Of a stretch of DNA of 64,000 nucleotides, positions 1-64,000 are shown in pieces; within the stretch, counting starts at the first letter, position 1; every line of letters begins with the position of its first letter. The notes below the pieces were generated by a model, which searched no databases, had not been told where the DNA came from, and worked only from the letters and a program-made list of their open reading frames with translations. The stretch is from the sequence record PZ386970.1; one strand, 5' to 3'. Position numbers and translations under genes: made by a program. Source of the stretch: a phage.

Positions 1-36
1 TTATTTTGGGCTCTTTTTCAAAAGCCCTGGTAAAAT

Positions 37-252
37 TTACAAACTCATTTCTTTAATAAGGCCAATAAGTTTTGCCTTTTTAGAACGAAGCTTTTCTAAA
101 TGATATCCGTTTGAACCGCGAACAACTAAAGAATTGATTTCAACTTCTAAGAAATTTAATTCTTCAACAAGTGCTTTACGGGGAGCATTCATACCAGGTT
201 TAGCTTTACCGAAACGAGTAGTTGTGTTTTGGGTTAATTTCATTTTAGACAT
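37..252 (-). CDS. hypothetical small basic protein (71 aa)
   Basis: ATG ORF directly downstream of an early-type promoter (281-320); no recognisable family. Confidence 0.45.
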   Translation of the reverse strand: MSKMKLTQNTTTRFGKAKPGMNAPRKALVEELNFLEVEINSLVVRGSNGYHLEKLRSKKAKLIGLIKEMSL

Positions 253-280
253 TTTATTTCTCCAATTTGGTTGTTTTGTT

Positions 281-320
281 TTGATAGGTCTATAATATCA
301 TGTTTGAAGCACATGTAAAC
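281..320 (-). promoter_or_regulatory. early-type sigma70 promoter (family A): GTTTACA-N17-TGnTATTAT followed by AGACCTATCAAAAC
   Basis: minus strand reads GTTTACA, 17-nt spacer, extended -10 TGATATTAT; same 40-bp architecture recurs >15 times upstream of minus-strand starts. Confidence 0.6.
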
Positions 321-340
321 TGTTTTGTGAGAAAAATGCA

Positions 341-361
341 CAAAAGGGAGCCGAAGCTCCC
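341..361 (-). terminator. UUCG-tetraloop hairpin (GGGAGC-UUCG-GCUCCC) plus short U run, 3' of gene 52
   Basis: perfect 6-bp stem with UUCG loop on the minus-strand transcript, followed by UUUUG. Confidence 0.5.
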
Positions 362-437
362 TAATCATGTTTGTCCAACCAATACAACCAAATCACTAGT
401 GCAGCTATTGCACCGAGAAATCCTAAGGCTAGGGCAC

Positions 438-1763
438 TCAAAGTGCCTCCAAGTCTTTAGTGTACTCTGTCACAACATCAGTAGACTTCCAATACTCATT
501 TTCTTCTTTCTTAGCTTTAGCTTCTTCTGCTAGTTTACGTGCTTCGTCAGAAGTGATATGGAAGATGTTAAGACCTACCAGCTTATCGACATGTTCTTTA
601 TACATTTCTATTTGTGCTAGCTCTTCAGTCAAAGCTTTACGAGTCTTGCCTTGAATCACAATTTCGCCACTGATAACTTTTTTGATGAAGTGTGCCTTAG
701 CAAAAGCCAGTTTAAATGCTTTTTCAGATTCAAGAATTTTGTTGTCGATACGTTTCTGAACGTAAGTCTTACGGACTTCAACAAAATCTTTGATTAAGTC
801 TACTACATTATCGTAGACCGCTAATTTACCTTTTTCATTAATCACTGTGATGTTTTGTGAACGACGTTCGATGAGACTAAAATCTTTCATGATTTTTTCA
901 TGACGTAGCTCTTCATCGTCTGGAAGCGAGTACTCTTTACGGAACTTCACCTTAAACCCAAAGCCGTGTTCACCACAATCATCTTCCCATGAGATTAGAC
1001 CTTTGTCTTCCAACGGGTCAAGAACCTTACTCACATACGTTTCACGGTCGAATTTATATGGTATTTCAGTTATCTGCATTTGAGTACGAGATGTGAACTT
1101 ATATGTTCCGTGAATCTCATAACGCCCATCAACTTCATGCACTTCACCACGGAATTCTGGGAATTCAACTTTTGGCTTAGCGACATTTTTACCTTGAAGA
1201 GCTTGTAATACAGCCTTTTTGACAGATTTAAAACTATGAGGCAGAATATTTGTTGCGTAACCGGTTGCAATACCAGAGACACCATTCAAAAGAACTGTCG
1301 GAATAATAGGAAGATAGAATTTTGGTGGAACGTGTTCTTTATCTTCATGAGCTGGAGCATATTCAGTATCTTTATAGACATTATAGAAATTTTTACTTAC
1401 ACGAGCAAAAATATAACGAGATGCTGCAGCTTTTTGGACTGTTCGAGAACCAAAGTTGCCTTGACCATCTAATAGTGGATAGTTGTTATTCCATGTGTTA
1501 GCCATCAATGCACCTGCATCTTGTGCAGAAGATTCACCATGGTGATAACCTAAATCTGCAACACCGCCTGCAATTGACGCAAGTTTATGAAATTTTTCTT
1601 TATTACCACGAGCCAAATCTAATGCACGATGAACCACAAAACGTTGAACCGGCTTAAATCCATCAATCATATTTGGGATTGCACGGTTTTCAACGGTGTA
1701 CATCGCATATGCTAAGGCTTCGTTATCAATAATACTTTTTAGATTACGAGAATTCAATTGCAT
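438..1763 (-). CDS. 52: DNA topoisomerase II medium subunit (GyrA-like), gp52
   Basis: 441 aa; N-terminus MQLNSRNLKSIIDNEALAYAMYTVENRAIPNMIDGFKPVQR matches T4 gp52; synteny ndd-52. Confidence 0.9.
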   Translation of the reverse strand: MQLNSRNLKSIIDNEALAYAMYTVENRAIPNMIDGFKPVQRFVVHRALDLARGNKEKFHKLASIAGGVADLGYHHGESSAQDAGALMANTWNNNYPLLDGQGNFGSRTVQKAAASRYIFARVSKNFYNVYKDTEYAPAHEDKEHVPPKFYLPIIPTVLLNGVSGIATGYATNILPHSFKSVKKAVLQALQGKNVAKPKVEFPEFRGEVHEVDGRYEIHGTYKFTSRTQMQITEIPYKFDRETYVSKVLDPLEDKGLISWEDDCGEHGFGFKVKFRKEYSLPDDEELRHEKIMKDFSLIERRSQNITVINEKGKLAVYDNVVDLIKDFVEVRKTYVQKRIDNKILESEKAFKLAFAKAHFIKKVISGEIVIQGKTRKALTEELAQIEMYKEHVDKLVGLNIFHITSDEARKLAEEAKAKKEENEYWKSTDVVTEYTKDLEAL

Positions 1764-1767
1764 ATTT

Positions 1768-1908
1768 TCACCATATTAATGAACGAATATCCATTATAAC
1801 ATCTGAAATGAAAAGCACTACTTGGATTAGTCCAAACATCACACCGTAGTACAGAACCGTAAGCAACAACAAGAGCCCGAAGGCTCCTGCTAAGATTTTC
1901 TTAATCAT
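1768..1908 (-). CDS. small hydrophobic membrane protein (46 aa)
   Basis: manual translation MIKKILAGAFGLLLLLTVLYYGV...; start overlaps upstream stop (TAATG); occupies the T4 ac/stp slot. Confidence 0.3.
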   Translation of the reverse strand: MIKKILAGAFGLLLLLTVLYYGVMFGLIQVVLFISDVIMDIRSLIW

Positions 1909-2054
1909 TACTCGCCTTTTAGCACGTTAATAAGAGCTAAGACCGCTAAGGTACCTTGTGATACGGCCTGTTGAAATACTGTTGTTTCGCCTGTAACTAA
2001 AGTGTTAACGAATAAAAACGACCAACACAGCAATGCAATAATCCATGCTACCAT
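1908..2054 (-). CDS. small hydrophobic membrane protein (48 aa)
   Basis: manual translation MVAWIIALLCWSFLFVNTLVTGETTV...; below ORF-track size cut-off; ac/stp slot. Confidence 0.3.
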   Translation of the reverse strand: MVAWIIALLCWSFLFVNTLVTGETTVFQQAVSQGTLAVLALINVLKGE

Positions 2055-2070
2055 TTTAATTACCTCAAAA

Positions 2071-2100
2071 ATAAATTAAAGGCCCTATTAAGTTGGGCCT
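2071..2100 (-). terminator. hairpin (GGCCC...GGGCC) followed by U-rich tract, 3' of ndd
   Basis: inverted repeat with U-rich downstream sequence on minus strand. Confidence 0.35.
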
Positions 2101-2107
2101 GTATAAA

Positions 2108-2554
2108 TTAGTAACTCTGCAGAATGAATTTGAAATTATCAGCCAGAAGACGGTTCATTTCAGTGAGTGTTTGATATTCTGATGTATGGTTGCGAGTGAA
2201 TGCCAGAGCCAATTGACCTTTACCATAACCAGTGGTCAGTGGTTTCATGTTCTTAGCTGCAACAAAGATTACATCATATTCAATATTGTTAGTGCCCATG
2301 GTACGGGCTAGTTGCGAACGGCCTTGACGAATGTGAGAAAGAATTGCATCCAACCCTTGTTTAGAACGTTGACGTCCTACAAAGAATCGTGCTGCTACTT
2401 GTCGCCAATCAGATGAACCTTTAACGAAGAAGTAAAAACCTTCACGAGAACGAAACTCTTTAGAAACTTCAGAACCGTATTCGCCATTACGAACTACTGC
2501 AACAACTTCACCGCCAACTGCCAGAAGGTCTTTACGAGTTAAATATTTGGACAT
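2108..2554 (-). CDS. ndd: nucleoid disruption protein Ndd
   Basis: 148 aa; FYVGxQRSKQG...LSHIRQxRSQLART...[21 protein letters not shown]...EMNRxLADNFKF matches remembered T4 Ndd. Confidence 0.8.
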
Positions 2555-2630
2555 GCTAATTTCCTCAATTGATTAATGTTTTTGTAATCCATGAGAGCAT
2601 TATACTCTGCTCTCAAGAGTTTGTACAATT

Positions 2631-2831
2631 TTATTCGGCTATATCAGAACGTTCAAAAAGCTCTTCAACAGTTAAACATTCAGTGTCATCTTCAATAAAG
2701 AATCGAGTCCAACACGTTGGGGCGATACAGTTATGAGTTTGTCCGGCGATAGAAGCTACACGAATAAGCTGCTGACCATTATTCAGAACAAATTTTTCAC
2801 CAATTTCAACATCTTTAAAAAGCTTAGCCAT
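2631..2831 (-). CDS. hypothetical protein (66 aa)
   Basis: ATG ORF with family A promoter immediately upstream. Confidence 0.45.
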   Translation of the reverse strand: MAKLFKDVEIGEKFVLNNGQQLIRVASIAGQTHNCIAPTCWTRFFIEDDTECLTVEELFERSDIAE

Positions 2832-2847
2832 TTTGTATTCCTCGTGT

Positions 2848-2889
2848 TTTGATAGGTCTACTATACCATAATCCTACCGTGATGTAAAC
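2848..2889 (-). promoter_or_regulatory. early-type promoter (family A)
   Basis: GTTTACA, 18-nt spacer, TATAGT, then AGACCTATCAAAACA on minus strand. Confidence 0.55.
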
Positions 2890-3081
2890 AATTAAATTAC
2901 ATTAAAATACGTTAAAGCCAACCATGTTCCAGTGAACGAACATGCGATGTAAAAACCCGTATCACAAATTGTTCTTAGTACAATAAGAAGTGCATTTTTC
3001 ATAAGTACCTCAATGCAATTGAAAATATTATACAAATCATAGGGATACTAAGCAACCATATTCCGATCCACATTTTAGAAC

Positions 3082-3345
3082 TCATATCTCAACTTCCGCG
3101 AGTTCCATATATCCTTTGTTGATAACCTCTTTAAGGTCTTTAGAAAGAATAACATTAAAATGGTCGTTCATATGCCCGTTAACCAGACGAGTTATTTCGG
3201 CTTCAGATGACATATAAGGCACGTCTGAGTCCCAATGAGATAGACCTAAATGAGTATAAATCATCCCTTCGTCATCTGCGGTGTTGTACATTGAAACAAA
3301 CTCACCAGTCACTTTATGTTTTGCGTAGAAAAATTTAAATTTCAT
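3082..3345 (-). CDS. hypothetical protein (87 aa)
   Basis: ATG ORF with family A promoter upstream. Confidence 0.45.
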   Translation of the reverse strand: MKFKFFYAKHKVTGEFVSMYNTADDEGMIYTHLGLSHWDSDVPYMSSEAEITRLVNGHMNDHFNVILSKDLKEVINKGYMELAEVEI

Positions 3346-3361
3346 GGTGTTATCCTCTTTT

Positions 3362-3401
3362 AGATAGGACTACTATATCATAGACCTACTTAGGTGTAAA
3401 C
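3362..3401 (-). promoter_or_regulatory. early-type promoter (family A)
   Basis: GTTTACA, 18-nt spacer, TATAGT, then AGTCCTATCTAAAAG. Confidence 0.55.
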
Positions 3402-3413
3402 ACTTTTATGAAA

Positions 3414-3971
3414 TTAAAGATGAAGATACCACCCGTTGTAGTTGCTCTTGCGGACGATTTTCTTTAGGTCTTCATGGTCTCCCACAAACTTTATAGAATA
3501 AGAGAAGACGTCAGGTGAGGTTTCTTTGACATCTAATATAATAATGCAATCTGCGACTCGATGGTTCAAGAAGGGCCCTATATTGATTCCATTACCACCC
3601 GGATAATCACCACTGTATCCTGTGGTAACCGAAATCCATTTAGAATCTATCTGGTGTGTCTTGACTTCGACACGCAGCCCGCAGTATTTAGGATGAGCTA
3701 ACACGTCCCATGCATACGTGTACGGGTCTTCTACGTCTTCAATACCTTTATTAACATATCCGTCTAGCCAATTTGCTACTACATACTCGGCAAAGACTGC
3801 AACCTTACAACGTCGAACTACGTCTTCTTTTATTTGACCTGGATCTTGTTTCAACGAGTACCGAGCGGTATCAGCGATCTTCACCTTCATTTCGCTAGTC
3901 AAAAACTCATTCGACAGGATAAATGTCGGAAGATTCTTCAGTCTCAACAGCCCCAAGTTCGTCTTTACCAT
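3414..3971 (-). CDS. hypothetical protein in the T4 denB (endonuclease IV) slot, 185 aa if started at MVKTNLG
   Basis: position downstream of rIIB; GAGG RBS 5 nt before the internal ATG; length equals T4 DenB from memory; no motif verified. Confidence 0.35.
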   Translation of the reverse strand: MVKTNLGLLRLKNLPTFILSNEFLTSEMKVKIADTARYSLKQDPGQIKEDVVRRCKVAVFAEYVVANWLDGYVNKGIEDVEDPYTYAWDVLAHPKYCGLRVEVKTHQIDSKWISVTTGYSGDYPGGNGINIGPFLNHRVADCIIILDVKETSPDVFSYSIKFVGDHEDLKKIVRKSNYNGWYLHL

Positions 3972-4194
3972 AGATACCTCTGATGTGTAGTTCGCCAAAA
4001 TAAATGCGGTCACCTTCTTCAAGATATTCTGCATCTACAGGCGGAATTTCAATAACAACTTCGTCGCATTCTAACCAGCCGTAGTGTGCGTCGCCAGGAT
4101 GTTTTACCAATTTAGCGCAATAAACTGATTTACACTTATGATGACCACGAAGATTAGCAATTTTGGATTCTGATACGTCAAATGGATGAATCAT
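3907..4194 (-). CDS. hypothetical protein (95 aa from MIHPFDVSE), His/Cys-containing
   Basis: ORF begins just after the rIIB terminator with an AGGGG RBS; 3' end overlaps the next ORF by 65 nt. Confidence 0.3.
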   Translation of the reverse strand: MIHPFDVSESKIANLRGHHKCKSVYCAKLVKHPGDAHYGWLECDEVVIEIPPVDAEYLEEGDRIYFGELHIRGIYGKDELGAVETEESSDIYPVE

Positions 4195-4205
4195 AATTAC
4201 CCCTA

Positions 4206-4232
4206 AAGAAAAAAAAGGGGACCGAAGTCCCC
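4206..4232 (-). terminator. strong rho-independent terminator (GGGGAC-UUCG-GUCCCC plus U8) 3' of rIIB
   Basis: perfect 6-bp GC-rich stem, UUCG loop, followed by UUUUUUUUC on the minus strand. Confidence 0.7.
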
Positions 4233-4237
4233 AATTA

Positions 4238-5185
4238 TTATTCTGCAAATAATTCAGTAACGTCTGAAATTACTTCATAACGACAAGTACGCATCTTAGC
4301 ATCACCATAGTCAACTGGGATGGATACAACATCACGCGGATGAACTTTAACCTTAACAACTTTATCTGAGCTAGAACCAAAGTAACGAATATATGATTTA
4401 GCGCAAACATGTAGACCACGGGAGCAGGTTTGAGTATCATCATCGTTAACACGAGTACGAGGCATTGAAACAACTTTACCTGGTGAGTTATCAAATGTAC
4501 CACTATAACAGTCTAAATAGTCCTTACGAACTACTTTCCATGCATAGAAATGTCCATCTTCAGTGATTTCAATGTCATTTGCAACCAAGAAGTCGAATAA
4601 ACGTTGTACAGCTTTTTCGCTTGGGTTTTCTAACAGGTTTTCAAGGAACGGCAGATAGAATTTAAAGTCTTCACCTTTTTCCATGGAATCAATAATACGA
4701 TTAACCAGTCCTGAACGAATTTCTATACCTTGATAAAATAAACTACCACCTTCAATAGTAACATTACCGTCAACAAACTTACTAATAGCTTTCTTGATGT
4801 TAATAAGTTCGACAGCTTTACTAAGGTTTCCTGCGACCAGATTAGCTTTAATTTCTTCAAAATTTGCATGACTTGATGGGGTCGCATTGTATGCTACGCG
4901 TCCTTCAATAATTGAAATAAATTTAGATGACGCGTTCCATACGATTTCAGGACGATGTCCGCCGATAATAGGTTCATCATTTTCTGGAACTTCTTCGATT
5001 ACATAAGAGGCATCGTTTGCTTCAGGGACAACGCCTTCTGCTTTAAAATTCTTAACAATCTTACGAAGAGTATCTGTTGAAATGTCGAAGTAATCGGCAA
5101 TTTCTTTACGAGTCCATTTGCCTGATTCAACCAGGCCGTAAGCTTCTAACTGTTCTTCTTGGGACAAGCATTTGATATTGTACAT
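4238..5185 (-). CDS. rIIB: rIIB protein
   Basis: 315 aa, N-terminus MYNIKCL...; immediately downstream of rIIA as in T4. Confidence 0.8.
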   Translation of the reverse strand: MYNIKCLSQEEQLEAYGLVESGKWTRKEIADYFDISTDTLRKIVKNFKAEGVVPEANDASYVIEEVPENDEPIIGGHRPEIVWNASSKFISIIEGRVAYNATPSSHANFEEIKANLVAGNLSKAVELINIKKAISKFVDGNVTIEGGSLFYQGIEIRSGLVNRIIDSMEKGEDFKFYLPFLENLLENPSEKAVQRLFDFLVANDIEITEDGHFYAWKVVRKDYLDCYSGTFDNSPGKVVSMPRTRVNDDDTQTCSRGLHVCAKSYIRYFGSSSDKVVKVKVHPRDVVSIPVDYGDAKMRTCRYEVISDVTELFAE

Positions 5186-5194
5186 AATGTTTCC

Positions 5195-7408
5195 TTATTT
5201 GGCTGCTTCCACAGCCTTCATGAATTTAACGATTTGAGCGACCTGTTCTTTGGAAAGAGTACCACGTCGTCCCATGTATTCTGACACAATATGATAATTG
5301 GTTTCGAATTCAATAACCATTTTATCATCATTATCGTAAGCATTATCTTTAAGCTTATCGAAAATTTTAGCACACAATTCTAACTTCCTGTTCAGGTCTG
5401 TATTAGTAGCACCTGCGAATCGATTCCATCCCCAACGATTATTTACTGTTGAGAGTTTTGCAAAGTCTTTACTGATTTCTTTGTTCTTAGAGCTAAAATA
5501 CTTACTAAGGAAATTAAGCTCTTCATTACGAGTAATATGATTCAAATAAGGCTGTGCTCTACGACTTGGTGATACATACTCATCATAATCTACTTTATCG
5601 ATTAGCATAATATAGTCATTAATTGATTTTTCAAACAAACATTCTACTTCACCGAGTTTACGAACTTTCTTAGCAATCTGTGGGCGGACTACAGTGAACT
5701 CTTTAATACCTGACAAATCGGCAATACGGGTCAAGAAATTAGAGTCATAGTTCAACCAACCTTTATCTGCGTCAAGACATTCAGCATTAGAACGATTACG
5801 AACTATAGCATAACCTTGGATTTCATCAGCTTCACTCGCTGGAATAAAGAGATCTTCTGATACCCAAACATCGTTTTCATTCTTAAAGAACCGATGAGCA
5901 CTTGGGGATTTAGGACGAGGCTCATTAGTCCGTTTCCTGACTTCAATCCATGGCTTAACGATTTGTAAAAGCTCTGAAGTCTTGTACATGTTAATGTTGT
6001 CGCCATCAAAGATAACTTTAAGGCGTTCCAGAAGTTTCATTGCATCTTCGTCTGTAGGGTCAACGAATAGTACGCTTTTACCAAAACCACGTGGAACTTT
6101 ACCTGATAATTTAACCTCGTCTTTAGACATTTCAATTGAATTAAGAGCTCGCATTAATGGAACGCGTCCCTTAACGTCGTCAATAACAATTTCAACGTTT
6201 TTAATGTTAATGCCGATCAGGCTGTTAATTGAAATGGTTGATGATGAGCTACCACTTTCACGAATACGACGAAGACGAGGAGATTCAACGATATCGTATA
6301 CGACGCCAAGATTACACCACTCAGGCCCCATTTTAAAACGTTTGTACAACTCAGAATAAGTTAGTTGTTCTTTAGAGTATTTCAGTGATTCAATATTAGA
6401 CCCAGCCTTTTCCATGTATTTACGAGCGGTATAGCCAAGAGAATCAATTTCGCGGAACACATGACGTGGGTATTTACAATCAATCCATTTCTTAGAATCT
6501 TCAGCGAACAATTTAGCATCGATTTCTGCAACGCGTTTATGGATATTTGCTACTGTACGTTTATCAAATGACAATGCTTCACGAGACGGGGCTACATCTA
6601 GTTCACCCATAGGGAATTTAATATAAGCTGTAGTGCATCGCGTCATCATCCATGTTTGTTCTTTAATAACACTTCCGATTGGATATACAATGCCGCCATA
6701 AACAGCCATGATATTACCACGTTCACCCCATGGAGCTTCCTTGGCTAAATAAACATCATCGAATTCCGGGAAGTATTTGATATCTTTAACACCACGAACT
6801 TCTGCAATATCGCCGAGAGGACGCATAACATAAGCAATTTCGGATGCAAACTTTTCAAAATCTTCCGGGTTAACCGGTACAACTACTTCTACACCCGTAC
6901 GGTCATCAGGACCCATCTTATCTACAAAGGTCGGCTTAATCTGTGGACCACTGTCATCTTGATAAATTACATAACCACGAACTTCACCATTATGATAAGA
7001 CGTAAGGTTAAACGTATCAGTATATGCTAATGGAGCTTTAGAGCCGAGTCCGAATCCACCAATGAAATCGTTACTCGATGTTTTAGTTGAAGCAAAATAT
7101 GAGTTATAAATTCCTGGCTCTTCGTCATTACCACGAATAGTGAAATCACTCATACCCGGACCAAAGTCTCGAACTACAAAACGTGGGTCTAAACGACCTG
7201 GAGCCTGAACAATAAACTTATCAGTGCAACCATTAAGAATTTGCCCATCAATACAGTTTGTGATTAATTCACGTACACAAGCCAATTCTTTGTTTGTATA
7301 AAGGTCATTAGACAAAATCTTATAAACTTTGCTATTGCCTTGAATAGTGAATGCTGTGCTCTTACCGCCTGAACCAATAATCGTTTCTTTAGCCGTTTCG
7401 ATAATCAT
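5195..7408 (-). CDS. rIIA: rIIA protein
   Basis: 737 aa, size and position between 39 and rIIB as in T4. Confidence 0.8.
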   Translation of the reverse strand: MIIETAKETIIGSGGKSTAFTIQGNSKVYKILSNDLYTNKELACVRELITNCIDGQILNGCTDKFIVQAPGRLDPRFVVRDFGPGMSDFTIRGNDEEPGIYNSYFASTKTSSNDFIGGFGLGSKAPLAYTDTFNLTSYHNGEVRGYVIYQDDSGPQIKPTFVDKMGPDDRTGVEVVVPVNPEDFEKFASEIAYVMRPLGDIAEVRGVKDIKYFPEFDDVYLAKEAPWGERGNIMAVYGGIVYPIGSVIKEQTWMMTRCTTAYIKFPMGELDVAPSREALSFDKRTVANIHKRVAEIDAKLFAEDSKKWIDCKYPRHVFREIDSLGYTARKYMEKAGSNIESLKYSKEQLTYSELYKRFKMGPEWCNLGVVYDIVESPRLRRIRESGSSSSTISINSLIGINIKNVEIVIDDVKGRVPLMRALNSIEMSKDEVKLSGKVPRGFGKSVLFVDPTDEDAMKLLERLKVIFDGDNINMYKTSELLQIVKPWIEVRKRTNEPRPKSPSAHRFFKNENDVWVSEDLFIPASEADEIQGYAIVRNRSNAECLDADKGWLNYDSNFLTRIADLSGIKEFTVVRPQIAKKVRKLGEVECLFEKSINDYIMLIDKVDYDEYVSPSRRAQPYLNHITRNEELNFLSKYFSSKNKEISKDFAKLSTVNNRWGWNRFAGATNTDLNRKLELCAKIFDKLKDNAYDNDDKMVIEFETNYHIVSEYMGRRGTLSKEQVAQIVKFMKAVEAAK

Positions 7409-7420
7409 GTTTTTCTCTCA

Positions 7421-7621
7421 TCACAAGTTACGTTTAAAAATTTCTGCTACTTCAAGAAGTTCTTCTTTAGTAGCTGTGTCGGTTTGTATTTTATATCGAA
7501 TTTCCTTAAAGCGTTCTTTAAAGGCTTCAGCTGATTCGATATCAAAAAATCTTTGGATAAGCCGGAATTCCCGGAGCACTGCTTTATCAAAAAGTTCCAA
7601 GTCCACGTTATATGTTCTCAT
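7421..7621 (-). CDS. hypothetical protein (66 aa), rIIA.1 position
   Basis: ATG ORF MRTYNVDL... with RBS; synteny. Confidence 0.5.
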   Translation of the reverse strand: MRTYNVDLELFDKAVLREFRLIQRFFDIESAEAFKERFKEIRYKIQTDTATKEELLEVAEIFKRNL

Positions 7622-7645
7622 AATATTCTCTTCAGTAGATTCCTA

Positions 7646-7698
7646 GGGCACTATTACTAAAGACCATATAATCTATCATCTTATGTGTAATAGTGCCT
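7646..7698 (-). other. perfect 11-bp inverted repeat (GGCACTATTAC / GTAATAGTGCC) with 29-nt AT-rich loop
   Basis: seen directly in sequence, between the glycosyltransferase stop and the next start codon. Confidence 0.6.
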
Positions 7699-7713
7699 CA
7701 GGCGATTCAGGAT

Positions 7714-8814
7714 TTACGCTGTGAAGATTTTATCCCACATCGCAACAACTGCATCTCGATTATACTTCTTCCATACTGCTTCAGCACGTTTAACTCGAGC
7801 TTCGTATGTGTCAGTGAATTCTAATACAGCTTTTGTGTAAAGCGCAACTACTTCTTTCTTAGGAGTAGAAGAATCAATTTCTACACGCACAGTATCTGGG
7901 TCATATTCGAATGTCGCATGAGGATAATCCTTAAAAACTAACTGGATTACAGGGACACCTTTAGAGATGGCTTCAATAGAACTATTCTCTACCGTACCTG
8001 TGTCAGGACACGTATTAATAAGTGCTTTAGCTGTTTTAAGACGTTCCATAATTTCACTGTGTGGAGCATCAATAATAACAGGATATTTAGCTGGTGGTGC
8101 CCATTTACTAGGACAGTATCCTGCACCATTTTCGCCTAGTGCTTTAATCGCTTCAAGAGCAACATCAGTACGACGCATTTTAGTGTCATAACGTTGTGCA
8201 CTAATAATCAGATCAGTCGCCGGAAGAACTTCAGGTTTCTCATTCAAACAAATAACCGGATAATCTTCGGCTTCAAACAACGGATTTGCTCGCCAATAAT
8301 CATAATCAATTTTGTCAGTCAGTCCCGAAGTCATATAACAATATTTACGTTCAAATTCACGGAAGGCTTTAGTAGGAGCATAACTCTTACCACCATTCTT
8401 ATGAATTTGAATAGTCTGGTCCCAAATTTGAACAATGCCACGAGATACCGGCTCAAATGGTGTTGCCATAAAATTCTTATGAACTTTAGAGAGACCTGCG
8501 TCTTTAATTGCCTGAACGGTTAGTTTGGTCGGTTCCATTGTAACAACGAAATCGTACTCATTAATGCCGGCTAGTTCAACAATCTTACGAGCCATAGTAT
8601 AACTCATACCTAGACTGAATTTAGTCAGATGACCAACAGGATGATGATTAACCTTCCAATCACCAAATGTGTCATTATCAAAGCCGATATAATCAATATC
8701 AGCACCGATGGACACAAGATATTTCAACACATTTAAATGTACTGCTTCAAGACCACCTTGTACACGTTCTGGGTTAAATGGGACTGCGCGAGATGGGATA
8801 AACATAACTTTCAT
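7714..8814 (-). CDS. GT-B fold glycosyltransferase (GT4-like), candidate DNA sugar transferase
   Basis: 366 aa; N-terminus MKVMFIPSRAVPFNPERVQGGLEAV is the GT-B donor-scaffold signature; C-terminal E..SIEAISKGVPVI motif; lies between rIIA and 39. Confidence 0.7.
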   Translation of the reverse strand: MKVMFIPSRAVPFNPERVQGGLEAVHLNVLKYLVSIGADIDYIGFDNDTFGDWKVNHHPVGHLTKFSLGMSYTMARKIVELAGINEYDFVVTMEPTKLTVQAIKDAGLSKVHKNFMATPFEPVSRGIVQIWDQTIQIHKNGGKSYAPTKAFREFERKYCYMTSGLTDKIDYDYWRANPLFEAEDYPVICLNEKPEVLPATDLIISAQRYDTKMRRTDVALEAIKALGENGAGYCPSKWAPPAKYPVIIDAPHSEIMERLKTAKALINTCPDTGTVENSSIEAISKGVPVIQLVFKDYPHATFEYDPDTVRVEIDSSTPKKEVVALYTKAVLEFTDTYEARVKRAEAVWKKYNRDAVVAMWDKIFTA

Positions 8815-8821
8815 AATTAAG

Positions 8822-8857
8822 CCTTATTAAAATTAAAATGAAGCTCCCGAAGGAGCT
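8822..8857 (-). terminator. UUCG-tetraloop hairpin (AGCUCC-UUCG-GGAGCU) plus U-rich tail, overlapping the HNH gene stop
   Basis: stem-loop followed by UCAUUUUAAUUUU on minus strand. Confidence 0.45.
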
Positions 8858-9654
8858 TAGGACATCCAACACATTTTATAACCTTTGCAGGTTCTGTTAG
8901 GATTATTTAATGCTTTCAATATATTAGAAGACCCTATACCTAAATACTCCCTTAATTCATAAAGATAGTTAAAATCAATAGTTTCACCTGTTTTTACACT
9001 TGTGATTCTTATAGGCCTTCTTTCATATTTAGATTTATACAACTCTCTAGTCTTAGCTTTAGTTTCTTCTGACCTAGGAGTGTATGGTTTAAATCCTTTT
9101 GTTTTAAATGTTTCCATTCTTGATTTAGTTATTTTATCCTGGTGTTCTTTTGTTTTTACAGGTGCTTTTCGCCCATTCTCCCAAGATAACTTGTTGGCCT
9201 GTATTATTTTATCTATTGCTTCTTGCGTATGAGTTTTACCATAAAATGGATTTAATTCGCCTATACGTTGTGAAGCAATATGTGACATTAATTCTCTTGT
9301 TGCTTTAGTATGTTTTTTACCTTTAAATGGGTTGCCATTTTTAGCAATCCATTCTTTCATAAATCTAGAGTGCTCTTTAGAGAATTCTTGTTTAAGCCAA
9401 TCATAATCTCTAGAATTTCTAGCTCCCATGTAAAAAGCTCTAATAGCCATAAGCGTAGAACGGTTCTTATGAATTTTATAAAGCAATAAATGGGCGATAA
9501 AATGCTCTCTAGGGGTCATTTTAACTAGATTTGATTTAGCATTACTCCCGCCCATAGATTTAGGCAAAATATGGTGAGTTTCAGTATAATTAGGAATAGT
9601 GCTGCGGTTTTTAGCCGCAGCGATAAGTTTATCATAAATTTTACGATAATTCAT
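8857..9654 (-). CDS. HNH homing endonuclease with NUMOD-like repeats (free-standing, Mob-like)
   Basis: HHILPKSMGGSNAKSNLVKMTPREHFIAH HNH motif; repeated NPFYGKxHT motifs; ATG overlaps gene 39 stop (TAATG); track start is an upstream TTG. Confidence 0.75.
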   Translation of the reverse strand: MNYRKIYDKLIAAAKNRSTIPNYTETHHILPKSMGGSNAKSNLVKMTPREHFIAHLLLYKIHKNRSTLMAIRAFYMGARNSRDYDWLKQEFSKEHSRFMKEWIAKNGNPFKGKKHTKATRELMSHIASQRIGELNPFYGKTHTQEAIDKIIQANKLSWENGRKAPVKTKEHQDKITKSRMETFKTKGFKPYTPRSEETKAKTRELYKSKYERRPIRITSVKTGETIDFNYLYELREYLGIGSSNILKALNNPNRTCKGYKMCWMS

Positions 9655-11474
9655 TATCCTAGCATCCAATCTTTACGGAGTTCAGGGTCGTTACCCATGA
9701 GCATTTCAAATAGTTCTTTCCAATTTTCAGGAAGTTTAACTACGTCGTACACAGGGTTTTGAATCATTTCTTTATATTCATCCCGCTGAAGTGAGCCCAA
9801 TCCCTTGATGTATCGAATACTATGCTTAGGCAGTGTATCTTTAGCTTCTTCATACTCAGCTACAGTATAAAACCATTTTTGAGATTTGCCAATTTGTGCA
9901 ATAATTACAGGTGTTTTAACAAAGCGAATACGTCCTTGTTCAAACAATTCAGGCCAATTACTAAAGAAAGCAAGCAAAGCCGGATAGATACTTCCAAGAC
10001 CGTCATGATCGGCATCGGTCATAATTGCAATATTACGATAGTTCGTATTCTCTGCCTTTTCACCAAGAATAAGACCTGTGATAGCACAGATATCAAAGAG
10101 CTCTTTGTTCTTCATCATATCAGCATATGACATACCCCAGCTATTCATCACCTTACCACGTAACGGGAATCCACCATGTAGTTCACGGTCACGAACATCA
10201 ATGAGATAACCAATTGCCGAATCACCTTCTGTTAAGAACAATGTCGTATCTGCATCTTTACCACATTGGTTAGCTTTAATATGCTTATGAACCTTAGCTT
10301 TAGTTGCCTTTTTAGCTGCTTTAGTTTCTGCAGCCTTTTCTGCTGCCAATTTACGAGCTAATGCTGCTTCAACAATAGGCATAATCAAGGCTTCGTTTTT
10401 AAGAAGCGCCTGAGCAATTTTCTTAGCATCTAATTGGATATGATTACGAATATCACCATACGTTGACGTTAAACGTTCTTTAGTCTGAGAATCAAAACGC
10501 ATGTTGCTCATGTCTCTAATAAACATCAACATTGTGAGACATTCTTTAACACGAGCTTTAGTGACTTCAATACCCTTATATTTCTTTTTAATACCCGGCA
10601 AAAGATGTTCGCAGATATCATCCATTACACATTCAACATGATGACCGCCATTTTTAGTATGGATGTTATTAACATAAGTTAAATGACGGAAGCCATCTGG
10701 TGATGTTGTGAATGCTATAGAGACTTTATCATTTTCTTGAATGATGTTATCTTCACCAAATTGTTTAGCAAATCGTTTAAAATTACCATCAACCTTTTTA
10801 CCATTAAATGTGAACTTGATATCAGGATAAACGACTGCCAATGTTTGAAGTCGGTCTAAAGTAATATCTAAATAAATTTGAGATAAATTATGCTCTTCAA
10901 ATGAAGAGAAATCAGGAGTGAAGATTACTTTAGTGCCTTTACCTTTAGATTTCTTAGAAGACCATGATTTGTTTTCCATTCCATTTGAACAGTTAACAGT
11001 GATTTCATTTTCACCATCTGACGTGATGCCTGTAAACAACGTAGAGAAGATATTAGTTAAACTACTCCCGACGCCGTTCATACCACCAGTCTTGCGTTCA
11101 GAATCATCACCAAAGTTACCACCAGCTTTTGGAATAGTCCAGGCTGCTACAGGCCCAGGAATTTGTTCACCTGTTTGGTCGGTAACTAAACCTTGAGGAA
11201 TACCACGTCCGTTATCTTCAACCGAAACTTGATTATTTTTAATTTGCACATCAATTTTATTTGCAAACTTAAATGATGTACGAATAGCTTCATCAACTGA
11301 GTTGTCAATAATCTCATCGATTAATTTAACCAGGCCAGGAACATATTCAACTTGTTGATATTTACCAAACAAAAAACGCTCATGTGCTTCTTTGGCCGAA
11401 GAACCAATATACATACCACTACGTTTCTTAATATGTTCTACATCTGACAATACCTTAATTTCATTTTTAATCAT
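9654..11474 (-). CDS. 39: DNA topoisomerase II large subunit (GyrB-like ATPase + Toprim), unsplit gp39
   Basis: 606 aa; MIKNEIKVLSDVEHIKKRSGMYIGSS N-terminus; Toprim LFLTEGDSA...DADHDG at C-terminus in the same ORF. Confidence 0.9.
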   Translation of the reverse strand: MIKNEIKVLSDVEHIKKRSGMYIGSSAKEAHERFLFGKYQQVEYVPGLVKLIDEIIDNSVDEAIRTSFKFANKIDVQIKNNQVSVEDNGRGIPQGLVTDQTGEQIPGPVAAWTIPKAGGNFGDDSERKTGGMNGVGSSLTNIFSTLFTGITSDGENEITVNCSNGMENKSWSSKKSKGKGTKVIFTPDFSSFEEHNLSQIYLDITLDRLQTLAVVYPDIKFTFNGKKVDGNFKRFAKQFGEDNIIQENDKVSIAFTTSPDGFRHLTYVNNIHTKNGGHHVECVMDDICEHLLPGIKKKYKGIEVTKARVKECLTMLMFIRDMSNMRFDSQTKERLTSTYGDIRNHIQLDAKKIAQALLKNEALIMPIVEAALARKLAAEKAAETKAAKKATKAKVHKHIKANQCGKDADTTLFLTEGDSAIGYLIDVRDRELHGGFPLRGKVMNSWGMSYADMMKNKELFDICAITGLILGEKAENTNYRNIAIMTDADHDGLGSIYPALLAFFSNWPELFEQGRIRFVKTPVIIAQIGKSQKWFYTVAEYEEAKDTLPKHSIRYIKGLGSLQRDEYKEMIQNPVYDVVKLPENWKELFEMLMGNDPELRKDWMLG

Positions 11475-11496
11475 GTTGTCTCCTCGTTATGAAGGT

Positions 11497-11523
11497 ATTC
11501 TATCATCCGAAATCTAAAGCAAA
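11497..11523 (-). promoter_or_regulatory. MotA-type middle promoter upstream of gene 39 (TTGCTTTA box, 12 nt, TAGAAT)
   Basis: minus strand tttTTGCTTTAgatttcggatgaTAGAAT; MotA box consensus (a/t)(a/t)TGCTT(t/c)A. Confidence 0.45.
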
Positions 11524-11538
11524 AAGGGCCGAAGCCCT
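11519..11538 (-). terminator. UUCG-tetraloop hairpin (AGGGC-UUCG-GCCCU) plus U5
   Basis: stem-loop followed by UUUUUG directly after the stop of the upstream gene. Confidence 0.5.
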
Positions 11539-11963
11539 TATTTAAATTTAATTTTCTGAAGTGCATCAATTGCAGCCAAACGCCCTTGTTCACTTTTAAC
11601 TGTAATGACCACATCGCCGGATACGATCACCGAACCATCAACAAATTCTATAGAGCCTTTTTTGAAATCGACAGCTGTATCTGGTTCCGGAACTTCTTCA
11701 AAGAATTTAAATTCTGCACCATAAAGCAGAATATCACCTTGCATACTATGAATAGTTCGGCCATAATCGCCTACGGCTTCTACAGCAATAACCGAAACGC
11801 CGTAACCAATCATCTCTTCCACAATAAAATCTTTGGACAATAAAGTAGTATGCAGATTAGTATTAAGACGTTTACCAGTTGTATTAAGAATTCTCAAGAA
11901 ATTATCTTCTTGACCTTTGATAATACGATATTTCTTACCAACTTCAAAACCTTTAAAAGCCAT
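11538..11963 (-). CDS. hypothetical protein (141 aa)
   Basis: ATG ORF MAFKGFEV...; no family recognised. Confidence 0.5.
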   Translation of the reverse strand: MAFKGFEVGKKYRIIKGQEDNFLRILNTTGKRLNTNLHTTLLSKDFIVEEMIGYGVSVIAVEAVGDYGRTIHSMQGDILLYGAEFKFFEEVPEPDTAVDFKKGSIEFVDGSVIVSGDVVITVKSEQGRLAAIDALQKIKFK

Positions 11964-11965
11964 AA

Positions 11966-12145
11966 TTAACCCTTCTTAAGTAAGTCGTAAAAACCGCCGT
12001 TCACATGTTTAGGAGCAGAAACCCGACGAGTAGACAGACGATGACATTCAGGGCAAACATCATTTTCTCGTTCAGAAATCCTTTTAATTTTTTCATATTC
12101 ATGACCACAATCTTCAGATTGACATTTATAGTCGTATAACGGCAT
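11966..12145 (-). CDS. zinc-ribbon protein (59 aa), FmdB-like
   Basis: manual translation [18 protein letters not shown]...CPECH; two CxxC pairs; TAATG-coupled to upstream gene. Confidence 0.45.
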   Translation of the reverse strand: MPLYDYKCQSEDCGHEYEKIKRISERENDVCPECHRLSTRRVSAPKHVNGGFYDLLKKG

Positions 12146-12558
12146 TATTGTTCCTTAAAGTGAGCTTTCAACATTTGATACAAAGACCATGCCTGGTCGT
12201 TATTTTCGATAGTAATCGTCATCACCGGAAATTCAGACAATTCGTCAAGTTCACTAGAATCTTGCTCTTCGGGCGCTTGATATGGATTTCCAACTTCGTC
12301 AAAGAACTCTGCTTCATTCGTGGAGAGCCAGATAAAGTTTTCATCAAGAATATCACCACCTGTTGCGTATCCAACCATGCCAGTAGATGTCACAATTTTA
12401 GTAGGTCGTCCAAGATGGTCAACATCTAATACTTTAAATGGTTCCATGCCAAGACGTCGTGCATAAATCCCATTATCAGTGTGGTCTTTAATAAACTCTT
12501 CTTGGGCACGTTTATCTTTAAATTGGTACCATGAGTTAACACGGAATTTATTAGCCAT
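12145..12558 (-). CDS. hypothetical acidic protein (137 aa from MANKF)
   Basis: internal ATG chosen because it couples (TAATG) to the upstream stop. Confidence 0.45.
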
Positions 12559-12785
12559 TAGTAAGTTTCCTTCCAATAAGTTGTACCGTTTTCAGTGATT
12601 TCACGGAAGATACCATAGATAGGCATTTCATCACCAAGTTTTTCGTAAACGTAAACCACTTCAGTGTAGCATAAAAATTCGGTCCAGTTTTTCTGTACAA
12701 CAACTAAATCAGGATTAAACAAAACATCTTCAAACTCATCGATGTTTGAATCAGTAGTTACGTTTTTAATGATTTGACGTTTCAT
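12558..12785 (-). CDS. hypothetical protein (75 aa from MKRQIIKNV)
   Basis: track N-terminus MVYDTIDLSKQEEN is a translation of the promoter repeat; true start follows GAGGAG RBS. Confidence 0.45.
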
Positions 12786-12799
12786 AATATTCTCCTCTT

Positions 12800-12843
12800 G
12801 TTTTGATAGGTCTATAGTATCATAGACCATAGTTGTTGTACAT
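12800..12843 (-). promoter_or_regulatory. early-type promoter (family A, -35 variant TGTACA)
   Basis: TACTAT -10 followed by AGACCTATCAAAACAAGAGGAG. Confidence 0.5.
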
Positions 12844-13367
12844 CATTTTAGCAAAATAAAATCAACTTGTTCTGCCAATGAACGTCTAAACATTAATTGA
12901 CAACTTCCGAGTATGAAATCAGGTGCTTCATAGACCGCGATGTAGTATCCTTTAGCTTTCAAGAGTTCAACATCCACTTGGTCATCAAACCATGCATAAA
13001 CCGCGTCAACACTTTCAAATCCAAAATAGAACCCTTGAGCCCAATCTTCGCTCAATTCAAATGTGTGCTCAATTCTATAGTATCTTAAGATATTTTGTTC
13101 AAGGAGTTTGTCTTCATTTACTGTAGGACGATTAGGGACGTTATAGTTGTCGCCGTGATGGTAGAAGTTACCTGAGAGTATTCCATGCTTATCAAGGAAC
13201 TCCCATGTTTCTTCAGAGTTGTCGGTGCCCGACCAACCGTATGGTGAGCGAGGTTCTTTATTCCAAGAGGTTTCCCAAATTCTGACGGCTTTGCCGTCTT
13301 CGATAGCAATTCCTGGTAATGATTCACGTTGAGTACAAAAACTACGTTCTACGCGGTAAACTAACAT
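12843..13367 (-). CDS. hypothetical protein (174 aa from MLVYRVE)
   Basis: start placed downstream of promoter 13388-13425 after GAGGAG RBS. Confidence 0.5.
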   Translation of the reverse strand: MLVYRVERSFCTQRESLPGIAIEDGKAVRIWETSWNKEPRSPYGWSGTDNSEETWEFLDKHGILSGNFYHHGDNYNVPNRPTVNEDKLLEQNILRYYRIEHTFELSEDWAQGFYFGFESVDAVYAWFDDQVDVELLKAKGYYIAVYEAPDFILGSCQLMFRRSLAEQVDFILLK

Positions 13368-13387
13368 ATTATTCTCCTCTGGTTGAT

Positions 13388-13425
13388 ATGGCTCTATAAT
13401 ATCAAATCCAGAGGAGAAGTAAACA
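13388..13425 (-). promoter_or_regulatory. early-type promoter (family A)
   Basis: GTTTAC, spacer, TATTAT then AGAGCCATATCAAC. Confidence 0.45.
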
Positions 13426-13428
13426 ACT

Positions 13429-13848
13429 TTATGCAAAAGATGCTGGACAATATTTTTTGATTCGGAACTCAGGAACTACCATGAACTGCCCGGCAAAAAC
13501 AATGTTGTAAAGCTTGACACCATCTTCAACCCATTGGTCGCTAATAAATCCGGCAATTTGCTTAGTTTTCCATGGTGTTCCATCAGTTGCAGCAGAAATA
13601 GTAAATTCATGGTCTTTTACAACTAAAACAGACCTGCACAGTTTCCATTTGAATGCTTTTTCTTCTGGTTCAATGAACCGGCTTTTAACGTAACCAATGT
13701 TACCATCAGCGTCACGAACTTTAACTTCGTTACGTCCAAAAACCGGATCACTTACATAAAGGACTTCAACCAACTTCCCAGCAACTTTAGAGCGAGAAGC
13801 ATCTGATACGTGTACATAATCACCAATAGAGAGATTTGCAATATTCAT
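13429..13848 (-). CDS. hypothetical protein, member 1 of a tandem three-gene paralogous family
   Basis: shares SDASRSKxAGxLVEV and GFISDQWVEDGxKLYNIVF motifs with the two genes upstream. Confidence 0.5.
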   Translation of the reverse strand: MNIANLSIGDYVHVSDASRSKVAGKLVEVLYVSDPVFGRNEVKVRDADGNIGYVKSRFIEPEEKAFKWKLCRSVLVVKDHEFTISAATDGTPWKTKQIAGFISDQWVEDGVKLYNIVFAGQFMVVPEFRIKKYCPASFA

Positions 13849-13857
13849 AATAATTCC

Positions 13858-14313
13858 TTAAGCTTTACGAGGAGATACATAGCGAGTGATTTCAGATTCT
13901 TTAACAACTCGGAAGTCACCTAAGAATACGATATTGTATAACTTTTCACCATCTTCAACCCATTGGTCACTAATGAAGCCACACATAGTATCAGTTTTGC
14001 TTGGATAACCGTATTCATCGATGAAGTCAAATTCTTTATCAGTCTGGAATTCAACACCTTTACACAAGACCCATTTGAACTGTACATTAGGTTCAGTAGA
14101 AGCAAAATGAGCGCTCACATGAGTTTCCAAGAATTTAGGACTTACGTAAGCGTACTGAGTTTCAGTTTTTCCAGAACTAGGAATGATTCGAACTTTAACT
14201 TCTTTAACACGACCAGTACCATTAGTACGAAGTCCTACCACTTCAACTAGACGACCTGCAGCTTTAGAACGAGATGCAGACGATACACGCTTAATTTCAC
14301 CAATAGTAATCAT
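13858..14313 (-). CDS. hypothetical protein, paralogue 2 (from MITIGEIKRV)
   Basis: paralogue motifs; start trimmed to lie downstream of promoter 14335-14372. Confidence 0.5.
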   Translation of the reverse strand: MITIGEIKRVSSASRSKAAGRLVEVVGLRTNGTGRVKEVKVRIIPSSGKTETQYAYVSPKFLETHVSAHFASTEPNVQFKWVLCKGVEFQTDKEFDFIDEYGYPSKTDTMCGFISDQWVEDGEKLYNIVFLGDFRVVKESEITRYVSPRKA

Positions 14314-14334
14314 AATTTCTCTCTCTTTGTTTAA

Positions 14335-14372
14335 ATTGAATTCACTATACTCCATCCATCCTTGGATGTACA
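14335..14372 (-). promoter_or_regulatory. early-type promoter (family B variant, palindromic spacer)
   Basis: TTGTACA, spacer GGATGGATGGAG, TATAGT. Confidence 0.45.
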
Positions 14373-14375
14373 ACA

Positions 14376-14870
14376 TTAATTTAGAATATTAACCACAGCA
14401 CTACGTGGAACTACACTAAAATCACCTGCATGAACAACGTTCAGAAGTTCAACACCGTCTTCAATCCACTGATCAGTTACCCATCCACTCACTGGTCCTG
14501 CGAACGGACGACGAATTGAAACAGCTTTACACAACAAATCAGTAGGCTCAATAGGCTTAATCAGAGTACCGTACATACAAGCGATATCCATATCAAAGTG
14601 GAGACCATCTTTAACAGGTGCTTCTTCAATCAACAGTTCAAAGTCGGTGCTTGGAAGGGCGGTAGTAGAAATTGTACCGTATGAATTTTTAATTTCTAAG
14701 AATAACCAAGGGCCTTCAGCTTGTTTGATGAAGTTAACAATAGTGAAACTATTACCTTGAGTGGCACCTAAAATTTCACAAAACTTTTCATAAGCTCGCA
14801 CTGAAGCACCGTACCAGTTGATTTGTTTTTCGTCTTTCAGGATGTAAGTAGCCGTAGTATTGATATTCAT
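14376..14870 (-). CDS. hypothetical protein, paralogue 3 (from MNINTTATY)
   Basis: C-terminal GWVTDQWIEDGVELLNVVHAGDF matches paralogue motif; start trimmed downstream of promoter. Confidence 0.5.
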   Translation of the reverse strand: MNINTTATYILKDEKQINWYGASVRAYEKFCEILGATQGNSFTIVNFIKQAEGPWLFLEIKNSYGTISTTALPSTDFELLIEEAPVKDGLHFDMDIACMYGTLIKPIEPTDLLCKAVSIRRPFAGPVSGWVTDQWIEDGVELLNVVHAGDFSVVPRSAVVNILN

Positions 14871-14894
14871 AATGGTTTCCCGTTTGGTTAAGAT

Positions 14895-14930
14895 AGAAAG
14901 ATTATACTCCAACCATCCTTGGTTGTAAAC
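14895..14930 (-). promoter_or_regulatory. early-type promoter (family B): GTTTACAACCAAGGATGGTTGGAGTATAAT
   Basis: near-identical copy at 57820-57857; related copy upstream of gene 43. Confidence 0.55.
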
Positions 14931-14935
14931 TGTTT

Positions 14936-15613
14936 TTATCGCTGTTTTACACTTAACGGGTCAGGATTCTCAGGGACATCTTCAAGGCCAAGCGCATAAC
15001 GCTGAGCATATTTTAACATCAAAATATCTTTAGCACAATCATGAATACTATCATGGGCAACGAATCCTTTTAGCGTACCCATCGGTAATGGACACATACT
15101 TAATCCTCGTGTCAACGAGTAAGCTTCGATTGCTGTACGAATATCACGTTGAGCCCAGAATTTAACCGGTTCTAATTTATCAGTATCAATATCTGGTTCA
15201 AGAACACCTTCATCACGATAGAGGTCACGAATCAAATCGACCAAGATTGGGAAGTCAAAGCTCATACCACGGCACCACATCTGTGATTTCCATTGGTCAA
15301 CTTTATTAGCTCGGCAATAGTCTAAAAAGATTTTAATGCCTTCAAGCGTAGTGACATCGTCTTCAGACGGGGCCAAGTTTTTACGTGCTTCAGCCGATTG
15401 TTCTTTCCACCATTTCATAGTGGATTTAGCGAAAACTCGCTTCCCTTTCTGAGAAGCTAAATTAAATTTAATTCGTTTACCTCGTTGAACAAGTTCTTCA
15501 AATGATTCAACAACTTCAGGGTCGGAATTATATGCAATAACCGCAAGGTCAATAACAGCCGCTTTTGATGTATTGCCGAATGTTTCAAAATCTATAATAA
15601 CATCAGTGCTCAT
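14936..15613 (-). CDS. dexA: exonuclease A (DnaQ-like 3'-5' exonuclease), DexA
   Basis: 225 aa, N-terminus MSTDVIIDFETFGN...AAVIDLAVIAY with DxE motif; position next to dda. Confidence 0.75.
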   Translation of the reverse strand: MSTDVIIDFETFGNTSKAAVIDLAVIAYNSDPEVVESFEELVQRGKRIKFNLASQKGKRVFAKSTMKWWKEQSAEARKNLAPSEDDVTTLEGIKIFLDYCRANKVDQWKSQMWCRGMSFDFPILVDLIRDLYRDEGVLEPDIDTDKLEPVKFWAQRDIRTAIEAYSLTRGLSMCPLPMGTLKGFVAHDSIHDCAKDILMLKYAQRYALGLEDVPENPDPLSVKQR

Positions 15614-15622
15614 AATTTTCTC

Positions 15623-16936
15623 TCAAATAAAATGGACGTCAAAACGACCACGAGTTGTGCCTACATACAATAATTGTTTAGCTAATTCTGAATCGGCATA
15701 ATGGATACACGGTGTATAAACAAAGGCCGTGTCAACAGACATACCTTGGGCCTTATGGAAGGTTGATACTGGTAGTGCCTTCACCTTAGTGAACATACGT
15801 TTAGCATCCCAGAATTCGCTCCATGGAGCTTTACCACCTTTATTCCAAAATTTGTATGTTTCTGCGGTCTTAGCCAAAAACAAATTGAATTTATAAAGCT
15901 CTTCTTCGGAAGAAATAACCTTTATATCCTCGCGGACATATTCTTCGTCATCCCCATATGTTTCTACTGTAAGATTCCAGTATCGTATCATATATTCGCC
16001 TGAAACACCACGTGCTTTAACAAATGTAGACGTTTCTACAGCATCTCGAATACGAACGAATTGCCCGTTATTGAAAAGCATTTCAGTCATATTTTTGCCA
16101 TCTAGCTTGTACGTCTTAGTAAACGGCTCTTGTAGAACAATGACTTCGTCTTTAATAAATGGCTTTTCTGTTTCAAGAAGTTTTCGGCGAATAATTGAAT
16201 TTAACTTGTCCACCGACTTATTTGTGAATGCCATCATTCGATTTTCGAAAAGGTCTTCAGGAGTTTTAACGACGTTAAAATAGTTCATCATATACGATTT
16301 AAGGTCTGTATATCCATGAACACCGTGTCCATCAACTACTTTATCGTAAATCCATTTGCCATTACGAATATCAGTCGCAACATCAATAATTGGTGCATTG
16401 CTACGTTTAACTTCTGTAAGGTTGCATTGCACGAAGTCTTTGTGAGTGAAGAAAGGACTTAGATACGCAGTTGATTCGCCTGGGTCGACCGGACGAATCT
16501 GACATCGGTCACCAATTCCAATTACTGTACACCATTTAGGGATACTAGCTAACATTATTTTAAACAGAGAACGGTCACACATTGACGCTTCATCAAATAA
16601 CAGTACACGGCACAAGGCTAAGTCGGGAACCTTTTTCTGTTCAAACAATACGTTTTCTTCGTATGTAGTTGGGTTGATTTTAAGAATGCTATGAATAGTC
16701 GATGCTTCTTGACCCGCAAGTTTGCTTAGAACCTTTTTAGCAGCATGTGTAGGGGCTGCTAAAATAATACCTGATTCTCCAGAAGAAATAAGGGCTTCAA
16801 CGATGAATCTAGTGAGGGTTGTTTTACCTGTACCAGCAGGCCCATTAATAGTTACGTGATGTTTCTTTTCTTTAATAGCGTTCATAACAACGTTGAAGGC
16901 GTTTTTCTGGCCTTCAGTCAAATCATCAAATGTCAT
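15623..16936 (-). CDS. dda: Dda DNA helicase (SF1B)
   Basis: 437 aa, MTFDDLTEGQKNAFN...INGPAGTGKTT Walker A; matches T4 Dda. Confidence 0.9.
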   Translation of the reverse strand: MTFDDLTEGQKNAFNVVMNAIKEKKHHVTINGPAGTGKTTLTRFIVEALISSGESGIILAAPTHAAKKVLSKLAGQEASTIHSILKINPTTYEENVLFEQKKVPDLALCRVLLFDEASMCDRSLFKIMLASIPKWCTVIGIGDRCQIRPVDPGESTAYLSPFFTHKDFVQCNLTEVKRSNAPIIDVATDIRNGKWIYDKVVDGHGVHGYTDLKSYMMNYFNVVKTPEDLFENRMMAFTNKSVDKLNSIIRRKLLETEKPFIKDEVIVLQEPFTKTYKLDGKNMTEMLFNNGQFVRIRDAVETSTFVKARGVSGEYMIRYWNLTVETYGDDEEYVREDIKVISSEEELYKFNLFLAKTAETYKFWNKGGKAPWSEFWDAKRMFTKVKALPVSTFHKAQGMSVDTAFVYTPCIHYADSELAKQLLYVGTTRGRFDVHFI

Positions 16937-17244
16937 CGTAAAGTCCCTGCAATTGGAATACTAACAATACGGCCTGTATCCAGGATTCGTTGATACAATT
17001 TTTGCGTCTCCGCATCTAGTTTAATGTGTTTCATTTCAAGCTTATTAAACCAGAACTTACGCGGAGTTTCGACCATTCTTAGAACTCCCATTTTTAAATC
17101 TGTTTTATACTGGGTTTTCAAAGTATCGAAAACTTTATCTGCAATATCCTTTCTAAAAAATACTGCAGGACGATGCTCATCAAGTGGAACCGGGACAGTA
17201 AATCCTTCCATATCTCGATAAACTATTGCATATACATAAACCAT
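16933..17244 (-). CDS. hypothetical protein (103 aa), dda.1 position
   Basis: ATGA-coupled to dda. Confidence 0.5.
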   Translation of the reverse strand: MVYVYAIVYRDMEGFTVPVPLDEHRPAVFFRKDIADKVFDTLKTQYKTDLKMGVLRMVETPRKFWFNKLEMKHIKLDAETQKLYQRILDTGRIVSIPIAGTLR

Positions 17245-17246
17245 AA

Positions 17247-17993
17247 TTAACCTTTAATAAGTTGGAATAATGATGCGCTAAGTGGTAAGCCACGTTTCAA
17301 TTTTAATTTACCAATGAAACCGATCTTTTCAAAACGTTGCAGACCTTGGATAACTTTATCATATGTATCGAAAAGCGATTCAGCGTCAGTTAATTTAGTT
17401 TTAGTTTTCCAGTCAGAGCCTTTAAGAAGAACGTTGAGTTTAGTAAGTTCATGGCCTTCTGCTTGATGTGAGCCATTAATGCGTGCTTTCAAAGCAACAA
17501 TTCTAAGTTTAGATTCGTTAGATAAAGGTTGATTTTTCGTCATGTTCGCCATATGCTTAACACGATTTTCACGTTTTGCTCGGATTTTTAAAATAGTACC
17601 ATAAACCTTTTTGATTTGGGCCCATTTCTTCTCGTCGAGATTAAGTTTCTCTACTTTACGGGCAGAAGGATTAGCGATACGCCTTGCAATGGCATCACGT
17701 TTCTCAATAAGTTCTTCTAATGTTAAATCAGAACGAGCAGTGTTATATTTTTTCTTAACTGGGATAACATTACCTTTAATGTAGCCGATATCGTTATTAA
17801 AACGTTCTAAGGATAATTTCTCACCTTCAACAGAGTTATTGAAAGATTCACCTGAGTAAGCGCAGACCTTTTGATCAAGAATGTTTTTAAGGTAATTAAA
17901 GTCTAAGTTAAAATCCTTAGAGCGTCTCTTCGCAGAAGCTCTGGTGTGGTCAAGACGACGATTGATTTTGTTAATTTTATTATTTGATAACAT
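17247..17993 (-). CDS. putative HNH-family endonuclease (248 aa)
   Basis: KDFNLDFNYL...CAYSGESF...LSLERFNNDIGYIKGNVIPV resembles phage HNH_3-type nucleases; sits in the T4 srd slot. Confidence 0.45.
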   Translation of the reverse strand: MLSNNKINKINRRLDHTRASAKRRSKDFNLDFNYLKNILDQKVCAYSGESFNNSVEGEKLSLERFNNDIGYIKGNVIPVKKKYNTARSDLTLEELIEKRDAIARRIANPSARKVEKLNLDEKKWAQIKKVYGTILKIRAKRENRVKHMANMTKNQPLSNESKLRIVALKARINGSHQAEGHELTKLNVLLKGSDWKTKTKLTDAESLFDTYDKVIQGLQRFEKIGFIGKLKLKRGLPLSASLFQLIKG

Positions 17994-18034
17994 AATATTT
18001 TCCTCTGTCTTACGGACGTTAAGGTCATTTAGCT

Positions 18035-18071
18035 GATAAGTCTATAATATCATGCCCTCAGGTAGTGTACA
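18035..18071 (-). promoter_or_regulatory. early-type promoter (family A, -35 variant GTGTACA)
   Basis: TATTAT then AGACTTATCAGC. Confidence 0.45.
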
Positions 18072-18146
18072 CTCTTTTTTCATAAAATGCTTTAATTTTT
18101 TATGTGTTATAATGGTTCTGAGTTCCATCCGGTTATTCCAATTCAG

Positions 18147-18755
18147 TCAGTAACTGACAATAGACAGATTCCAGATTGTATAACGTCCATTTTGAATAAT
18201 AGAATCTACACGCAGTGTAGTCCCTATAGGGAGCATAAATTCACATTCGTCAGATATAAGTCTAGCATTAGACCGTCTTGTCGCTTCAGGGAAAGCTCCA
18301 TTGAACTCACAAGATGGCGCAGCCAGAATCATGTTAAGCATATGTTCACGGAAGTTGAAAGCAAATGGTGCATCTTTGATGCAGAACATATTAAATGTTC
18401 CATAAAAATTATACGAAGCAAAGTTACGTGCTACACTGAACACTGGGCTGAAGCTCATTACTCTGTCAAATTTAATAATACTACCAATGCCTTTATCATC
18501 GAGTGTGGCCATAGTTTTCTTAGAGATTCCACGATACATTGTCTCAGGAACAGAAGACGTCCAATTTCTACGAACAATTGAACTTAAATCTTGTTGGATG
18601 CTATCAGGCTTGTTTTCCATACACTGCCACAGTACACTTTGTTCAATGTCGCTGAATTGACTATCAATTTCATACTGCAATTCATCTTGATATTCAGGGT
18701 TTTGAGCACGACGAACCATTTCTTCAATTTCACACTCGTTATACGGCATAAACAT
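18147..18755 (-). CDS. modA: ADP-ribosyltransferase, ModA-like
   Basis: R-S-E triad context: MYRGIS, SFSPVFSVARNF (STS-like), ECEFML; paralogue of next gene; synteny. Confidence 0.6.
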   Translation of the reverse strand: MFMPYNECEIEEMVRRAQNPEYQDELQYEIDSQFSDIEQSVLWQCMENKPDSIQQDLSSIVRRNWTSSVPETMYRGISKKTMATLDDKGIGSIIKFDRVMSFSPVFSVARNFASYNFYGTFNMFCIKDAPFAFNFREHMLNMILAAPSCEFNGAFPEATRRSNARLISDECEFMLPIGTTLRVDSIIQNGRYTIWNLSIVSY

Positions 18756-18769
18756 TTAGGTTTCTCCTG

Positions 18770-18813
18770 TGGTTGATAAAGGTATAGTATCATCATCGGA
18801 AGAGTTTGTAAAC
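18770..18813 (-). promoter_or_regulatory. early-type promoter (family A)
   Basis: GTTTACAAAC, 18-nt spacer, TACTAT. Confidence 0.5.
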
Positions 18814-19394
18814 TAAAAATTCAACATCTTTAAGTGAATGATTTTGTATACTCGAGACAAAGGGTCATACTCTAACTCTTCGATTTCCACAATCTCAAAT
18901 CTAGAGATGCCTGAGACCATGTACTCTTGTTCAGATTCAATCATATCTAGGACGTCAACACGCGTTTCTTCCATAACATGCTTAGGATTCTTTCCGGCAA
19001 GTACAATGTTAACCATGTTTTGGTAGTAATCAAAAATGAATGGAGCATTCCTGAGACTAAGAATAGTGTACGTCTGATATTCCCATCTCCCAGAGAATTG
19101 ACGAGCTGTACTGAAATCAGTTGTGAACGATGTTACTCGTCCAGGAGACCAATGGCATCCAACAGAAAGAAGGGAAAGACGTTCTACTTCTTCTGGAGTT
19201 ACACCACGGTAGAGTTCTACTGGTACTGTAGAAGTCATATGCTTACGAACAAGATGGTCTAATTCATAGTGGAAATCTGGGTCTTCCTTAGAATCAGTGC
19301 AAGCCCAGAGAATGTTTTGTTCTTGGCGGGTGAATTTACTATCAATCAGATTTGTTAGGTATTCGCGTTCTTGAAGTTCAGATTGACATGTCAT
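18813..19394 (-). CDS. modB: ADP-ribosyltransferase, ModB-like
   Basis: LYRGV, SFTTDFSTARQF, EQEYMV motifs; paralogue of ModA-like gene. Confidence 0.6.
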   Translation of the reverse strand: MTCQSELQEREYLTNLIDSKFTRQEQNILWACTDSKEDPDFHYELDHLVRKHMTSTVPVELYRGVTPEEVERLSLLSVGCHWSPGRVTSFTTDFSTARQFSGRWEYQTYTILSLRNAPFIFDYYQNMVNIVLAGKNPKHVMEETRVDVLDMIESEQEYMVSGISRFEIVEIEELEYDPLSRVYKIIHLKMLNF

Positions 19395-19409
19395 GATAGA
19401 CCTCCATTT

Positions 19410-19450
19410 AAAGATAAGTCTATCATAACACGAGAGGAGGGAATGTAAAC
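19410..19450 (-). promoter_or_regulatory. early-type promoter (family A)
   Basis: GTTTACA, 17-nt spacer, TATGAT then AGACTTATC. Confidence 0.5.
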
Positions 19451-19610
19451 TACTTTTTAAGCTTTCCTACTAAAGGACCGTCAGGACCGGGTTGTTCTAA
19501 CATGAATAAAGATGCTTTAAAAAGCAATGTCAACCCTTTCACCATTCGATACCATGTCTCAAAGTCTTTTTCCTTGATTTCTAGTAAGAATTTCTCTTTA
19601 AATTTCTCTT

Positions 19611-19799
19611 TCATTTCCAAGGACTCCATGGCGGAGGGTCGTCATAATAAGAGGCAAGGTCTTTCAGGGCTTCAACAGGTAAACTAAAGCCGTGTCGTTG
19701 TATAATACTATCTAGTTCATCAACAAGTTCACTACGATGCACTTTAGGAGCCTTGACTTCAGGCTCGTCAAACATACTCATAAGGTCCATATTATTCAC
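19611..19799 (-). CDS. hypothetical protein (62 aa)
   Basis: ORF only. Confidence 0.4.
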   Translation of the reverse strand: MNNMDLMSMFDEPEVKAPKVHRSELVDELDSIIQRHGFSLPVEALKDLASYYDDPPPWSPWK

Positions 19800-20256
19800 C
19801 TAAATAAAAACTAGCAGGTTCAGAGAATGTTTCTAGTGCTACACCTTTTGTCTTAAAAAATTTCCAAATAGCTCGTTGCAAATGGGTTAAATCTGCTAAT
19901 GATGTAATAAAGTATTTTTTGGCAAAATACTTATGGTCTCGCTTTTCAAACAAGTCTAAACGCTTTTCAGGATTCACATAAACGGCATTTTCCGTAGATT
20001 CATAACCTAAGTCCTTTATGCCTTCTTCAAGACTAAACGGAGAATTTTTAGAATGAGTAATAGCTCCAACTCGTTCTACACGAATTTTGTAACCTTTAGG
20101 AATCTGCAATTTGTAGAATTCTTCTACAATATATTGCGGATTATTTAGACTTTTGTTAATGAGAATAGCTATTTCTAGTGGAGTCTTATCTTCTACCGGT
20201 ATATGTTTAAATGACTTGGCTTCAAGCAAATACATTTTAAATAGCATAGCATCCAT
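19792..20256 (-). CDS. hypothetical protein (154 aa)
   Basis: ATG ORF; mrh/srh region by synteny. Confidence 0.5.
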   Translation of the reverse strand: MDAMLFKMYLLEAKSFKHIPVEDKTPLEIAILINKSLNNPQYIVEEFYKLQIPKGYKIRVERVGAITHSKNSPFSLEEGIKDLGYESTENAVYVNPEKRLDLFEKRDHKYFAKKYFITSLADLTHLQRAIWKFFKTKGVALETFSEPASFYLGE

Positions 20257-20435
20257 TATAATTTCCTCGATGGTTCACCCATATAAAGTTTTACAATACG
20301 TTCGCCTTCATCTTCGACGAGCTTTTCTTCATGTTTCTGGAATTCTTTAGCCATATTCTCTTCAAGAACATCCAGCCAATCTTCTGGACCGACACCATCG
20401 TCCCAGCTTTTAAACCATTTTACTATTCTGTTCAT
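20256..20435 (-). CDS. hypothetical acidic protein (59 aa)
   Basis: manual translation MNRIVKWFKSWDDGVGPEDW...; TAATG-coupled at both ends. Confidence 0.35.
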   Translation of the reverse strand: MNRIVKWFKSWDDGVGPEDWLDVLEENMAKEFQKHEEKLVEDEGERIVKLYMGEPSRKL

Positions 20436-20635
20436 TAATCACAACTCCCGGAGCTTGAACTACAATCAGAATAACTTGACCCAGAATCTCCAGACCAGGA
20501 TGATACGTAAGAATGATTATAACTTGAAGAGCTTGAAGCATTCGCCTGTTTTGTTTTTGGGCGAATAACTTCTTCCATCATTCCGTCACCAATATATTCC
20601 CAACTTTTTTCATGTGTATCAGGAATAGGCATCAT
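20435..20635 (-). CDS. hypothetical Ser-rich protein (66 aa from MMPIPD)
   Basis: C-terminus SSSSSYNHSYVSSWSGDSGSSYSDCSSSSGSCD; start trimmed. Confidence 0.35.
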   Translation of the reverse strand: MMPIPDTHEKSWEYIGDGMMEEVIRPKTKQANASSSSSYNHSYVSSWSGDSGSSYSDCSSSSGSCD

Positions 20636-20648
20636 ACCTTCGCCTGGT

Positions 20649-20876
20649 TTAACAGCAAATAACTTCTTCAGTATCGTAAGCATTAATTGTTCCTCGAACA
20701 AAACGAACACCACCATCATCCCAACGGATTTCGGCGTTAAATTTGACGTCTTCACCATCCATCATGAATGAGTGTACGACTACATCATCGTAATATCCAA
20801 GACCATATTTCAACGAAACTTCTTGAGCAATCAAAGCACCTAATGTGTTATTAGGTTTAATCCAACGATTTAACAT
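20649..20876 (-). CDS. hypothetical protein (75 aa)
   Basis: ATG ORF after GAGGAG RBS and promoter. Confidence 0.45.
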   Translation of the reverse strand: MLNRWIKPNNTLGALIAQEVSLKYGLGYYDDVVVHSFMMDGEDVKFNAEIRWDDGGVRFVRGTINAYDTEEVICC

Positions 20877-20894
20877 ATTGTTCTCCTCTTGAGT

Positions 20895-20934
20895 AAGTAA
20901 GAATATCTTAACATAGTTTTTAGTGGTTGTAAAC
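20895..20934 (-). promoter_or_regulatory. early-type promoter (GTTTACA, 18 nt, TAAGAT)
   Basis: same architecture as promoter at 49900-49940. Confidence 0.45.
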
Positions 20935-20942
20935 TCTAGAAA

Positions 20943-20968
20943 CGAAAAAAGGAATCCTTCGGGATTCC
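20943..20968 (-). terminator. rho-independent terminator 3' of soc (GGAAUCC-CGAA-GGAUUCC plus U6)
   Basis: 7-bp stem followed by UUUUUUCGUUU on minus strand. Confidence 0.6.
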
Positions 20969-20977
20969 TTAAATTAT

Positions 20978-21214
20978 TTAACCACTTACTGGTGTAGGGG
21001 TAAACATTGCAGCGTTCTTAGTACGCCAATCTGCTGCGTCAGTCACCACAGTAGTGTAAGCAGCTTTTTCAGATGGGAAAGTCTGATAATGAGCATCAGC
21101 AATCCGATGTTCGTTTGAATAAATCTCAAACGGTACAGAAACTTCCATACCTTTAACTTCTTTACCTTCACCAGCAGGATGCGTAAAGGTTTTGATGTTT
21201 ACATAACCACCCAT
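20978..21214 (-). CDS. soc: small outer capsid protein Soc
   Basis: 78 aa; GYVNIKTF...AHYQTFPSEKAAYTTV matches T4 Soc. Confidence 0.8.
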   Translation of the reverse strand: MGGYVNIKTFTHPAGEGKEVKGMEVSVPFEIYSNEHRIADAHYQTFPSEKAAYTTVVTDAADWRTKNAAMFTPTPVSG

Positions 21215-21245
21215 AATTAACTCCTTTGTTGTTTAATTACAGGTG

Positions 21246-21253
21246 TATTTATA
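21246..21253 (-). promoter_or_regulatory. late promoter TATAAATA upstream of soc
   Basis: exact TATAAATA on minus strand about 32 nt before the soc ATG; soc is a late gene in T4. Confidence 0.55.
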
Positions 21254-21259
21254 ACTTAA

Positions 21260-21781
21260 TTAGTAACCATTATCCTGACGTTCAAAGTTGTGTTGGTTTT
21301 TCAGATAATACAGTTTGAAGATTTCTTCAGCAGAAAGTCCTAGACCTTGGAACATATTTAGAACGAAATGCAGAATATCAATCATTTCGAATTTAATTTC
21401 AAGCTGGTCTTCAGGAGACAGTTCATCGATACGACGATTACGATATTCAGCATGCTGTGCCTTCCACGGCTTCCATACACTGCTGGCGGCTTTTTCACCA
21501 TTGCTCATACCACCAAGTGAAGTCAGCAGTTCACGGAATTCATCATCAATATAATCTTTCTGATTACGCAGCCAATCAACAACATCACCAGCAGTAGCCA
21601 ATTCATCAGGATGTTTGTTATGTTCAGGCTTGTCATTTGCCAGACGAACCTGTAAAGATTTCTGCATATCAAGCATTACCTGCAGTGGGTCTTTATCTTC
21701 GTGAATCAGAGCATTAAAATAAGCTTCTTCTGCTTTATCAACACCAGAAATAAGTTGTGAACATTCGTTAAAGTGTGCCAT
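21260..21781 (-). CDS. 56: dCTP pyrophosphatase (MazG-like), gp56
   Basis: MAHFNECSQLISGVDKA... matches T4 gp56; track start is an upstream TTG. Confidence 0.85.
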   Translation of the reverse strand: MAHFNECSQLISGVDKAEEAYFNALIHEDKDPLQVMLDMQKSLQVRLANDKPEHNKHPDELATAGDVVDWLRNQKDYIDDEFRELLTSLGGMSNGEKAASSVWKPWKAQHAEYRNRRIDELSPEDQLEIKFEMIDILHFVLNMFQGLGLSAEEIFKLYYLKNQHNFERQDNGY

Positions 21782-21870
21782 TATTTTTCCTTTCAATTCA
21801 GTATAAGAGAGTTAATTCTAACATTAATTTTATAAAGCGTAATAAATAATAAGGTAACTAAGGAGATATT

Positions 21871-22068
21871 ATGTTTAAACTTCCATCGTTAATCAACGCT
21901 ATTAAAGGCAATAAAAAGAAAACTGCTATCGCTGCAATAGTTGTAGGTGGCATTATTTCATGGAACTTCGGGATTGCACCATTGTTAGTTGCCCATGGTA
22001 TTATAGTTCCTTCTGTTCCATTGGATACTGTTGTTGACCTAGCTTTTGCTGTTATAGGGCTAGTCTAA
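21871..22068 (+). CDS. hypothetical small membrane protein (65 aa), plus strand
   Basis: strong SD (TAAGGAG) 7 nt before ATG; hydrophobic; only plus-strand ORF lying in an otherwise gene-free gap. Confidence 0.4.
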   Translation: MFKLPSLINAIKGNKKKTAIAAIVVGGIISWNFGIAPLLVAHGIIVPSVPLDTVVDLAFAVIGLV

Positions 22069-23087
22069 ATTTTAGAATACCGAGATAATCTCATTTTAGC
22101 ATGCAACCCACTTGAAATATTCTGTTTCATATATTCTAAAATTTCTTGTGGTGTTGCATTTTCTTTCATTACCATATCATTCACATCCTTTGAACTCCAT
22201 GGAGCTCTATCCCAGAACATAACACGTTCACCTGCATCTACTAATCGCTTCATACGAGCTATAGTATCCGGATGCCTAGGTTCATTATCCATTACCCATA
22301 CCCGACGTTCTTTAAATGGTACCACATCTAAATCTATTGAGCCGCCTGTAATAGCGATTGCATTGGGTATGAATAAACTATCAATAGGGCCTTCCATTAC
22401 CCAGACGTCTCCTTCCTTAACACGTTCAACACCATAAATTTTTGTTGCGGTCTCAAACGCTTTAATAGTGATATATTTTTGAGGAGCATCTTTACGAAGT
22501 GCACGTCCTTGGAATGACTCAGCCTTCCCATCTTTATTAAAAATAGGAATAACTAAACGTGGTTCTGGAATCTCTTTCTTATACGTACCAGGTTGAATCT
22601 TGTTGACCAATTTGGGCCATTCTAATGTGAACCATAATCTGTTCCATGATTCTTTAGGAATACACCGAGACTTAACATATTTCACAATAGGATGCTCTTC
22701 AGGCAACTTGTCCAGACGAGAACAAGACGGCAAAGAATTTATAGTCTTTTTCTCTGGCTCCGGCTTAGCTTCAGGAACCTTTTCAATCTTTGGTTCCATT
22801 CTAGCTTTTTCTTTACGAACTTCCATTAGATACTCGCGATAAAGCTCTTCATCGTACTCTTTTAAGTATCCGGAAATTGTATTGTGGTATTGACAGTTAT
22901 AGCAATGTACATTACCAGGAGTACCACCGTAATACCAACCGCGGGCTTTCATTGCATCTGTCTGAGAGTCGCCACAAACTGGACAACGAAATGTTAATTT
23001 AAATGTGCTTGAATTATTGATTTGTCTAAAACGAGGGAGGTGAGAAAACGCACGATAAGCAAATTCATTATCTATCCATTCAGCCAT
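22065..23087 (-). CDS. 61: DNA primase gp61
   Basis: 340 aa; CPVCGDS...CYNC zinc ribbon, MAEWIDNEFAYRAF N-terminus as in T4 gp61. Confidence 0.9.
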   Translation of the reverse strand: MAEWIDNEFAYRAFSHLPRFRQINNSSTFKLTFRCPVCGDSQTDAMKARGWYYGGTPGNVHCYNCQYHNTISGYLKEYDEELYREYLMEVRKEKARMEPKIEKVPEAKPEPEKKTINSLPSCSRLDKLPEEHPIVKYVKSRCIPKESWNRLWFTLEWPKLVNKIQPGTYKKEIPEPRLVIPIFNKDGKAESFQGRALRKDAPQKYITIKAFETATKIYGVERVKEGDVWVMEGPIDSLFIPNAIAITGGSIDLDVVPFKERRVWVMDNEPRHPDTIARMKRLVDAGERVMFWDRAPWSSKDVNDMVMKENATPQEILEYMKQNISSGLHAKMRLSRYSKI

Positions 23088-23126
23088 AGTATTCTCCAGA
23101 GGCCTTAAATTAATAAGGCCATCTTA

Positions 23127-23621
23127 TCACAACTTATTAATATTTACTTTAATTCGCTTTCTTTTCTTGGAAGGAATTTGTTCTGGACCTTTATTTACAA
23201 TTGCGCCTGTAGTAGTTCCTGATGCAATAGCTTGAGGACTGCCGCCTGAATCACCAGCAACCATATCCTCAAATAAAGGGAGTTCTTTAAATATTTCTTT
23301 CTGCTGTTCTTCTGTAATGTTATAGCGGGATGCTACAGCACTCCAGGCAGACATCATTGAGGCCATTCCATTAAGACCTGGAACAGTACTCATCATTCGC
23401 TTCATTGAACGAACTGAAGCATGAAAAGGTGTATAAGCCACTTTCTCTTCGGGAGTAGAAGGACGTTTAAGAACACTTCCACGTTCGTCGATGATTTTGG
23501 CTTCGTATGCTTTCCATTCGGTAAAAGGTTTTTGCATTAGTCGAATAAACTTATATGCGTAAACAGAATCTATTGCAGTGTTAATAATACCCATAGGTAC
23601 CTCCTGAGTATATTTAATCAA
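23127..23621 (-). CDS. hypothetical protein (164 aa)
   Basis: ORF; 61.1 position. Confidence 0.5.
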   Translation of the reverse strand: MIKYTQEVPMGIINTAIDSVYAYKFIRLMQKPFTEWKAYEAKIIDERGSVLKRPSTPEEKVAYTPFHASVRSMKRMMSTVPGLNGMASMMSAWSAVASRYNITEEQQKEIFKELPLFEDMVAGDSGGSPQAIASGTTTGAIVNKGPEQIPSKKRKRIKVNINKL

Positions 23622-23811
23622 TCACAAAGATCGCTTTATCACCGTTCGCATCTGTGACTTCATATGTAGTGCCTTCATACTGTGGAATATTCCAAATTAC
23701 ACCGTCATTAGCTTTTACGCTAATATGGCATTGGTGTTTTGAAACAACTTCATAATCTTCAAAACTTGTAAAAACACTAATTTTAGAACCAGTGCAAATT
23801 GCAGTAGTCAT
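23614..23811 (-). CDS. hypothetical protein (65 aa)
   Basis: ORF only. Confidence 0.4.
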   Translation of the reverse strand: MTTAICTGSKISVFTSFEDYEVVSKHQCHISVKANDGVIWNIPQYEGTTYEVTDANGDKAIFVID

Positions 23812-23812
23812 T

Positions 23813-24472
23813 TTAACCTCGATTCATAAATGCATTAAATATTTGGTCATCAACAGAAATTTCTAATTCGACTTCAATTGTTTCAGCCTTTTCTTCAGGT
23901 GGTAATTCGTATCCACACACTACAATTTTTTCATCGATATCAAAATATACAGAAGCAATACGATTAATGTTACTTTCAGTTAAGTCTAAATCAACATCAA
24001 CATCTTTTTGACCTACACTTAAAGGATAACTAATACGGGTTATTTTATTATCTTTAACAAAGAGTCCGCCAACATACTCTGTACTACGTTTGAAGTTTAC
24101 ACGTTTCCGAATTGAAAGATATGATACATCTTTACCATGAGCTCGGCTCATAGGACATAATGAATAGCTAGAATAAGAGATGTCAAATCCTACGCCTTCA
24201 ACATGTGCTAGAGTATCATGAGTAAACCAATTATAGTCGTATGCCAAATCCATTAAATTATAATATGTGAAAGGCACTGGATTAACATCGTATGTTGTAC
24301 CTTTAAAATCTGCCCAGGCGACGATTTCGTTATCTTTAACAATTACAAAAATTACACCAATATGATATCCGTTATTATTTTCATTCGGCGTTATATTATA
24401 ACATTGTGCATTAGGAAATTTACCATATTTAAATGGCGCATTTTTGTGCATATAATAAATCATATTATTCAC
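23813..24472 (-). CDS. hypothetical protein (219 aa)
   Basis: ORF only. Confidence 0.5.
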   Translation of the reverse strand: MNNMIYYMHKNAPFKYGKFPNAQCYNITPNENNNGYHIGVIFVIVKDNEIVAWADFKGTTYDVNPVPFTYYNLMDLAYDYNWFTHDTLAHVEGVGFDISYSSYSLCPMSRAHGKDVSYLSIRKRVNFKRSTEYVGGLFVKDNKITRISYPLSVGQKDVDVDLDLTESNINRIASVYFDIDEKIVVCGYELPPEEKAETIEVELEISVDDQIFNAFMNRG

Positions 24473-24758
24473 CTGTGATTTCGGTTACGATATCTTTGTT
24501 ATCGAAATTAGGGTCACAATACAAAACATAGTTGTACTGCATGATACCGCCAGACTTAAGTTGTTCAACAACTTTATTAACCATATTAGGACGGTCTCGT
24601 TTAGTGATGTTCATGATATCAGAGAAGATTTGTTGTTCAACATCTTCTTGATTTGCAGTCATTGACCACTCACAGAGGTCTTTATCATAACCTGCCGTAA
24701 CTGGAGCTGGTGCACATGATACTGCAAGTAAGATTGCTGCCAATGATAACTTTTTCAT
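24465..24758 (-). CDS. putative secreted protein or lipoprotein (97 aa)
   Basis: signal peptide MKKLSLAAILLAVSCAP. Confidence 0.5.
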   Translation of the reverse strand: MKKLSLAAILLAVSCAPAPVTAGYDKDLCEWSMTANQEDVEQQIFSDIMNITKRDRPNMVNKVVEQLKSGGIMQYNYVLYCDPNFDNKDIVTEITGE

Positions 24759-24775
24759 TTTAACTCCTTAGTTGA

Positions 24776-24818
24776 TTTGATAGGACTACTATACTATAGT
24801 CCATCTATAATGTAAACA
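24776..24818 (-). promoter_or_regulatory. early-type promoter (family A)
   Basis: GTTTACA, 18 nt, TATAGT then AGTCCTATCAAATC. Confidence 0.5.
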
Positions 24819-24821
24819 AAT

Positions 24822-25070
24822 TTATTCTTTTTCGCGAATAATAATTACTTGTTGAGGCTGCTGAGCCGATTTCTTTTCGGCAACGATAGACCAAATTAAA
24901 GTTCCAATCCAACCAACCATCGTCCAGTTAAAGAGTAAAGATACAAAGAAGATTGCTGTTGTGCTTTTTGTGCCACGAATAAGTGCGATTACCCAAGGCA
25001 ACATGTAAATGATGATTGAACCAATACCTGCGATTAAAACTGCTACTGAACTAGCTACGAATAATTCCAT
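24822..25070 (-). CDS. small membrane protein (82 aa)
   Basis: two predicted TM helices. Confidence 0.5.
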   Translation of the reverse strand: MELFVASSVAVLIAGIGSIIIYMLPWVIALIRGTKSTTAIFFVSLLFNWTMVGWIGTLIWSIVAEKKSAQQPQQVIIIREKE

Positions 25071-25089
25071 GTTAATTTCCTCTTGATTT

Positions 25090-25128
25090 GTTATGTTTAT
25101 AATATCTTGTTTTAACTTTGGTGTAAAC
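25090..25128 (-). promoter_or_regulatory. early-type promoter
   Basis: GTTTACAC, spacer, TATTAT. Confidence 0.4.
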
Positions 25129-25131
25129 CAA

Positions 25132-25500
25132 TTAATTAAATTTGTTTAAACGTTCAATACACTGGACGTAGTTATTCGCGATTTGTTTCTGGGTAGGCTC
25201 TTTACCAGTTGTTTCAACATAGCGAATGAATGCGATTTCAGTAGCCTGTAGGCAATGTTCTTTAACGCGTTGTTCTTTTGACAATGCGACAGTATCAGAA
25301 TCACGATAACGTTGAGCATGAGCATCAGCTTGAATCATTCGATTACCTACAGTAACCGGGTCTTCCACTTCAACTTTAGGTTGGTCGTACTGTTTAACAT
25401 TCGGATTGTAAATCAGTTGGCCAACGTTATTAGGGATAAAGCCATGAGCACCACATCCAGTTAATCCAAATACCATTGCTAAAGCGATTAATTTTTTCAT
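25132..25500 (-). CDS. putative lipoprotein (122 aa)
   Basis: MKKLIALAMVFGLTGC lipobox. Confidence 0.5.
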   Translation of the reverse strand: MKKLIALAMVFGLTGCGAHGFIPNNVGQLIYNPNVKQYDQPKVEVEDPVTVGNRMIQADAHAQRYRDSDTVALSKEQRVKEHCLQATEIAFIRYVETTGKEPTQKQIANNYVQCIERLNKFN

Positions 25501-25514
25501 TTCAATTTCCTCTG

Positions 25515-25558
25515 TAGTTGATAGAAAGATAGTAACACAGTACGTGGTGCTTGTAAAC
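25515..25558 (-). promoter_or_regulatory. early-type promoter (family A)
   Basis: GTTTACA, 18 nt, TACTAT. Confidence 0.5.
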
Positions 25559-25560
25559 AG

Positions 25561-25773
25561 CTATTTTAAACTTTTGCGAAATTTGCGTTTTTCTTGACGA
25601 ATCTGTCGTTTAGTCGGACGTACAGCAAATTTAACGAAGTCCACTTTGCCGTGTGGAAACTTTTCAGATGCTTCACAGTCCATCATTAGTTCCCATCCTT
25701 CCAGAATAAGAGCTTTCCATGGAGTGGTTGACACAAATTCGTACGGGGATGGTTTAAATACTGTTGAATACAT
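25561..25773 (-). CDS. hypothetical small protein with basic VRPTKRQ tail (70 aa)
   Basis: shares C-terminal FxVRPTKRQ[IL]R motif with ORF 55247-55444. Confidence 0.4.
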   Translation of the reverse strand: MYSTVFKPSPYEFVSTTPWKALILEGWELMMDCEASEKFPHGKVDFVKFAVRPTKRQIRQEKRKFRKSLK

Positions 25774-25774
25774 A

Positions 25775-25966
25775 TTAACCTCTGAAATCAGCTTCGAAAA
25801 CTTTCTCGTCATTAACAAATGCTTTAACTAATGCTTTGTTCACTTCAGCAAGTTGTACCGTAACCCACTCGATTTCTTCACGATCACCTGATAACATGAT
25901 ATCTTTAGTGAACATCTCACCGCTTTTAAACCAGCCAATAAAAGTAACTTTAGTTAATTTGCTCAT
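25775..25966 (-). CDS. hypothetical protein (63 aa)
   Basis: ATGA-coupled ORF. Confidence 0.4.
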   Translation of the reverse strand: MSKLTKVTFIGWFKSGEMFTKDIMLSGDREEIEWVTVQLAEVNKALVKAFVNDEKVFEADFRG

Positions 25967-26280
25967 ATTTCCTCGCAAAAGGCCCATTCAGCGTGATAAA
26001 CTGTAGCACCTTTAGTATCATTCATTTGAACTACGTCTACCGGAGAAATTACTCGATAGAGACGTGGTTCACCTCCATAAGAGCGTGCTGCTCGTCCTGC
26101 ATAAATCTTTGCTAAACCGATATCTTCAGTAAAGAATACACGATCCAAGTTTTTCTTACGTCCAGTTTCAGACAGAACTCCTGTTTCTTCAGGAGGACAA
26201 AGCATGTTTTCGATGTTAGCTGAACTACTTGAACCGTGATAAAAAATCTTAAATTCTGCTTTACAATCGATGGTTTTCAT
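25963..26280 (-). CDS. hypothetical protein (105 aa)
   Basis: ATG ORF downstream of family A promoter. Confidence 0.45.
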   Translation of the reverse strand: MKTIDCKAEFKIFYHGSSSSANIENMLCPPEETGVLSETGRKKNLDRVFFTEDIGLAKIYAGRAARSYGGEPRLYRVISPVDVVQMNDTKGATVYHAEWAFCEEI

Positions 26281-26291
26281 TTTGTTCTCCA

Positions 26292-26336
26292 GTAGTTGAT
26301 AGGTCTATAGTAACATGATTTAGGAGTGTTGTAAAC
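26292..26336 (-). promoter_or_regulatory. early-type promoter (family A)
   Basis: GTTTACA, 18 nt, TACTAT then AGACCTATCAACTAC. Confidence 0.55.
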
Positions 26337-26359
26337 CCCGAAAGGAGACCGAAGTCTCC
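26337..26359 (-). terminator. UUCG-tetraloop hairpin (GGAGAC-UUCG-GUCUCC) 3' of gene 41, weak U tail
   Basis: stem-loop seen; U run interrupted. Confidence 0.4.
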
Positions 26360-26365
26360 TTTCTA

Positions 26366-27808
26366 TTAAAATTTTAACTCATTGGCTAAGCTATCTAGGT
26401 CAGCACGTGTTGCTTTGGCTTTACCTACGCGTTCCGTACGATTCACCTCTGCCTGACGCATCTGAGCACCTGCGTTTTCATTTACTGTGTTAGGTGTGTT
26501 CATTCCTTCTTGCTCAATCTCAACCCATTTCTGATTGCCTTTACGTACACCCATCAGGAATTTATTCCACTTATTCTTATCACCATATCGTGATTTGATT
26601 TGTTTGATAAGTTGTTGTTCAGCTTGTGCAAGTTCTTCGGTTTCAATTACGGCCAACATGAAATCTGCCGTTGCTGGTAAACCTGCTGATTCTGCGATAT
26701 CACTCATGTTCATGTCTGAAGCATCCCATGCTGCACGTCCTACTTGAGCTGCAGTCCATAGAACTGTTTCAGATTCTACTGCTAATGCACGAAGTTCTTC
26801 TGCGATAGCTTTAACTAATGTGTAGCTATTTTCAGTGTAAACTCTGATACGACAAGACCCACAAATACCTAAGTAATCGACTATAATTACAGACGGCACA
26901 AAGTTCTTCTTGAGTTTTAACTCATTAAGCAATGCACGGAATGTATTAGCATTAGCTCCACCAGTAGGATACTGTTTGACTACTAAACGTCCTAATGTGG
27001 ATTTTGAACGCCATTTTTCCATTTTGGCTTTATATTCAGCATAAGATACGTTACCATCATCGATATCATCGAGTGATACGTCAAGCATGTTTGCATCTAT
27101 ACGCTTAGCACAAACTTCTTCAGCCATTTCCATGGAAATATAAAGAACATTATGGCCTGTTTGAAGATAATCTGCAGCAAGTGAACAAAGGCCTAAAGAT
27201 TTACCAACGTTAACACCGGCCATTAAAACATTCAGTGTACCGGTTTCAGCACCACCTTTAGTGATTTTATTCAAAATGTTTAATTTGAACGGGACCTTAC
27301 GTGCTTTGTTCAGATAAGAAAGCCAGCGTGCTTCGTAGTCTTCCATCCAGTCATGTCCAACATAACTATCAAACGAAATTGAAAGTGCTTGACGCATAAT
27401 ATCAGGAATAGCTCCTACGTCAGGCATTTTCTTGTTACGTTGTTCTGGAGGTAATTCAGCATTAGACTGAATCTCAATGATTTTGGATGTAGCATTATAC
27501 ATCGCTTTTTGCTGGACATATTTCTCAGTTTCTTTAACCAACCATTCGTGGTCTTCAGGAGTATCAGCCAATTTTTCAATTAGGTCTGAAGTTCCTTTAT
27601 ATTCGGCTTCAGTTAAAGAACTGTTATCTAAAGCCACCTTTAACGCATTGATAGACGGCATTGCATTATATTCGTTAACGTGGCTCTTTATAATTTTAAA
27701 GACATTTTTTGCCGGTCCACGCTCAAAATACTCAGAATCCATATAAGGCCAGACCTTAGAAAAATAAGCCTGGTCGTATACTAGATGAGACAAAATAATT
27801 TCTACCAC
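26366..27808 (-). CDS. 41: replicative DNA helicase (DnaB-like), gp41
   Basis: 480 aa; MVEIILSHL N-terminus, Walker A GVNVGKS; GTG start 5 nt after TAAGGAG. Confidence 0.9.
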   Translation of the reverse strand: MVEIILSHLVYDQAYFSKVWPYMDSEYFERGPAKNVFKIIKSHVNEYNAMPSINALKVALDNSSLTEAEYKGTSDLIEKLADTPEDHEWLVKETEKYVQQKAMYNATSKIIEIQSNAELPPEQRNKKMPDVGAIPDIMRQALSISFDSYVGHDWMEDYEARWLSYLNKARKVPFKLNILNKITKGGAETGTLNVLMAGVNVGKSLGLCSLAADYLQTGHNVLYISMEMAEEVCAKRIDANMLDVSLDDIDDGNVSYAEYKAKMEKWRSKSTLGRLVVKQYPTGGANANTFRALLNELKLKKNFVPSVIIVDYLGICGSCRIRVYTENSYTLVKAIAEELRALAVESETVLWTAAQVGRAAWDASDMNMSDIAESAGLPATADFMLAVIETEELAQAEQQLIKQIKSRYGDKNKWNKFLMGVRKGNQKWVEIEQEGMNTPNTVNENAGAQMRQAEVNRTERVGKAKATRADLDSLANELKF

Positions 27809-27817
27809 GATAACTCC

Positions 27818-28159
27818 TTAAAAGAATTTAAATTTTTTCTTGGTCCGTTCATTAAAAGCTTGTTGTACTTGCATTGTAACACATTTTTCAACATGTGGTG
27901 CAAGTTCTGCTTTTCTGTCTTGGTCAAGAACTGCAAAGTCCATTACGATTTTACCATCAACCCAGTCTAGTTTTGTAATATAGACTATATGATGAGAACC
28001 ATCTTCAAGTGTAATCAGAATCTCTTGAATGACATTTTCCATTGCTGAACGGATAATTTTAAGAGATTCATTAAACACTCGTTCTTTGCGAATGTCTTCC
28101 CCTTCCGAAGAAGGGGATTCATCAACGATTTCTAGATTTAAATCATCAAGATTATTCAT
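27818..28159 (-). CDS. 40: hypothetical protein at the gene 40 position (113 aa from MNNLDDL)
   Basis: synteny between 41 and uvsX; size close to T4 gp40; no motif verified. Confidence 0.4.
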   Translation of the reverse strand: MNNLDDLNLEIVDESPSSEGEDIRKERVFNESLKIIRSAMENVIQEILITLEDGSHHIVYITKLDWVDGKIVMDFAVLDQDRKAELAPHVEKCVTMQVQQAFNERTKKKFKFF

Positions 28160-29324
28160 CGAAATCTTCCATTTCGTCAAGGTCATTTTCTATATCTGCT
28201 GCAGACGGAGCATCAGAAGTTTTAACCGGAACTTTAGTTGTTGCTTTGCAATTAATAAGGTCGTTAACAGCGTCATCAACTTCTTTAATAGAAGAGATAG
28301 CACCTAGTTTATATTTAGTTTCAATTGCATCTCGGAAAGGTTTGTGTTTAAACAACGGTCCCCAGAATTCTACACAATCAGTAGCTTTAGCACGCCACGA
28401 TTTCTCTTCACGAATCATTTCACCTGTTTCTTCGTCAAGGAATTCACGAGCATACCAACCAGCTTTAGGCTTAACAACAAATCCAATTTCAGTTGCCATT
28501 TCTAACAAGCCACTGAATGGGTCGATACCACCATCAAAATTAACTGTGATTGGGAAAGTAGATTTTTCTTTAACAGTACGAGATTTTTCTGCTTTCAACG
28601 TGAAGTCATAACCTGTCAATTCTGTACCTTCTTTAACCTGACGTTTAGAGATAAAGAATACAGTGTTAGCAGAGTAAAGAATACCTGTACCACCACCCAT
28701 AATCTCTTTAGGATACAATCCACCAATTTCCATTGCGGTATGGTTAATTGCAACACACGGAATATCTTTAATAGTCAGATACGGGGTCACAATACGGAAA
28801 AGAGATTTAAGTGCCTTAGCACGAGACATATCACCTACGACTTTCTCGTTCAATGCATCTTCGGTTTCTTTCTTAGATGCAGTATTACCGATTGAATCGA
28901 TAAAGATAATAACTTTATCACCGCGTTCAATTGCATCAAGCTGATTAGTCATATCAACTTTAAGTTGTTCGACGGACTGAATTGGTGTATGAACTACACG
29001 GTCTAAATCAACACCCATTGAACGGAAGTAAGATTCTGAAGCACCGAATTCCGAGTCATAAAACAAACAGATTGCATCTTTATATTTCTTCATATACGCT
29101 GCAACCATGGTCAGCCCAAACAATGTTTTAAAGTGTTTAGAAGGAGCAGCAAAAATAGTTAAGCCTGATTGCAACCCGGCATTCAGTGCACCACCTAATG
29201 CAATATTCAACATCGGAATACGAGTAGGGACTTCATCACGATTATTAAACAGCTTAGACTTAGTCAAGTCGGCAGTCATTTTAGAAGTAGAAGCTTTAAT
29301 CAGACGAGATTTTAAATCAGACAT
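28152..29324 (-). CDS. uvsX: UvsX recombinase (RecA-like)
   Basis: 390 aa; RecA-like core; acidic C-terminus. Confidence 0.9.
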   Translation of the reverse strand: MSDLKSRLIKASTSKMTADLTKSKLFNNRDEVPTRIPMLNIALGGALNAGLQSGLTIFAAPSKHFKTLFGLTMVAAYMKKYKDAICLFYDSEFGASESYFRSMGVDLDRVVHTPIQSVEQLKVDMTNQLDAIERGDKVIIFIDSIGNTASKKETEDALNEKVVGDMSRAKALKSLFRIVTPYLTIKDIPCVAINHTAMEIGGLYPKEIMGGGTGILYSANTVFFISKRQVKEGTELTGYDFTLKAEKSRTVKEKSTFPITVNFDGGIDPFSGLLEMATEIGFVVKPKAGWYAREFLDEETGEMIREEKSWRAKATDCVEFWGPLFKHKPFRDAIETKYKLGAISSIKEVDDAVNDLINCKATTKVPVKTSDAPSAADIENDLDEMEDFDE

Positions 29325-29377
29325 TGTATTTTTCCATAGGCATCATTATATTTTACTCATGTTTAAAAGATAAGATG

Positions 29378-29402
29378 ATTATATACTAAGGGTTATACAG
29401 CA
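29378..29402 (-). promoter_or_regulatory. putative middle promoter for uvsX (imperfect MotA box TGCTGTA, 12 nt, TATAAT)
   Basis: spacing matches MotA-dependent promoters; box has one mismatch. Confidence 0.35.
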
Positions 29403-29432
29403 TTTAAAACTTTAAATGGCTCTTAACGAGCC
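29400..29432 (-). terminator. hairpin (GGCUC-GUUAA-GAGCC) with U-rich tail 3' of kinase gene
   Basis: short stem, AU-rich downstream. Confidence 0.3.
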
Positions 29433-29971
29433 CATTTAATGATTTCTGTAATCAAATAATTACGTTCGCTTGCATTAAATCCTATAACTTTGTTAGCACC
29501 ATCATGATTAAGTAATTGATACGTTTGGATTTTGTTATGAATTGCAAACTCTTCAAAATATGAAATGACTGTATTAAAACCGAATGAAGACAAAGTAATA
29601 AGGTCGTCTTCAAAACTTTCAGTCATTTCGTTACGTGTTAAAATAATTGTGAACACATCATGGTTTTGGCAAAGACGAACATAATCCTGTTCATAAACGT
29701 CAAGAACCGAGTCCACATCTTGTCGAATACGTCCATAAACCCAGTTACTAATATATCCACGGTCTAACAGATAAATCTTAGTAGGGTCTAAATAATTCAA
29801 CATCGTTTCGAAACAACCAACTTCATTTCGAGACTTAACATCGAAACGCCCATCAACTGTTCGTTTAGGGAAATCAATCTTTACATATCTTTCACTAATT
29901 TCCATTATGTCATTAATGAAAGTTGTTTTACCAGCATTATCTGGGCCGTCTACTAAAATAATTTTAGCCAT
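29423..29971 (-). CDS. P-loop nucleotide kinase, thymidylate kinase-like
   Basis: Walker A ILVDGPDNAGKTT; downstream DRGY motif resembling the Tmk DRx motif; 182 aa. Confidence 0.55.
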   Translation of the reverse strand: MAKIILVDGPDNAGKTTFINDIMEISERYVKIDFPKRTVDGRFDVKSRNEVGCFETMLNYLDPTKIYLLDRGYISNWVYGRIRQDVDSVLDVYEQDYVRLCQNHDVFTIILTRNEMTESFEDDLITLSSFGFNTVISYFEEFAIHNKIQTYQLLNHDGANKVIGFNASERNYLITEIIKWAR

Positions 29972-29972
29972 T

Positions 29973-30872
29973 TTATTCCTCGATTACGACATCTTCGTAT
30001 TTAGGTATATTATACGGTGAAGAAATTAAAGCATTAAAGTAGATGAACTCACCAAGACCTGGATGGAATACTTCTTCAGGATTTTCGAAATATTGAATTT
30101 TCGGACGTCCTTTAAGAATTTGATAGTACTCAGTTTTAGTTGGATTAAAAATTCGAATCAGCGCTTCTTCAGGATACTTATTTCTGTCGAAACTATTATT
30201 TGGATCAGTTATATAAAGCGGTTGACCTAATTGAATTGCGCATTCAACAACTTGTTCAAAACGATAGCATGGGTCACTAATTCGAAATGGATGAAAAATA
30301 CCATCTAGATGAATAGGAGCCAAATCACCTACAAGACGCTGCATGATGGAAGGACGTATAACTTTCTGAGTTACGATAATCTTATTACCATCTGCACCTG
30401 CGTTAACCAGCACTTCTTTTTGACGTTCATTCAACACAGTAGTTTGAAGTGAACGATTAACTGACAACATATCGGTTTTTAAGAATTCGTCAATATAAAA
30501 ACGTGGTTTATTAGGGTCTGCCGTGATATTGAAATTGAATTCTACATCAAAAGCGCCGTCATATCCAGTGATATCTGTTATTAGAAAATCACAATCATAA
30601 TAAGCAATTAATGAATCAACCACAAATTCATTTTCAGACCAGAAATATTTACGAGTGTTATACGCGTTATCTTTATACCATAATGGAACAAACTTAAATT
30701 CCGGGAAAAGACGTTCACATTCTTTAATATCAGATGCATTACGTGGATATGTAATCACATCACCCGGATTAGCACGGTGCAAATGAAGTTGGAAGTTGCC
30801 ATCCTTAAGGATAGCATACTGTCCAGTTTCATAAGACCGCATACTCAAGATTGGTACGCGGAAAATAGCCAT
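29973..30872 (-). CDS. hypothetical protein (299 aa), cluster member of unknown function
   Basis: TAATG-coupled to the hydroxymethylase-like gene; no family recognised. Confidence 0.5.
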   Translation of the reverse strand: MAIFRVPILSMRSYETGQYAILKDGNFQLHLHRANPGDVITYPRNASDIKECERLFPEFKFVPLWYKDNAYNTRKYFWSENEFVVDSLIAYYDCDFLITDITGYDGAFDVEFNFNITADPNKPRFYIDEFLKTDMLSVNRSLQTTVLNERQKEVLVNAGADGNKIIVTQKVIRPSIMQRLVGDLAPIHLDGIFHPFRISDPCYRFEQVVECAIQLGQPLYITDPNNSFDRNKYPEEALIRIFNPTKTEYYQILKGRPKIQYFENPEEVFHPGLGEFIYFNALISSPYNIPKYEDVVIEE

Positions 30873-31588
30873 TAGTCAAGGAATCCTTTAACATAATCAA
30901 AATCACGTTCAAACACATGGGCACTTACCATGGTATGAGTATAATCACCAACTTCTACACCACATTCGTTAGCGATATAATGAAGTAATTTTCCTTGGAG
31001 ATAAAAATCCAACTGCATAACAACAGCACAATTCTGAGAACGCATATGACAGTGGGTATAAAGCTTACCATCACGAATATAATAAGTCACTGAGTCAGTA
31101 CATGGATATTCAAGCGTTTCGTCCGAATCAAGCAAAGCCTGATCAGAACTTTCTAGAATTTGGAACACAACTCTTCGGGAGTTAGGCTTCTCTTTAAGTT
31201 CTTTTAGAAGAGCTGGTAATTGGGCCGCAATTCGAGGACCATAGAAAGTGTTGAAGTTCGCAGGCAAAGCATCTGATTTTGGTTTAGAAATAAATTTAGC
31301 GACATTAGGATATGCCTTAAACGCTTCTTCTGCATCAGTACCACCAGAAATCATAAACTTCCAGAAATCTTCGGCATATTCATAAGAGATGCGGTTAATA
31401 CGTGGGTCGGTCATTTTGAATGATGATGGAGTGTCAACAACTACTGTCATGGACCCAATTTCATTACAACGTCCAATACGAGAATCAGTTACGAATTCCG
31501 GGTTTTCTAAAATTTCACGATTGACTGCTTTAAATGCGGCTTGAAAATCTGCTGCTTTGATATATTTCATTGTGTTATGTTTTCCCAT
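30872..31588 (-). CDS. 42: thymidylate synthase-family pyrimidine hydroxymethylase, gp42-like (dCMP hydroxymethylase), divergent
   Basis: KPNSRRVVFQI and PCTDSVTYYIRDGKL align with T4 gp42 NPDSRRGIMIY and MCTNTVQYLIRDKKI (catalytic Cys); 238 aa. Confidence 0.7.
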   Translation of the reverse strand: MGKHNTMKYIKAADFQAAFKAVNREILENPEFVTDSRIGRCNEIGSMTVVVDTPSSFKMTDPRINRISYEYAEDFWKFMISGGTDAEEAFKAYPNVAKFISKPKSDALPANFNTFYGPRIAAQLPALLKELKEKPNSRRVVFQILESSDQALLDSDETLEYPCTDSVTYYIRDGKLYTHCHMRSQNCAVVMQLDFYLQGKLLHYIANECGVEVGDYTHTMVSAHVFERDFDYVKGFLD

Positions 31589-31607
31589 GTTTACCTCAAT
31601 ACAATTT

Positions 31608-31633
31608 ATTATATACTCAATTCGTAAAGCTTA
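31608..31633 (-). promoter_or_regulatory. putative middle-type promoter (GCTTTAC box, 11 nt, TATAAT)
   Basis: upstream of the hydroxymethylase-like gene. Confidence 0.3.
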
Positions 31634-31870
31634 TTTGAATTTCTTGGCAATGTTGATATAACGTAAAGCTTCAGAATCTATACTTCCAAGAACACTATGA
31701 AGGAATGCATCAGTGTAGTATTCCAATTGAACAGGTTCTTTAATCACTTTAGCCGCTTTGGTTTCAAACAGGCCCATCAGGGCCTTTTTAAGAATTTGTT
31801 CGTTAGTGTTCAGTTTTATAGTCAAAATCTCTTCATTAAGTTTATAATTAAAAGTTTTTCTAGAAATCAT
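31631..31870 (-). CDS. hypothetical protein (79 aa)
   Basis: ORF only. Confidence 0.4.
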   Translation of the reverse strand: MISRKTFNYKLNEEILTIKLNTNEQILKKALMGLFETKAAKVIKEPVQLEYYTDAFLHSVLGSIDSEALRYINIAKKFK

Positions 31871-33027
31871 TCCGGGTACCTCAAAGCGTCATCAGAGTTA
31901 GTTATATCAATAATAGATATAGAGTTTTCTGCTAACCCGTTTTTAGATAATTGACGTTTATAATACCTTTCACAATATGTACACGTTGACCCACAGATTT
32001 CATTAGCACAATCAAAATCCGGATGTCTGAACCACCTTTTTTCTAAAAAGCCATCTAACAAAGAGGTTTCAATATTTACTGTATGTGAAAACTCAGTCTC
32101 ATTTTCAAGAGTGAAAATAGTCTCTAAAGGCTTCCACAGTTCTAACAAATTACCTTCAAACTTTTCAGAAGCGTATGCTTCAAGAACTTTCAAAATGTAG
32201 TCTGTGCTACCTGTACGTCCTGAAACTTTGAATTGAGTGATACCAATATCATTATAAAGTTTCAAATCTTGTGGACGAACAAAACGAGTTCTCAACCAGT
32301 TAAACGGGTCTGTATCACGAGCTTTAATACAGTGCTGCATAGGATATCCATTTAAGGATTTAGCATCATCAGCTGTAACATCAGTACTATGGAAAATATA
32401 GCAAGAGTCACGATAGCTACAATGTGTTGTATACCCTTTACCAGCATTAGAACAGAACTCATTTACAAGAACTTCAAATATTATATTGTTTTTATTGCAA
32501 AACTCTGCTGCACGCTTCAGGAAAGAAACTGAACGGTTCTTATGAATTCCACAGCAGACCTTTTTGATATTATACTGGTCATGTAAGTATTTGATTTGAG
32601 TTACAGCATCGACATGTAGAATTGTTGAAACTTCAATCTCAATGTCTTTATTGACTTCACGAACAATTTCCATAACAACAGGGTTAGCGATAGTAATACG
32701 CCATACGCCTATTGACCAAAGATACTGAACATAATCCTGAATAGCTTTCTTCTTCCACTCAACTAGTTCTCTTTTTGAACCAGGATTTATCGTGTTGAGT
32801 GTATAGTTAAAGCAAATACCTAATTCGTTACAACGTTTAACATAATCTTCTAACATCTTTTTGTCAACGTCAGGAAGCCTAAAATCAGGTCTGGCTGCTA
32901 CAAAAGCCATTTCTCTTGTAGAGCCGTATACTTCGTTTATCAAGCTATTAGGATAAGTTTTATTGAGCTCTACGATTTTATCAAGAAGAGCTAAATCAAA
33001 ATTCGTTCCGATTTTAAAAGTATTCAT
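31867..33027 (-). CDS. Cys-rich putative metalloenzyme, weak resemblance to peptidase-U32-family Fe-S proteins
   Basis: 386 aa; EVLVNEFCSNAGKGYTTHCSY resembles the U32 signature; additional C-terminal CxxxxCxxxCxxC; N-terminal pattern similar to U32 barrel. Confidence 0.35.
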   Translation of the reverse strand: MNTFKIGTNFDLALLDKIVELNKTYPNSLINEVYGSTREMAFVAARPDFRLPDVDKKMLEDYVKRCNELGICFNYTLNTINPGSKRELVEWKKKAIQDYVQYLWSIGVWRITIANPVVMEIVREVNKDIEIEVSTILHVDAVTQIKYLHDQYNIKKVCCGIHKNRSVSFLKRAAEFCNKNNIIFEVLVNEFCSNAGKGYTTHCSYRDSCYIFHSTDVTADDAKSLNGYPMQHCIKARDTDPFNWLRTRFVRPQDLKLYNDIGITQFKVSGRTGSTDYILKVLEAYASEKFEGNLLELWKPLETIFTLENETEFSHTVNIETSLLDGFLEKRWFRHPDFDCANEICGSTCTYCERYYKRQLSKNGLAENSISIIDITNSDDALRYPE

Positions 33028-33083
33028 TTTTTTGCATCTCGCGTTAATTGATGCGATGGTTTTTGCAGGTCTTACTTAAATTA

Positions 33084-33452
33084 TTATAGATTCGGTTTAT
33101 ATGATTTAAATGTTTCGAATTCGCCTTTATTCATAAGAGCTTTGAATTCGTCAGGACGCATAGCTTTGTCGTCGATAATCCAATCATATACTGGTTTATG
33201 TGTTAGCAAATTATGGTACTTCAAACCAATGTTTTCCAAGTTCTGAATCAGACTTGGGAGAATGTCAATTGCTATACGACCAGGACCTACTGACTTCATA
33301 CCACGAGCAGTGTAAAGCGTTATGGTATGCCCTGCATCATACAGGGCATTAATGGCAGACACCATTTCGACGTCTGGTTTGAAGTTCACGTAATCACGAT
33401 TGTTATTCCACTCTGTTATACAATCATCGACATCAAAACAAAGATTAAGCAT
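33084..33452 (-). CDS. small HAD-like phosphatase (122 aa from MLNLCFDVDD)
   Basis: FDVDDCIT (motif I-like), TARG, DWIIDDK (motif IV-like); resembles KdsC-type phosphatases; motif I imperfect. Confidence 0.35.
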   Translation of the reverse strand: MLNLCFDVDDCITEWNNNRDYVNFKPDVEMVSAINALYDAGHTITLYTARGMKSVGPGRIAIDILPSLIQNLENIGLKYHNLLTHKPVYDWIIDDKAMRPDEFKALMNKGEFETFKSYKPNL

Positions 33453-33469
33453 GTTTTCTACACGGTGCA

Positions 33470-35155
33470 TTAGATTCGTTCCCATTGATGAGTGATATCG
33501 CCACCGATTGGACGATAGGAAACACCAGTTTCTTTATCAGTTAGTACCCATTTACCAGGATTTTTTGTAATCAGAGTAGCCGTTACAGGTTCTGCTACGT
33601 CATAACTAATAGAGCCGTCCTGAAGTACACGGCCCATGTTACGTAATTGCTTAGTCAGAAGTTCCATGCCTTTATAATATGCGGCTACCGCTTTAAGTGG
33701 ATTATTCTTGAAATAACCACCCAATGCAATCCAGATAATTGCCACCGCCAAATGATGATACTCGTTAAACGAACTCATCTTTCCATATTTGTAAACTAAT
33801 GGATTGATGTTAATAGTCACATTACAAGTTGTTTCATCAATAGTAAACTGACCCCAGGTCGGATTAGCATTGAATTCATCATAACCTGAAACAGCATAAA
33901 GCACTTTAGCTTCATCATATAATTTTGGCCCGTAAATCTTGGTTTCACCAAAATATCCACGAGGGTCGATAAACTTGACTTCGCCGTTATCAGTAATCAT
34001 AGTATTACTGAAGTTCGGGTCACCGTGAATAACAGAGTACTGTCCCTGAGAACGGTTATGATAACGAATAAGATGTTCTAAAGCTTGTTTCAACATTGGC
34101 TTCAGACGTCCAATCTTAGTGTAGTTCACGTGTGTGATTTTACCAAATGAATCAATCAATGGCTGAATGCTTTCACAACGATCAATAACTTTCGTATAGA
34201 ACTCTTTAGTGAAATCACGGCGAACAGTTTCAGGACTTACAAAATAAGTGTCTGTGCTGAATTTCAGTGCATCTAAAATTGCATCAACAATTTGTGGACG
34301 AGCAAGACTTGATTTGGATTTAATATATTCAAATGCCGGCTTACCTTTAATGCGTTCCATTTCAAAGTTATTTTCATTAACAGAAACTAACTGAGGAACT
34401 GAATCTGATTTCACTTTCAAATACCACGAAATCTCATCTTTCTGAAGAGCTCGACCCTGTTCGGTTAATGCGAATTTAGTTACAGTTTCTTCACCAATTT
34501 CAACTGCATTAAAACTACGATTAAGTTCACGAACTTCATGAGCTTTTTCAAGTTTAGGCATATCACCTAAATCAATTATATTCATAAGCTCTGATTTATT
34601 GAATGCGCCGCTGTAAAGGAATTCTACGAAATCACGTCCTTTGCAGTATTCATGAATTTCCTCATCGGTAGAACCCATATAGAATTCCCAGTCTTTGAAT
34701 TGATAAATTCCTACAACATTACCGCCTGTTGCACCTACATTAGTGATATTTTCACCGTCGAAATTATATCGACATTCATCACCCTTAACATAGATTGCGT
34801 TAACATTCCAAGACCATGAACCAAAATCAGGAATAATATCGCACCAGTTAACAATTACGTTATGGCCGTCTAAATCTTTGTGTAATTTAGCAAGAGCATA
34901 AGCAGAACCATACGCTTCATCAACTGTACGAATAGTCACATTGAACCCTTCTTGCTCACAATAAGCTCGAACAGTTTCAGCAAATTTTGAATGAACTACT
35001 ACAATAATTTCATCTGCGCCAAGGTCAGAATAAATTGTATATAAATTGCTCAGAATAGTGTCTTGTTTATAGTTAACAAGCACCTTAGGAATATGATGCG
35101 TTATTGGATACAAACGAGTTGCCAGTCCGGCACCAAGAATAACAGCTTTTTTCAT
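33470..35155 (-). CDS. bifunctional sugar-1-phosphate nucleotidyltransferase (N-terminal) / APH-like sugar kinase (C-terminal)
   Basis: N-terminus MKKAVILGAGLATRLYPIT (GxGTRL NTP-transferase motif); C-terminus VIHGDPNFSNTMI...FIDPRG (Brenner HGDxxxxN and DxE/D kinase motifs); 561 aa. Confidence 0.65.
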   Translation of the reverse strand: MKKAVILGAGLATRLYPITHHIPKVLVNYKQDTILSNLYTIYSDLGADEIIVVVHSKFAETVRAYCEQEGFNVTIRTVDEAYGSAYALAKLHKDLDGHNVIVNWCDIIPDFGSWSWNVNAIYVKGDECRYNFDGENITNVGATGGNVVGIYQFKDWEFYMGSTDEEIHEYCKGRDFVEFLYSGAFNKSELMNIIDLGDMPKLEKAHEVRELNRSFNAVEIGEETVTKFALTEQGRALQKDEISWYLKVKSDSVPQLVSVNENNFEMERIKGKPAFEYIKSKSSLARPQIVDAILDALKFSTDTYFVSPETVRRDFTKEFYTKVIDRCESIQPLIDSFGKITHVNYTKIGRLKPMLKQALEHLIRYHNRSQGQYSVIHGDPNFSNTMITDNGEVKFIDPRGYFGETKIYGPKLYDEAKVLYAVSGYDEFNANPTWGQFTIDETTCNVTININPLVYKYGKMSSFNEYHHLAVAIIWIALGGYFKNNPLKAVAAYYKGMELLTKQLRNMGRVLQDGSISYDVAEPVTATLITKNPGKWVLTDKETGVSYRPIGGDITHQWERI

Positions 35156-35183
35156 GTTGTGGTCCTCATTGGTAAGTAGGTGT

Positions 35184-35208
35184 ATTGTACACTATTCTAG
35201 TTAAAGCA
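35184..35208 (-). promoter_or_regulatory. MotA-type middle promoter (TGCTTTA, 12 nt, TACAAT) upstream of the nucleotidyltransferase-kinase gene
   Basis: exact MotA box core with canonical spacing to a TAnnnT -10. Confidence 0.45.
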
Positions 35209-35340
35209 TTCATACTTTGCCTGTAGACCAATCATAATCCATCCAATTACAAGTGTTGGAATCATTACTGGAGCCGTTAAGCTCCAGTAGATAGTCATGA
35301 CAAGCATCAATAGTAAAAGTCCTATTGTTATTGCTTTCAT
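35197..35340 (-). CDS. small membrane protein (47 aa)
   Basis: manual translation MKAITIGLLLLMLVMTIYWSL...; TAATG-coupled to SIS gene stop. Confidence 0.3.
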   Translation of the reverse strand: MKAITIGLLLLMLVMTIYWSLTAPVMIPTLVIGWIMIGLQAKYECFN

Positions 35341-35972
35341 TATTCGCCTCGTAACATGGCACCTAGTGCACCGCCAGGGTGGAACTTAAGGAAGTCATTA
35401 GAGGTAAATCCACGTTCAGAAGAAAGGTTGATAGCAAACGTATCGATAAGCGCTAACAACAATGTAGTGGACATTGTCGGAGCTAAAGAGTTCTCATCGA
35501 CCTCTACCGCGATGCCTGTACAGAAAGAGTAATCAAAAAGGGCTTCATTTTCTTGCGGAATGTCAGGGTTACAATGTAACAGAATCTGTTTAACCTGAGG
35601 ACGAATCATACGAAGATGTTTAGCAACACCTATCATTTCTTCGGTCTTACCAGAACGACTAATATGAATCAACACATCATTAGGCGCAATGAATCCTGCA
35701 TCACCGTGAGAATAATGCCCGGTGTTCAAGTACATACTAGGAATACCTAGTGAAGCAAATGTCTCAGAAGCTTTAGTTGCAATATTAGCATTCTTACCAA
35801 CACCTGTAATAATTACTCGGCTTTCATAATTACTAAGTCCTGGGCGTCGAAGAGTTTCTAGAATAGCATTATAACGAGCAGGGTTTTGACTAATTACTTT
35901 GGCCATAGTAGCCAAAGAAGAAGCTTGTTTTATGATTGCGTCAATAGCGATAGTGATTGGTGTAGTTTTCAT
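35340..35972 (-). CDS. SIS-domain sugar-phosphate isomerase, KdsD/GutQ-like (arabinose-5-phosphate isomerase-like), no CBS domains
   Basis: VIITGVGKNANIATKASETFASLGIPS...HISRSGKTEE and FLKFHPGGALG match the KdsD SIS domain; 210 aa. Confidence 0.7.
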   Translation of the reverse strand: MKTTPITIAIDAIIKQASSLATMAKVISQNPARYNAILETLRRPGLSNYESRVIITGVGKNANIATKASETFASLGIPSMYLNTGHYSHGDAGFIAPNDVLIHISRSGKTEEMIGVAKHLRMIRPQVKQILLHCNPDIPQENEALFDYSFCTGIAVEVDENSLAPTMSTTLLLALIDTFAINLSSERGFTSNDFLKFHPGGALGAMLRGE

Positions 35973-36012
35973 ATTTCTCTCATTTAATTAGTTTACCGTC
36001 CATGGTATTATA

Positions 36013-38724
36013 TCAAAAATCGAACATATCGAACAGAGATGCTTTCTTCTCGTAATCGAGTTTCGCTGCTGATGTGAATCCTTCAAGTGGTTTAATAAAT
36101 GTCTTCTCAAGGAGAACAGTGTAGTCCATCCAATGAAGTACGTCGTCTTTAATTAAATCTGTGATTTCAGTACCAGAAGGCCATGCGATACATTTATCAC
36201 CGAATGGGTTTCCATCACGTAAAGGCAGAACGTATACCTTTTCGCCTTCTACAACTTGTGGAGCATCAATATTACCTTTGATAGCCCGGTTATATGTCAG
36301 AATTCCACGAATATGGAACGGGCATTTAGGACCAGGGAATCCACCAACGTCATATTTAGCAATGTTATTCGCAGAAGATACCGACGCGATGCTAATATAA
36401 TTCAATTGACGGAATTCTTTTTCAAACTCTTTAAAATATTCTTGTAATGATTCTTCACCTTCTTGAAGCATACGACGAATACATTCTTTAAGAGCTTTCT
36501 GTACTGCTTTAGGGGTCGAAGATTTCTGAGTCTCTAGACCCATGATTTTGAGTTTAGGCTCAGCGTAACGAGTACCTTCCATATCCCACACGTTTAATGC
36601 ATAACGTTTCTTACCAGTCCAGAATCCACCAATACCTTTAGAACCAAGCGGAGGCCCAGCGATAGCTTCTCGGTCCATGAACATCAAATGTTGCTTATTA
36701 TTCATGTATTCGCACATTTCACGGAAACCTCTATCAATAGCAGGTTCCATACGTTCACGAGCGAACTTATCTAAGAAGTCTACCCAATGGTTGGTATCAC
36801 GGAATTTAGATTCACCAACCTTATCGATAATTTTATCAGCAGATACGTAAATAGAGTCTGTATCACCATAAAGAACGAAAGCTTCGCCTTCTGTACCACA
36901 AACTTCATTCAGATATTCATTAACTTTACGTTCAATCCACTGTAAAGCCATTTGCCCGAATGTTGTGATTGCAGTAGCATTACGCAAATCATAATAACGG
37001 AACCAAACGTTACCAAGTGCACCATAAAGTGAGTTGATAAGCAATTTACGGTTAATTTGTGCAGTCATACCTGCAACTTCAGTACGTTGAGCTCTAAACA
37101 GCATTTCATTAAGAGATTTAGCAGACAACTTTTTAATCTTTTCTTTAATCTCATCACTGAAGTCGAAACGATAATCAACATCTAATGGTTCGTCAACAGA
37201 AAGATTAGGATTATGCAATGCCTCTTTAATTATTTCACCATTACGTTGAGCTGCAAGCATGTAACCTTTATGTTCTTTACGTTGATTAAAGACCTTAGTG
37301 ATTTCAGTTGGAACTACACCATCACGGTCTTTATAATACATCATGCCGTTAGGAGAGCAACTGTACACATCTGAAGGACGTTCAGCAACAGCGTTAATAT
37401 AATCATGCAATGGAGCTACTTTAAACGTTCCTGCTATTGTTTCTGGGCTAATATTCACTTGGCGAATAATACTTGGATACAGAGATGTAAGGTCGAAACT
37501 CATTACATATTTGTATCGATTTGGAATAGGTTCCTTAACAAAAGCGCCTGGGTAAGGTTGAACTGGATGCGAACGACCTTGTGGAATCACCTTGTTCTGC
37601 TCTTTAAGGCTATTAAAAATAATAGCATCCCATGTTTTAATTGGGCTAAACACAGATTGAATCTGTATCTTAGCATAATAACCCATGTCCAAGCTCAAGT
37701 TAATGAACTGGCGTTTAGCATCAATTTGCAATACACGATACACGTCGATAATGTTATAAGAAATATATCGTTGGTGATTGCTTTCACGAAGCTTAGAAAT
37801 AGGGCCGTCGTATTTCAGTTTACCAACGTTCAATTCAAATTCTGAAATGTAATCCAGAGAATATGACGGTTGATTGGTAAAAGAGAATTTTTTGTAAAGG
37901 TCAATGTAATCAAGAACAGAGATACCGAACAATGTAATGATTTCACGAGAACCATACATGTTTTCGATAACTTTAACACGAGTTTTACGATGTGGCGATA
38001 AACGTTTCGCAGTAGATTCGCCAAAAATATTCTTGATTCGGTTATACACATATGGAATATCAAATGACTCAACGTTCCATCCAGTCAAAATGACAGGAGT
38101 TTTCTGTTGCCAGAAGTTGAGATATTCCATCAACAATTCTTTTTCGTTATCGAACGGCATATAAATGATTTTATCGATAATTTCAGATGGAACTTCATCA
38201 CCGCCTTGTTCTTGAAGCTTAGCCGCAATTTCGATAGACCATTCTTCTACATTACCATATGGAGAATTCAATAGATCAAATACGTAGAACCTGTCGTCAA
38301 TTGAGTCATAATGGGTGATAGCATCAATCGGATGTTTTGCTTGTGACGGCTCAGGGAACCCATCCGGAGATGTTACTTCGATGTCGAAGTTAGCCACACG
38401 AATTTTTGTATGGTCGTATTTGATTTCATAGTTATAAGTGTCAGACAAATACGCCAATTTGAAATCGTCCATGCCAAGTGCTTCAAGTCCGATATCTTCC
38501 ATGCGTTTAATCCATTGGGAGGCATCACGCATATTAGCGAACAACTTACGAGTACACGGCTTACCGTAGATATCGAAATATTTCGTAGCCTGACTTTCTG
38601 GACAATGAGCAAACAGTGATGGTTTATATTCTACTTCGCGAGTACGTTCACGGCCATTAGAATCGATGTAACGTTCAAAAATTGAATCACCAATCTGTTC
38701 AACCGTTAAGTAAAATTCTTTCAT
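36013..38724 (-). CDS. 43: DNA polymerase gp43 (family B)
   Basis: 903 aa; exo motifs FDIE and YNIIDV, pol motifs DLTSLYPS, KILINSLYG, YGDTDS. Confidence 0.95.
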   Translation of the reverse strand: MKEFYLTVEQIGDSIFERYIDSNGRERTREVEYKPSLFAHCPESQATKYFDIYGKPCTRKLFANMRDASQWIKRMEDIGLEALGMDDFKLAYLSDTYNYEIKYDHTKIRVANFDIEVTSPDGFPEPSQAKHPIDAITHYDSIDDRFYVFDLLNSPYGNVEEWSIEIAAKLQEQGGDEVPSEIIDKIIYMPFDNEKELLMEYLNFWQQKTPVILTGWNVESFDIPYVYNRIKNIFGESTAKRLSPHRKTRVKVIENMYGSREIITLFGISVLDYIDLYKKFSFTNQPSYSLDYISEFELNVGKLKYDGPISKLRESNHQRYISYNIIDVYRVLQIDAKRQFINLSLDMGYYAKIQIQSVFSPIKTWDAIIFNSLKEQNKVIPQGRSHPVQPYPGAFVKEPIPNRYKYVMSFDLTSLYPSIIRQVNISPETIAGTFKVAPLHDYINAVAERPSDVYSCSPNGMMYYKDRDGVVPTEITKVFNQRKEHKGYMLAAQRNGEIIKEALHNPNLSVDEPLDVDYRFDFSDEIKEKIKKLSAKSLNEMLFRAQRTEVAGMTAQINRKLLINSLYGALGNVWFRYYDLRNATAITTFGQMALQWIERKVNEYLNEVCGTEGEAFVLYGDTDSIYVSADKIIDKVGESKFRDTNHWVDFLDKFARERMEPAIDRGFREMCEYMNNKQHLMFMDREAIAGPPLGSKGIGGFWTGKKRYALNVWDMEGTRYAEPKLKIMGLETQKSSTPKAVQKALKECIRRMLQEGEESLQEYFKEFEKEFRQLNYISIASVSSANNIAKYDVGGFPGPKCPFHIRGILTYNRAIKGNIDAPQVVEGEKVYVLPLRDGNPFGDKCIAWPSGTEITDLIKDDVLHWMDYTVLLEKTFIKPLEGFTSAAKLDYEKKASLFDMFDF

Positions 38725-38730
38725 TTAATT

Positions 38731-38751
38731 TCCTTTAGACGAGTTATTGTC
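38731..38751 (-). promoter_or_regulatory. gene 43 translational operator-like element: short hairpin with loop AAUAACUC next to the SD
   Basis: minus strand GACAAUAACUCGUC then AAGGAAAUUAA-AUG; loop resembles remembered T4 gene 43 operator loop. Confidence 0.4.
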
Positions 38752-38771
38752 TTTTGTTTGTTGATGAACTT

Positions 38772-38800
38772 ATTATACTCCAAATGGGACCGAAGTCCCA
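38772..38800 (-). promoter_or_regulatory. promoter for gene 43 (TATAAT -10 of the family B repeat; -35 overlaps terminator hairpin)
   Basis: TATACTCCAA motif shared with family B promoters. Confidence 0.4.
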
Positions 38801-38805
38801 TTGCT
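38785..38805 (-). terminator. UUCG-tetraloop hairpin (UGGGAC-UUCG-GUCCCA) 3' of regA
   Basis: stem-loop followed by UUUGG. Confidence 0.45.
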
Positions 38806-39174
38806 TTAATTACCAATTGTATATTTTGCTTTCAAAGTCCAGTCGTCTTTCTGTTTAAAAGAGATAACACGGAAGTTATTAGTCAGGCTAAATAGATCTT
38901 CACGAGCAGAGTCTTCAATAACAATCAATCCCCAGTCTTCAAGCAACTGAGCAATCGAATCACGTCGCTGATAGTCTTCACCGTCAATATCAACCTGGCG
39001 TCCATCCATACGCAGCATTTCTTTAAAGTGGACAATATAGTACTTACCTTGCTTTTGGAGGATATGACAAGACTGGTAAAGGACTTTATCTTTGTTATTA
39101 GCGATGCCCATACGGGTCAAAGTCTCTTTGACTTTCAGAAAATCTTCAGGGTTCTTCAATTTAATTTCAATCAT
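38806..39174 (-). CDS. regA: translational repressor RegA
   Basis: MIEIKLKNPEDFLKVKETLTRMGIANNKDKVLYQSCHILQK near-identical to T4 RegA; 122 aa. Confidence 0.85.
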   Translation of the reverse strand: MIEIKLKNPEDFLKVKETLTRMGIANNKDKVLYQSCHILQKQGKYYIVHFKEMLRMDGRQVDIDGEDYQRRDSIAQLLEDWGLIVIEDSAREDLFSLTNNFRVISFKQKDDWTLKAKYTIGN

Positions 39175-39176
39175 TT

Positions 39177-39740
39177 TTACCATTCCAATGCTAATTTTTT
39201 AAATTGTTTTTGTTCTTTCACGTTTTTGGTAACTTCTTTAAGAAATTCATCAGTGACCATGGCCTTCAGTTCTTTAAGGACTATTGGCAACTTGTTATTT
39301 TTTTCAAGGAGCCGCTTATACTCGGTAGCATCATTCATGTTGATTGTGTAATGTTTCATCAACAGTTTGATAACTAGTAACTCTGAAGTGTCTTCAACTA
39401 GTTTAGCCCATTTAGAGAATCGACGACCACGCGGAATTGCCGCCATCATATAGTTGAAGTGCGCTTCATCACTTAATTCAGAACCGACTAAGTTCATCAT
39501 GTAAACGGCTGGCATACATTCTGGGAACTGTGATAATGAGTTCTCAACCATAAATTTTGAGTAGTCGACCTGAGCAATTGACATAGATTTCTTTTCATTA
39601 ATAGCATTAATGATTTTAAAGAATTCATTCTCAGGTTTTTCTTTAAACATATCAGCACATTTTTGAATCGCATCAGCGTCATTAGACTTCCATGCAATTT
39701 GGTGCTCGTTAAGCTGGACGTCATCATCGAATAAGTTCAT
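39177..39740 (-). CDS. 62: clamp loader small subunit gp62
   Basis: 187 aa; matches T4 gp62 throughout. Confidence 0.85.
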
Positions 39741-39741
39741 A

Positions 39742-40704
39742 TTATTTCCAAGTCAGTTCACAGGTCAGTTGAAGAAGCATATACATAACATGTAATTCAA
39801 TATTACTTGCTAGTCCATGAAACTTATTATTTTCGCCTGCAATTTCGTAAAGCGAAATAATACTTTTACCAGGTGCAACTTGGTCATAACATTCTGAAAC
39901 TAATTTATCGATGAACCATGAATAATCTGCAGCATATTTTGGAGCTAATGCACGAAGTTGTTTGATATCTTTGTTCTTCATTGCTTCGATAACATCAGAG
40001 ACTGTGCCACGGTCATTAGTTACGATAGACAGAATACCTGCATCAAGAACACCTTTAGACGAGTACTGGTCTAATTGGCCAATTGTACGACGAAAGTCTG
40101 GGAAGTTCTTTTTAACCAGAGCTGCAACAACTTTCATATCAGCGATTTCGATATTTTCGTTCTTACAGATTTCAACCATACGATGAATCATTTTCTTCAT
40201 CATCGAGATTTTATCTTCTTCAGTCGGACGACCGAATTCGATAACTCGACAACGGCTACGTAATGGTTCAATAATTCCGTCAATGTTGTTAGCAGTGATA
40301 ATAATAGAGCAGTTACTAGAGAATTCTTCCATAAACGTACGAAGGTGACGTTGTGATTCGGCGAGGCCACTACGGTCAAATTCATCAATAACAATAACTT
40401 TAGGCTTGCCTTCCATTGAGACTGAACGAGCGAATGCAGTTAACGGACCACGCACAAAATCAATCTTACAATCAGAACCGTTGACGAACATCATTTCGGC
40501 ATTGATATCATTACATAATGCTTTTGCTACGGTTGTTTTACCTGTACCAGGAGAAGGAGAGTGCAAAATAATATGAGGAAGTTTTCCTTTAGATACTAAA
40601 GACTTGAATGTTTCGTGGTCATACGCAGGCAGAATACATTCGTCAATGGAAGAAGGACGATATTTCTGTTCTAGAATGTGTTCTTTGGAATTGATAGTAA
40701 TCAT
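39742..40704 (-). CDS. 44: clamp loader ATPase gp44 (AAA+)
   Basis: 320 aa; Walker [15 protein letters not shown] Walker B, SRC motif. Confidence 0.9.
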
Positions 40705-40779
40705 GTAATTTTCCTCATTATCATTAAACTGGAGGATTTCTCCTCCATAATCGTACTACATTAAACGTAAAGCTTTGAC

Positions 40780-41466
40780 TTAGAAGTCGTGAGTAGAATC
40801 AGCTTCCATTGCAATAACATAACTTACTTGAGAGCTTTCAAACTTAGCTGCAACTTTATCACCAGCTCCCCACAACATTACTTTATAGTTACCTGGCTGG
40901 ATTTTCATATTAGCCATATTGATTACGAAGTTAAAGTTGTTAGAACCATCATAATCGGTAAGAGTCAAAGAATACTTAGGACGAGTCAAGCCAGAATCTT
41001 CAACTTTATTGTAACCGTTGATAACAATTTTACCATCTTTATTTGTAATAGCAATTGTATCAATCTGCAGTCCACGTGAAACTCGGAGCAATTGTTGGAG
41101 GTCTTCAGCTTTAATTTCAGTAATAACGGAAGCTACTGGGAACTGAATTGGCTTATTCGGGAACACGATAGTGCTCTTGTCAGCGGCAGGCCAATAAACT
41201 GTGGAACGTGTATCTGCAATTTTAATATTACCGTCAGTGTGCATTGAAATTTCAGCATCATCAGACACTAGACTCAAAATGCTTAAGAAGCTATTCAAAT
41301 CATAAAGTGCTACGTCAAAATCAATTTCATCAGAGATATTTGCTTCTGCATAAGTGGTGCCATTAACTGCACGAGTCATAATAAATTTACCTTGACTCAG
41401 AAGAATACCGGAGTTAATAGAGGCAAAGTTTTTCAGAATAGCGATAGTATCTTTAGACAGTTTCAT
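40780..41466 (-). CDS. 45: sliding clamp gp45
   Basis: MKLSKDTIAILKNF... matches T4 gp45; track start over-extended by 5 codons. Confidence 0.9.
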   Translation of the reverse strand: MKLSKDTIAILKNFASINSGILLSQGKFIMTRAVNGTTYAEANISDEIDFDVALYDLNSFLSILSLVSDDAEISMHTDGNIKIADTRSTVYWPAADKSTIVFPNKPIQFPVASVITEIKAEDLQQLLRVSRGLQIDTIAITNKDGKIVINGYNKVEDSGLTRPKYSLTLTDYDGSNNFNFVINMANMKIQPGNYKVMLWGAGDKVAAKFESSQVSYVIAMEADSTHDF

Positions 41467-41506
41467 TTTATTTCCTTTCAAGACAATTCAAAGTTTAACA
41501 AATTTA

Positions 41507-41923
41507 TTATGCAGCAACCATCTGCTTTTTAATAGCTTCAGGCAGTGATTCAATATATTCTGGAATTTTAGAAGCAACAATTTCGCCAGCTGCAATTAGT
41601 TGTTCGTCGGCATCAACACAGTAAAAATCTTCAAGGCGTTCAGAACCGTCTTTATCAAGAACGATTTTAGCACCTGCTTCGATAGAATCTTTATAGTGCT
41701 TACGCATCAGATGAATCCACATATCAGATACATCATTATCAATAAAACCATAAATCATAAAACGAGTTTCTTGTGGCAAAGATTGAAGCTTTTTAGCACT
41801 TGCGTCATCACAATGCAGGACCCATGCTTTACGAACACGATTATGGTTATGCGGGTTAGCGTCAGTACGGATAGAAGTAACTTTCAGATCAGCAGCGGTA
41901 AAACCTTTAGCAGTAGTAAACAT
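41507..41923 (-). CDS. rpbA: hypothetical protein at the rpbA position (138 aa)
   Basis: synteny between 45 and 46 only. Confidence 0.4.
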   Translation of the reverse strand: MFTTAKGFTAADLKVTSIRTDANPHNHNRVRKAWVLHCDDASAKKLQSLPQETRFMIYGFIDNDVSDMWIHLMRKHYKDSIEAGAKIVLDKDGSERLEDFYCVDADEQLIAAGEIVASKIPEYIESLPEAIKKQMVAA

Positions 41924-41935
41924 ATTATTTCTCTC

Positions 41936-42136
41936 TTATTCGTAGAAGTCGGTAACTGTCCATGCGGAATTGCGATTAGACATTATTTTATTATACTCAT
42001 CTTTAAAAGCAGATTTGAGCATTTGTTCAGTAACAATATGTTCTTCACCTGAAAAAGTATTGGTCAAAACATATTTTTTAATTTCAGGGACAACGAGAAG
42101 ATGTTGTCCGGTTGAATACTCCATGTTGTTCTCCAT
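41936..42136 (-). CDS. hypothetical protein (66 aa)
   Basis: ORF; 45.2 position. Confidence 0.4.
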   Translation of the reverse strand: MENNMEYSTGQHLLVVPEIKKYVLTNTFSGEEHIVTEQMLKSAFKDEYNKIMSNRNSAWTVTDFYE

Positions 42137-42178
42137 TTAATTTGATGTGGTCATTATAACCACATCGTGTTAAAGCGT

Positions 42179-43867
42179 TTATGAAACAGTCATCACAGTA
42201 AATCGTCCAACTTTGCTCATTTGAAGATGTTGTCCATAAGCTTGTGGGTCATGGTCTCTGTGACTAATTATAAACACGTTTGCATCGGTTAGAGAGTTAA
42301 GAATTGTTGAAATAGCTTTAATACCTTCAGAATCAGTCGCTGAATCCATGACTTCGTCCATAATTAATGTATTGATTCTAACACCAGAGACCTTTTCAGC
42401 AATATCTCGCCATGTAAACAACAATGCGATATCGATACGTGCCTTTTCACCTTGACTAAATGAAGCATAACTAAAATCTTCACGGCCACGTGATTTTATA
42501 GATTCATTGAATTCTTCGTCAATAGAAAACACGTAATCAGCTTCCATGATTTTAAGATAATGGTTAATCTGCTTGTTGAACAGAGGCACATATTTTTTAA
42601 TGATAGCACCTTTAATACCAGAATCTTTTAACATATCTGTGATAATACCACGATGGTATTTTTCAAGAACGATATCTGATTTTGTTTTAATGATTTTATC
42701 AAGTTCTTTTTGAAGCAAAGCTATCTCATCGGCATGGTCGATAAATTCTGCTGAGGCTTGTTCTATTGCAGCTTTAACTTTCTTAGCTTTATCAATAGTG
42801 GCAATCATTGCTTGTTTCTTGGTACGAATATCAGATGCAAGGTCCTGTTTAGTCTTAACATTAGCTCTATATTCGTCCACTAGGACACTCAGATTATCTC
42901 TGTGACAGGTAAGTTGCTCGAATGAGTGATTACATTCATGAAGCTTATCGGTAATCTTAGAGACAATAGGATCACCCTGGTGCAACTGTGATGCGCAAGT
43001 AGGACATGTACCGCCATCATGATACATCTTAATAACTTTGTTATATGAGTCAATTTTAGATTTAATCAAGAATGCTTCTTGTCCTATCTTGTTGAATGCC
43101 TCAGTAGGATCTTCATCAAGAACGATATTAAGTAGTCGCTCATTAGCTTCTTCGATTTCTGCTTTTAATGAACGAGCTTCTTTGGCTAGGTCGTCATACA
43201 TATTCTGTAGACGCGCTACATTATCACCAGATAATTTCTTTTGACGTTCGATATTATCGTTATAAATCTTAATTTGTTGGATAATACCATCTTTCTTGGC
43301 ATCAAGAACTTGTCCCTGGGAATTAAGTTCTCGAACTTGAGACTTATTGATTTTATCCATTTCAGCGAGTGTGCCAACTTCTAAAAGGTCTTCGACAAGT
43401 TTTCTACGAGCAGGGGTGCTAAGAGCCATGAAAGGGGTATACCCTGCCGTCCCAAGCACAACGATTTGTTTAAAAGACGCGTATGACATTCCGATGCTAC
43501 GTTCAAATTCTTCTTGGAAGTCACGACTGCTGGCAGATTCATCGAGACGAACACCGTCAACGGAGATTTCGAAAATATTGGGCTTTTGGCCGCGTTTAAT
43601 GAAGTATTTTTTATCATCGAATTCCATCCAAAGCTCAACTAAGAGCTCTTTCTTGTTCGTGCTATTAATGATTTGTCCTTTCTTAACATCACGAAATGGT
43701 TTACCGAAAAGTCCGAAAGTAATGGCTTCTAACATCGTAGATTTACCACCGCCGTTTTTACCGGTGATTAATGTCTTTTGGACTTTATCTAATTGGATAT
43801 CAATAGGATTCCCACCTACCGACATGATGTTTTGATAACGAACACGATTTAATTTAAATGATTTCAT
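42179..43867 (-). CDS. 46: recombination nuclease subunit gp46 (SbcC/Rad50-like ATPase)
   Basis: 562 aa; Walker A GKNGGGKST, coiled-coil middle, CPTC zinc hook-like, C-terminal DE Walker B. Confidence 0.9.
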   Translation of the reverse strand: MKSFKLNRVRYQNIMSVGGNPIDIQLDKVQKTLITGKNGGGKSTMLEAITFGLFGKPFRDVKKGQIINSTNKKELLVELWMEFDDKKYFIKRGQKPNIFEISVDGVRLDESASSRDFQEEFERSIGMSYASFKQIVVLGTAGYTPFMALSTPARRKLVEDLLEVGTLAEMDKINKSQVRELNSQGQVLDAKKDGIIQQIKIYNDNIERQKKLSGDNVARLQNMYDDLAKEARSLKAEIEEANERLLNIVLDEDPTEAFNKIGQEAFLIKSKIDSYNKVIKMYHDGGTCPTCASQLHQGDPIVSKITDKLHECNHSFEQLTCHRDNLSVLVDEYRANVKTKQDLASDIRTKKQAMIATIDKAKKVKAAIEQASAEFIDHADEIALLQKELDKIIKTKSDIVLEKYHRGIITDMLKDSGIKGAIIKKYVPLFNKQINHYLKIMEADYVFSIDEEFNESIKSRGREDFSYASFSQGEKARIDIALLFTWRDIAEKVSGVRINTLIMDEVMDSATDSEGIKAISTILNSLTDANVFIISHRDHDPQAYGQHLQMSKVGRFTVMTVS

Positions 43868-44112
43868 ATGTATTCTCTTCGAATGAAGTCCTCTACATAT
43901 TTTAACATGTCATCCCTATCAGCAAAATATTCATCTAGTTCTGCATACATAACAACACCTGGTGCGTACTCACAGGTAACATACATTGTTCCAAAGAAAC
44001 GAGGAGTTGATTCCTCGTAATTCTCAGTCCATTCTACGATACCAAAATAACCGTCGCCAATACTAAATTCATGGCGCTGGTATTCATTAGTCTTCGTAGT
44101 CATTATAAGCAT
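43864..44112 (-). CDS. hypothetical protein (82 aa)
   Basis: ORF; 46.1 position. Confidence 0.4.
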   Translation of the reverse strand: MLIMTTKTNEYQRHEFSIGDGYFGIVEWTENYEESTPRFFGTMYVTCEYAPGVVMYAELDEYFADRDDMLKYVEDFIRREYI

Positions 44113-44347
44113 CCTCGATGCAGGCTTCAGCCATTTTCAGAAGAGAACCAGGAGTATCACCGTCCATTACATTGAAACTGAATTCCACAGCCCAGTCTGT
44201 ACAGACACGAACTGCTTTAACTTCACCGTCTTCAACTCGTAATGGTTCAATCCAGTATTTCACTGTGTTCTCGAATCCATCATCATCTTTAACGTCTATT
44301 TCAACTTCAAGCCCGAGCCCAGCATTGTTAAATTCATCTAAAGTCAT
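44087..44347 (-). CDS. hypothetical acidic protein (86 aa)
   Basis: ORF; 46.2 position. Confidence 0.4.
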   Translation of the reverse strand: MTLDEFNNAGLGLEVEIDVKDDDGFENTVKYWIEPLRVEDGEVKAVRVCTDWAVEFSFNVMDGDTPGSLLKMAEACIEDAYNDYED

Positions 44348-45363
44348 TGTGTTGCCTCAATATAAAGTTCGTTGGAATATTTGACCAGCGCTTCTCTGTC
44401 TTCGTCTGAGATATCTGGAATCGCATCAATATATTCTTTAATGATATCTTGAAGTGATTTAATCTCGATTTCCTGGTCGTCATCGGATTCAACACTGTTA
44501 TCAACTTTAGAAACCATACGAAGAGAGTGAACTACTTTTTCAAGTTCAGATTCAAACTTAGTCAATTCTGAATCAATTTCTGATACTATAACACGTACGG
44601 CTAGATTAGTATAATCAGAATAATTGATTTTGCCTTTAAACGGATAAGTGATTCGTCGATGCCATGTTGTTTCATTAGGAATAAATTCCATACGTTCAAC
44701 ATCAGTGTCAAATACCCAGAATCCGCGCGGGTCATTCTCATCGCCTGCAGTAAGGGTCCATGGTGTCCCAATATATTTGACGTTAGCAGCTTCAGAGATT
44801 GTGTGGAAGTGGCCAGACCAGACTTGTTTATAGGTCTTTAAGAAATCAGGTTCAAGCCCATGAGACTTCATTCCTTTATAGAAATAAAAGCCATTCAGTT
44901 CCCAGTGTCCAACACAATACGCAGCAGAAGAAGTCTTGATGTGCTCTAAGATTTCACCTGTATTTTCTTCACACATCCATGGAATTAAATCAATCAGACA
45001 CCCATCGAAATCAACAGTCGTAGGTTTATCATAAATAACAACATTTTTACGATGAGACAAAAGCTCTTGGGTTGTATTAGGGTATAAAGTTGTCTTATAA
45101 AAAAGGTCGTGGTTACCCAAAATAGTGTGAACGGTTATTCCAGCGTTTTCAGCCATATCAAATAATTCACGAGTAAACTCCATACAACGTTGTGTTGTGT
45201 GAGCTCGTACATCAAATACGTCCCCGTACTGTATCCATGTTGTTATTCCATTTTTAACAGAATAATCCACCATTTGTTTGAATCCGTGTCGTTGGATGTT
45301 TTGAATCCAAACATCATCCTTTTTTACACCTAAGTGCAAATCGCCCACGTTAAGAATTTTCAT
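44344..45363 (-). CDS. 47: recombination nuclease subunit gp47 (SbcD/Mre11-like phosphoesterase)
   Basis: MKILNVGDLHLG, GNHD, GHxH phosphoesterase motifs; start trimmed to MKILNVG. Confidence 0.9.
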   Translation of the reverse strand: MKILNVGDLHLGVKKDDVWIQNIQRHGFKQMVDYSVKNGITTWIQYGDVFDVRAHTTQRCMEFTRELFDMAENAGITVHTILGNHDLFYKTTLYPNTTQELLSHRKNVVIYDKPTTVDFDGCLIDLIPWMCEENTGEILEHIKTSSAAYCVGHWELNGFYFYKGMKSHGLEPDFLKTYKQVWSGHFHTISEAANVKYIGTPWTLTAGDENDPRGFWVFDTDVERMEFIPNETTWHRRITYPFKGKINYSDYTNLAVRVIVSEIDSELTKFESELEKVVHSLRMVSKVDNSVESDDDQEIEIKSLQDIIKEYIDAIPDISDEDREALVKYSNELYIEATQ

Positions 45364-46177
45364 ATTGCACCTTAAATTTACCATAAATTATACTGTGATA
45401 ACTTAAATCAGGAAAACCTTCTGCGACGGCTAAAGGTCTAAACTTCTTAGGACTTATTCTACCACATTTTACCCAAAGAGTATATAGTGCTTCATAATAT
45501 TCAAATAATGGTCCTTTACGAGCTTCAGAAACAGTTTTACGCACTTTGTCCTTTATTGACGGGTCTAAATTTCTAAGGGTTTCACTAATTTTGTTTCGAT
45601 GGGTTTCATTAATAAGATTTCCTTTAACCCAGCCTTCAGGTTCAGTCCCTGGGACAAACATTTTCTTTTCTTTGCCATTATTATACCATTTGCGACCTTT
45701 ATTGTGACTAGAGGCTTTATATTCAGGAGAACGACCTTTTACATTACCTTCTGGTATATAAGGTAGAAAACTTTGTTCTAACGTTTCAGGGTTGTATGAG
45801 TGTATATGGCCTTTACCATTATGTGAGCCGTACAATGGGTGCTCTTCTTTTGGAAGTGATAATCCGAAAAATCCTTTAGGAGCAGCAATTGCTTTATTCA
45901 TATACATCGGGTTATTGGCAGCATCCACCTTTAGTTGGAGTAAACGTTCAGCTTTTGTCGCTTCTTCTCTTGTGGCGTGTTCACTTACAATACATGAATC
46001 AAAAAGATGTGGATTCATTTTTAGTTCAGAATTGTAAATTTCCTTATACGCTTTTGATAAAACCGTTCCGTGATATCCAGCTTTATGTTTTGCAATATTT
46101 GTGGAACCTATATAAAACGGTGGAAGTTTGTCACCATCATAAATCGTAAAATATACTATGTACATGTTATTCTCCAT
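45350..46177 (-). CDS. GIY-YIG homing endonuclease (Seg-like) with NUMOD-type repeats
   Basis: MYIVYFTIYDGDKLPPFYIGST GIY-YIG-like core; repeated basic GKxHxxYN / KGRKWYNNG motifs; occupies the T4 alpha-gt slot next to 47. Confidence 0.6.
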   Translation of the reverse strand: MENNMYIVYFTIYDGDKLPPFYIGSTNIAKHKAGYHGTVLSKAYKEIYNSELKMNPHLFDSCIVSEHATREEATKAERLLQLKVDAANNPMYMNKAIAAPKGFFGLSLPKEEHPLYGSHNGKGHIHSYNPETLEQSFLPYIPEGNVKGRSPEYKASSHNKGRKWYNNGKEKKMFVPGTEPEGWVKGNLINETHRNKISETLRNLDPSIKDKVRKTVSEARKGPLFEYYEALYTLWVKCGRISPKKFRPLAVAEGFPDLSYHSIIYGKFKVQYENS

Positions 46178-46185
46178 TTTGTATA

Positions 46186-46220
46186 GAAATTACTATATCA
46201 TAGTTTATACTGTTTGTAAA
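46186..46220 (-). promoter_or_regulatory. early-type promoter (GTTTACA, 18 nt, TATAGT)
   Basis: drives the GIY-YIG gene. Confidence 0.5.
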
Positions 46221-46227
46221 CCCTAGA

Positions 46228-46254
46228 AACGAGAAAAGGAACTCCGAAGAGTTC
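46228..46254 (-). terminator. UUCG-tetraloop terminator (GGAACUC-UUCG-GAGUUCC plus U-rich tail)
   Basis: 7-bp stem followed by UUUUCUCGUUU. Confidence 0.55.
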
Positions 46255-46428
46255 CTATCCACATAGTACACCGTACAGAGGCTCATTTGAACTTTTAAAT
46301 CGAATGGGCTTGTATGTAATAGTTCCTTCGGCAGAAGCTTTATCATAAGACTCTTTAAAACGTCTCATTCTTTCTGCTTTGCCTTTACGGATTTTATCGA
46401 AATTTTCAGAAGTCGGGATGTTCGTCAT
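46255..46428 (-). CDS. hypothetical small basic protein (about 57 aa)
   Basis: manual translation MTNIPTSENFDKIRKGKAERMRRF...; coordinates approximate to 1 nt. Confidence 0.25.
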   Translation of the reverse strand: MTNIPTSENFDKIRKGKAERMRRFKESYDKASAEGTITYKPIRFKSSNEPLYGVLCG

Positions 46429-46467
46429 GCATAAGCACCTCTCAGAAAATGCCTAAATCGATTTCTC

Positions 46468-46674
46468 TCATCGTTTCCACCATTTCTTAACTTGAAATGA
46501 ATCAACCCACACGAGTTGTTTTGGGTCTGCCTTTACAATAGGCAGACAAATTTCTGTAATAGAACCGTCGTGATATTCCTTTTCAGAAATTTTAACACAA
46601 AGAGGACCTCCCAATTTAAGGGTGAACCCTGCGTTCAGCTTCAGACGTTTAAACTTTGTTTGAACTAGCGCCAT
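46468..46674 (-). CDS. hypothetical protein (about 68 aa)
   Basis: ORF; start uncertain. Confidence 0.3.
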   Translation of the reverse strand: MALVQTKFKRLKLNAGFTLKLGGPLCVKISEKEYHDGSITEICLPIVKADPKQLVWVDSFQVKKWWKR

Positions 46675-46972
46675 TAATGATGTCCTCAATAGCCTGACGA
46701 GTAGTAACCCACTGGATTTTAATTAACTTGTCATTATATGGTTGTCGTAGAATATCCCGAGATTTCTTAATAGCATATTCGTAAGCTTCGAAGTTGTTTT
46801 GAATTGCTGCTTCTTGAGCATGAGCATAAAGACGGTTTAGCTCAAAACGATTCTTTTTAAGAATCTTTTCGGATTTTTTACGTGCTTCAGCTTCATTTTT
46901 CTTTTGTATTTCTTGTAGCATTTTGGCTACTGCATCTTCTGCTTCTTTATTTTCAATAATCTCGGTAGTCAT
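46649..46972 (-). CDS. hypothetical protein (107 aa)
   Basis: ORF only. Confidence 0.45.
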   Translation of the reverse strand: MTTEIIENKEAEDAVAKMLQEIQKKNEAEARKKSEKILKKNRFELNRLYAHAQEAAIQNNFEAYEYAIKKSRDILRQPYNDKLIKIQWVTTRQAIEDIINGASSNKV

Positions 46973-46973
46973 A

Positions 46974-47189
46974 TTATCTCATTAAATTAAAATAAAAACG
47001 TCCGTCCTCTTCAATACAGAACTCGTACTCAACTGGAGTCCCATTTATCGAAAATGACACGTCATGTGGGTTCAAAGGGTCGATGTCAAAATTAATTTTA
47101 AATTCTCTACCCAACAGTTTTACCAAATAAGGGATTGCTTCGTCAAAAGGTTCTTCTAAGTAGTTAGAGATGTCAATTGTTATCCTCAT
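46974..47189 (-). CDS. hypothetical protein (71 aa from MRITIDIS)
   Basis: track start overlaps gene 55 by 95 nt; trimmed. Confidence 0.35.
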
Positions 47190-47730
47190 ATAAAAAATCC
47201 AAACTAGGCGAATCGCTAACAACTTCCTTCTTTTCAGCCCCAGGAGCTTTATAAGCTGATTCTTCATAATGCGTCATTTTATCGTAGATGTCTTGAATAA
47301 ACGTTTCATCTACCAACGCTACCATATCATCGTCATGACTGTCGTAGACATTATGAACGAAGTAACTATATTTCTTTGCAACTTCCTTACGTTCTTTTTT
47401 GATACGTTGGACAAAAGCATTAAAACAAGCTCGAGTTATGTATGCATGTGGGTTATTGTACTTAGTTTCGTCGAAATTATGAAGTCCCTTAATAGAGGCT
47501 TCAATCCCATCTGCAATCATCTCCTGCTTCCAAGACTGGGTATATCCTGAAAAGTTGAAACGTTTGGACAGGCCTTCGGCGATAAGCATAATTGCTAAAC
47601 CGATGGTATCATTCTGACGAATAATTTTGTTTGGGTCTTTATTATTTAAGAGCTCCTTTTTCCACTCGATTATAGCGGCGAGAAGCTCTTTATTATTCAC
47701 ATAGTTATTTTTAGGTTTTTGTTCAGTCAT
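47173..47730 (-). CDS. 55: late sigma factor gp55
   Basis: 185 aa; [24 protein letters not shown]...; matches T4 gp55. Confidence 0.85.
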
Positions 47731-47754
47731 AAGTACCTCTTAGCTCAATTCATA

Positions 47755-47790
47755 GGTCTATTATATCATAATATTTAGAGACCTATCTTA
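47755..47790 (-). promoter_or_regulatory. promoter upstream of gene 55 with TATAAT and flanking inverted copies of the ATAGGTCT motif
   Basis: TATAAT then AGACCTATGAATTG; second ATAGGTCT copy in opposite orientation replaces the usual -35. Confidence 0.4.
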
Positions 47791-47802
47791 AAGCACGAGA
47801 TA

Positions 47803-48072
47803 CTATCGGAGCAAACAATAAGCCTGAAACACTTTTTCCATTAAACGTTTGAACTCATGGATATCGATATAAAGCTCAGTAAGACCGGCATTATAAAGAA
47901 AATCTAAAAAGTTCTCATGTGTTTCGTTATAGTCGCCTTCGTTTAATTGAGATACATGAGTTTCCCAAAAACCAACACCTTTAACGAATGGAAAATACGT
48001 GACTTTCATGTATTCGTCAACATAAAATTCGCCAAGCTTTTCTTCTGTTATAGAAATTCGAGATAGTTTCAT
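47803..48072 (-). CDS. hypothetical protein (89 aa)
   Basis: ORF only. Confidence 0.45.
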   Translation of the reverse strand: MKLSRISITEEKLGEFYVDEYMKVTYFPFVKGVGFWETHVSQLNEGDYNETHENFLDFLYNAGLTELYIDIHEFKRLMEKVFQAYCLLR

Positions 48073-48296
48073 TCTATTTCCTTTGCTGCTTCAAGAGCAG
48101 CATCCAGCGAATCAAATTGGTCAACGAAATCAATATTCAACGCATCGTCAACCGTAGCATATAACCACCATTGTTTGAATTCATATTCTAGGATAAATCC
48201 AGGCCCTTCAATCTGAGGAAGACCTAGACTATTTGTACCAACTTCGTAACCAGCTAGACGCAGGTCATTAATCAAAGTTTCTGTTAATACGCTCAT
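48069..48296 (-). CDS. hypothetical acidic protein (75 aa)
   Basis: ATGA-coupled. Confidence 0.45.
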   Translation of the reverse strand: MSVLTETLINDLRLAGYEVGTNSLGLPQIEGPGFILEYEFKQWWLYATVDDALNIDFVDQFDSLDAALEAAKEIE

Positions 48297-48673
48297 TTTA
48301 CCGCCTTAACAATTTTCAGGTCAGCGAATTTTTTCTTACGTTGATTTTTCATACGACGGATAGTCTTTTCAGAGATTTCATGTTTCTGATAAGCTTTAGA
48401 TTCAACACCAAATGCAGCAACGTCAAATTCAGAAAGAATATATTGTACTAGAATTTCACGAATAGAATTACGTCCAATTTTCTGGTCGTGTTTTTGCATG
48501 ATTTCATAAAGACGGAATTCCCACGCGTCAAGAACTTGAGGAGTAACAATATTGCCGGATTCCAGAAGAGCAACAACTTTATCGAAAGCGAAAGAATTAA
48601 CTACGTTTTTGATTTTAGTAGACATATTATTTTCCTCGGTTATTTTATTATCCAACGAGAGAATTATACTCAT
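48293..48673 (-). CDS. hypothetical protein (126 aa)
   Basis: ORF only. Confidence 0.45.
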   Translation of the reverse strand: MSIILSLDNKITEENNMSTKIKNVVNSFAFDKVVALLESGNIVTPQVLDAWEFRLYEIMQKHDQKIGRNSIREILVQYILSEFDVAAFGVESKAYQKHEISEKTIRRMKNQRKKKFADLKIVKAVK

Positions 48674-48691
48674 CTCCCAAGAGTTTGTATA

Positions 48692-48931
48692 TTATTTTTT
48701 AAGCATGAAAAGTAAGTAATTTGTATCACGTGGAGTAATATCAACACCCATATCAAAGATGCCTTTATAGATTGGGTATTTGTTTTCGGTTGTATCGAAG
48801 CTGAAACTATTTCCATCACAACTAACAGTAATAGCATCTGTTAAAATGTCATACTCAACCCTAACAATTGAATCCCCAATTTTAACGTCGAGGTGTTTTT
48901 TGAATTTGATAAAATCTAATTCTTGGGCCAT
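48692..48931 (-). CDS. hypothetical protein (79 aa)
   Basis: ORF only. Confidence 0.45.
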   Translation of the reverse strand: MAQELDFIKFKKHLDVKIGDSIVRVEYDILTDAITVSCDGNSFSFDTTENKYPIYKGIFDMGVDITPRDTNYLLFMLKK

Positions 48932-48994
48932 GATATTTTCCTCATTTTAAGACGATAGGAAGACATGTTATTATCTTCCTATCGTTGTACATTA

Positions 48995-49207
48995 TTAACC
49001 GAACTTTTTAGCGCCTTTCCAGCCTTCGTACATAACTGCACAAGTCAGTAGTACAGCGTGCTGGCATTCTTTGTATTTGTAAATCCAGAACCAGCGTAAG
49101 AAGTCTTCATCCTCAACGCCGTTGAGTTTCATATTGGCAAAGAATTCGGCACGTTCTTCACGAAGTTGCCATGACACAATATTTTCAGGATTCATTTTGT
49201 GTTCCAC
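48995..49207 (-). CDS. hypothetical protein (70 aa)
   Basis: ORF only. Confidence 0.4.
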   Translation of the reverse strand: MEHKMNPENIVSWQLREERAEFFANMKLNGVEDEDFLRWFWIYKYKECQHAVLLTCAVMYEGWKGAKKFG

Positions 49208-49333
49208 GCCCCATTTTCATCGATGAACTTAATCCAGTCATTTACAGACCATTTAGTTGTATCACCCTTTGGATTAACATTTAAAGTATATAATCCCTGC
49301 TTAAAAAGCATTCGTTTGATATTCATAATTTCC

Positions 49334-49627
49334 TCAACTGTAACGATAACATTCGTTAGCTTTACGTTTGGCTTCAGTATGAGAAGTATTATAATCATAC
49401 TCTTCTTTACTGTAAACATCTTTTTTCAACTTACGAACTTCTTTGCGGAGTTGTCGATTCATTTCATTCTTGACTTCAGAATCAACACCTTTCATACGTT
49501 TCCATTTATCTGAGCGGAAGATGTTTTCAACCATGTTTTTGTGGCTAACACCATCAGGAGCTTTACGCTTACCAAAATAGTCGTAATCGCGAACTTTCAA
49601 ATCTTTACGACGATATGTTTTACCCAT
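49334..49627 (-). CDS. hypothetical highly basic protein (97 aa from MGKTYRRKD)
   Basis: Lys/Arg-rich; start trimmed. Confidence 0.4.
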   Translation of the reverse strand: MGKTYRRKDLKVRDYDYFGKRKAPDGVSHKNMVENIFRSDKWKRMKGVDSEVKNEMNRQLRKEVRKLKKDVYSKEEYDYNTSHTEAKRKANECYRYS

Positions 49628-49634
49628 AAGTACC

Positions 49635-49883
49635 TCAGAGGTTGATTGATACAATGCGTTTGATAAAATTCACTTCACTTACTGAAAGGTCTTTAAGACC
49701 GATTGATTCTAAACGCTGAGTAAGCGTCAACATCGGGATATAGTCCCATTGAGTTTTAGACGCTTGATAAGTACGAACGCCATTAGCAATTTCAACATGC
49801 AAATTTGAAATGGTAACGAATACCAGACGCTCATCATTAACTTTAAGGGTTAGAACAACTTTCTTTGAATCTAAACTAATCAT
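49635..49883 (-). CDS. hypothetical protein (82 aa)
   Basis: ORF downstream of promoter 49900-49940. Confidence 0.45.
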   Translation of the reverse strand: MISLDSKKVVLTLKVNDERLVFVTISNLHVEIANGVRTYQASKTQWDYIPMLTLTQRLESIGLKDLSVSEVNFIKRIVSINL

Positions 49884-49899
49884 TTTATTTTCCTCTATA

Positions 49900-49940
49900 G
49901 TAGTTGGTTTAATCTTAACATATCTATCGAGGATGTAAAC
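49900..49940 (-). promoter_or_regulatory. early-type promoter (GTTTACA, 17 nt, TAAGAT)
   Basis: same architecture as 20895-20934. Confidence 0.45.
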
Positions 49941-50030
49941 TGTTTTATGAAAATATTTTTATTTGAGAGGGGCACAAGGAGATAGTGAAGTGAAGATTCC
50001 AATGGATTATATTAGAAATAGGATAAAGAA

Positions 50031-50050
50031 GACCAGGCGGCACCTGGTCA
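50031..50050 (-). terminator. hairpin (GACCAGG-loop-CCUGGUC) with U-rich tail 3' of glutaredoxin gene
   Basis: 7-bp stem followed by UUCUUUAUCCUAUUU. Confidence 0.4.
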
Positions 50051-50371
50051 ATCTTCTATGATATCAGAGTCGTATCCTAATGAAATCAAAGACTTTTTAA
50101 ACTCTGCAATATTCTTTTGTTTCTTATCATTTAAAAATATGACAGGATAACGAATATTAAGTGAAGTGAATCCTGCACGTTTAGCAAGAGATACGATTAA
50201 AGGACGGTCATATTCAATCTTACCATTATTAGTGAGGACTTTATAAAATGTATAAGGAGCATTGAGCTCCTTTAAAAGTTTTGTAACAGTATAACATCCT
50301 GGACAACGTCCTACTTCTTCAGGGATGCCGTAGATTTCAATCTTATTCTTTAAGTTCGAGTTTTGTTCCAC
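50048..50371 (-). CDS. nrdH: glutaredoxin-like protein (NrdH-like), probable GTG start
   Basis: CPGC redox motif in IEIYGIPEEVGRCPGCY; no in-frame ATG after upstream stop, GTG at 50371 in frame. Confidence 0.5.
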   Translation of the reverse strand: MEQNSNLKNKIEIYGIPEEVGRCPGCYTVTKLLKELNAPYTFYKVLTNNGKIEYDRPLIVSLAKRAGFTSLNIRYPVIFLNDKKQKNIAEFKKSLISLGYDSDIIED

Positions 50372-50654
50372 GAGAAATAATTCCTTGATAAGCCCAATAA
50401 GGAGGATTAACAGAATCCTCACCCGAGTTTTCTTCAGGAAAATAAACCTGGATAACAAATCCAGATGCATCAAAGGTAAAATAAACCGTAGGCAGTTCAC
50501 CTAACAATTCGGCACGAGCGTTGATTTCTTCGAGGTCTTGTTCACGTCCAGCCCAAAAACTAGGATTTAGACTACATTCGTAAAAATAATAGTCATTACC
50601 GAACATATCAAACCCCTTCCAACTCTCTACCACGTACCGCTCAAAACTAATCAT
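50343..50654 (-). CDS. hypothetical acidic protein (103 aa)
   Basis: ATG ORF. Confidence 0.45.
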   Translation of the reverse strand: MISFERYVVESWKGFDMFGNDYYFYECSLNPSFWAGREQDLEEINARAELLGELPTVYFTFDASGFVIQVYFPEENSGEDSVNPPYWAYQGIISRGTKLELKE

Positions 50655-50656
50655 AA

Positions 50657-50872
50657 TTAAGCCTTTTTATCAAGAACAGAATTCAGTTTGTTAGTAATTT
50701 TGTCCAGACGCTCATTGAACTCACTAGAAGATAAGCCCTTTTCCGGAGAAATTAAACTAATCACGAAAAATACACCAGTAAAAGGAATAAGAAAAATAGC
50801 TCCAACTGCCATAAACAGAAAGAATGTTACAGTTGTAAGAAAATCAGCTAAACCTTTACGAAATTTATACAT
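50657..50872 (-). CDS. small membrane protein (71 aa)
   Basis: two TM helices. Confidence 0.45.
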   Translation of the reverse strand: MYKFRKGLADFLTTVTFFLFMAVGAIFLIPFTGVFFVISLISPEKGLSSSEFNERLDKITNKLNSVLDKKA

Positions 50873-50983
50873 ATTTACCCTTAATTAATTAACCAAGCGT
50901 TGATAAGCAAACCATATTGCGAATAAAATTCTGGACCAAAATGAAAAATCATATCATTTATAGTATCCATAATGTAGTTCAAT

Positions 50984-51454
50984 TTAATCATGTTTCCACA
51001 CCCCATCGGTATTTGACCAAAGTCGCTGATTATCTGATCCTCGCCACAGCTTTTTGGTCGGAAGATTTTTCTCATACTTCCCATCAATAATAACATCAAC
51101 ATATTTAAGCATTTCTAGCTGTTTAATATCTTCAAACTTATATCCTGTCCACAACCAAATGCTTTTATTAGGATAAAGATTTTTTACTGTTTGAACAATG
51201 CAATGAATAACATCTCGGTTATCAGGATAGAGAGGGTCACCTCCGGTTATAGTCAATCCTTCTATATAATCATTATTCAAACATTCAATTAATTGTTCTA
51301 GTGTTTCACCAGTGAATGGAATACCATTTCTAGCATTCCATGTTGATTTATTATAACACCCTTCGCATTTATGCAAACACCCTGTAACGAAAAGAACGAC
51401 CCTACAACCAGGGCCATTCACAAAATCGCAAGGATAAAACCTATCATAATTCAT
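50984..51454 (-). CDS. nrdG: anaerobic ribonucleotide reductase activating protein NrdG (radical SAM)
   Basis: 156 aa; CLHKCEGC (CxxxCxxC) radical-SAM motif, GGDP. Confidence 0.85.
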   Translation of the reverse strand: MNYDRFYPCDFVNGPGCRVVLFVTGCLHKCEGCYNKSTWNARNGIPFTGETLEQLIECLNNDYIEGLTITGGDPLYPDNRDVIHCIVQTVKNLYPNKSIWLWTGYKFEDIKQLEMLKYVDVIIDGKYEKNLPTKKLWRGSDNQRLWSNTDGVWKHD

Positions 51455-52751
51455 TGGTGTTTAACCCTATGCATGATTTCTTTATTTTTACCGAGATTAA
51501 ATCCGCGTTCGTTCGGATTTCCCAAATAGCCGCATGTTCTTCTTATGGTGTTCATCTTTTTAGGATCAGTTTCTCCACAAACTGAACAAACAAATCCGTT
51601 TTCAGTAGGAGTCATTTCATGAGTACTTCCGCATGTAAAACATTTATCCACTGGCATATTAACACCAAAATAATCTAAATGTTGTGCAGCATAATCCCAG
51701 ACAGCCTCAAGACCCTTTAAATTGTTTTTCATATCTGGAAGTTCAACATAAGAAATGTGACCACCTGTCGCAATGAAATGATATGGCGCTTCACGAGAAA
51801 TCTTTTCAAATGGAGTAATATTTTCTTCTACTGAAACATGGAAACTGTTAGTGTACCAGCCTTTATCGGTAACATCTTTTACACTTCCATATTTTTCTGT
51901 GTCTAGTTTACAGAAACGATAACAAAGGTTTTCAGCAGGAGTAGAATACAAACTAAAAGCAAATCCAGTTCTTTCAGTCCACTGTTTAAGATGAGCATTC
52001 ATTTTAGTTAAAATTTCTTGCCCAATATCACGACCAACAAGAATATTCAATTCATGAATACCAATGTATCCTAAAGACACTGAACTTCTACCATTTTTAA
52101 ATAACTCAATTATGTCATCATCAGGTTTAAGACGAACCCCGAATGCACCTTCTTGGTAAAGAATAGGAGCAACAGTCGCTTTAACTCCTTTTAAGGAACT
52201 AATTCTACACATCAAAGCTTCAAAACATAAATCCATTCGTTCATTGAATAATTCAACAAATTTCTGTTCATTGAACTGTGTTCCAATATAAGAATCTAAT
52301 GCGATACGAGGAAGATTCAGTGTTACAACACCGAGATTATTACGTCCATCAAGAATTTCATTACCAGTCGAATCTTTCCATACACTCAAGAAACTACGGC
52401 AGCCCATTGGAGAAACAGGAACAGATGAACCGGTAATAGCTTTATTATTCTTAACAGAAATAATGTCAGGATACATTCTTTTGCTTGCACATTCTAACGC
52501 AAGTTGTTTAATATCATAGTTCGGATCATCTTTATAAAGATTAACACCCTCTTCAACAAACATAACAAGTTTAGGAAAAATAGGAGTTATCCCATCACGA
52601 CCAAGACCTTTAATACGATTTTTCAGAATTGCTTTCTGAATCATTCGTTCAGTCCAGTCAGTTCCCGTACCAAATGTAATTGTTACAAAAGGCGTTTGTC
52701 CATTAGAGCTGAAAAGTGTATTTACTTCATCATTATATTCAGCATGAGTCG
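51451..52751 (-). CDS. nrdD: anaerobic ribonucleoside-triphosphate reductase NrdD, exon 2
   Basis: C-terminal CxxC...C and glycyl-radical region (RTCGYLG); 5' boundary predicted from intron terminal G and reading-frame continuity. Confidence 0.75.
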
Positions 52752-52756
52752 CAAAT

Positions 52757-53527
52757 TCATGCCCGTTTATATGAAACAACAAAATTTGGATAGTCCATAG
52801 ATATGCAACGTTCTTTTATAGTGCTAGGATGAAAATTTAGCGCTTTAGCTGCTTCTATATAAGACGTATACTTAATACCGTCAACAACCACATATTCAGG
52901 AACTTTATGAATAGTAGTCTTAATACTCAAAACAAGAGGATGAGTTTCGACTTCACTTTCAGTGCAATTTAAATATTCCGCTGCTTTTTTAAAACTTCTA
53001 AAAGTTTTATTTTTAAGCTTTATCGATACTTGTTTTTTACTTTTTCGACTATTGATATTATTTTGCACATGTTCCTTAGATCTTCCATTTTTAGCATAAT
53101 ATTCAGCTACAGAAGATTTTATATTGTTTTTATGAGATTTGGATAACACTTTACCCTTATGAGCATCTCTTAATTTTTGAATATGTTCTTCAGTATCCGG
53201 ATGTTTATAAAACTTTTTACCGCCTATGGATTTATTTAAACATTTTTTGCTATAAAAATATTTACGTATGACCTCTTCTTCATGTTTTAATGCATCTTTA
53301 TAACTATCAAATGTTTTTAAAATTATCCATTTAGTAGGTGTATCAGTTTTTAAGCGTTCATTTATATACTTAGATGACGTTGTGTAAGTTTTCCAGTTTG
53401 TGGGCTTGTTTTTAATTGTTCTAAATTTTTTATAACCGATATAAATGTCGCCATTAGAAAACTTAACTAAGTATGTAAATGCGTCTTTATCTTTTATTTT
53501 AGTACAACGTCTTTTTATCCATTTCAT
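52757..53527 (-). CDS. intron-encoded GIY-YIG homing endonuclease (I-TevII-like)
   Basis: 256 aa; FTYLVKFSNGDIYIGYKKF GIY-YIG core, NUMOD-like repeats, C-terminal HTH-like IKYTSYIEAAKALNFHPSTI; own RBS GAGGTG. Confidence 0.75.
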   Translation of the reverse strand: MKWIKRRCTKIKDKDAFTYLVKFSNGDIYIGYKKFRTIKNKPTNWKTYTTSSKYINERLKTDTPTKWIILKTFDSYKDALKHEEEVIRKYFYSKKCLNKSIGGKKFYKHPDTEEHIQKLRDAHKGKVLSKSHKNNIKSSVAEYYAKNGRSKEHVQNNINSRKSKKQVSIKLKNKTFRSFKKAAEYLNCTESEVETHPLVLSIKTTIHKVPEYVVVDGIKYTSYIEAAKALNFHPSTIKERCISMDYPNFVVSYKRA

Positions 53528-53556
53528 TGTTTCACCTCGTATTCATAAGATAATCT

Positions 53557-53564
53557 TATTTATA
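53557..53564 (-). promoter_or_regulatory. late promoter TATAAATA inside the intron, upstream of the homing endonuclease ORF
   Basis: exact TATAAATA about 30 nt before the ATG; T4 intron endonucleases are late-expressed. Confidence 0.5.
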
Positions 53565-53776
53565 CAAGATGACTGCTGCATGTCGCCATGCAGATTAGAC
53601 TATATCTTCATCTTTCGATGCCGGCCGTTTCGAATAGCATTAGCTTCTATTCTACACCGTTACATTCATCACGGTTAGTCGTTAGGCATTTAGTTCAAAA
53701 GAACATTTAGCACGGGATTGTCTTACTAGAGAGGTTCCCCGTTTAGACCGGTTTTACATGAGCCTGAATTAAATTA

Positions 53777-54314
53777 ACTCATACGCCTGAAATGCATCGT
53801 ATACATCTTTTTCTGTTTTAGATTGAGCATAATTCAACGCATCAGCGATTTGCCATTTTTCTGCATCCTCAATATGTTTTGCATAGGTGCGTTTAACATA
53901 AGGAGAAAGTACTTTATCTACATTTGCAAAAGTCGTTCCGCCGTATTGATGGGAAGCAACCTGTGCAGTAATTTGTGCCATAATTGCAGTAGCAACGCCA
54001 ATTGATTTAGGAGTTTCAATCTGTGCATTACCTAGCTTAAATCCATTTTCAAGCATTCCTTTTAAATCTACTAAACAGCAATTAGTAAAAGGAAGAGCAG
54101 GGGAATAATCAATATCGTGCACGTGAATAATTCCGCTTTCATGCGCTTTCATAATAAAAGACGGGACCATATTTTTGGCAATGTGTTTAGACACAATACC
54201 AGCCATAAGGTCCCGTTGAGTTGGAAAAACACGAGAATCTTTATTAGCATTCTCGTTCAAAAGATCTTTATTAGTTTTATGAATTAATCCTTCAATTTCT
54301 TTTTCAATTTTCAT
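53777..54314 (-). CDS. nrdD: anaerobic ribonucleoside-triphosphate reductase NrdD, exon 1
   Basis: 181-aa ORF ends in a stop just inside the intron; exon ends at U of GAGU predicted by P1 pairing. Confidence 0.75.
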
Positions 54315-54784
54315 TTTAAACTCTTTCTAAGCTGCTTTTTGAATGAAGCTATTAATTGTGGTTTAGTATCAGATTCATTATATTCAAATCCTCTTTGAAG
54401 CATCTCAGCCATCATTTCCTCTTTACCTAAACGAGAAAATTCCTTTGATTTATCTCCAACAAAATTAGGATGGATATTATTATCAGAATAATCTTGTTTC
54501 AAATAAGCAAGAAGAGCTTCAAGCCATTCTAGGTAGTCGACATCACGGCCTTTAAGACCAGAACGGTTGAACTTATGCTTCATTTGACCTTCTGCTGCGT
54601 TGCACAGATTACAGAGTAATCCACGAACTCTACCGGCTTTTGGCCCGTTTAATTCGTGGTCGTGGTCAAGATGGTTACCTTGAACATCAGGGTCTAATTC
54701 ACGGTGGCAAATAGGACACTTACCGTTCTGTGCATCATAAAATTTTTGTTTTTCTTCTTTATATTTTGCGCCTGATAATAACAT
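54311..54784 (-). CDS. 49: endonuclease VII (Holliday junction resolvase), gp49
   Basis: 157 aa; CPICHRELD...HLDHDHELNGPKAGRVRGLLCNLCN matches T4 endo VII. Confidence 0.9.
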   Translation of the reverse strand: MLLSGAKYKEEKQKFYDAQNGKCPICHRELDPDVQGNHLDHDHELNGPKAGRVRGLLCNLCNAAEGQMKHKFNRSGLKGRDVDYLEWLEALLAYLKQDYSDNNIHPNFVGDKSKEFSRLGKEEMMAEMLQRGFEYNESDTKPQLIASFKKQLRKSLK

Positions 54785-54819
54785 GATAAACCCTTACCTT
54801 AAATAGATAAGGGTATTTA

Positions 54820-55245
54820 TTAACTTAAACGTCTTTCTAAATATTCAATGTATTCTGCGGCTGCTTGCATCAGGTTACCTTCATATCCGTCATTATTTTC
54901 TTGTCCGGCTAATTTAGCTAATGCATAAGAAATTCGTTCACCTTCGAATTCACCAAGTTTACTACCTAGCACATCCGCAATATCAGCCGAATCAATTTCT
55001 TCGAGTTCATCTATTGAATGGGATTCCCAGAAGCACCAAAGAGAAGTATCACGGTCATAGATGCAAAGTTTCTCACCTGTGTTCAACATCACTTCGTTAA
55101 TGCCATGGTCGCCATAACCATCCTCGGTAGTAGTACCAATTACCTTGATGATTGTTCCTTTCTTTAATTCAGGAAACTTGGCTTGTAGTTCTTCATCTTC
55201 TTTAACAATCTTGAACCATTTACCGCGAGTTTCAGAAATATTCAT
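54820..55245 (-). CDS. hypothetical acidic protein at the pin position (141 aa from MNISETRG)
   Basis: synteny only; track start overlaps upstream ORF and was trimmed. Confidence 0.35.
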   Translation of the reverse strand: MNISETRGKWFKIVKEDEELQAKFPELKKGTIIKVIGTTTEDGYGDHGINEVMLNTGEKLCIYDRDTSLWCFWESHSIDELEEIDSADIADVLGSKLGEFEGERISYALAKLAGQENNDGYEGNLMQAAAEYIEYLERRLS

Positions 55246-55246
55246 A

Positions 55247-55444
55247 TCAATATTCTCTATAAAAGTTACGATGAGAACGTTTAGCTTTGCGAAGCTGACG
55301 TTTAGTAGGACGAACTGTAAATGGTTGTCCAGAGAAAAAATTCGGATCGGTTTTAATAAGCAAATACCAATCATGCTTGCCATTTTTTAATAAACGGTAC
55401 AATAATTTAACTTGCATAATAATCTCTTCCCATTTCCATATCAA
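55247..55444 (-). CDS. hypothetical small protein with basic VRPTKRQ tail (65 aa)
   Basis: C-terminal FTVRPTKRQLRKAKR shared with ORF 25561-25773. Confidence 0.4.
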   Translation of the reverse strand: MIWKWEEIIMQVKLLYRLLKNGKHDWYLLIKTDPNFFSGQPFTVRPTKRQLRKAKRSHRNFYREY

Positions 55445-55545
55445 TTAATTCATTTATTGAAGGTTCATCATAACACGTTTCTTCGTCGTTGTAAACTGTT
55501 TCGACGTCTGGCTCGACTGTCTCCCATCGAGCGGTATACCATGGT

Positions 55546-55881
55546 TTAACCCCGGAGTTTATTGAGCTCTTCATAATCAACCCAGGATTCTAGCCCAGAT
55601 GGCAAAGCTGATTCAACGTTCCACAGAAGCTCTTCGATGGCTTGTAGGCGATTATATTCTTCAACAGTAATAGTAACCATTGTTTCAGGCTTTTTAACCA
55701 TCATGTCATTCATCAGAATGTACAGGTCTTCACAAACAGCCGGGTCGTCCCATGTCCATATTTCAGCATCTCGAACCAATGAAGTCGGAATCGAATTTAA
55801 AACTTCAAGCTTAGTAGGAGCGTCAGGGCCGAGAAGAGTTGCTACAAATTTATATGCTTTGGCGAAATCAATATCGTTCAT
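55546..55881 (-). CDS. hypothetical acidic protein (111 aa)
   Basis: ORF only. Confidence 0.45.
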   Translation of the reverse strand: MNDIDFAKAYKFVATLLGPDAPTKLEVLNSIPTSLVRDAEIWTWDDPAVCEDLYILMNDMMVKKPETMVTITVEEYNRLQAIEELLWNVESALPSGLESWVDYEELNKLRG

Positions 55882-56141
55882 TTAAAATATTCTCGCAGTT
55901 GGTCAAATCCACCAATGTGACTTCCGTCAGGAGCAAACACTTGAGGCATAGTCAATCCAACTTGTGATTCACGTCCAAGCTTAACCAGAAGCTCAGCAAT
56001 TTTCTCATCGTCGAACACACCTTTTTCTGGCATAACATTAATGAATTCGAATGGCTGTTTCTTAACAGTCAGCAATCGTTTCGCATTATCACAATAAATG
56101 CATTTATGAATAGTAGAGTCATACCCGTACACTTTAAACAT
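55878..56141 (-). CDS. nrdC: glutaredoxin/thioredoxin NrdC
   Basis: MFKVYGYDSTIHKCIYCDNAKRLL...TMPQVFAPDGSHIGGFDQLREYFK near-identical to T4 NrdC; 87 aa. Confidence 0.85.
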   Translation of the reverse strand: MFKVYGYDSTIHKCIYCDNAKRLLTVKKQPFEFINVMPEKGVFDDEKIAELLVKLGRESQVGLTMPQVFAPDGSHIGGFDQLREYFK

Positions 56142-56547
56142 TATTTTTCCTTTCATCGATTAAATATGCAATGCCAAATACAATACATGTAATAAAACCT
56201 GTGATACAGATAGAAACCAACAACACTGTACCAAAGAACCAAATCAAGTTATCTTTAGTAGTTTGTTTGATATCCATCTCACGAATTTCTATAGCTATCG
56301 TATCACCTTTATTCAGAAGCGTATAAAACGATGGTGATACATGCCTGTCAAAAACTCGACCTTGTTCATCTTTATAAACTGCAATAAATTCCAATTTAGA
56401 ATATTTTCCTGTAGATTGGCCTGAGATTAATTCCACTACCTCCACAGGAATTACTTTAGTTTCCATGTAAGTATTCTGGCTGTTCCAAATGAATGGAATG
56501 ATGGCAAAAACTAAAGCTGCGATAAAACAACGAAGGCTATATCTCAT
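56134..56547 (-). CDS. membrane protein (137 aa)
   Basis: N- and C-terminal TM helices. Confidence 0.45.
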   Translation of the reverse strand: MRYSLRCFIAALVFAIIPFIWNSQNTYMETKVIPVEVVELISGQSTGKYSKLEFIAVYKDEQGRVFDRHVSPSFYTLLNKGDTIAIEIREMDIKQTTKDNLIWFFGTVLLVSICITGFITCIVFGIAYLIDERKNNV

Positions 56548-56852
56548 TATAATGTTCTCTCAAATTTGTGGAAGCATTTACGGCATTTCAATTTCAAGTT
56601 ATCAGTGGTCCAGTTAACCAGTTGGACTTGGATAGTTCCACATTCCGGGCATGGGTGTTTTGCTGCCGATTTGGCAGCATTTTCACGTCGTTCAACCATT
56701 TTCATTATTTCGTTCCATGCCGGAGGAACGAACTCTTCTTCACCGTGGATTTTATCTCGCTGAACAAATTCAATCTTTGAACTATCGTCAATAAACTTAA
56801 CCAAGCCATGATTAGTGCTCATATCAATATCCTCTAAAAGACGTAGTTTCAT
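56547..56852 (-). CDS. zinc-ribbon protein (101 aa)
   Basis: CPECG...CRKC motif. Confidence 0.45.
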   Translation of the reverse strand: MKLRLLEDIDMSTNHGLVKFIDDSSKIEFVQRDKIHGEEEFVPPAWNEIMKMVERRENAAKSAAKHPCPECGTIQVQLVNWTTDNLKLKCRKCFHKFERTL

Positions 56853-57799
56853 TATAACACCTCAATGGCATTTCGTAAACCGTCCGCTTTCGCATTCAGA
56901 GCTTTTAACGATTTAGTCTGTTCTTTAATCTGGGCTTCGACTTCTTTCAGACGAGATTTGAGGTACTCACGTTCTTCGCTCAAGTTGTCAACTTTTTCTA
57001 CTTTAGGTTCTTTAATAGTCTTAAGTTTATACTCGTTAGGGTTCTTCAGCTTAATTCGGGTGCGAGAACTGAATAACATTGAACCGTTATCTTCGGATTC
57101 GTCGAACGTTTCAACAACATCCATAGTCTCTAACAATGTAATAAGTTTATAAGACAACGAACGAATAGTTTTGTTGTGCTTATTAATTTCTTCGGCTTTC
57201 ATGGTACCGAGATTACGTGAGTAATAATAAGGAACCTGGATATTAATTGATAATGATGCGTTACCATTACCGGTTGGTTTGAATACTGCAGTAACCCAAT
57301 CTTTAACATGAACTTTATTTGTACGACCATCACCACCTGTGAATAATTTACGAGAATGTTTAAAAAGCATATTCACTTGGTTATTGAATTCACAAGCAAA
57401 TTTATCAGCAAATTTAGTTTCAGGAATGGTAGAGAACCAATCGGCTAAATGGGTCTTTTTAACATCGTTAATAATAGTAAATTCAACTAAATCTGATTTA
57501 GATTCCACTGATTTGAAGCATGGCTTCATAAAGTTTTTAATATTATCGCGAGCTACAGTAGAAGATAATAAACGAGAACGTTTGAACCATTGAAGCAGTG
57601 TCCCTAATGAATGAGAATACGCATTCTGAGTATCTTTACAGATATGATTTTCTTGGTCTGTGTATGTACCAAAATCTCGAAGAATACCACTTACTACATC
57701 TCGGTGTGGAACATCAAATCCTAGTGTACCAGTGGCGCGCTGAGCATGAACGTTAGCGATAAGACCGGCAAAGTATTCAATGTAATGTGAACGTGTCAT
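56852..57799 (-). CDS. hypothetical protein (315 aa) with C-terminal coiled coil
   Basis: ATG ORF downstream of family B promoter. Confidence 0.5.
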   Translation of the reverse strand: MTRSHYIEYFAGLIANVHAQRATGTLGFDVPHRDVVSGILRDFGTYTDQENHICKDTQNAYSHSLGTLLQWFKRSRLLSSTVARDNIKNFMKPCFKSVESKSDLVEFTIINDVKKTHLADWFSTIPETKFADKFACEFNNQVNMLFKHSRKLFTGGDGRTNKVHVKDWVTAVFKPTGNGNASLSINIQVPYYYSRNLGTMKAEEINKHNKTIRSLSYKLITLLETMDVVETFDESEDNGSMLFSSRTRIKLKNPNEYKLKTIKEPKVEKVDNLSEEREYLKSRLKEVEAQIKEQTKSLKALNAKADGLRNAIEVL

Positions 57800-57819
57800 A
57801 ATATTTTCCTCTCGTTAAG

Positions 57820-57857
57820 ATAGATTTATTATACTCCAACCATCCTTGGTTGTACAT
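57820..57857 (-). promoter_or_regulatory. early-type promoter (family B): TGTACAACCAAGGATGGTTGGAGTATAAT
   Basis: near-identical to 14895-14930. Confidence 0.55.
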
Positions 57858-58852
57858 CATTCCTTAAGAAGTTTTACTACTTGAATAAGATTAGCTCGTT
57901 CTGTTTTATTTTTACCGTTCAATCCGGCCAGTCGCGAGATTTCATCGTCAATCTGTTGAATAGTTACATTAAGTTCGTTAATCAAAGCTTCAAAGTATTT
58001 GATTTGCTCAGCATGTTTTGATTCAAATTTCTGAACCGGAATAACGTCTTGGTTCAGTTCATCAATAAGGTCTTTAAGAGCATCTTCTTGGTTGATATCG
58101 TATTCAACTTCTTTTATTTCTTCAACGAGCTCGTCTTTATATCTAACGTCTTTTAGTCCTGAAGCTGGTCCTGAAATCTCTTCTTTAAGAGTACAAACAT
58201 ATCCAATACGGTATCCAATGCCGTCTCGCTTGATATCAACTTCGTCGATAAATCCACAATGTTTAAGCCCGGAGCCAATTAGGTCAAAATATCCTTGACG
58301 TCGTCCTTCAAACGTTACACGAACTACTAAGACAGTTTTACCTGCAACCTTTTGAAGCTCACATTTATAAAAGTCAGTTGAACCTGAATAACGTGGATGA
58401 GTTTTAAAGTTCATCTGACGATCTAGACCCATTTGTAAACGTGCTGATACGGCCAGAAAACGTGTTTGGTTCTCGTTAAGATGAGCAACAATCCATTTCA
58501 AAGGCATTTTACCCTGTTCACGGCCGAACAAATCAGTACGTCCTAAATTACGCAGGATATTGTTAGAGTTAATCATCGACAGAACGTTAAGTTTATTCAG
58601 CGCGCTGAAGATTCCATCAGCCATTGATTTTCCATAACCTTTACACGCTTTAATAAGTGCTCGCGGCAGATTAGTATAGATTTCAGACGGCATATGAAAA
58701 TCAAATTTACTAGTCAGTAATTGATGAACTTGGATAGCAATTTGTTCATAATTAAGTGCTCTGCGATCATTATGGTCTTTAAACCACACTTTAATCTGTG
58801 AAGCACATAAACCGTTAATTTCATGTTTTACCGCATCAGATGTAATGCTCAT
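57857..58852 (-). CDS. hypothetical protein (331 aa) with C-terminal coiled coil
   Basis: ORF only. Confidence 0.5.
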   Translation of the reverse strand: MSITSDAVKHEINGLCASQIKVWFKDHNDRRALNYEQIAIQVHQLLTSKFDFHMPSEIYTNLPRALIKACKGYGKSMADGIFSALNKLNVLSMINSNNILRNLGRTDLFGREQGKMPLKWIVAHLNENQTRFLAVSARLQMGLDRQMNFKTHPRYSGSTDFYKCELQKVAGKTVLVVRVTFEGRRQGYFDLIGSGLKHCGFIDEVDIKRDGIGYRIGYVCTLKEEISGPASGLKDVRYKDELVEEIKEVEYDINQEDALKDLIDELNQDVIPVQKFESKHAEQIKYFEALINELNVTIQQIDDEISRLAGLNGKNKTERANLIQVVKLLKE

Positions 58853-58914
58853 AACTATTTCCTCAGATTGAATTGGAACTCAAAACCATTATAACCCGTC
58901 CTTGGGTAAAGCGT

Positions 58915-59442
58915 TTATGCGTGAACCGACTTTAAACGTTCTTCAAATTTCCGAAGAGTACTAATACGTTCTGCTTTCTGTTTTGTGTAGTTTGCAATAC
59001 GTTCTGAAGTGAGAGCGTATCGTTCGTTTACTGATTCTTTCATGAAGTCAGGGATTTCACGAGAAGCTTTAATTTCATCAAACTTATCGAGTACTGCCTG
59101 GTCTTCAGCAATTAAATTTTCGTACATCTCGATATCTTTCTTGATGAAGTCGATATCTTCCTGGGTTACTTTGGATAAACGAGATGCTTTATCCTTTTTG
59201 TACTGCTCGTTAGTTTCACGAGACCAGAATAATGTACGTTTTTTATTAGTGTTTTTGTAGACTTCCACAATTCCAACTGAATCGATGATAACAATCCAAT
59301 TCCAGCGAGATTTGAAAATCTGACCTCCATCCACGGTAATCTCGTTACCATAAGCAACGTCATTAAAGAACTTGCTCTGTGCTTCAGATTTAAATTTACC
59401 GTCGTTATAATTTACCAGGTTGAAAATATCTTTAGCGTTCAT
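58915..59442 (-). CDS. hypothetical protein (175 aa)
   Basis: ATG ORF downstream of family A promoter. Confidence 0.5.
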   Translation of the reverse strand: MNAKDIFNLVNYNDGKFKSEAQSKFFNDVAYGNEITVDGGQIFKSRWNWIVIIDSVGIVEVYKNTNKKRTLFWSRETNEQYKKDKASRLSKVTQEDIDFIKKDIEMYENLIAEDQAVLDKFDEIKASREIPDFMKESVNERYALTSERIANYTKQKAERISTLRKFEERLKSVHA

Positions 59443-59454
59443 GTTTTACCTCCA

Positions 59455-59496
59455 GTAGTTGATAGGTCTATAATAACATAACCATAGACCTTGTAA
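59455..59496 (-). promoter_or_regulatory. early-type promoter (family A)
   Basis: GTTTACA, 17 nt, TATTAT then AGACCTATCAACTAC. Confidence 0.55.
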
Positions 59497-59500
59497 ACAA

Positions 59501-59788
59501 CTAAAAGAAACTTTTTTCGGTATTTTTTCCACTGAACCAAACCGACTTCGGGTTTTTTTGTAATTTTTCAGATTTAAGTTTCTCTTCCTGTTCTTTCTTA
59601 TATACACCCTTGTCGTACTGGAGCATCTCTATGGCACTCTTTTGCAAACGATCTAAGGTAATTAAGGCTTTAGTTTTTCCTTTCAAGGAAGAGTCCTGGC
59701 GAACCTCCTCGCTATATTGCATTGTAGAACTAACCATACGATGAGCATAGAGTTCGACTGCGGCTTTAATTTTTTGCATAAAATCCAT
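59501..59788 (-). CDS. hypothetical protein (95 aa)
   Basis: ORF only; overlaps an alternative frame ORF. Confidence 0.3.
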   Translation of the reverse strand: MDFMQKIKAAVELYAHRMVSSTMQYSEEVRQDSSLKGKTKALITLDRLQKSAIEMLQYDKGVYKKEQEEKLKSEKLQKNPKSVWFSGKNTEKSFF

Positions 59789-59926
59789 AACATATCCTCT
59801 TTGATTTGTACATCATTATTTTTAAATATTTCTATGCCCTCAGTAGGTTCCTGGTGTCCTTCTTTGAGGTAAGCTATATGATTATTCATCTTTATGGCTT
59901 TTGTTACCTCAGAACTTCCTATAAGC

Positions 59927-60907
59927 TTATTTCAGTAAAGTTACTTCAGAGATTTCCTCCCAACCATCTTTATCAGTTGAAATAAAATCTGCTACATAAA
60001 GAGCCGTACGTAATGATACATTGCGAAGACGAGATACGTTAGCCTTCATCCAGGACAATGCTTTATACGTTTCTGCATCCGTCAGACCACGTTTCTGCAT
60101 CATGTCAGTAGATAATATTACATCTTCAACTCGAACCATAATCTCTTCATTAGAGTGTACTCCAAGGTCGAGATACACTGAACGAGATACTAAAGCTTGA
60201 AGGTGCGGAGCAAGTTTCGAACCACGTTCTAACTCTTTATCGATATCAACGTTTGTAATGAAAACGATAGTACCTTCAAACTCAAATTCTTTATCAATAC
60301 CCTTATCATCGAGATAAGATGACGCAGTACTCCAACAAACTTTGCGTTTATCGCCAGTATCCAATGCTGCTTTAAGAAGGTTCAGGATGTCCATATCCGA
60401 GAATACGTCAACGTCGTCGATTAAGAGAACGCTGTCTGCATCACGGTTGAGCCAAAGTTGTTCGTAAAGGCCAATACCAGAGATTTTGCCATTAATGCTT
60501 TTGTATTTGATGAAACCGTTATCATTAGCATTATTAAGTGCTTTATCCAGAGAATACGTCTTACCAATACCAGCTGCACCTGAAATAATGAGTGAACGAA
60601 TTTTGCCATCGATAATGCCATTCGTCATCATGTTCATTACTTTAAAGCGTTTGTTGATACGAGTTTTCATATCTTCAGTGCTTTCAACAACTGCAACTGG
60701 TGATGTCTCAACTCCTTCCATTACGATGTCTGATTTGAAGACCCATACTCCACGTTCAGAACCATCAATCATAACGAAAATTTTACCATCACCTAAGTGG
60801 GAACATTCAGGATTAAGCTTTGCCGGGAACCATGTCTTTGTGGCAACATAAGAACCAGAGATTTCGTTATTACGATAGATACCTTTTTTGATTTGAACGT
60901 TGAACAT
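59927..60907 (-). CDS. P-loop NTPase (AAA-like), about 326 aa from MFNVQIKKG
   Basis: Walker A SGAAGIGKT, Walker B LLIDDVD; start trimmed to the ATG preceded by GGAGAA RBS. Confidence 0.55.
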   Translation of the reverse strand: MFNVQIKKGIYRNNEISGSYVATKTWFPAKLNPECSHLGDGKIFVMIDGSERGVWVFKSDIVMEGVETSPVAVVESTEDMKTRINKRFKVMNMMTNGIIDGKIRSLIISGAAGIGKTYSLDKALNNANDNGFIKYKSINGKISGIGLYEQLWLNRDADSVLLIDDVDVFSDMDILNLLKAALDTGDKRKVCWSTASSYLDDKGIDKEFEFEGTIVFITNVDIDKELERGSKLAPHLQALVSRSVYLDLGVHSNEEIMVRVEDVILSTDMMQKRGLTDAETYKALSWMKANVSRLRNVSLRTALYVADFISTDKDGWEEISEVTLLK

Positions 60908-60934
60908 TTTATTCTCCAATTTACTCATTTCGTT

Positions 60935-60974
60935 TCGATAGGTCTATAATAACATGTTTAAAGCAAAAGTAAAC
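60935..60974 (-). promoter_or_regulatory. early-type promoter (family A)
   Basis: GTTTAC, 17 nt, TATTAT then AGACCTATCGAAAC. Confidence 0.55.
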
Positions 60975-60976
60975 AA

Positions 60977-61195
60977 TTATTTGCGACGAGATTTTTTGGT
61001 AAGAGGTTGAAAGAACACTGCTTTACCTGCCGGGGTTAAGGTGACTCGTAATGCGTTACCGATTCCTAAGGATGCTTTAACTAGTCCTTTAGCTTTCAGT
61101 TCACCGAATGCTTGACGTTGGTCTGCATCACGAGTGTTAACCATAAGACCTTTATCACCAGCTTCACGAATCATTTCTAACATTTTGGTTTTCAT
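60977..61195 (-). CDS. hypothetical small protein (72 aa from MKTKMLEMIREAG)
   Basis: track N-terminus IIDLSKQEEN is promoter read-through; trimmed. Confidence 0.45.
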   Translation of the reverse strand: MKTKMLEMIREAGDKGLMVNTRDADQRQAFGELKAKGLVKASLGIGNALRVTLTPAGKAVFFQPLTKKSRRK

Positions 61196-61210
61196 TTTGT
61201 TCTCCTCTTG

Positions 61211-61251
61211 TTTTGATAGGTCTATAATAACATATCCTAAAAGCATGTACA
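61211..61251 (-). promoter_or_regulatory. early-type promoter (family A, -35 variant GTGTACA)
   Basis: TATTAT then AGACCTATCAAAACAAGAGGAG. Confidence 0.5.
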
Positions 61252-61276
61252 CTACTTTTTAAAAATATTTTGACCC

Positions 61277-61299
61277 CCTAAAGGGACCCGAAGGTCCCC
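61277..61299 (-). terminator. UUCG-tetraloop hairpin (GGGACC-UUCG-GGUCCC)
   Basis: stem-loop directly 3' of the secreted-protein gene; weak U tail. Confidence 0.4.
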
Positions 61300-61303
61300 A
61301 CAT

Positions 61304-61570
61304 TTACTTATCGCACTTAGCAACATAATTAGGCATATCACAGAATACGGAGCGAGTAACTACTCGGCCCTTTGACCATGCTTCAGTTGCTTGTCCTGCC
61401 GTGCTATTAATATAGCTTGATTTAATGTTCTCAATACCCTGAGAATGTGATGCATTTACCGAACCGTTGGAAGGTGCAGAAGACTGGTTACCACCAGCTC
61501 CTGTACCTGTGGTAGCACCAACAGAGAATGCCATCATTACTGCGAATAAACCAATTACTAATTTTTTCAT
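61304..61570 (-). CDS. putative secreted/periplasmic protein (88 aa)
   Basis: signal peptide MKKLVIGLFAVMMAFSVGA; late promoter upstream. Confidence 0.5.
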   Translation of the reverse strand: MKKLVIGLFAVMMAFSVGATTGTGAGGNQSSAPSNGSVNASHSQGIENIKSSYINSTAGQATEAWSKGRVVTRSVFCDMPNYVAKCDK

Positions 61571-61601
61571 ATTTACCTCAAGTTAAGAGTTATTTATCTA
61601 C

Positions 61602-62591
61602 TTATTTATAGTAAGAATTATGATTTTCGAGATAGACTTGCTCAAGGAAATCATCCCAGAAACTCATATCTACTTTTTGTTGCATACCGTTCTTAGCGGC
61701 CTGTTCTGATGCTTGTTCTACCTGGTCAACGATATCTTCTAGGAATTCTTGTACAGTTTTAAACGTATGTTTACCAAGCTTAACATCGAGAATAAATGGA
61801 GCATCTTGAAGTGGGTAAACCAGGTCGCCGGTTTTATAAATTTCCAATAGTTGAAGTCCACCACGACATGCATGACTCAATGCTTTCCAGTCAATACCTT
61901 CGTTAGCTTCTGCCTTACGAGCACGTTCACCGTAGTTCTCTTCCAGTTTAACCAGGATGGCATTGAACTCTTTATTGGTTAACGTGTCTTGGAATTTACG
62001 GTCTAACAGACTATAGAACGTTTGCTTACCTGTTTTCTCGTTTTCGGTTTCAACCCATGAAGCAAATTCACCTACAGGCAGAACATTCTTCATATGTGAT
62101 AAACGAATTACTGCACCATTATCAAAGTATTGTCCCCATTCATTAGAACGTTTAAGGGCTTGACGAAGAACAGCCAGTCGAGAACCCTTGACACCGTATT
62201 TAGAAGCTTGCTTACGGACATACCCTAAATAAGATTTCATGTTAGTGGTATAGAAACGAGACCTGTTATCTTGAATATACTTCCATACATCAGGCAAATC
62301 AGATTTAACTACTAGACTTTGTGGAGTGTGAAGCATATCTAATGCGACGGTTTCACCATCCGCAGCTAGTTTAAAGAAATATTTGAGACTATATAACTCA
62401 TGGTCCACGTCGTCTTTTGTGTTCTTAGAAGATGTGTTATTCGTGTTCTTGCTCATATGTTCTTTAACGTTACCGGTCAAGATATCACGAGCATGAGGGA
62501 CATAAATTTCTTTAAAATCGACGTCAGATTCAGGAGTAGACGTTCCATAAAGGTGGCTACCAAAGTAGCCTTTCATAATTGTTTTCATCAT
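61602..62591 (-). CDS. nucleotidyltransferase-fold protein (329 aa)
   Basis: GSHLYGTSTPESDVDF resembles the Pol-beta-type NTase motif (G[SG]...DxD). Confidence 0.45.
   Translation of the reverse strand: MMKTIMKGYFGSHLYGTSTPESDVDFKEIYVPHARDILTGNVKEHMSKNTNNTSSKNTKDDVDHELYSLKYFFKLAADGETVALDMLHTPQSLVVKSDLPDVWKYIQDNRSRFYTTNMKSYLGYVRKQASKYGVKGSRLAVLRQALKRSNEWGQYFDNGAVIRLSHMKNVLPVGEFASWVETENEKTGKQTFYSLLDRKFQDTLTNKEFNAILVKLEENYGERARKAEANEGIDWKALSHACRGGLQLLEIYKTGDLVYPLQDAPFILDVKLGKHTFKTVQEFLEDIVDQVEQASEQAAKNGMQQKVDMSFWDDFLEQVYLENHNSYYK
61603..61610 (-). promoter_or_regulatory. late promoter TATAAATA
   Basis: exact TATAAATA about 33 nt before the ATG at 61570. Confidence 0.5.
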
Positions 62592-63061
62592 TTAGCCTTA
62601 TATTCAAGAGTAGGACAGACTTTTTCTTTACGAGCTTTAAGGTATTCACCTATTAATGATTTCTTACGTTCAATAGGCTCAAGTCCATTTTTAATTCGTT
62701 CTTGGTTTTGCGCAATGAGCTCAATTTCTTTATAATATTTTCTGTCGTTATATTTGTCTAACAACCAAGACGGACCAATTACCAACCCGGTAGCAATAAA
62801 AGCCATGACTGCTACAATTAAAATGCCTACACCAATTGAGGCTGGAACTAATGTCCATAGACTGCTAAAAACAAAGAATTTAGTTAAAATTTCCTGGCCA
62901 ATGATTGTGACTGCTGCTAAAATCGCAAATCCAATAATTGAAACAGCCAATACCGGGATTAACGTTTTCCAAAAATAAGCACACAACGTTTTCGGACGAT
63001 TCCATGTACTATTGAACGCGGCATAAATTTTAAAGTGCCAAGAGTTTTCATTGATAATCAT
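62588..63061 (-). CDS. membrane protein (157 aa)
   Basis: multiple TM helices. Confidence 0.45.
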   Translation of the reverse strand: MIINENSWHFKIYAAFNSTWNRPKTLCAYFWKTLIPVLAVSIIGFAILAAVTIIGQEILTKFFVFSSLWTLVPASIGVGILIVAVMAFIATGLVIGPSWLLDKYNDRKYYKEIELIAQNQERIKNGLEPIERKKSLIGEYLKARKEKVCPTLEYKAK

Positions 63062-63070
63062 AATAATTCC

Positions 63071-63613
63071 TTATTTCAAAGTCGGGATAATAGAATCGAG
63101 ATAAGCTTTAAGAGCAACCGCTTCATCTTTGTCTAATGTAACGATATGCTGACGAAGGTCATCAATTTGGCGAATAACTACGACATCACCGTCTTCATAA
63201 GAAGGATTAACGCCTAGGACTGTTGTATAGTCAGGGCGGTCCTGATTTGTAATAAAAGCATTACGGCATTTAGCCCATTGAAGTTTGGCCTTTTTGGCTG
63301 TTTCAGATTCCACGAATTCTTTCACCTTAGTGACGAATGTTTTCCAATTATTAATAGAAAGGCATTCATCTTCTGTTTCGATATTAACCCCACTATAAAG
63401 GCCGTGATAAAAACGAACTTGAAGGTCTTCATCGATGTTAATTACAGATGCATGGCCGGGCGGATTGAGTTTCAAAATCTTGTCCAGTTCCATAGGAAGA
63501 ATAGTAATAGAATCATCTTCTTGTGTCAGAACATACACATAACCGCGTTTTTCGATACATAAATCGCCAAACAACTCGGTTGTTTCAATTACGGTTTTCA
63601 TATTATTCACCAA
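63071..63613 (-). CDS. hypothetical protein (180 aa)
   Basis: ORF only. Confidence 0.45.
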   Translation of the reverse strand: MVNNMKTVIETTELFGDLCIEKRGYVYVLTQEDDSITILPMELDKILKLNPPGHASVINIDEDLQVRFYHGLYSGVNIETEDECLSINNWKTFVTKVKEFVESETAKKAKLQWAKCRNAFITNQDRPDYTTVLGVNPSYEDGDVVVIRQIDDLRQHIVTLDKDEAVALKAYLDSIIPTLK

Positions 63614-63782
63614 TTAAAGTTTCAACAAAATTCACCAAAGCATTCTGGCAAGCGTCAACCTGATTTTCATAAAAGTCTCCGTTATCATTTACCGCATGAT
63701 AAGCTACATCACTCAAATCTGAATCGGCTTCACGTAAGTCACGGATAAGGTCCATCAATTTATTAGCTTGTTCACGGGTCAT
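63603..63782 (-). CDS. hypothetical small acidic protein (about 58 aa)
   Basis: manual translation MTREQANKLMDLIRDLREADSD...; coordinates approximate. Confidence 0.25.
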   Translation of the reverse strand: MTREQANKLMDLIRDLREADSDLSDVAYHAVNDNGDFYENQVDACQNALVNFVETLIGE

Positions 63783-63904
63783 TTTACCATACTCGTTTCA
63801 ATAAGATTCACTATGCCGTTTACCATGTTATAAGTAAACATCGGATAATTGTATTGTACTACAACATAAGCGATAAGCAAAAGTTTCATTTTGTTCTCCA
63901 ATTG

Positions 63905-63946
63905 TTTTGATAGGACTACTATAACATAGTCCTACCAAGATGTAAA
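63905..63946 (-). promoter_or_regulatory. early-type promoter (family A)
   Basis: GTTTACA, 18 nt, TATAGT then AGTCCTATCAAAACAA. Confidence 0.55.
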
Positions 63947-64000
63947 CTACCGATTATGTTTTAAATGTTGATAAAGTTCTTCAACTTGTTTAGGGTCCAA

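Follow-up and report, generated by a model that had tools for sequence, protein, structure and literature searches.

Early promoter cassettes and predicted read-through hairpins in an RB69-like Mosigvirus

The motif repeated along the 64,000-nucleotide stretch of phage DNA analyzed here (record PZ386970.1; hereafter, the window) is the standard early-gene promoter (Pe) cassette of an RB69-like T-even phage, read on the minus strand, and it belongs to the composite promoter/stem-loop (PeSL) kind that is already known (Arbiol 2010; Comeau 2014). Judged by its sequence, the window is from a Mosigvirus, an RB69-like member of the T4 family: identity to Mosigvirus genomes is 96-97%, and RB69 itself is collinear with it and ~96% identical. 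We give a probability of about 80% to the whole explanation, in which many Pe cassettes form a hairpin in RNA that enters from an upstream promoter, and in which the cassettes also act as recombination sites. A set of 58 predicted RB69 early promoters has been published (Nolan 2006; PMC1524935), and all 40 of the RB69 sites from our own scan are present in it. Together with the architecture of the sites and the Mosigvirus identity, this upholds the proposal of an earlier note on this DNA that the repeats are T4-early-like sigma70 promoters on the minus strand.

A cassette takes up the ~60 bp that separate one minus-strand early gene from the next. Its 5′ part comprises an A-rich UP-like tract, a -35 element GTTTAC(A), a spacer of 17-18 nt ending in TGn and a -10 element TAnnnT; a start-site box follows (A-6 G-5 A/T-4 C-3 C-2 T-1 A+1 T+2 C+3 A A), and the 3′ part is formed by an A/C-rich leader, a GGAG-type Shine-Dalgarno sequence and the ATG. 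The information content of T4 early promoters agrees with this position by position, the box from -6 to +8 included, so that the conserved element does cover the discriminator and the initial transcribed region, and the comparison with T4 that had been suggested comes out as a match. The start sites of the window phage are predicted, as are its early timing and the formation of the hairpins. In the T4 record, Pe133295 is named at the 7th nucleotide after its own -10; moreover, most of the 58 mapped T4 middle promoters have TAnnnT at -12 to -7 and thus start 7 nt after the -10.

That the repeats form a genuine family, well beyond chance expectation, was confirmed: we count 24-27 cassettes on the minus strand of the window. 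A window scan for GTTTACA-N17-TAnnnT returned 13 matches, all of them on the minus strand, against 0.34 expected, and the looser GTTTAC-N17..19-TAnnnT gave 21 minus-strand and 2 plus-strand matches. The box AGACCTATCAAAAC occurs exactly in four copies (278, 2846, 12800, 61210) and with up to two mismatches in seven, all on the minus strand (expected 0.74), while the -10 plus box TAKWATAGWCYTATC, again with up to two mismatches, has 18 matches, 16 of them on the minus strand (expected 2.45). An independent repeat finder placed the cassettes as the largest direct-repeat families of the window (61 nt in 8 copies, and a 99-nt pair of 74% identity). However, the copies are a consensus family rather than the near-identical segments of about 40 bp that had been described: over -37 to +9, the 24 sites share a mean pairwise identity of 50% (maximum 87%; random 27%), and six pairs reach at least 80%. 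Of the at least 17 sites said to bear the conserved element, the family stands, but AGACCTATC with at most one mismatch is carried by 12 early-type sites and one middle-type, MotA-box site at 47765. Most sites are intergenic, as claimed, but those at 56856, 55472 and 49393 are intragenic, and these have no start-site box.

All the cassettes described below lie on the minus strand. The local palindromes reported earlier are present. At 63887..63947 (-35 63947-63942, -10 TATAGT 63923-63918, box AGTCCTATCAAAAC, predicted +1 63911, ATG 63889), 13-bp arms TTGGTAGGACTAT/GTAGTCCTATCAA (63938-63926 / 63919-63907) span the -10, and the RNA is predicted to fold at -18 kcal/mol (z -6.2). Upstream of the nrdC.8 homologue (59440..59498; -10 59475-59470, box AGACCTATCAACTA), AGGTCTAT at 59491-59484 pairs with ATAGACCT at 59471-59464 (-13.4 kcal/mol, z -3.8), and at 12783..12843 (-35 ATGTAC, -10 TACTAT, box AGACCTATCAAAAC) the arms are GGTCTAT 12828-12822 and ATAGACC 12815-12809 (-9.5 kcal/mol, z -3.6). 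The cassette upstream of the sp homologue (24756..24817; -10 TATAGT, box AGTCCTATCAAATC) has the hairpin GGACTAT/GTAGTCC, and imperfect hairpins occur at 3343..3401 (-10 TATAGT, box AGTCCTATCTAAAA) and 2829..2889 (-10 TATAGT, box AGACCTATCAAAAC). In other cassettes the pairing reaches the ribosome binding site. At the modB homologue (19392..19450) the extended -10, -10 and discriminator pair with the Shine-Dalgarno sequence and AUG (GGAGGTCTATCATGAC), with a fold of -23.1 kcal/mol (z -4.9) that is kept in T4 (-20.8) and RB69 (-22.9). Upstream of a motB-like gene (13365..13424; -22.7 kcal/mol, z -5.8), the spacer TTCTCCTCTGG (13418-13408) pairs with CCAGAGGAGAA (13382-13372), which would mask the Shine-Dalgarno sequence. 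At 49881..49940 (-10 TAAGAT 49917-49912), the spacer TCCTCGATAG pairs with CTATAGAGGA, within which the Shine-Dalgarno sequence lies.

Further early cassettes are found at 61193..61252 (-35 GTGTAC, -10 TATTAT 61229-61224, box AGACCTATCAAAAC, ATG 61195), 60905..60974 (-10 TATTAT 60951-60946, box AGACCTATCGAAAC, ATG 60907; paired with 234-332 as the 99-nt repeat), 25498..25558 (-10 TACTAT, box CTTTCTATCAACTA), 25068..25128 (-10 TATTAT, divergent box AAACATAACAAATC), 18753..18813 at the modA homologue (-10 TACTAT, box ACCTTTATCAACCA), 17991..18072 (-35 GTGTAC, -10 TATTAT, box AGACTTATCAGCTA) and 14868..14930 (repeat family D5). The first of these also accounts for a suspected annotation artefact: the mechanical ORF 60977..61252 takes as its start codon a GTG that lies within the -35 of the 61229 promoter, and its IIDLSKQEEN is indeed read-through translation of that promoter. 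Several cassettes follow terminators. Those at 20874..20934, directly after the intrinsic terminator 20949-20970, and at 250..320 (-10 TATTAT, box AGACCTATCAAAAC), after the terminator hairpin 345-362, have no hairpin spanning the -10; that at 46163..46221 stands directly after the intrinsic terminator 46237-46256, and 26278..26336 comes after a UUCG-loop terminator-like hairpin at about 26343-26360. A variant subtype (repeat family D11) is represented by TGTACA-N17-TATAAT upstream of the ndd homologue (2552..2628), with GAGAGC/GCTCTC around the -10, and by TGTACA/TATACA-N17-TATAAT at 48623..48692, with GGGAGA/TCTCTC in the same place. The middle-type gene 55 promoter (47728..47788; MotA-box GCTTTA), the orthologue of T4 P55, has its box as in the early cassettes (TATAAT-AGACCTATG) and the hairpin ATAGGTCT/AGACCTAT. 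Of the intragenic matches lacking a box, 56820..56880 is probably a weak promoter or none, 55415..55496 is the orthologue of RB69 Pe:48639 and T4 site 47416, and 49324..49417 is that of RB69 Pe:43242.

PeSL stem-loops have been described between the -35 and -10 or overlapping the -10 (PMC2839356, PMC4122927). About 9-17 of the 27 cassettes of the window contain a convincing hairpin. Complementary runs of at least 7 nt between a spacer and its own downstream region occur in 36% of T4 promoters vs 2.7% of chimeric pairings (permutation p<5e-4) and, more modestly, in 21% vs 6.5% in the window (p about 0.01); for 97 unique promoters pooled, complementarity is 46% vs 16%. Among metagenomic promoters, the reverse complement of NNNCCT is found in the own spacer in 12% of cases (22% with wobble), and with swapped NNN in 0.4% (3.8%). 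In 26 TATAGT-type promoters, 79.5% of cells are paired vs 70.7% after shuffling, a value reached by 0 of 500 shuffles, with a significance that is inflated by the common descent of the sequences (orthologues, paralogues); with the arms slid, at most 58% of cells pair, and compensatory double changes appear in 11 of 12 pairs. Read-through RNAs have predicted folds of z -3.6 to -6.6, and RNAs begun at the +1 of their own promoter are predicted to be unstructured. Furthermore, read-through structure is weaker where the promoter stands behind an intrinsic terminator (-7.7 vs -12.3 kcal/mol, p=0.007). Hairpins with the box as 3′ arm make no contact with the Shine-Dalgarno sequence and have no U-tract. 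The RB69 orthologues of 3377, 2865 and 26312 form perfect hairpins that are degraded in the window, so selection on the hairpins is not strict.

Comparison with RB69 indicates that genes are also gained and lost by recombination at the cassettes, in keeping with the modular shuffling already described for PeSL cassettes (PMC2839356, PMC4122927). Five of 10 indel junctions relative to RB69 lie in or adjoin cassettes, an enrichment weaker than it appears because an indel of a whole gene is bound to end between genes, which is also where promoters are found. The cassette 57797..57857 (shared core TACAACCAAGGATGGTTGGAGTATAAT) is a clean promoter-promoter hybrid, its 5′ half that of RB69 Pe:52042 and its 3′ half that of Pe:51019, with the crossover within 27 bp of plain homology, and nrdC.5 is absent from the locus. 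The chimera 26278..26336 is upstream as RB69 Pe:20971 and downstream as Pe:20537, and here it is RB69ORF041c that is absent relative to RB69. An indel junction vs RB69 also falls at the 3′ edge of 49881..49940 (49860-49894), and RB69 lacks both the cassette 46163..46221 and the 275-aa ORF 45350-46177. The cassettes at 14906 and 57833 have an identical spacer (AACCAAGGATGGTTGGAG, 18/18 positions), and T4 Pe53907, the orthologue of the 59475 promoter, has a different core, with another arm pair, inside identical flanks.

The box could be merely the optimum of sigma70 RNA polymerase, through discriminator contacts, start-site choice and promoter escape, with hairpins arising incidentally from CTAT in the spacer and ATAG at the -10/box boundary. 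E. coli promoters do prefer G at -5, a sigma region 1.2 contact, and a pyrimidine at -1 with a purine at +1 in start-site choice; the strong phage promoters lambda PL and T7 A1 also start with ATC; and the same AGACCTATCAAAAC follows GTTTAC-N18-TATAAT in aquatic T4-like contigs from phages that presumably infect other hosts. Nevertheless, we consider this unlikely. The 58 mapped T4 middle promoters, with the same polymerase, sigma70 -10 and start-site spacing, are without the box (T at +2 in 15/58 vs 27/39 early promoters; C at +3 in 12/58 vs 21/39), and the T4 version (ACAACTATCAACTAC / TACCCTATCAA) differs from the Mosigvirus version AGACCTATCAAAAC at -5 to -3 (CAA vs GAC), although the same host is infected. 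In turn, the complementarity reaches well past CTAT/ATAG and co-varies at non-conserved positions. Somewhat less likely still is that the likeness of the copies, box included, reflects only common descent and gene conversion by the very active phage recombination, with nothing selected beyond the -35 and -10. The visible recombinants, the spacers common to paralogues, the swapped core at 59475 and the fact that the prevailing box variant differs between lineages would fit such concerted evolution; however, the core CCTATCAA is common to T4, RB69-like phages and distant aquatic T4-like contigs, thus outlasting neutral homogenized sequence, and box positions keep 0.7-1.4 bits despite the 50% mean identity.

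As for the palindromes, the authors who described PeSL considered that the stem-loops might have a part in DNA binding or recombination (PMC2839356), and the indel junctions inside cassettes would agree with cruciforms or single-strand hairpins drawing recombination or replication proteins and creating shuffling hot spots. We regard this as very improbable: among pooled promoters, internal stem mismatches are G·T in 13 cases, A·C in 2 and other in 1, so that only the sense strand needs pairing; plain homology explains the clean recombinant; and a stem containing the Shine-Dalgarno sequence is meaningful only in RNA. The least probable reading of all is that a dimeric DNA-binding protein of the phage, such as a factor shutting off early promoters a few minutes into infection, uses the palindrome around the -10, together with the box, as its operator. 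It would accord with the restriction of the box to early promoters, with two reviews that call the early shut-off mechanism unknown (PMC2988021, PMC3014915), and with the identical arms and spacing TAGGACTA-N8-TAGTCCTA at 63923, 24793 and in RB69. But other arms are unrelated and co-vary (GATGAGGTA/TACCTCATC, CCTAGAATTGTGA/TCACAATTCTAGG, GTTGACAAGATT/AATCTTGTCAAC, TTCTCCTCTGG/CCAGAGGAGAA), loops range from about 4 to >14 nt with the 3′ arm sometimes at the Shine-Dalgarno sequence, the palindrome is missing in about half of the promoters, and the strand-asymmetric mismatches are not expected from duplex DNA. Arm covariation, variable loop length and the excess of G·T over A·C favor an RNA hairpin whose loop holds the -10 over a fixed protein operator; of the two roles that the earlier note had suggested, RNA structure is thereby preferred and protein binding disfavored.

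By analogy with the T4 family, unmodified host sigma70 RNA polymerase would fire the cassettes immediately after infection, with the RNA beginning at an A, the seventh nucleotide past the -10, and its leader unstructured, leaving the ribosome site open. About half of the cassettes have a spacer complementary to the box (-7 to +5) or the Shine-Dalgarno region, and RNA read through from an upstream promoter would therefore fold, with the -10 in the loop; RNA begun at the cassette's own promoter would lack the 5′ arm and the hairpin with it. The hairpin may thus tell read-through RNA apart from locally started RNA, hiding the Shine-Dalgarno sequence and start codon of modB and of the motB-like gene, and elsewhere attenuating or processing the read-through RNA. 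Early promoter cassettes in RB69 being already catalogued, the motif family of the window is not new; its members also act as homology patches of 25-60 bp at which genes are deleted, inserted or swapped.

The minus-strand repeats of this phage DNA form a real family of promoters. The pattern GTTTACA-N17-TAnnnT has 13 matches in the window, all on the minus strand, where shuffled sequences predict 0.34, and GTTTAC separated from TAnnnT by 17-19 nt is found at 21 minus-strand and 2 plus-strand sites. The element just 3' of the -10, which spans the discriminator and the initial transcribed region and is called here the box, occurs as AGACCTATCAAAAC in four exact copies and in seven with at most two mismatches allowed, all of them on the minus strand and directly 3' of a -10 (0.74 expected); the joint -10 and box motif TAKWATAGWCYTATC gives, at the same tolerance, 18 matches, 16 of them on the minus strand (2.45 expected). 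Moreover, an independent repeat search returned the cassettes, i.e., the whole promoter units of about 60 bp, as the window's largest families of direct repeats, which reach from start codon to -35 (61 nt in eight copies, and one 99-nt pair with 74% identity). It is on these two grounds, pattern counts above shuffle and the independent search, that the family is taken as real. A generic sigma70 scan (TTGACA/TATAAT) showed no excess over shuffles (65 vs 62.7, 78 vs 71.9 and 66 vs 71.8); such a pattern is blind to the cassettes, which call for the specific GTTTAC pattern. Three pattern matches (56856, 55472 and 49393, sites being named by the position of their -10) lie within genes and have no downstream element. 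A search of the whole window with the Rfam covariance models at the gathering score gave no match.

An earlier note had described at least 17 near-identical sites of about 40 bp. The repeat family stands, near-identity does not: over -37..+9 pairwise identity averages 50%, with a maximum of 87% and 27% for random sequences, and the count of 17 falls to 12 early-type sites plus one middle-type when AGACCTATC is sought with at most one mismatch. Its proposal of T4-early-like promoters on the minus strand, with a conserved element 3' of the -10, agrees with the information content of 24 aligned sites, and the comparison with T4 that it suggested bears this out, the same scan revealing the same layout and core box at 39 T4 sites. 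In short, that reading is correct, and the feature is an ordinary one, previously described.

In the 24 window sites, aligned on the -10 (T-12, A-11 and T-7 being fixed by site selection), GTTTAC, followed by A or T, occupies -36..-31, and 17-18 nt separate it from a TAnnnT at -12..-7 that is extended by T-15 and G-14 (20/24 each). Upstream, the information content delimits an A-rich, UP-like tract at -39..-43, with A in 13-17 of the 24 sites at -39..-41 and -43, weaker than in T4. The box comprises an upstream half (A-6 in 19/24, G-5 in 13/24, A or T at -4, C-3 in 15/24 and C-2 in 18/24) and a portion around the start (T-1 and A+1 in 21/24 each, T+2 in 17/24, C+3 in 18/24, then A+4 and A+5). 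It is followed by an A/C-rich leader, a GGAG or GAGG Shine-Dalgarno sequence and an ATG, the last two within about 20-45 nt 3' of most sites. The genes that come next are early genes, or orthologues of T4 early genes, in the same orientation, among them the modA, modB, motB, ndd, sp and nrdC.8 homologues. The ribosome-site segment is conserved as well, as GGAGAAyAAAATG (for example in the leaders at 63889-63905, 61195-61210 and 252-270), and the GGAG of early Shine-Dalgarno sequences is known to be targeted by the T4 nuclease RegB (PMC3014915).

We infer that RNA starts at the A seven nt 3' of the -10, since the T4 record puts Pe133295 exactly there and most mapped T4 middle promoters have TAnnnT at -12..-7 from the mapped start; no genome-wide start-site map for T4 or RB69 was found in the literature searched. 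By analogy with the T4 family, unmodified Esigma70 would fire the cassettes as immediate-early promoters, without phage protein synthesis, starting at the A of CTATC. The DksA paper reports no discriminator motif by which affected early promoters could be told from unaffected ones.

The layout also has consequences for gene calls. As the earlier note had noticed, mechanical ORFs read through the promoters: ORF 60977..61252 begins at a GTG within the -35 and thereby gains VYMLLGYVIIDLSKQEENKM ahead of its true ATG. For a 333-aa gene, the longest-ORF call begins within the leader, at the in-frame ATG of 60928 (GAAATGAGTAAATTGGAG), and the true start is likely the ATG 3' of GGAG, at 60907. A degenerate third AACCAAGGATGGTTGGAG cassette (TGTACA-N17-TATAGT) lies at 14330-14393, near the boundary of ORFs 13858..14376 and 14376..14912, and may be a decayed or an internal promoter.

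The window cassettes are T4-type early promoters whose orthologues are already published. Over its first 20 kb the window shares 96-97% identity with a group of coliphages including APCEc01, classified in Mosigvirus, the genus of RB69, and it aligns collinearly with RB69, to which it is about 90-97% identical, vs 66-85% for T4; its genes, all on the minus strand, span 52, rIIB/rIIA, 39, dda, modA/B, 61, 41, 43, 46/47, 55 and nrdD up to the nrdC region. Nolan et al. (2006; PMC1524935) predicted 58 early promoters in RB69, with coordinates, and reported a preference for C at -3..-1; all 40 RB69 sites of the present scan are in their list. Written as Pe:number for RB69 predictions (and Penumber, without colon, for T4 early promoters), the orthologues of 297, 2865, 3377, 59475 and 63923 are Pe:162713, Pe:165283, Pe:165795, Pe:53683 and Pe:57689, respectively. 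The published RB69 model covers 51 nt up to the start site, which leaves +2..+8 (TCAAAAC) outside the logo (Nolan et al., 2006). T4 early promoters, a set that we rebuilt by pattern as the GenBank and RefSeq T4 records carry no promoter features, likewise present GTTTAC, a 17-18 nt spacer, TGn, TAnnnT and an upstream A-tract, and likewise stand 5' of early genes on the strand of those genes. They share the core of the box (A-6 ... C-2 T-1 A+1 T+2 C+3 A A C) and differ in its flanks, the dominant T4 forms being ACAACTATCAACTAC and TACCCTATCAA vs AGACCTATCAAAAC in the window; the form AGACCTATCAA contrasts in the same way with T4 ACAACTATCAA, and AGACCTATCAAC is found at only one of the 39 T4 sites, Pe65378. 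Hinton's review already mentions "additional regions of consensus" in T4 early promoters besides UP, -35, TGn and -10.

The box is proper to early promoters. T+2 and C+3, present in 27/39 and 21/39 T4 early promoters, occur in only 15/58 and 12/58 mapped T4 middle promoters; its absence from the latter means that the box is not simply a requirement of the sigma70 polymerase at T4 promoters. A metagenome scan with GTTTAC-N18-TAnnnT-NNN-CCTATCAA returned 100 unique sequences, a figure that measures spread and not frequency because the core was fixed in the pattern; among them are T-even-like genomes (165-173 kb) as well as contigs of aquatic origin with an identical AGACCTATCAAAACAACAAAAGGA leader. 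On the latter, GTTTAC-N18-TATAAT-AGACCTATCAAAACAACAAAAGGA is seen in L057 (Ga0308025_1007868; 248-288 and 1014-1054), which encodes a gp32-like protein judging by eye from its translation, and also in L070, L071, L075 and L104. These contigs appear to be T4-like phages, with probably different hosts.

The earlier note had further proposed, for the palindromes of several copies, either protein binding or an RNA structure, and the evidence favors RNA. In T4, many early-promoter spacers are complementary to their own downstream region, with arms that vary among promoters, such as GATGAGGTA/TACCTCATC in Pe73903, CCTAGAATTGTGA/TCACAATTCTAGG in Pe65763, GTTGACAAGATT/AATCTTGTCAAC in Pe57954 and GACAAGACT/AGTCTTGTC in Pe20576. 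As a null we used chimeric pairings of the spacer of one promoter with the downstream region of another, which keep composition and position-specific consensus. Complementary runs of at least 7 nt occur in 36% of own pairs vs 2.7% of chimeras in T4 (permutation p<5e-4) and in 21% vs 6.5% in the window (p about 0.01), and for the 97 unique promoters pooled from the window, T4 and RB69 a stem score of at least 6 is reached by 46% vs 16% of chimeras. Internal mismatches of the pooled stems are 13 G·T, 2 A·C and 1 other, against 127:102:344 in chimeras; given that a transition in a perfect stem yields G·T or A·C equally, the G·T excess indicates that it is the sense strand that pairs, which points to RNA.

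Metagenomic relatives behave alike. IMG/VR holds almost no Mosigvirus DNA (2 loci from a protein-anchored search and 6 from the DNA pattern, unusable for covariation), and covariation was assessed on the one metagenome scan in their place. Of 58 metagenomic promoters that have both an ATG and a Shine-Dalgarno sequence, 12% (22% if wobble is allowed) carry in their own spacer the reverse complement of the variable triplet taken together with CCT, vs 0.4% (3.8%) with swapped triplets, and eight distinct compensating combinations were recognized by eye among the sequences listed. Furthermore, 26 TATAGT-type promoters, aligned without gaps on one named structure, have 79.5% of positions paired, vs 70.7% in shuffles (0 of 500 reach the observed value) and at most 58% when the structure is slid along them, figures that are not probabilities as these sequences are kin by descent; changes on both sides are found in 11 of the 12 pairs, and G·U pairs are frequent. 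The separate tests agree with one another. We predict that complementarity of the spacer to the box or to the Shine-Dalgarno sequence is a general, co-varying and wobble-tolerant trait of these promoters in T4, RB69-like phages and metagenomic relatives. In the literature searched it was not found described for the early promoters of T-even phages, the available part of the RB69 early-promoter paper (PMC1524935) describes no hairpins, and it fits within the published concept of PeSL, cassettes in which an early promoter is joined to a stem-loop.

Convincing hairpins exist in about 9-17 of 27 cassettes, either across the -10 or between spacer and Shine-Dalgarno sequence. In a box class, exemplified by 63923, 59475, 24793, 12819, 3377 and 2865, the box (-7..+5) is the 3' arm and the loop consists of the -10 and its extension; the middle-type promoter of gene 55, at 47765, has this arrangement, and the hairpin of its T4 orthologue is kept with a G·U pair. 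In a Shine-Dalgarno class stand 13401 (arms TTCTCCTCTGG/CCAGAGGAGAA), 49917 and 19427, where GGAGGTCTATCATGAC, the Shine-Dalgarno sequence and AUG of the modB homologue, pairs with the -10 and the discriminator. Read-through RNAs, which enter a cassette from an upstream promoter, are predicted to fold at -9.5 to -23 kcal/mol (z -3.6 to -6.6), and RNAs started at the predicted +1 to be unstructured (0 to -3 kcal/mol, z above 0); the mean MFEs of the two kinds came from unequal lengths, and we rely on the z-scores instead. The folds that would mask the Shine-Dalgarno sequence (19427, 13401, 49917, and regB and modB of T4 and RB69) reach -20 to -23 kcal/mol, with z of -4 to -5.8. The modB hairpin is common to T4, RB69 and the window and the regB hairpin to T4 and RB69, with different arm sequences in both cases; at the regB promoter of both phages it is the own Shine-Dalgarno sequence that is predicted to be masked in read-through RNA.

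Two other explanations of the hairpins have to be weighed. A fixed operator to which a dimeric protein would bind on DNA, the other half of the earlier proposal, finds no support and is rejected on the grounds that arms differ and co-vary among promoters, loop length varies and mismatches are strand-asymmetric. Intrinsic terminators are likewise ruled out for the -10-spanning hairpins, as these have no U-tract 3' of them and are followed by CAAAAC. True terminator-like structures do occur beside the cassettes: G+C-rich intergenic hairpins with a UUCG (or CGAA) tetraloop and a T-run are found on the minus strand at 345-362, 4217-4232, 8841-8858, 11524-11539, 20949-20970, 26343-26360 and 46237-46256. 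Upstream of cassettes 297, 20910, 26312 and 46197 they stand as separate hairpins 14-24 nt 5' of the early -35, constituting composite terminator-promoter units, and judging from sequence they alone, among the hairpins of cassettes, look like intrinsic terminators. Little read-through is expected where a promoter directly follows an intrinsic terminator. These four cassettes have no -10-spanning stem, and promoters just 3' of an intrinsic terminator show weaker read-through structure (-7.7 vs -12.3 kcal/mol, p=0.007, n=12 vs 91, counts that include orthologues).

An RNA hairpin that forms only in transcripts coming from upstream would, by its geometry and predicted folding, tell read-through from locally started RNA. 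In the Shine-Dalgarno class the ribosome site is predicted to be masked in the read-through RNA, and the hairpin of the box class could act by attenuation, by processing or by protecting the upstream 3' end.

The closest matches among known systems are the T4-type early promoters, of which the cassettes are members, and the PeSL. The latter were defined in RB49 and phi1, with a stem-loop mostly between -35 and -10 or overlapping the -10, and were linked to indels and mini-circles (Arbiol, 2010; PMC2839356); the concept was later widened to T4/PST and vibriophages (Comeau, 2014; PMC4122927), and the authors also pointed to analogues, weaker and AT-richer, at the internal-protein loci of T-even phages. 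As in PeSL, one intergenic unit combines an AT-rich stretch with an early promoter, a stem-loop, a Shine-Dalgarno sequence and an ATG, and the window cassettes, too, lie beside variable genes and coincide with indel junctions among close relatives; site 47765 is a PmSL, the middle-promoter version. The stems of RB49, made of G-runs and C-runs, were shown to lower downstream expression in a terminator-like manner, whereas those of the window are AT-richer and have no U-tract. The stem-loops that the PeSL paper on T4/PST places just upstream of the promoter correspond to the separate UUCG terminators of the four window cassettes. In turn, T4 e, soc, 49 and I-TevI have their Shine-Dalgarno sequence and/or AUG in a helix of the long upstream transcript, and their own promoter stands in the 5' strand, which leaves the own transcript open (PMC3014915). 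The predicted geometry of 19427 (modB), 13401, 49917 and the T4 and RB69 regB promoters is of this kind, and we predict that the masking cassettes work like this promoter-in-hairpin control with an early internal promoter. Those T4 genes, however, use late or middle promoters, which delay expression, whereas the internal promoters of the window have the early GTTTAC architecture, and many window hairpins stop short of the Shine-Dalgarno sequence. The spacers TTCTCCTC and TTCCTC also resemble the insulation motifs of sigma54 promoters, in which, according to the available part of the report (bioRxiv 10.1101/086108), a CT-rich anti-Shine-Dalgarno stretch silences the downstream gene in read-through RNA; that work deals with another sigma factor and with genes of bacteria.

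Recombination has left its trace in the cassettes. Blast against RB69 shows 10 breaks of collinearity, 5 of them in or at cassettes as at PeSL indel junctions, an enrichment less striking than 5/10 suggests because whole-gene indels must end between genes. At 57802-57854 the window lacks nrdC.5, and its promoter there is an exact hybrid of RB69 Pe:52042, which gives the upstream flank and -35, and Pe:51019, which gives the box, leader and gene start, around an identical core of 27 bp; judged by its sequence, this promoter is direct evidence of cassette recombination. At 26312-26330 RB69ORF041c is absent, and a terminator and -35 like those of Pe:20971 adjoin a box and gene start like those of Pe:20537. 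The break at 46234 corresponds to a promoter (46221-46192) and its 275-aa ORF (45350-46177, minus strand, no Pfam match), absent from RB69 and directly 3' of a terminator; that at 49860-49894 falls on a cassette's 3' edge, and that at about 61306 lies some 50 bp upstream of a cassette. An 88-aa ORF that RB69 does not have either (61304-61570, minus strand, no Pfam match) separates the nrdC.11 homologue from the 61252 promoter. Two further breaks are homing-endonuclease-like, both on the minus strand: a 270-aa ORF with NUMOD3 at 8857-9669, probably a free-standing homing endonuclease, in about 795 bp absent from RB69 between RB69ORF003c and gene 39, and a 256-aa ORF with GIY-YIG SegE and NUMOD1 domains at 52757-53527, within an insertion of 1049 bp (52731-53778) inside nrdD, reminiscent of the T4 nrdD intron with I-TevII. 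Two neighboring genes contain an 80-nt direct repeat (13496-13575 and 13925-14004, 74% identity), which is a tandem gene duplication matching the adjacent MotB-like gene pair of APCEc01 and RB69.

Several inputs could have shaped the box: contacts with the polymerase (G-5, T-1/A+1), the 5' end of early mRNAs and their unstructured leader, service as the 3' arm of a hairpin, and homogenisation by recombination. Its conservation from coliphages to aquatic T4-like phages, together with its absence from T4 middle promoters, also suggests a bolder reading, improbable in our estimation, in which -6..+8 (core CCTATCAA) would be the cis-target of an early-only phage function and the -10 hairpins a general insulation device; that function could be the shut-off of early promoters or their selective stimulation by Alt-modified polymerase.

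For annotation, the analysis locates about 24 early transcription units and true start codons where mechanical ORF calls cross promoters (e.g., 61252 and 60928), and the differences in gene content with RB69 are traced to promoter-promoter recombination at five junctions and to homing endonucleases at two. If the role of the hairpins were confirmed, T-even early genes would be insulated, translationally or post-transcriptionally, from upstream read-through, which would help to explain how expression tracks whether each early promoter is on or off; were insulation by -10 hairpins indeed true, every early gene would depend on its own promoter.

Follow-up and report, generated by a model that had tools for sequence, protein, structure and literature searches.

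Short hairpins closed by a UUCG loop recur at gene ends in the 64,000-nt stretch of phage DNA analysed here (record PZ386970.1; hereafter the window), which raises the question of whether they form a genuine class of RNA element, whether that class is new and whether all of its members are terminators. The DNA comes from an RB69-like T-even coliphage (Tevenvirinae, Mosigvirus), of which the window represents the early-gene region, with ~97–98% identity to PhAPEC2 and ATK48. As part of T4 biology, the C(UUCG)G motif has been in the textbooks since 1988, and research on the UUCG tetraloop grew from it. T4 intergenic regions are rich in CUUCGG hairpins, at which reverse transcriptase stops (Tuerk et al. 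1988; summarised in PMC8948821). We find that the recurrent hairpins of the window are real, strongly non-random and conserved, and we consider it highly probable (roughly 0.85) that they belong to the classic C(UUCG)G class of T-even prereplicative mRNA hairpins, located near stop codons. Because the phenomenon was published by Tuerk et al. 1988 and the GenBank records of ATK48 and PhAPEC2 already label these sites as terminators, several of them being ARNold predictions, nothing essential here is new; the observation is correct but ordinary.

Excess of UUCG hairpins on the transcribed strand

On the minus (transcribed) strand of the window, we resolve 10 C(UUCG)G hairpins and one CGAA-loop hairpin after soc (Table 1). 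A C-G pair closes each of the 10 UUCG loops, and the stems, with A-U and G-U pairs included, span 6–11 bp around a G+C-rich core of 5–7 bp. The sequence-only reading had described at least ten intergenic hairpins with 5–7-bp GC-rich stems and UUCG loops on the minus-strand transcript, listing eight UUCG sites and one CGAA variant. All nine listed sites hold such hairpins, for which we located the exact minus-strand stems; the stem lengths are those of the core, and the CGAA variant is hairpin K. The total is also reached, but the tenth and eleventh members (B in gp52.1 and G in gene 40), which were missing from that list, lie within coding sequence. As for the folding check that had been proposed, each of the 11 hairpins forms in its native context in both the MFE and the centroid structure, and the predicted free energies range from -8.8 to -15.9 kcal/mol.

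Table 1. Hairpins of the minus-strand transcript in the window and the elements around them (d, terminator discriminant).
Hairpin	Coordinates	Strand	Stem and loop	Location	Tail	d	Promoter element downstream
A	345..362	(-)	AGGGAGC-UUCG-GCUCCCU	75 nt past gene 52 stop codon	UUUUGUGCAUUUUU	+16	early; -35 TTTACA 319-314, -10 TATTAT ending at 292
B	1867..1892	(-)	11-bp stem, UUCG loop	5' coding part of gp52.1, 15 nt past ac stop codon	no U-tract	-6.5	
C	4217..4232	(-)	GGGGAC-UUCG-GUCCCC	5 nt past rIIB stop codon	U8	+53	
D	8841..8858	(-)	AAGCUCC-UUCG-GGAGCUU	overlaps stop codon of homing-endonuclease-like ORF	CAUUUUAAUUUU, interrupted		
E	11524..11539	(-)	AAGGGC-UUCG-GCCCUU	overlaps stop codon of 39.1-position ORF	U-tail, entering the MotA-box promoter	+11	MotA box TGCTTTA 11515-11521, 12-nt spacer, TAGAAT 11497-11502
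K	20949..20970	(-)	AAGGAAUCC-CGAA-GGAUUCCUU	7 nt past soc stop codon	U6	+17	early; about 20905-20933
F	26340..26363	(-)	10-bp stem, UUCG loop	2 nt past gene 41 stop codon	no U-tract	-28	early; about 26307-26335, GTTTAC beginning 3 nt downstream of hairpin
G	28098..28117	(-)	UCCCCUUC-UUCG-GAAGGGGA	in gene 40 (codons about 15-21), 34 nt past uvsX stop codon	no U-tract		
H	38783..38802	(-)	AAUGGGAC-UUCG-GUCCCAUU	3 nt past regA stop codon	UGGAGTATAAT		-10 box 38772-38777
I	46237..46256	(-)	AGGAACUC-UUCG-GAGUUCCU	overlaps a-gt.2 stop codon	UUUUCUCGUUUCU	+3.8	early; about 46192-46220, predicted to drive inserted HNH endonuclease-like ORF
J	61282..61299	(-)	GGGGACC-UUCG-GGUCCCU	4 nt past stop codon of 88-aa ORF downstream of nrdC.11	UUUAGGGGGUC, no U-tract	-6.8	promoter-like GTGTACA...TATTAT, ~30 nt downstream

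With stems of at least 6 bp, the 10 observed hairpins compare with 0.78 ± 0.86 expected from 300 dinucleotide shuffles, and under a stricter rule (a stem of at least 5 bp with at least 3 G-C pairs), the expectation falls to 0.08 ± 0.28, such that the hairpin-forming fraction in the window is ~100-fold over the shuffles. UUCG is the top tetraloop among stable transcribed-strand hairpins, while each other loop occurs at most 3 times. The transcribed strands of T4 and JS98 carry 13 and 5 UUCG hairpins (0.17 and 0.05 in shuffles, respectively), and the same scan of both strands found none in RB49. On the opposite strand, there is one in the window and none in T4, JS98 or RB49. The mRNA strand thus carries the loop 28 times out of 29, so that selection acts on the RNA. 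Non-coding DNA makes up ~7% of the window, yet it holds 8 of the 10 UUCG hairpins, and of the 28 hairpins that we counted across the window, T4 and JS98, 22 are positioned between -4 and +7 nt relative to a stop codon.

Conservation of structure and position

Hairpins of T4 and JS98 are syntenic with those found here after regA, 39.1, soc, a-gt.2, nrdC.11, rIIB and 41 and inside gene 40, and with T4, at least seven junctions are shared (those named, gene 41 excepted). The T4 hairpins have the same loop, C-G closing pair, strand and mostly intercistronic location, whereas the stems at shared junctions in T4 and JS98 differ from ours and are compensated. This is most evident after regA, where both partners have changed in 7 of 8 stem pairs and the paired fraction of cells is 94%, compared with 26–64% for a slid partner, although the rows were chosen for the hairpin, which inflates this fraction. 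Relative to T4, the gene 40 hairpin carries a synonymous pair of changes (CCU/GAA to CCC/GAG) that preserves both helix and peptide, and the hairpin persists in JS98 and other phages with different stems and peptides. Orthologs of hairpin E lie at 5381-5398 in T4 and 4895-4910 in JS98, and that of hairpin I at 38715-38734 in T4, with a different stem; the rIIB junction of T4, where hairpin C lies in our phage, has a weak UUCG hairpin. Stem covariation with structure and position kept is thus observed alongside the folding, the ~100-fold excess and the cistron-end position.

The two sets of sites do not coincide fully. T4 lacks those that follow 41, 52 and the fused gene 39 and the one within 52.1, whereas it has UUCG sites downstream of a-gt, denB.1 and rI.-1, within stp and at the gene 60 bypass that are absent here, as well as one at the 45/44 junction, where the window has a GAAA loop. 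Across phages, the loop is UUCG, UACG or GAAA after gene 41 and UUCG, UACG, UCCG or GAAA after regA. The interchange of these loops on identical or similar stems suggests that stability is what selection favours, not a loop-specific ligand. Hairpin K corresponds to a UUCG hairpin in RB69, T4 and JS98 but has its 4-nt loop inverted (CGAA), and complete inversion of the soc loop has occurred in at least two lineages. Cap and stem, the strand and intercistronic excess and the synteny with T4 place the hairpins in the C(UUCG)G class, with K (C-CGAA-G) as a derived inversion.

The same cap also occurs in T-even mRNA elements with other functions. The T4 gene 60 hairpin serves in ribosome take-off, and the gene 32 leader hairpin stabilises the 5' end of its mRNA. 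The gene 60 translational-bypass hairpin (T4 2834-2857) shares the cUUCGg cap and short stem, as does the gene 32 leader hairpin (summarised in PMC8948821); in our phage, however, gene 60 is unsplit, and gene 32 is outside the window.

U-tracts and termination

The discriminant for a hairpin plus U-tail, calculated after d'Aubenton-Carafa et al. 1990 with modern energy parameters and thus with an approximate zero point, is positive for C, E, K, I and A, and three minus-strand sites top the terminator scan. At least 5 U in 8 nt follow C, E, K and I, as well as A if its basal A-U pair is counted as tail, whereas B, D, F, G, H and J fall short of this; in B, F, G, H and J, no more than 3 of the first 8 tail bases are U. 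The division proposed by the sequence-only reading into sites with U tracts that look like terminators and sites without them, possibly stability or processing elements, is therefore borne out at the sequence level. Hairpin C appears to be the clearest intrinsic terminator. In ATK48, the site of A is annotated 'Rho independent terminator', and B is carried as an ARNold terminator. The candidate terminators resemble those of E. coli in having a G+C-rich hairpin and U-tract and in being transcribed by the same host RNA polymerase, but the class as a whole differs in its very short stems (5–7 G+C-rich bp), which depend on the tetraloop bonus, in its location mostly within 7 nt of a stop codon and fused to a promoter, and in the missing U-tract at 6 of 11 sites. 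Since these six lack a canonical U-tract, 'terminator' cannot account for everything, and B, D, F, G, H and J are more likely, judging from their tails, to be 3'-end, stability or attenuation structures.

U-rich and non-U tails switch between orthologous sites, as for F versus JS98 and for J versus T4; both T4 and JS98 have UUCG hairpins with U-tracts directly after nrdC.11. Hairpin F itself has a folding z of -4.0. A literature search of limited reach found no Term-seq study of T4. In PMC12152347, an in vivo T4 RNA 3' end is placed immediately downstream of a stem-loop between the uvsX stop and the gene 40 start, a region in which the UUCG hairpin is the dominant local stem-loop. We infer that the two are the same structure, a probable ortholog of hairpin G.

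Promoters beside the hairpins

A promoter element of the early, MotA-box middle or bare -10 type lies within ~30 nt downstream of seven hairpins (A, E, F, H, I, J and K), in agreement with the earlier suggestion that several directly abut a promoter. An early -35 GTTTACA begins 3–24 nt downstream of A, F, I and K, while the MotA box after E begins at 2 nt and belongs to the gene 39 middle promoter. Downstream of H, GGAGTATAAT begins at 1 nt. Hairpin H was also considered as the gp43 operator and rejected, since its loop is UUCG and 58 nt separate its end from the AUG. The operator is a distinct element further downstream (AGAC-AAUAACUC-GUCU, 38737-38752), consistent with its description as having a loop containing UAAC and lying upstream of and overlapping the gene 43 ribosome-binding site (PMC3014915).

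These junctions recall the PeSL and PmSL cassettes of T4-like phages, which are composites of promoter and terminator (Arbiol et al. 2010, PMC2839356; Comeau et al. 2014, PMC4122927), in that a single intergenic unit holds both a stem-loop and a promoter, either early (TTTACW-N17-TAYWAT) or with a MotA box, and in accompanying indels and variable ORFs. The usual place of the PeSL stem-loop, however, is the interval between the -35 and -10 boxes or the -10 box itself (PMC2839356), and we rejected this layout for the UUCG hairpins, which end upstream of the -35 box. RB49, the type phage for PeSLs, is without UUCG hairpins. A separate hairpin family in the window matches the PeSL layout (e.g., 59464-59491 and 63907-63938).

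Alternative explanations

The simplest alternative is that all of the hairpins are plain Rho-independent terminators at transcription-unit ends. A G+C-rich hairpin right after a stop codon at each site, the U-rich tails at C, E, K, I and A and the ARNold-predicted labels in GenBank agree with this, but we regard it as unlikely given the U-poor tails of B, F, G, H and J, the interrupted tail of D, the location of G and B within ORFs that need to be transcribed and the switching of tails between orthologs. Moreover, distant phages keep a GGGGC-loop-GCCCC hairpin with no U-tract directly before the next ribosome-binding site, and termination this near a translated stop codon is reported in PMC4824070 to be strongly repressed. 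A second alternative, that the motifs act as DNA, either as cruciforms or as recombination hot spots akin to PeSL shuffling motifs, draws on the exact coincidence of D, I, J and F with mosaic breakpoints relative to ATK48 and PhAPEC2, as expected of PeSL-like elements, and on the two homing-endonuclease-like ORFs inserted next to D (an insertion after gene 39) and I. Likewise, the T4 a-gt+mobB module is bounded by two junctions of a UUCG hairpin plus a MotA box, PeSL motifs have been proposed as mediators of shuffling (PMC2839356, PMC4122927), and the loop inversion of K is itself a DNA-level palindrome event. A cruciform would nonetheless be indifferent to the loop orientation that is so strongly biased here, the loops come from the RNA-specific stable classes UNCG and GNRA, and viable recombinants survive in intergenic regions anyway; the stems also favour G-U pairs over those of the A-C type (4 vs 1), numbers too small to decide. 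Action as DNA is thus quite improbable as the main explanation, while the hairpins may have a secondary role in recombination.

It is very improbable that the UUCG loops are sites for a specific RNA-binding protein, such as RegA, gp43, RegB/S1 or GoF-type LSm-like proteins. The invariance of loop sequence and closing pair within the window would fit such a site, and in PMC12152347, GoF(D25Y) stabilises a reporter RNA with the T4 gene 41 upstream region, including the stem-loop. Against this, orthologous sites carry UACG, UCCG, GAAA, CGUG or UCAG loops, the soc hairpin tolerates full inversion in at least two lineages, the gp43 operator is another hairpin and RegA sites are described as unstructured (PMC3014915). 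Finally, chance or the A+T-rich composition of the genome has almost no probability left as the source of the pattern: although the CTTCGG hexamer by itself is just ~2-fold enriched (13 vs 7.4 ± 2.6), the excess of hairpins over shuffles, the strand counts and the covariation refute this explanation, as do intergenic position and synteny.

Proposed mechanism and significance

Taking the elements as classic C(UUCG)G hairpins, their sequences suggest the following roles for individual sites. The hairpin, with its unusually stable cUUCGg cap, would fold fast and stably in nascent RNA despite the A+T-rich genome. At the U-tract sites (A, C, E, I and K), it may act as a leaky intrinsic terminator of the host RNA polymerase, whereas B, D, F, G, H and J may mainly define RNA 3' ends and protect them against 3'->5' exonucleases or, alternatively, cause transcription pausing or attenuation. 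Both types would divide long early and middle transcripts into units, and most, together with a restart promoter (early GTTTACA...TATAAT, MotA-box middle or -10 box), would form compact terminator-promoter junctions that also coincide with mosaic and homing-endonuclease insertion boundaries.

The dependence of T4 delayed-early RNA on translation is a classical observation. Because nearly all of the hairpins start between -4 and +7 nt relative to a stop codon, with the 5' arm within the footprint of a terminating ribosome, it is conceivable, though unlikely, that they are ribosome-gated attenuators, at which a closely following ribosome at the stop codon would block folding and allow read-through into the following cistron (delayed-early or middle). 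In transcripts that are untranslated or uncoupled, the hairpin would instead fold, followed by termination or by trimming back to it, and the 3' ends so produced might be targets of LSm-like phage proteins (GoF family). If true, ribosome-gated attenuation would offer a cis-acting, factor-free explanation of this translation dependence.

The value of the present analysis is mainly that of quality control, in that a genuine, functionally selected class of RNA motif was recovered from raw sequence. The per-site comparison adds the modest detail that selection is on hairpin stability and position, not on stem or loop sequence, and the catalogue separates terminator-type from non-terminator-type sites in a Mosigvirus. 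The natural loop-inversion allele after soc, UUCG in RB69 and CGAA here, offers a possible isogenic test of the contribution of the tetraloop.

Enrichment of UUCG hairpins on the transcribed strand

The window has a G+C content of 37%, carries every substantial ORF over its 64 kb on the minus strand, and is ~97-98% identical to Mosigvirus coliphages (relatives of RB69 among the T-even phages, including PhAPEC2 and ATK48). As transcribed, the genes run tk/rI, nrdC.x, 49, nrdD/G, 55, 47, 46, 45-44-62-regA-43, uvsX-40-41, 61, 56, soc, modA/B, dda, dexA, motB, 39, rIIA, rIIB, denB, ndd, ac, 52. They make up the prereplicative part of the genome, with its early and middle genes.

A systematic scan of the minus-strand RNA (UUCG loop, C-G closing pair, stem of at least 6 bp) yields 10 UUCG hairpins (A to J), against 0.78 ± 0.86 expected from dinucleotide shuffles, and one hairpin with a CGAA loop (K, after soc). 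Under a stricter rule (a stem of at least 5 bp with at least 3 G-C pairs), the shuffles contain 0.08 ± 0.28 and the window 10. Among the stable hairpins of this strand, no other tetraloop comes close to UUCG in frequency, and with 20 nt of flank on each side 11/11 hairpins are present in both the MFE and the centroid structures. Rfam at gathering thresholds gives no family match in the window, and the tRNA scan gives no tRNAs. The sequence-only reading had described at least ten such hairpins, all intergenic. Hairpins are present at every position that it gave, which accounts for eight intergenic UUCG sites and the CGAA variant; the two further UUCG sites (B and G) were overlooked because they are located in coding sequence.

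Coordinates of the hairpins and neighboring features. Hairpin distances count from the closest genuine stop codon upstream; promoter offsets are in nt after the hairpin.
Feature	Position	Strand	Context	Promoter element
Hairpin A	345-362	-	75 nt past stop codon; U-rich tail	early -35 GTTTACA with properly spaced -10 box, +24
Hairpin B	1867-1892	-	first codons of gp52.1; ac stop codon 15 nt before; no U-tract	
Hairpin C	4217-4232	-	5 nt past stop codon; tail U8	
Hairpin D	8841-8858	-	-2 nt relative to stop codon; tail CAUUUUAAUUUU	
Hairpin E	11524-11539	-	-2 nt relative to stop codon; U-rich tail	MotA box TGCTTTA, 12-nt spacer, TAGAAT, +2
Hairpin K (CGAA)	20949-20970	-	7 nt past soc stop codon; U6 tail	early, as for A, +14
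Hairpin F	26340-26363	-	2 nt past stop codon; tail GGGGUUUAC, no U-tract	early, as for A, +3
Hairpin G	28098-28117	-	gene 40 codons ~15-21; uvsX stop codon 34 nt before; no U-tract	
Hairpin H	38783-38802	-	3 nt past stop codon; tail UGGAGUAU, no U-tract	GGAGTATAAT, +1
Hairpin I	46237-46256	-	-2 nt relative to stop codon; U-rich tail	early, as for A, +15
Hairpin J	61282-61299	-	4 nt past stop codon; tail UUAGGGGG, no U-tract	GTGTACA...TATTAT, ~+30
F with downstream pairing segment	26333-26363	-		
J with downstream pairing segment	61272-61299	-		
45/44 junction hairpin	40730-40747	-	GAAA loop	
Gene 43 operator	38737-38752	-	~13 nt upstream of gene 43 AUG	
TTGCTTTA	~38803-38830	+	just upstream of H	
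71-aa ORF	37-252	-	good ribosome-binding site	
270-aa ORF	8857-9669	-	NUMOD3 motif	
275-aa ORF	45350-46177	-	HNH/homing endonuclease family	own early promoter
Second hairpin family	2592-2615, 24783-24802, 42144-42166, 48952-48985, 59464-59491, 63907-63938	-	PeSL-type layout, e.g. the last two	

Terminator features and adjoining promoters

The hairpins differ in their downstream sequence. A, C, E, I and K have U tails and are the only ones of the 11 to score above zero with a hairpin-plus-tail discriminant after d'Aubenton-Carafa et al. 1990, the scores being approximate. B, F, G, H and J have no U tract, and the discriminant for D is not positive. The UUCG hairpins also rank top in a separate terminator scan of positions 1-12000. 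Promoter boxes can be read downstream of A, E, F, H, I, J and K; these were called from T4-specific boxes in the sequence rather than from a generic sigma-70 scan, which shows no enrichment (37 vs 39.7 in shuffles). Given these tails, scores and promoter positions, the three descriptive statements of the initial reading, that some hairpins resemble terminators, that others lack U tracts and that several adjoin promoters, are all correct.

Several local features accompany individual hairpins. The promoter trailing A is followed by a 71-aa ORF that sits in a 437-nt stretch, from gene 52 to motA, unannotated in ATK48. Beyond F and J, UUUC/UUUA and GGGG(G) follow the 3' arm and could pair with it to form a weaker alternative hairpin. 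The AAGCAA conserved just upstream of H reads on the plus strand as TTGCTTTA, a perfect MotA-box consensus with TATATT 11 nt beyond it, and may mark an antisense middle promoter or have arisen by chance. Hairpin H itself was considered as the gp43 translational operator, which is a hairpin with UAAC in its loop (PMC3014915). This assignment is rejected, as the autogenous operator is a separate hairpin, AGAC-AAUAACUC-GUCU, between H and the gene 43 AUG.

Conservation, covariation and loop exchange

When compared with T4, UUCG hairpins are found on the same strand and at the same junctions after regA, soc, 39.1, a-gt.2, nrdC.11 and rIIB (weak), as well as inside gene 40. T4 has further ones, at the 45/44 junction, after a-gt, denB.1 and rI.-1, in stp and at the gene 60 bypass site, that are missing from the window. 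JS98 has UUCG hairpins after 39.1, soc, 41, nrdC.11 and an ORF between regA and 43. A single rule applied to all genomes counts 10 hairpins on the transcribed strand of the window (shuffle mean 0.08), 13 on that of T4 (0.17) and 5 on that of JS98 (0.05). The opposite strand carries 1, 0 and 0, respectively, and RB49 (Krischvirus) has none on either strand. The sole opposite-strand case is the soc hairpin of the window. Which way the loop points makes no difference to a DNA palindrome, so this 28-to-1 asymmetry argues for selection on RNA. In an RNA-versus-DNA count of stem pairs, which comprises few events, there are 4 G-U and 1 A-C pairs.

After regA, 13 distinct sequences (IMG/VR contigs, T4 and JS98) have a hairpin 2-11 nt past the stop codon, with a G(G/T)(A/G)GTATAAT box shortly downstream of it. 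Stems differ among these sequences, and 7/8 pairs vary in both partners. In these rows, which were picked for having a detected hairpin, 94% of cells are paired, versus 26-64% with the partner slid. The loops include UUCG, UACG, UCCG, UUAC, GAAA and CGUG. At the end of gene 41 in distant T4-like contigs, UUCG, UACG and GAAA swap on one and the same stem, GGGGC-loop-GCCCC, located 1 nt past the stop codon and lacking a U-tract. Within gene 40 (10 loci from a gp40 protein query, plus T4 and JS98), T4 and the window share the peptide ESPSSEGE, with a compensatory change between them that is synonymous (CCU/GAA vs CCC/GAG); other phages keep a hairpin with a UCAG loop, and JS98 keeps one with an unrelated stem and peptide. 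At the 45/44 junction, a UUCG-capped hairpin in T4 (31899-31914) corresponds to UGGAGGA-GAAA-UCCUCCA in the window, so that orthologous sites have naturally exchanged a UNCG for a GNRA loop. Taken together, the comparisons show that what is selected is a stable hairpin in a fixed position, rather than any one stem or a ligand that recognises the loop.

The CGAA variant after soc

The hairpin after soc carries UUCG on the mRNA strand in all 21 Soc-encoding IMG/VR loci and in ATK48, T4 and JS98. Over 150 nt, RB69 and the window differ in the loop alone (TTCG vs CGAA, respectively), which is an exact 4-nt inversion inside a perfect 9-bp palindrome. An exact-pattern scan of IMG/VR for the inverted hairpin gives 0 matches, and BLAST against GenBank phages places it in two top-scoring records, Ec2-ASingh and Ec3-ASingh, with the CGAA sequence checked in the latter only. 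In Ec3-ASingh (PQ561403; an unverified partial record), CGAA occurs on a somewhat different flank. As the relatives and RB69 have UUCG and the flank of Ec3-ASingh differs, we interpret K as a derived loop inversion, recurrent or segregating, that looks like a palindrome-mediated loop flip. With a small predicted loss of stability (-12.2 to -11.3 kcal/mol) and an unchanged U6 tail, K probably still terminates.

Mosaic junctions and a second hairpin family

Sequence identity to ATK48 and PhAPEC2 breaks off exactly at D, I and J; near F, the break comes immediately past the -35 box downstream of the hairpin. A homing-endonuclease-like ORF with a NUMOD3 motif (270 aa, matching PHROG homing-endonuclease families) is inserted between gene 39 and D, shares the final 12 nt and stop codon of gene 39, and is absent from ATK48. 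Another insertion, between I and gene 47, is an ORF of 275 aa that has its own promoter and a match to a PHROG HNH/homing endonuclease family (E=6e-75); the same locus holds a MotA-box promoter in PhAPEC2 and a-gt+mobB in T4.

Such breakpoints recall the PeSL/PmSL cassettes of T4-like phages, composite terminator-promoter motifs proposed to act as shuffling points (PMC2839356, PMC4122927). Their stem-loop, however, lies within or over the promoter, and the UUCG hairpins are not so placed; the mismatch in layout led us to reject their identification as PeSL stem-loops. The PeSL-type layout is instead found in a second recurrent family, in which an early promoter has its -10 box in the loop or 3' arm (e.g., AGGTCTAT...TATTATAGACCT). 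Only transcripts begun upstream would have downstream sequence sequestered by these hairpins.

Possible roles in early and middle transcription

The UUCG hairpin phenomenon is already known, having been published in 1988 and annotated in sister genomes. As summarised in PMC8948821, Tuerk et al. 1988 described (X)n-CUUCGG-(Y)n hairpins as common in phage intergenic regions, especially abundant in T4, and able to stop reverse transcriptase; T4 gene 32 mRNA is also stabilised by a CUUCGG hairpin at its 5' end (PMC8948821). Kim et al. 2025 (PMC12152347) examined 358 nt of T4 sequence preceding gene 41, in which uvsX stops and gene 40 starts. There, an in vivo 3' end falls directly after a stem-loop, more RNA ends at this place in rho(nusD) hosts, and GoF(D25Y) restores extension into gene 41 post-transcriptionally, via a longer RNA half-life. 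Because the UUCG hairpin is the dominant local G+C-rich stem-loop on folding of this region, it is very probably the stem-loop marked there, with hairpin G as its ortholog. The literature searched yielded no Term-seq or 3'-end atlas of T4.

The recurrence of the hairpins is confirmed, the sequence data showing their structures, enrichment, strand bias, position, conservation and covariation, and the initial interpretation, as terminators or as stability or processing elements, is supported. The UUCG cap would allow a G+C-rich core of 5-7 bp to fold stably despite the 37% G+C genome. Hairpins with a U-tract would act as leaky intrinsic terminators, and those without one may set 3' ends and shield them, or else cause pausing or attenuation of transcription. 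Li et al. (PMC4824070) report almost complete repression of an intrinsic terminator placed a few bp after a translated gene. That the hairpins abutting stop codons are ribosome-gated attenuators tying read-through to translation is an unlikely, if conceivable, reading. Coupled to restart promoters, the terminating and end-protecting hairpins would split the long early region into overlapping units, a model consistent with the two sources of T4 middle expression, MotA promoters and early transcripts that are extended (PMC2988021).

Follow-up and report, generated by a model that had tools for sequence, protein, structure and literature searches.

An inverted repeat between a glycosyltransferase gene and rIIA.1 in RB69-like phages, predicted to fold as an intercistronic mRNA hairpin

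The inverted repeat that separates a putative DNA arabinosyltransferase gene from rIIA.1 in an RB69-like phage is real, non-random and genus-wide, and it is of an ordinary kind for T4-type phages. Within the 64,000-nucleotide stretch of DNA analysed here (record PZ386970.1; hereafter the window), the repeat belongs to a longer, irregular hairpin, predicted to span about 61 nt (7642-7702), and we see about an even chance that this hairpin serves as an intercistronic stem-loop of the sense-strand mRNA, a putative 3' stability, processing or attenuation element. The initial annotation, made from the letters alone, had left three roles open: a recombination or endonuclease target, an RNA processing site, or a regulator binding site. 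A role at the RNA level fits best of the three, in view of the stronger fold of the sense strand, three G-U pairs found in that strand only and substitutions that avoid paired positions; the proposal of an endonuclease target is not supported.

By sequence similarity the window is assigned to Mosigvirus, as an RB69-like T-even phage; 164 phage records match segment 7000-9000 at 90-99% identity, nearly all of them Escherichia/Shigella Mosigvirus. On the minus strand, gp39, the DNA topoisomerase large subunit (11474..9654), is followed by a 270-aa NUMOD3/HNH homing-endonuclease ORF (9669..8857; Pfam NUMOD3, PHROG 'homing endonuclease'); by a UUCG-tetraloop terminator-like hairpin with a T-run (8841-8858), which forms the upstream flank of the glycosyltransferase gene and is labelled as a terminator in the SA79RD and ATK47 annotations; by the 366-aa GT-B glycosyltransferase itself (7714-8814), a putative DNA arabinosyltransferase of the RB69 ORF003c/gp3 type; by rIIA.1 (7421-7621; PF24210, E = 3.7e-30); and by rIIA (5195-7408). 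The gene context first proposed for the repeat was right, in that the PF24210 match identifies rIIA.1, the NUMOD3 and PHROG matches identify the homing endonuclease, and the 366-aa ORF is RB69 gp3. The product of RB69 ORF003c/gp3 has been proposed as that phage's DNA arabinosyltransferase (PMC6024577), and gp3 is listed as putative beta-arabinosyltransferase 2 in a 2026 paper (PMC13326640).

The glycosyltransferase gene and rIIA.1 are co-directional on the minus strand and lie 92 nt apart. The hairpin starts 11 nt from the gp3 stop codon, and a spacer of 20 nt (7622-7641, minus strand) leads from it to the rIIA.1 AUG; this spacer carries a Shine-Dalgarno-like GAAGAG, is predicted to be unpaired, and holds no variable site across 25 Mosigvirus sequences. 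Further downstream, the rIIA.1 coding sequence itself contains GCTTTAAGGAAATTCGATATAAAAT (7488-7512, minus strand), a middle-promoter motif of the T4 type (GCTTTA-N11-TATAAA, a MotA box plus -10) that SA79RD annotates. Such a motif would drive rIIA without involvement of the hairpin, and because it sits within rIIA.1, rIIA is probably independent of read-through.

The repeat consists of two arms in perfect reverse complementarity over 11 bp, GGCACTATTAC (7647-7657) and GTAATAGTGCC (7687-7697), with a spacer of 29 nt between them (7658-7686; 24% G+C). This matches the original description of a perfect 11-bp repeat around an AT-rich 29-nt spacer, apart from the coordinates then given, 7646-7698, which are too wide by one non-complementary base per side. 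Outward extension yields 16-nt arms (7642-7657 and 7687-7702) that are 88% complementary. In the sense (minus-strand) RNA, the core stem joins the 5' arm GGCACUAUUAC (7687-7697), invariant in 25 Mosigvirus sequences, to the 3' arm GUAAUAGUGCC (7647-7657), which has two variants (RB69, ESCO47). The outer extension joins CCUGA (7698-7702) to CUAGG (7642-7646; variants in AV109, ESCO47, ST2 and OCHD01000040) by four pairs, one of them G-U, and an A.C mismatch.

A 69-nt sense RNA is predicted to fold at -28.5 kcal/mol (z = -5.8), with the MFE structure accounting for 74% of the ensemble and none of 200 shuffles being as stable, against -22.6 kcal/mol (z -4.4; 18% of the ensemble) for the antisense RNA, whose fold is weaker because the three G-U pairs of the sense strand turn into A.C mismatches. 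The nominal 29-nt loop would not be a true loop, since the helix is predicted to continue imperfectly through 7658-7686, with 5 bp (7678-7682 with 7660-7664), then 3 bp (7674-7676 with 7666-7668), and an apical loop GAUUA (7669-7673) that reads AAUUA in many relatives. Read along the sense RNA, the predicted order is 4 bp, an A.C mismatch, 11 bp, a 4x2 internal loop, 5 bp, a G.G mismatch, 3 bp and GAUUA, a single coaxial hairpin with 4 + 11 + 5 + 3 = 23 pairs. The fold is identical in 69-, 106-, 146- and 241-nt contexts. The end of the core 3' arm lies 25 nt from the rIIA.1 AUG, and both GAAGAG and the AUG are unpaired in the 106-, 146- and 241-nt folds. The modelling thus points to one dominant, self-contained hairpin just after the gp3 stop, which would leave the rIIA.1 ribosome-binding region single-stranded. 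We also considered a long-range clamp between the gp3 3' end (AUCUUCA) and the rIIA.1 SD region (UGAAGA), a possible basis for translational coupling, and rejected it; it is not predicted in the 146- or 241-nt folds.

Structures of this kind are more frequent in the window than its composition predicts. Three perfect inverted repeats with arms of 11 bp or more and a loop no longer than 40 nt are present, against 0.64 +/- 0.73 expected in first-order Markov random sequences generated with the dinucleotide transitions of the window. All three (3/3) are intergenic, in gaps of minus-strand operons, and such hairpins are therefore non-random as a class; gaps between genes that reach 35 nt account for about 7% of the window. 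Among the 50 gaps of that size, the one with the hairpin has the most negative folding energy per nucleotide (-0.35 kcal/mol/nt). The initial annotation's contrast with the UUCG hairpins elsewhere also holds, as comparison with the hairpin at 8841-8858 illustrates. One of the other two long repeats (48952-48985, minus strand) has a 12-bp stem, ACGAUAGGAAGA, and a 10-nt loop, and lies between two small ORFs, 20 nt upstream of an SD GAGGAAA. It has neither promoter nor U-tract and is of the same general kind as the 7642-7702 hairpin.

Efficient intrinsic termination at the hairpin is unlikely because a U-tract 3' of the stem is absent on both strands, the minus strand continuing as CUAGGAAUCUACUG and the plus strand as UCAGGCGAUUCAGG. 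Position is what the hairpin shares with the intrinsic and UUCG terminators of T4-like phages: it follows directly after a stop codon, and the Acinetobacter glycosyltransferase has a UUCG hairpin at the equivalent place. Unlike them, it is AU-rich, with 5/11 G-C pairs in the core stem, has a nominal loop of 29 nt, outside the G+C-rich stem and 3-8 nt loop that define a terminator, and is followed by a T-run on neither strand. A terminator consensus scan did not report it. Comparison with Rfam 15 gave only chance-level miRNA/snoRNA matches for the hairpin region (14-16 bits, E at least 1.6) and no gathering-level match for the whole window. We likewise rejected a micro-ORF of 15 codons, MIDYMVFSNSALGIY, that starts in the loop, as 7 of 8 observed substitutions in it are non-synonymous. 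Elsewhere on the minus strand (51451-54314), nrdD, for anaerobic ribonucleotide reductase, is apparently split, its N-terminal part at 53769-54314 and its C-terminal part running from about 52782 to 51451, with a structured 241-nt stretch (53528-53768; -68.8 kcal/mol) and a 256-aa ORF (52757-53527) between the two. The layout resembles a group I intron with an endonuclease gene; Rfam gives no match there even at E <=0.1.

Genes e, soc, 49 and I-TevI of T4 are preceded by inhibitory hairpins with an internal promoter (PMC3014915), and the present hairpin resembles these in its two long arms, its loop of 25-30 nt and its place shortly upstream of a gene start. Were it a regulatory hairpin of that type, read-through transcripts would fold while transcripts initiated in the loop would lack the 5' arm, altering rIIA.1 translation. 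The loop does contain weak -10-like strings (TGATAGATT, GATTAT, TATGGT), and the window has an exact device of this sort at 13372-13418. Against this, we derived a position matrix from 22 early promoters in the window, on which genuine early promoters score 20-43 bits and the best site in 7621-7720, on either strand, -12 to -14.5 bits; this puts the region 30-55 bits below genuine promoters. A generic promoter consensus scan of the hairpin region found nothing, and the MotA box GCTT (GCTT-N11-13-TAnnnT) and the late box TATAAATA are absent from 7622-7713. On these grounds a promoter in the loop was rejected. Furthermore, neither SD nor AUG is sequestered: the 3' arm stops 25 nt short of the AUG, and none of the folds pairs the SD. 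The reading as a promoter-containing hairpin is largely refuted, and we hold it to be very improbable.

The device at 13372-13418 deserves description in its own right. It is the window's second perfect 11-bp inverted repeat (arms 13372-13382 and 13408-13418, 25-nt loop; 13367-13428 as a whole, minus strand) and resembles the T4 e/soc/49 arrangement: an early promoter, GTTTAC-N17-TATTAT, spans the 5' arm and the loop, and the 3' arm CCAGAGGAGAA covers the SD (GAGGAG) of the downstream gene, whose AUG is at 13367. Given this layout, read-through transcripts should hide the ribosome site and promoter-proximal ones should expose it. The early promoters of the window are otherwise uniform, with GTTTACA, 16-17 nt, TGnTAT(t/a)(a/g)T and then AGaCCTATCaaaac; examples on the minus strand are at 319, 2888, 3400, 18071, 19449, 24816, 59497, 60973, 61251 and 63946. 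In many of them a short inverted repeat (such as AGGTCTAT/ATAGACCT) lies across the -10 box, which makes them PeSL-like cassettes of promoter plus stem-loop.

The hairpin is confined to one genus and occurs once in each genome. The 131-nt region that contains it is found in 157 places in 155 Mosigvirus records, single copy per genome, with an identity of at least 95%, so the search among close relatives recommended in the initial annotation found the repeat in all of the roughly 155 Mosigvirus records and did not refute it. No Mosigvirus record has an indel at the site, and none of the relatives' records whose annotation was inspected annotates the hairpin. In the window, no second copy occurs beyond chance at one mismatch or fewer, and short-word BLAST finds no similarity elsewhere. 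An exact-arm search of IMG/VR returned Mosigvirus contigs exclusively. Since the window, the Mosigvirus genomes and IMG/VR yielded no further copy, we rejected the idea of a repeated or mobile element. Across 596 Gb of bacterial genomes there was a single arm match, where about 0.7 would be expected by chance, on the 'uncultured Prevotella sp.' MAG contig CALGRN010000206.1. There the same 11-mer arms are contained in a 17-bp inverted repeat, AAATACGGCACTATTAC / GTAATAGTGCCGTATTT, with a 28-nt loop (2441-2502 of the extracted locus); its loop and flanks are different and it shows no BLAST similarity to the window, and we take it to be unrelated, the match being consistent with chance.

These data also bear on whether the element acts in DNA, either as a promoter-less, PeSL-like recombination linker marking a cassette boundary or as the site of a dimeric protein on duplex or cruciform DNA. 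The repeat does lie at the exact edge of the acquired gene, whose other edge has a hairpin too; stem-loops across the -10 box are common in this phage's early promoters; and in T4-like phages PeSL stem-loops flank shuffled ORFs, with 'degraded' PeSLs near indels (PMC2839356, PMC4122927). On the other side, the hairpin has no promoter component, its single copy in the window and genome means that it has no partner for homologous exchange, and no Mosigvirus has an indel at the site. The structure is moreover strand-asymmetric, and its G-U pairs, like the G-C to G-U change seen in one relative, would be mismatches in DNA. As a regulator binding site it would be unusual as well: operator half-sites 40 bp apart, centre to centre, as these are, are atypical. 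We regard a DNA-level element as improbable.

A closer comparison with the promoter-early stem-loops (PeSLs) and intercistronic stem-loops of T4-type mRNAs (Arbiol et al. 2010, PMC2839356; Comeau et al. 2014, PMC4122927) shows both likeness and difference. Like them, the hairpin is intergenic, on the sense strand, in an early-gene cluster and beside a lineage-specific gene, and it has a stable stem without an obligatory U-tract, from which attenuation or insulation of transcription is expected. Unlike a PeSL, it has no early or middle promoter; its sequence is unique, whereas a PeSL motif recurs many times in a genome and flanks variable ORFs; and in place of a short G/C stem it has a far longer one (11-16 bp) with a large, internally paired 'loop'.

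The remaining DNA-level proposal, that the neighbouring HNH/NUMOD3 homing endonuclease recognises or cleaves the hairpin, is not supported by the distribution of the two elements. Proximity alone speaks for it, and even this amounts to 1.16 kb from the HNH gene. The same hairpin is present, identical, in genomes that have the HNH gene (the window, phiE142) and in genomes that do not (SA79RD, ATK47), the latter group also comprising the many records that match just 93% of the 7000-9000 query. The HNH insertion is found in at least the best 19 of 40 listed relatives and is missing from many others, SA79RD and ATK47 among them. Homing sites normally lie near the insertion of the endonuclease gene, which in this case is at the extreme end of gene 39 (window 8857-9700), the likely ATG of the endonuclease overlapping the gene 39 stop (TAATG). 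It is there that, in the HNH-plus allele, recoding has altered about 12 of the final 45 nt of gene 39 in comparison with relatives that lack the endonuclease, changing EWMS* to DWMLG*, and that the endonuclease ORF terminates in the original gene 39 end, ...TGGATGTCCTAA. This allele-specific recoding, beside the insertion point, suggests that the homing-site signature is the 3' end of gene 39 and not the hairpin, and we find the hairpin hardly credible as a target of the enzyme.

Variation within the genus was read in 25 sequences out of about 155 Mosigvirus records. Eleven sites vary in the 61-nt hairpin: 6 of them are among the 15 unpaired positions and 5 among the 46 paired ones (hypergeometric p = 0.019 over 25 sequences, with the structure taken from one of these sequences and the sites treated as independent). 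Within 7658-7686, 5 of 6 variable sites are at unpaired positions, and one and the same C.A mismatch becomes a pair by C to U in ST2 and PhAPEC2 or by A to G in ESCO47. In the AV109 lineage, CU to UC in 7642-7646 makes the whole 16-bp stem perfect, at -35.3 kcal/mol. ESCO47 has a C to U change in the core arm (7647-7657) that turns a G-C into a G-U pair, with pairing kept, together with a C to A change in the 3' half of the outer stem (7642-7646). Other changes weaken the stem: in RB69 a core-arm U to C breaks an A-U pair (A.C), though the fold still reaches -24.6 kcal/mol; in MM02 one inner pair is broken; and in ST2 and OCHD01000040 a terminal G to C removes the last pair of the outer stem. 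In all, 11 of 16 stem pairs never vary. No two-sided covariation was found, against two one-sided pair-preserving changes and three pair-breaking sites (10 distinct sequences, from a genus in which divergence is only 2-5%). Nor is the hairpin more conserved overall than its surroundings, with 11/61 variable sites against 11/77 and 7/82 in neighbouring coding sequence. Taken together, the comparison is suggestive, not conclusive, of selection on pairing, and a comparative test at depth is impossible because the glycosyltransferase is known only from Mosigvirus and distant Acinetobacter phages.

Overall, the observed variation leaves room for the hairpin as a neutral relic of the recombination that inserted the glycosyltransferase gene, whether a junction or the donor's old 3' hairpin, kept because the genus is young and now without function. 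The limitation to one genus at identities of at least 95%, a density of variable sites not below that of the flanking coding sequence, the tolerance of pair-breaking changes in RB69 and MM02 and the absence of covariation would all be expected of such a relic. At the same time, substitutions are skewed towards positions without a partner (p = 0.019), pairing has improved through several independent changes, the structure is the most stable of the 50 intergenic ones, and the long perfect inverted repeats, intergenic in 3/3 cases, are a non-random class. We consider a relic possible, if rather unlikely. A separate effect of the AV109 change concerns gene calling: in AV109-type records rIIA.1 is annotated 10 codons longer (222-452 of the extracted AV109 locus), with a GTG start inside the 3' arm, because the same CT to TC change that perfects the hairpin also deletes an in-frame TAG. 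The extended rIIA.1 is probably an annotation artefact.

The initial annotation had placed the repeat exactly at the boundary between a putatively acquired transferase and the conserved rIIA operon, and this too is borne out, the hairpin being at the junction of a narrowly distributed glycosyltransferase gene and the conserved rIIA.1-rIIA unit. Only two populations have the glycosyltransferase: Mosigvirus, where identity is at least 95%, and the T4-like phages of Acinetobacter, at about 42%; the protein database and the metagenome scan gave no homologues intermediate between them. After the Acinetobacter genes comes either an ordinary UUCG hairpin or no spacer at all. The idea that the hairpin travels with the glycosyltransferase gene was rejected, as the Acinetobacter homologues have no such hairpin and there are no intermediates. 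In the other T4-like genera, located through their rIIA.1 homologues (64-76% identity), an ORF of about 100 aa abuts rIIA.1 without a spacer. This ORF starts with M(I/V)(M/L)..G(S/T)LVNL and ends with ...M(R/A)(K/R)IL.E(L/I/V)G (about 2170-2520 of the extracted loci); its stop overlaps the rIIA.1 start, and a tetraloop terminator hairpin and in some cases an early promoter precede it. A remnant of this small ORF, split by an inserted palindrome, was sought and rejected, local alignments giving p = 0.06-0.9 against shuffles. The hairpin probably came with, or formed at, the junction where the glycosyltransferase gene displaced the small ORF of other T4-like genera.

Returning to the favoured explanation, an intercistronic element of the sense-strand mRNA, the hairpin would lie in a polycistronic early/middle mRNA running from gene 39 through the HNH gene, where present, to gp3, rIIA.1 and rIIA. 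As intercistronic punctuation it might act as a barrier to 3'->5' exonucleases, as a site for a double-strand- or loop-specific endonuclease of the RNase III or RNase E type, or as both, and would thereby stabilise the upstream gp3 message. It might also partially attenuate read-through into rIIA.1-rIIA and would shield the rIIA.1 start site from the 3' sequence of the acquired gene. In T4-like phages, intergenic stem-loops without U-tracts lowered downstream reporter expression (PMC2839356). For RB69 or any Mosigvirus, our literature search found no published transcript maps, transcript-end data or RNase data.

Processing elements of comparable architecture are known from other phages, namely the RNase III hairpins between cistrons of T7 mRNA and the sib-type 3' hairpins of lambda. 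The predicted structure is like these in having an interrupted helix of about 23 bp with internal loops, between polycistronic phage genes, and after cleavage the upstream message would retain a 3' hairpin that protects it. Its roughly 23 interrupted base pairs, which by prediction reach the two helical turns called for in T7-type sites when interruptions are allowed, are compatible with an RNase III-type substrate. To our knowledge RNase III has no usable sequence consensus, and we know of no dependence of T4-type phages on this enzyme for mRNA maturation. The RNase E motif is RAUUW, and the apical loop GAUUA/AAUUA is compatible with it. A bolder version of this explanation would make the hairpin a dedicated switch of processing or stability, cut as a double strand by an RNase III-type enzyme or, in the conserved R-AUU-A apical loop, by RNase E, and setting the ratio of gp3 to rII proteins; alternatively, it might be a promoter-less linker by way of which the arabinosyltransferase gene was captured. 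We think this pair of proposals quite unlikely. If the linker version were true, the hairpin would represent a PeSL variant of a new kind, unique in sequence and connected with the hypermodification by which RB69-like phages are genetically isolated from other T-even phages.

T4-like genomes hold many intergenic hairpins, and the feature is otherwise routine. The main practical value of the analysis is negative, the hairpin being neither a promoter nor a terminator, and neither a repeated mobile motif nor the HNH target. If the hairpin is functional, it would offer a point at which gp3 expression could be tuned or deleted in RB69-type phages, and it would show by what means the conserved topoisomerase-rII transcription unit accommodated a DNA-modification gene gained by horizontal transfer, with translation of rIIA.1 left undisturbed.
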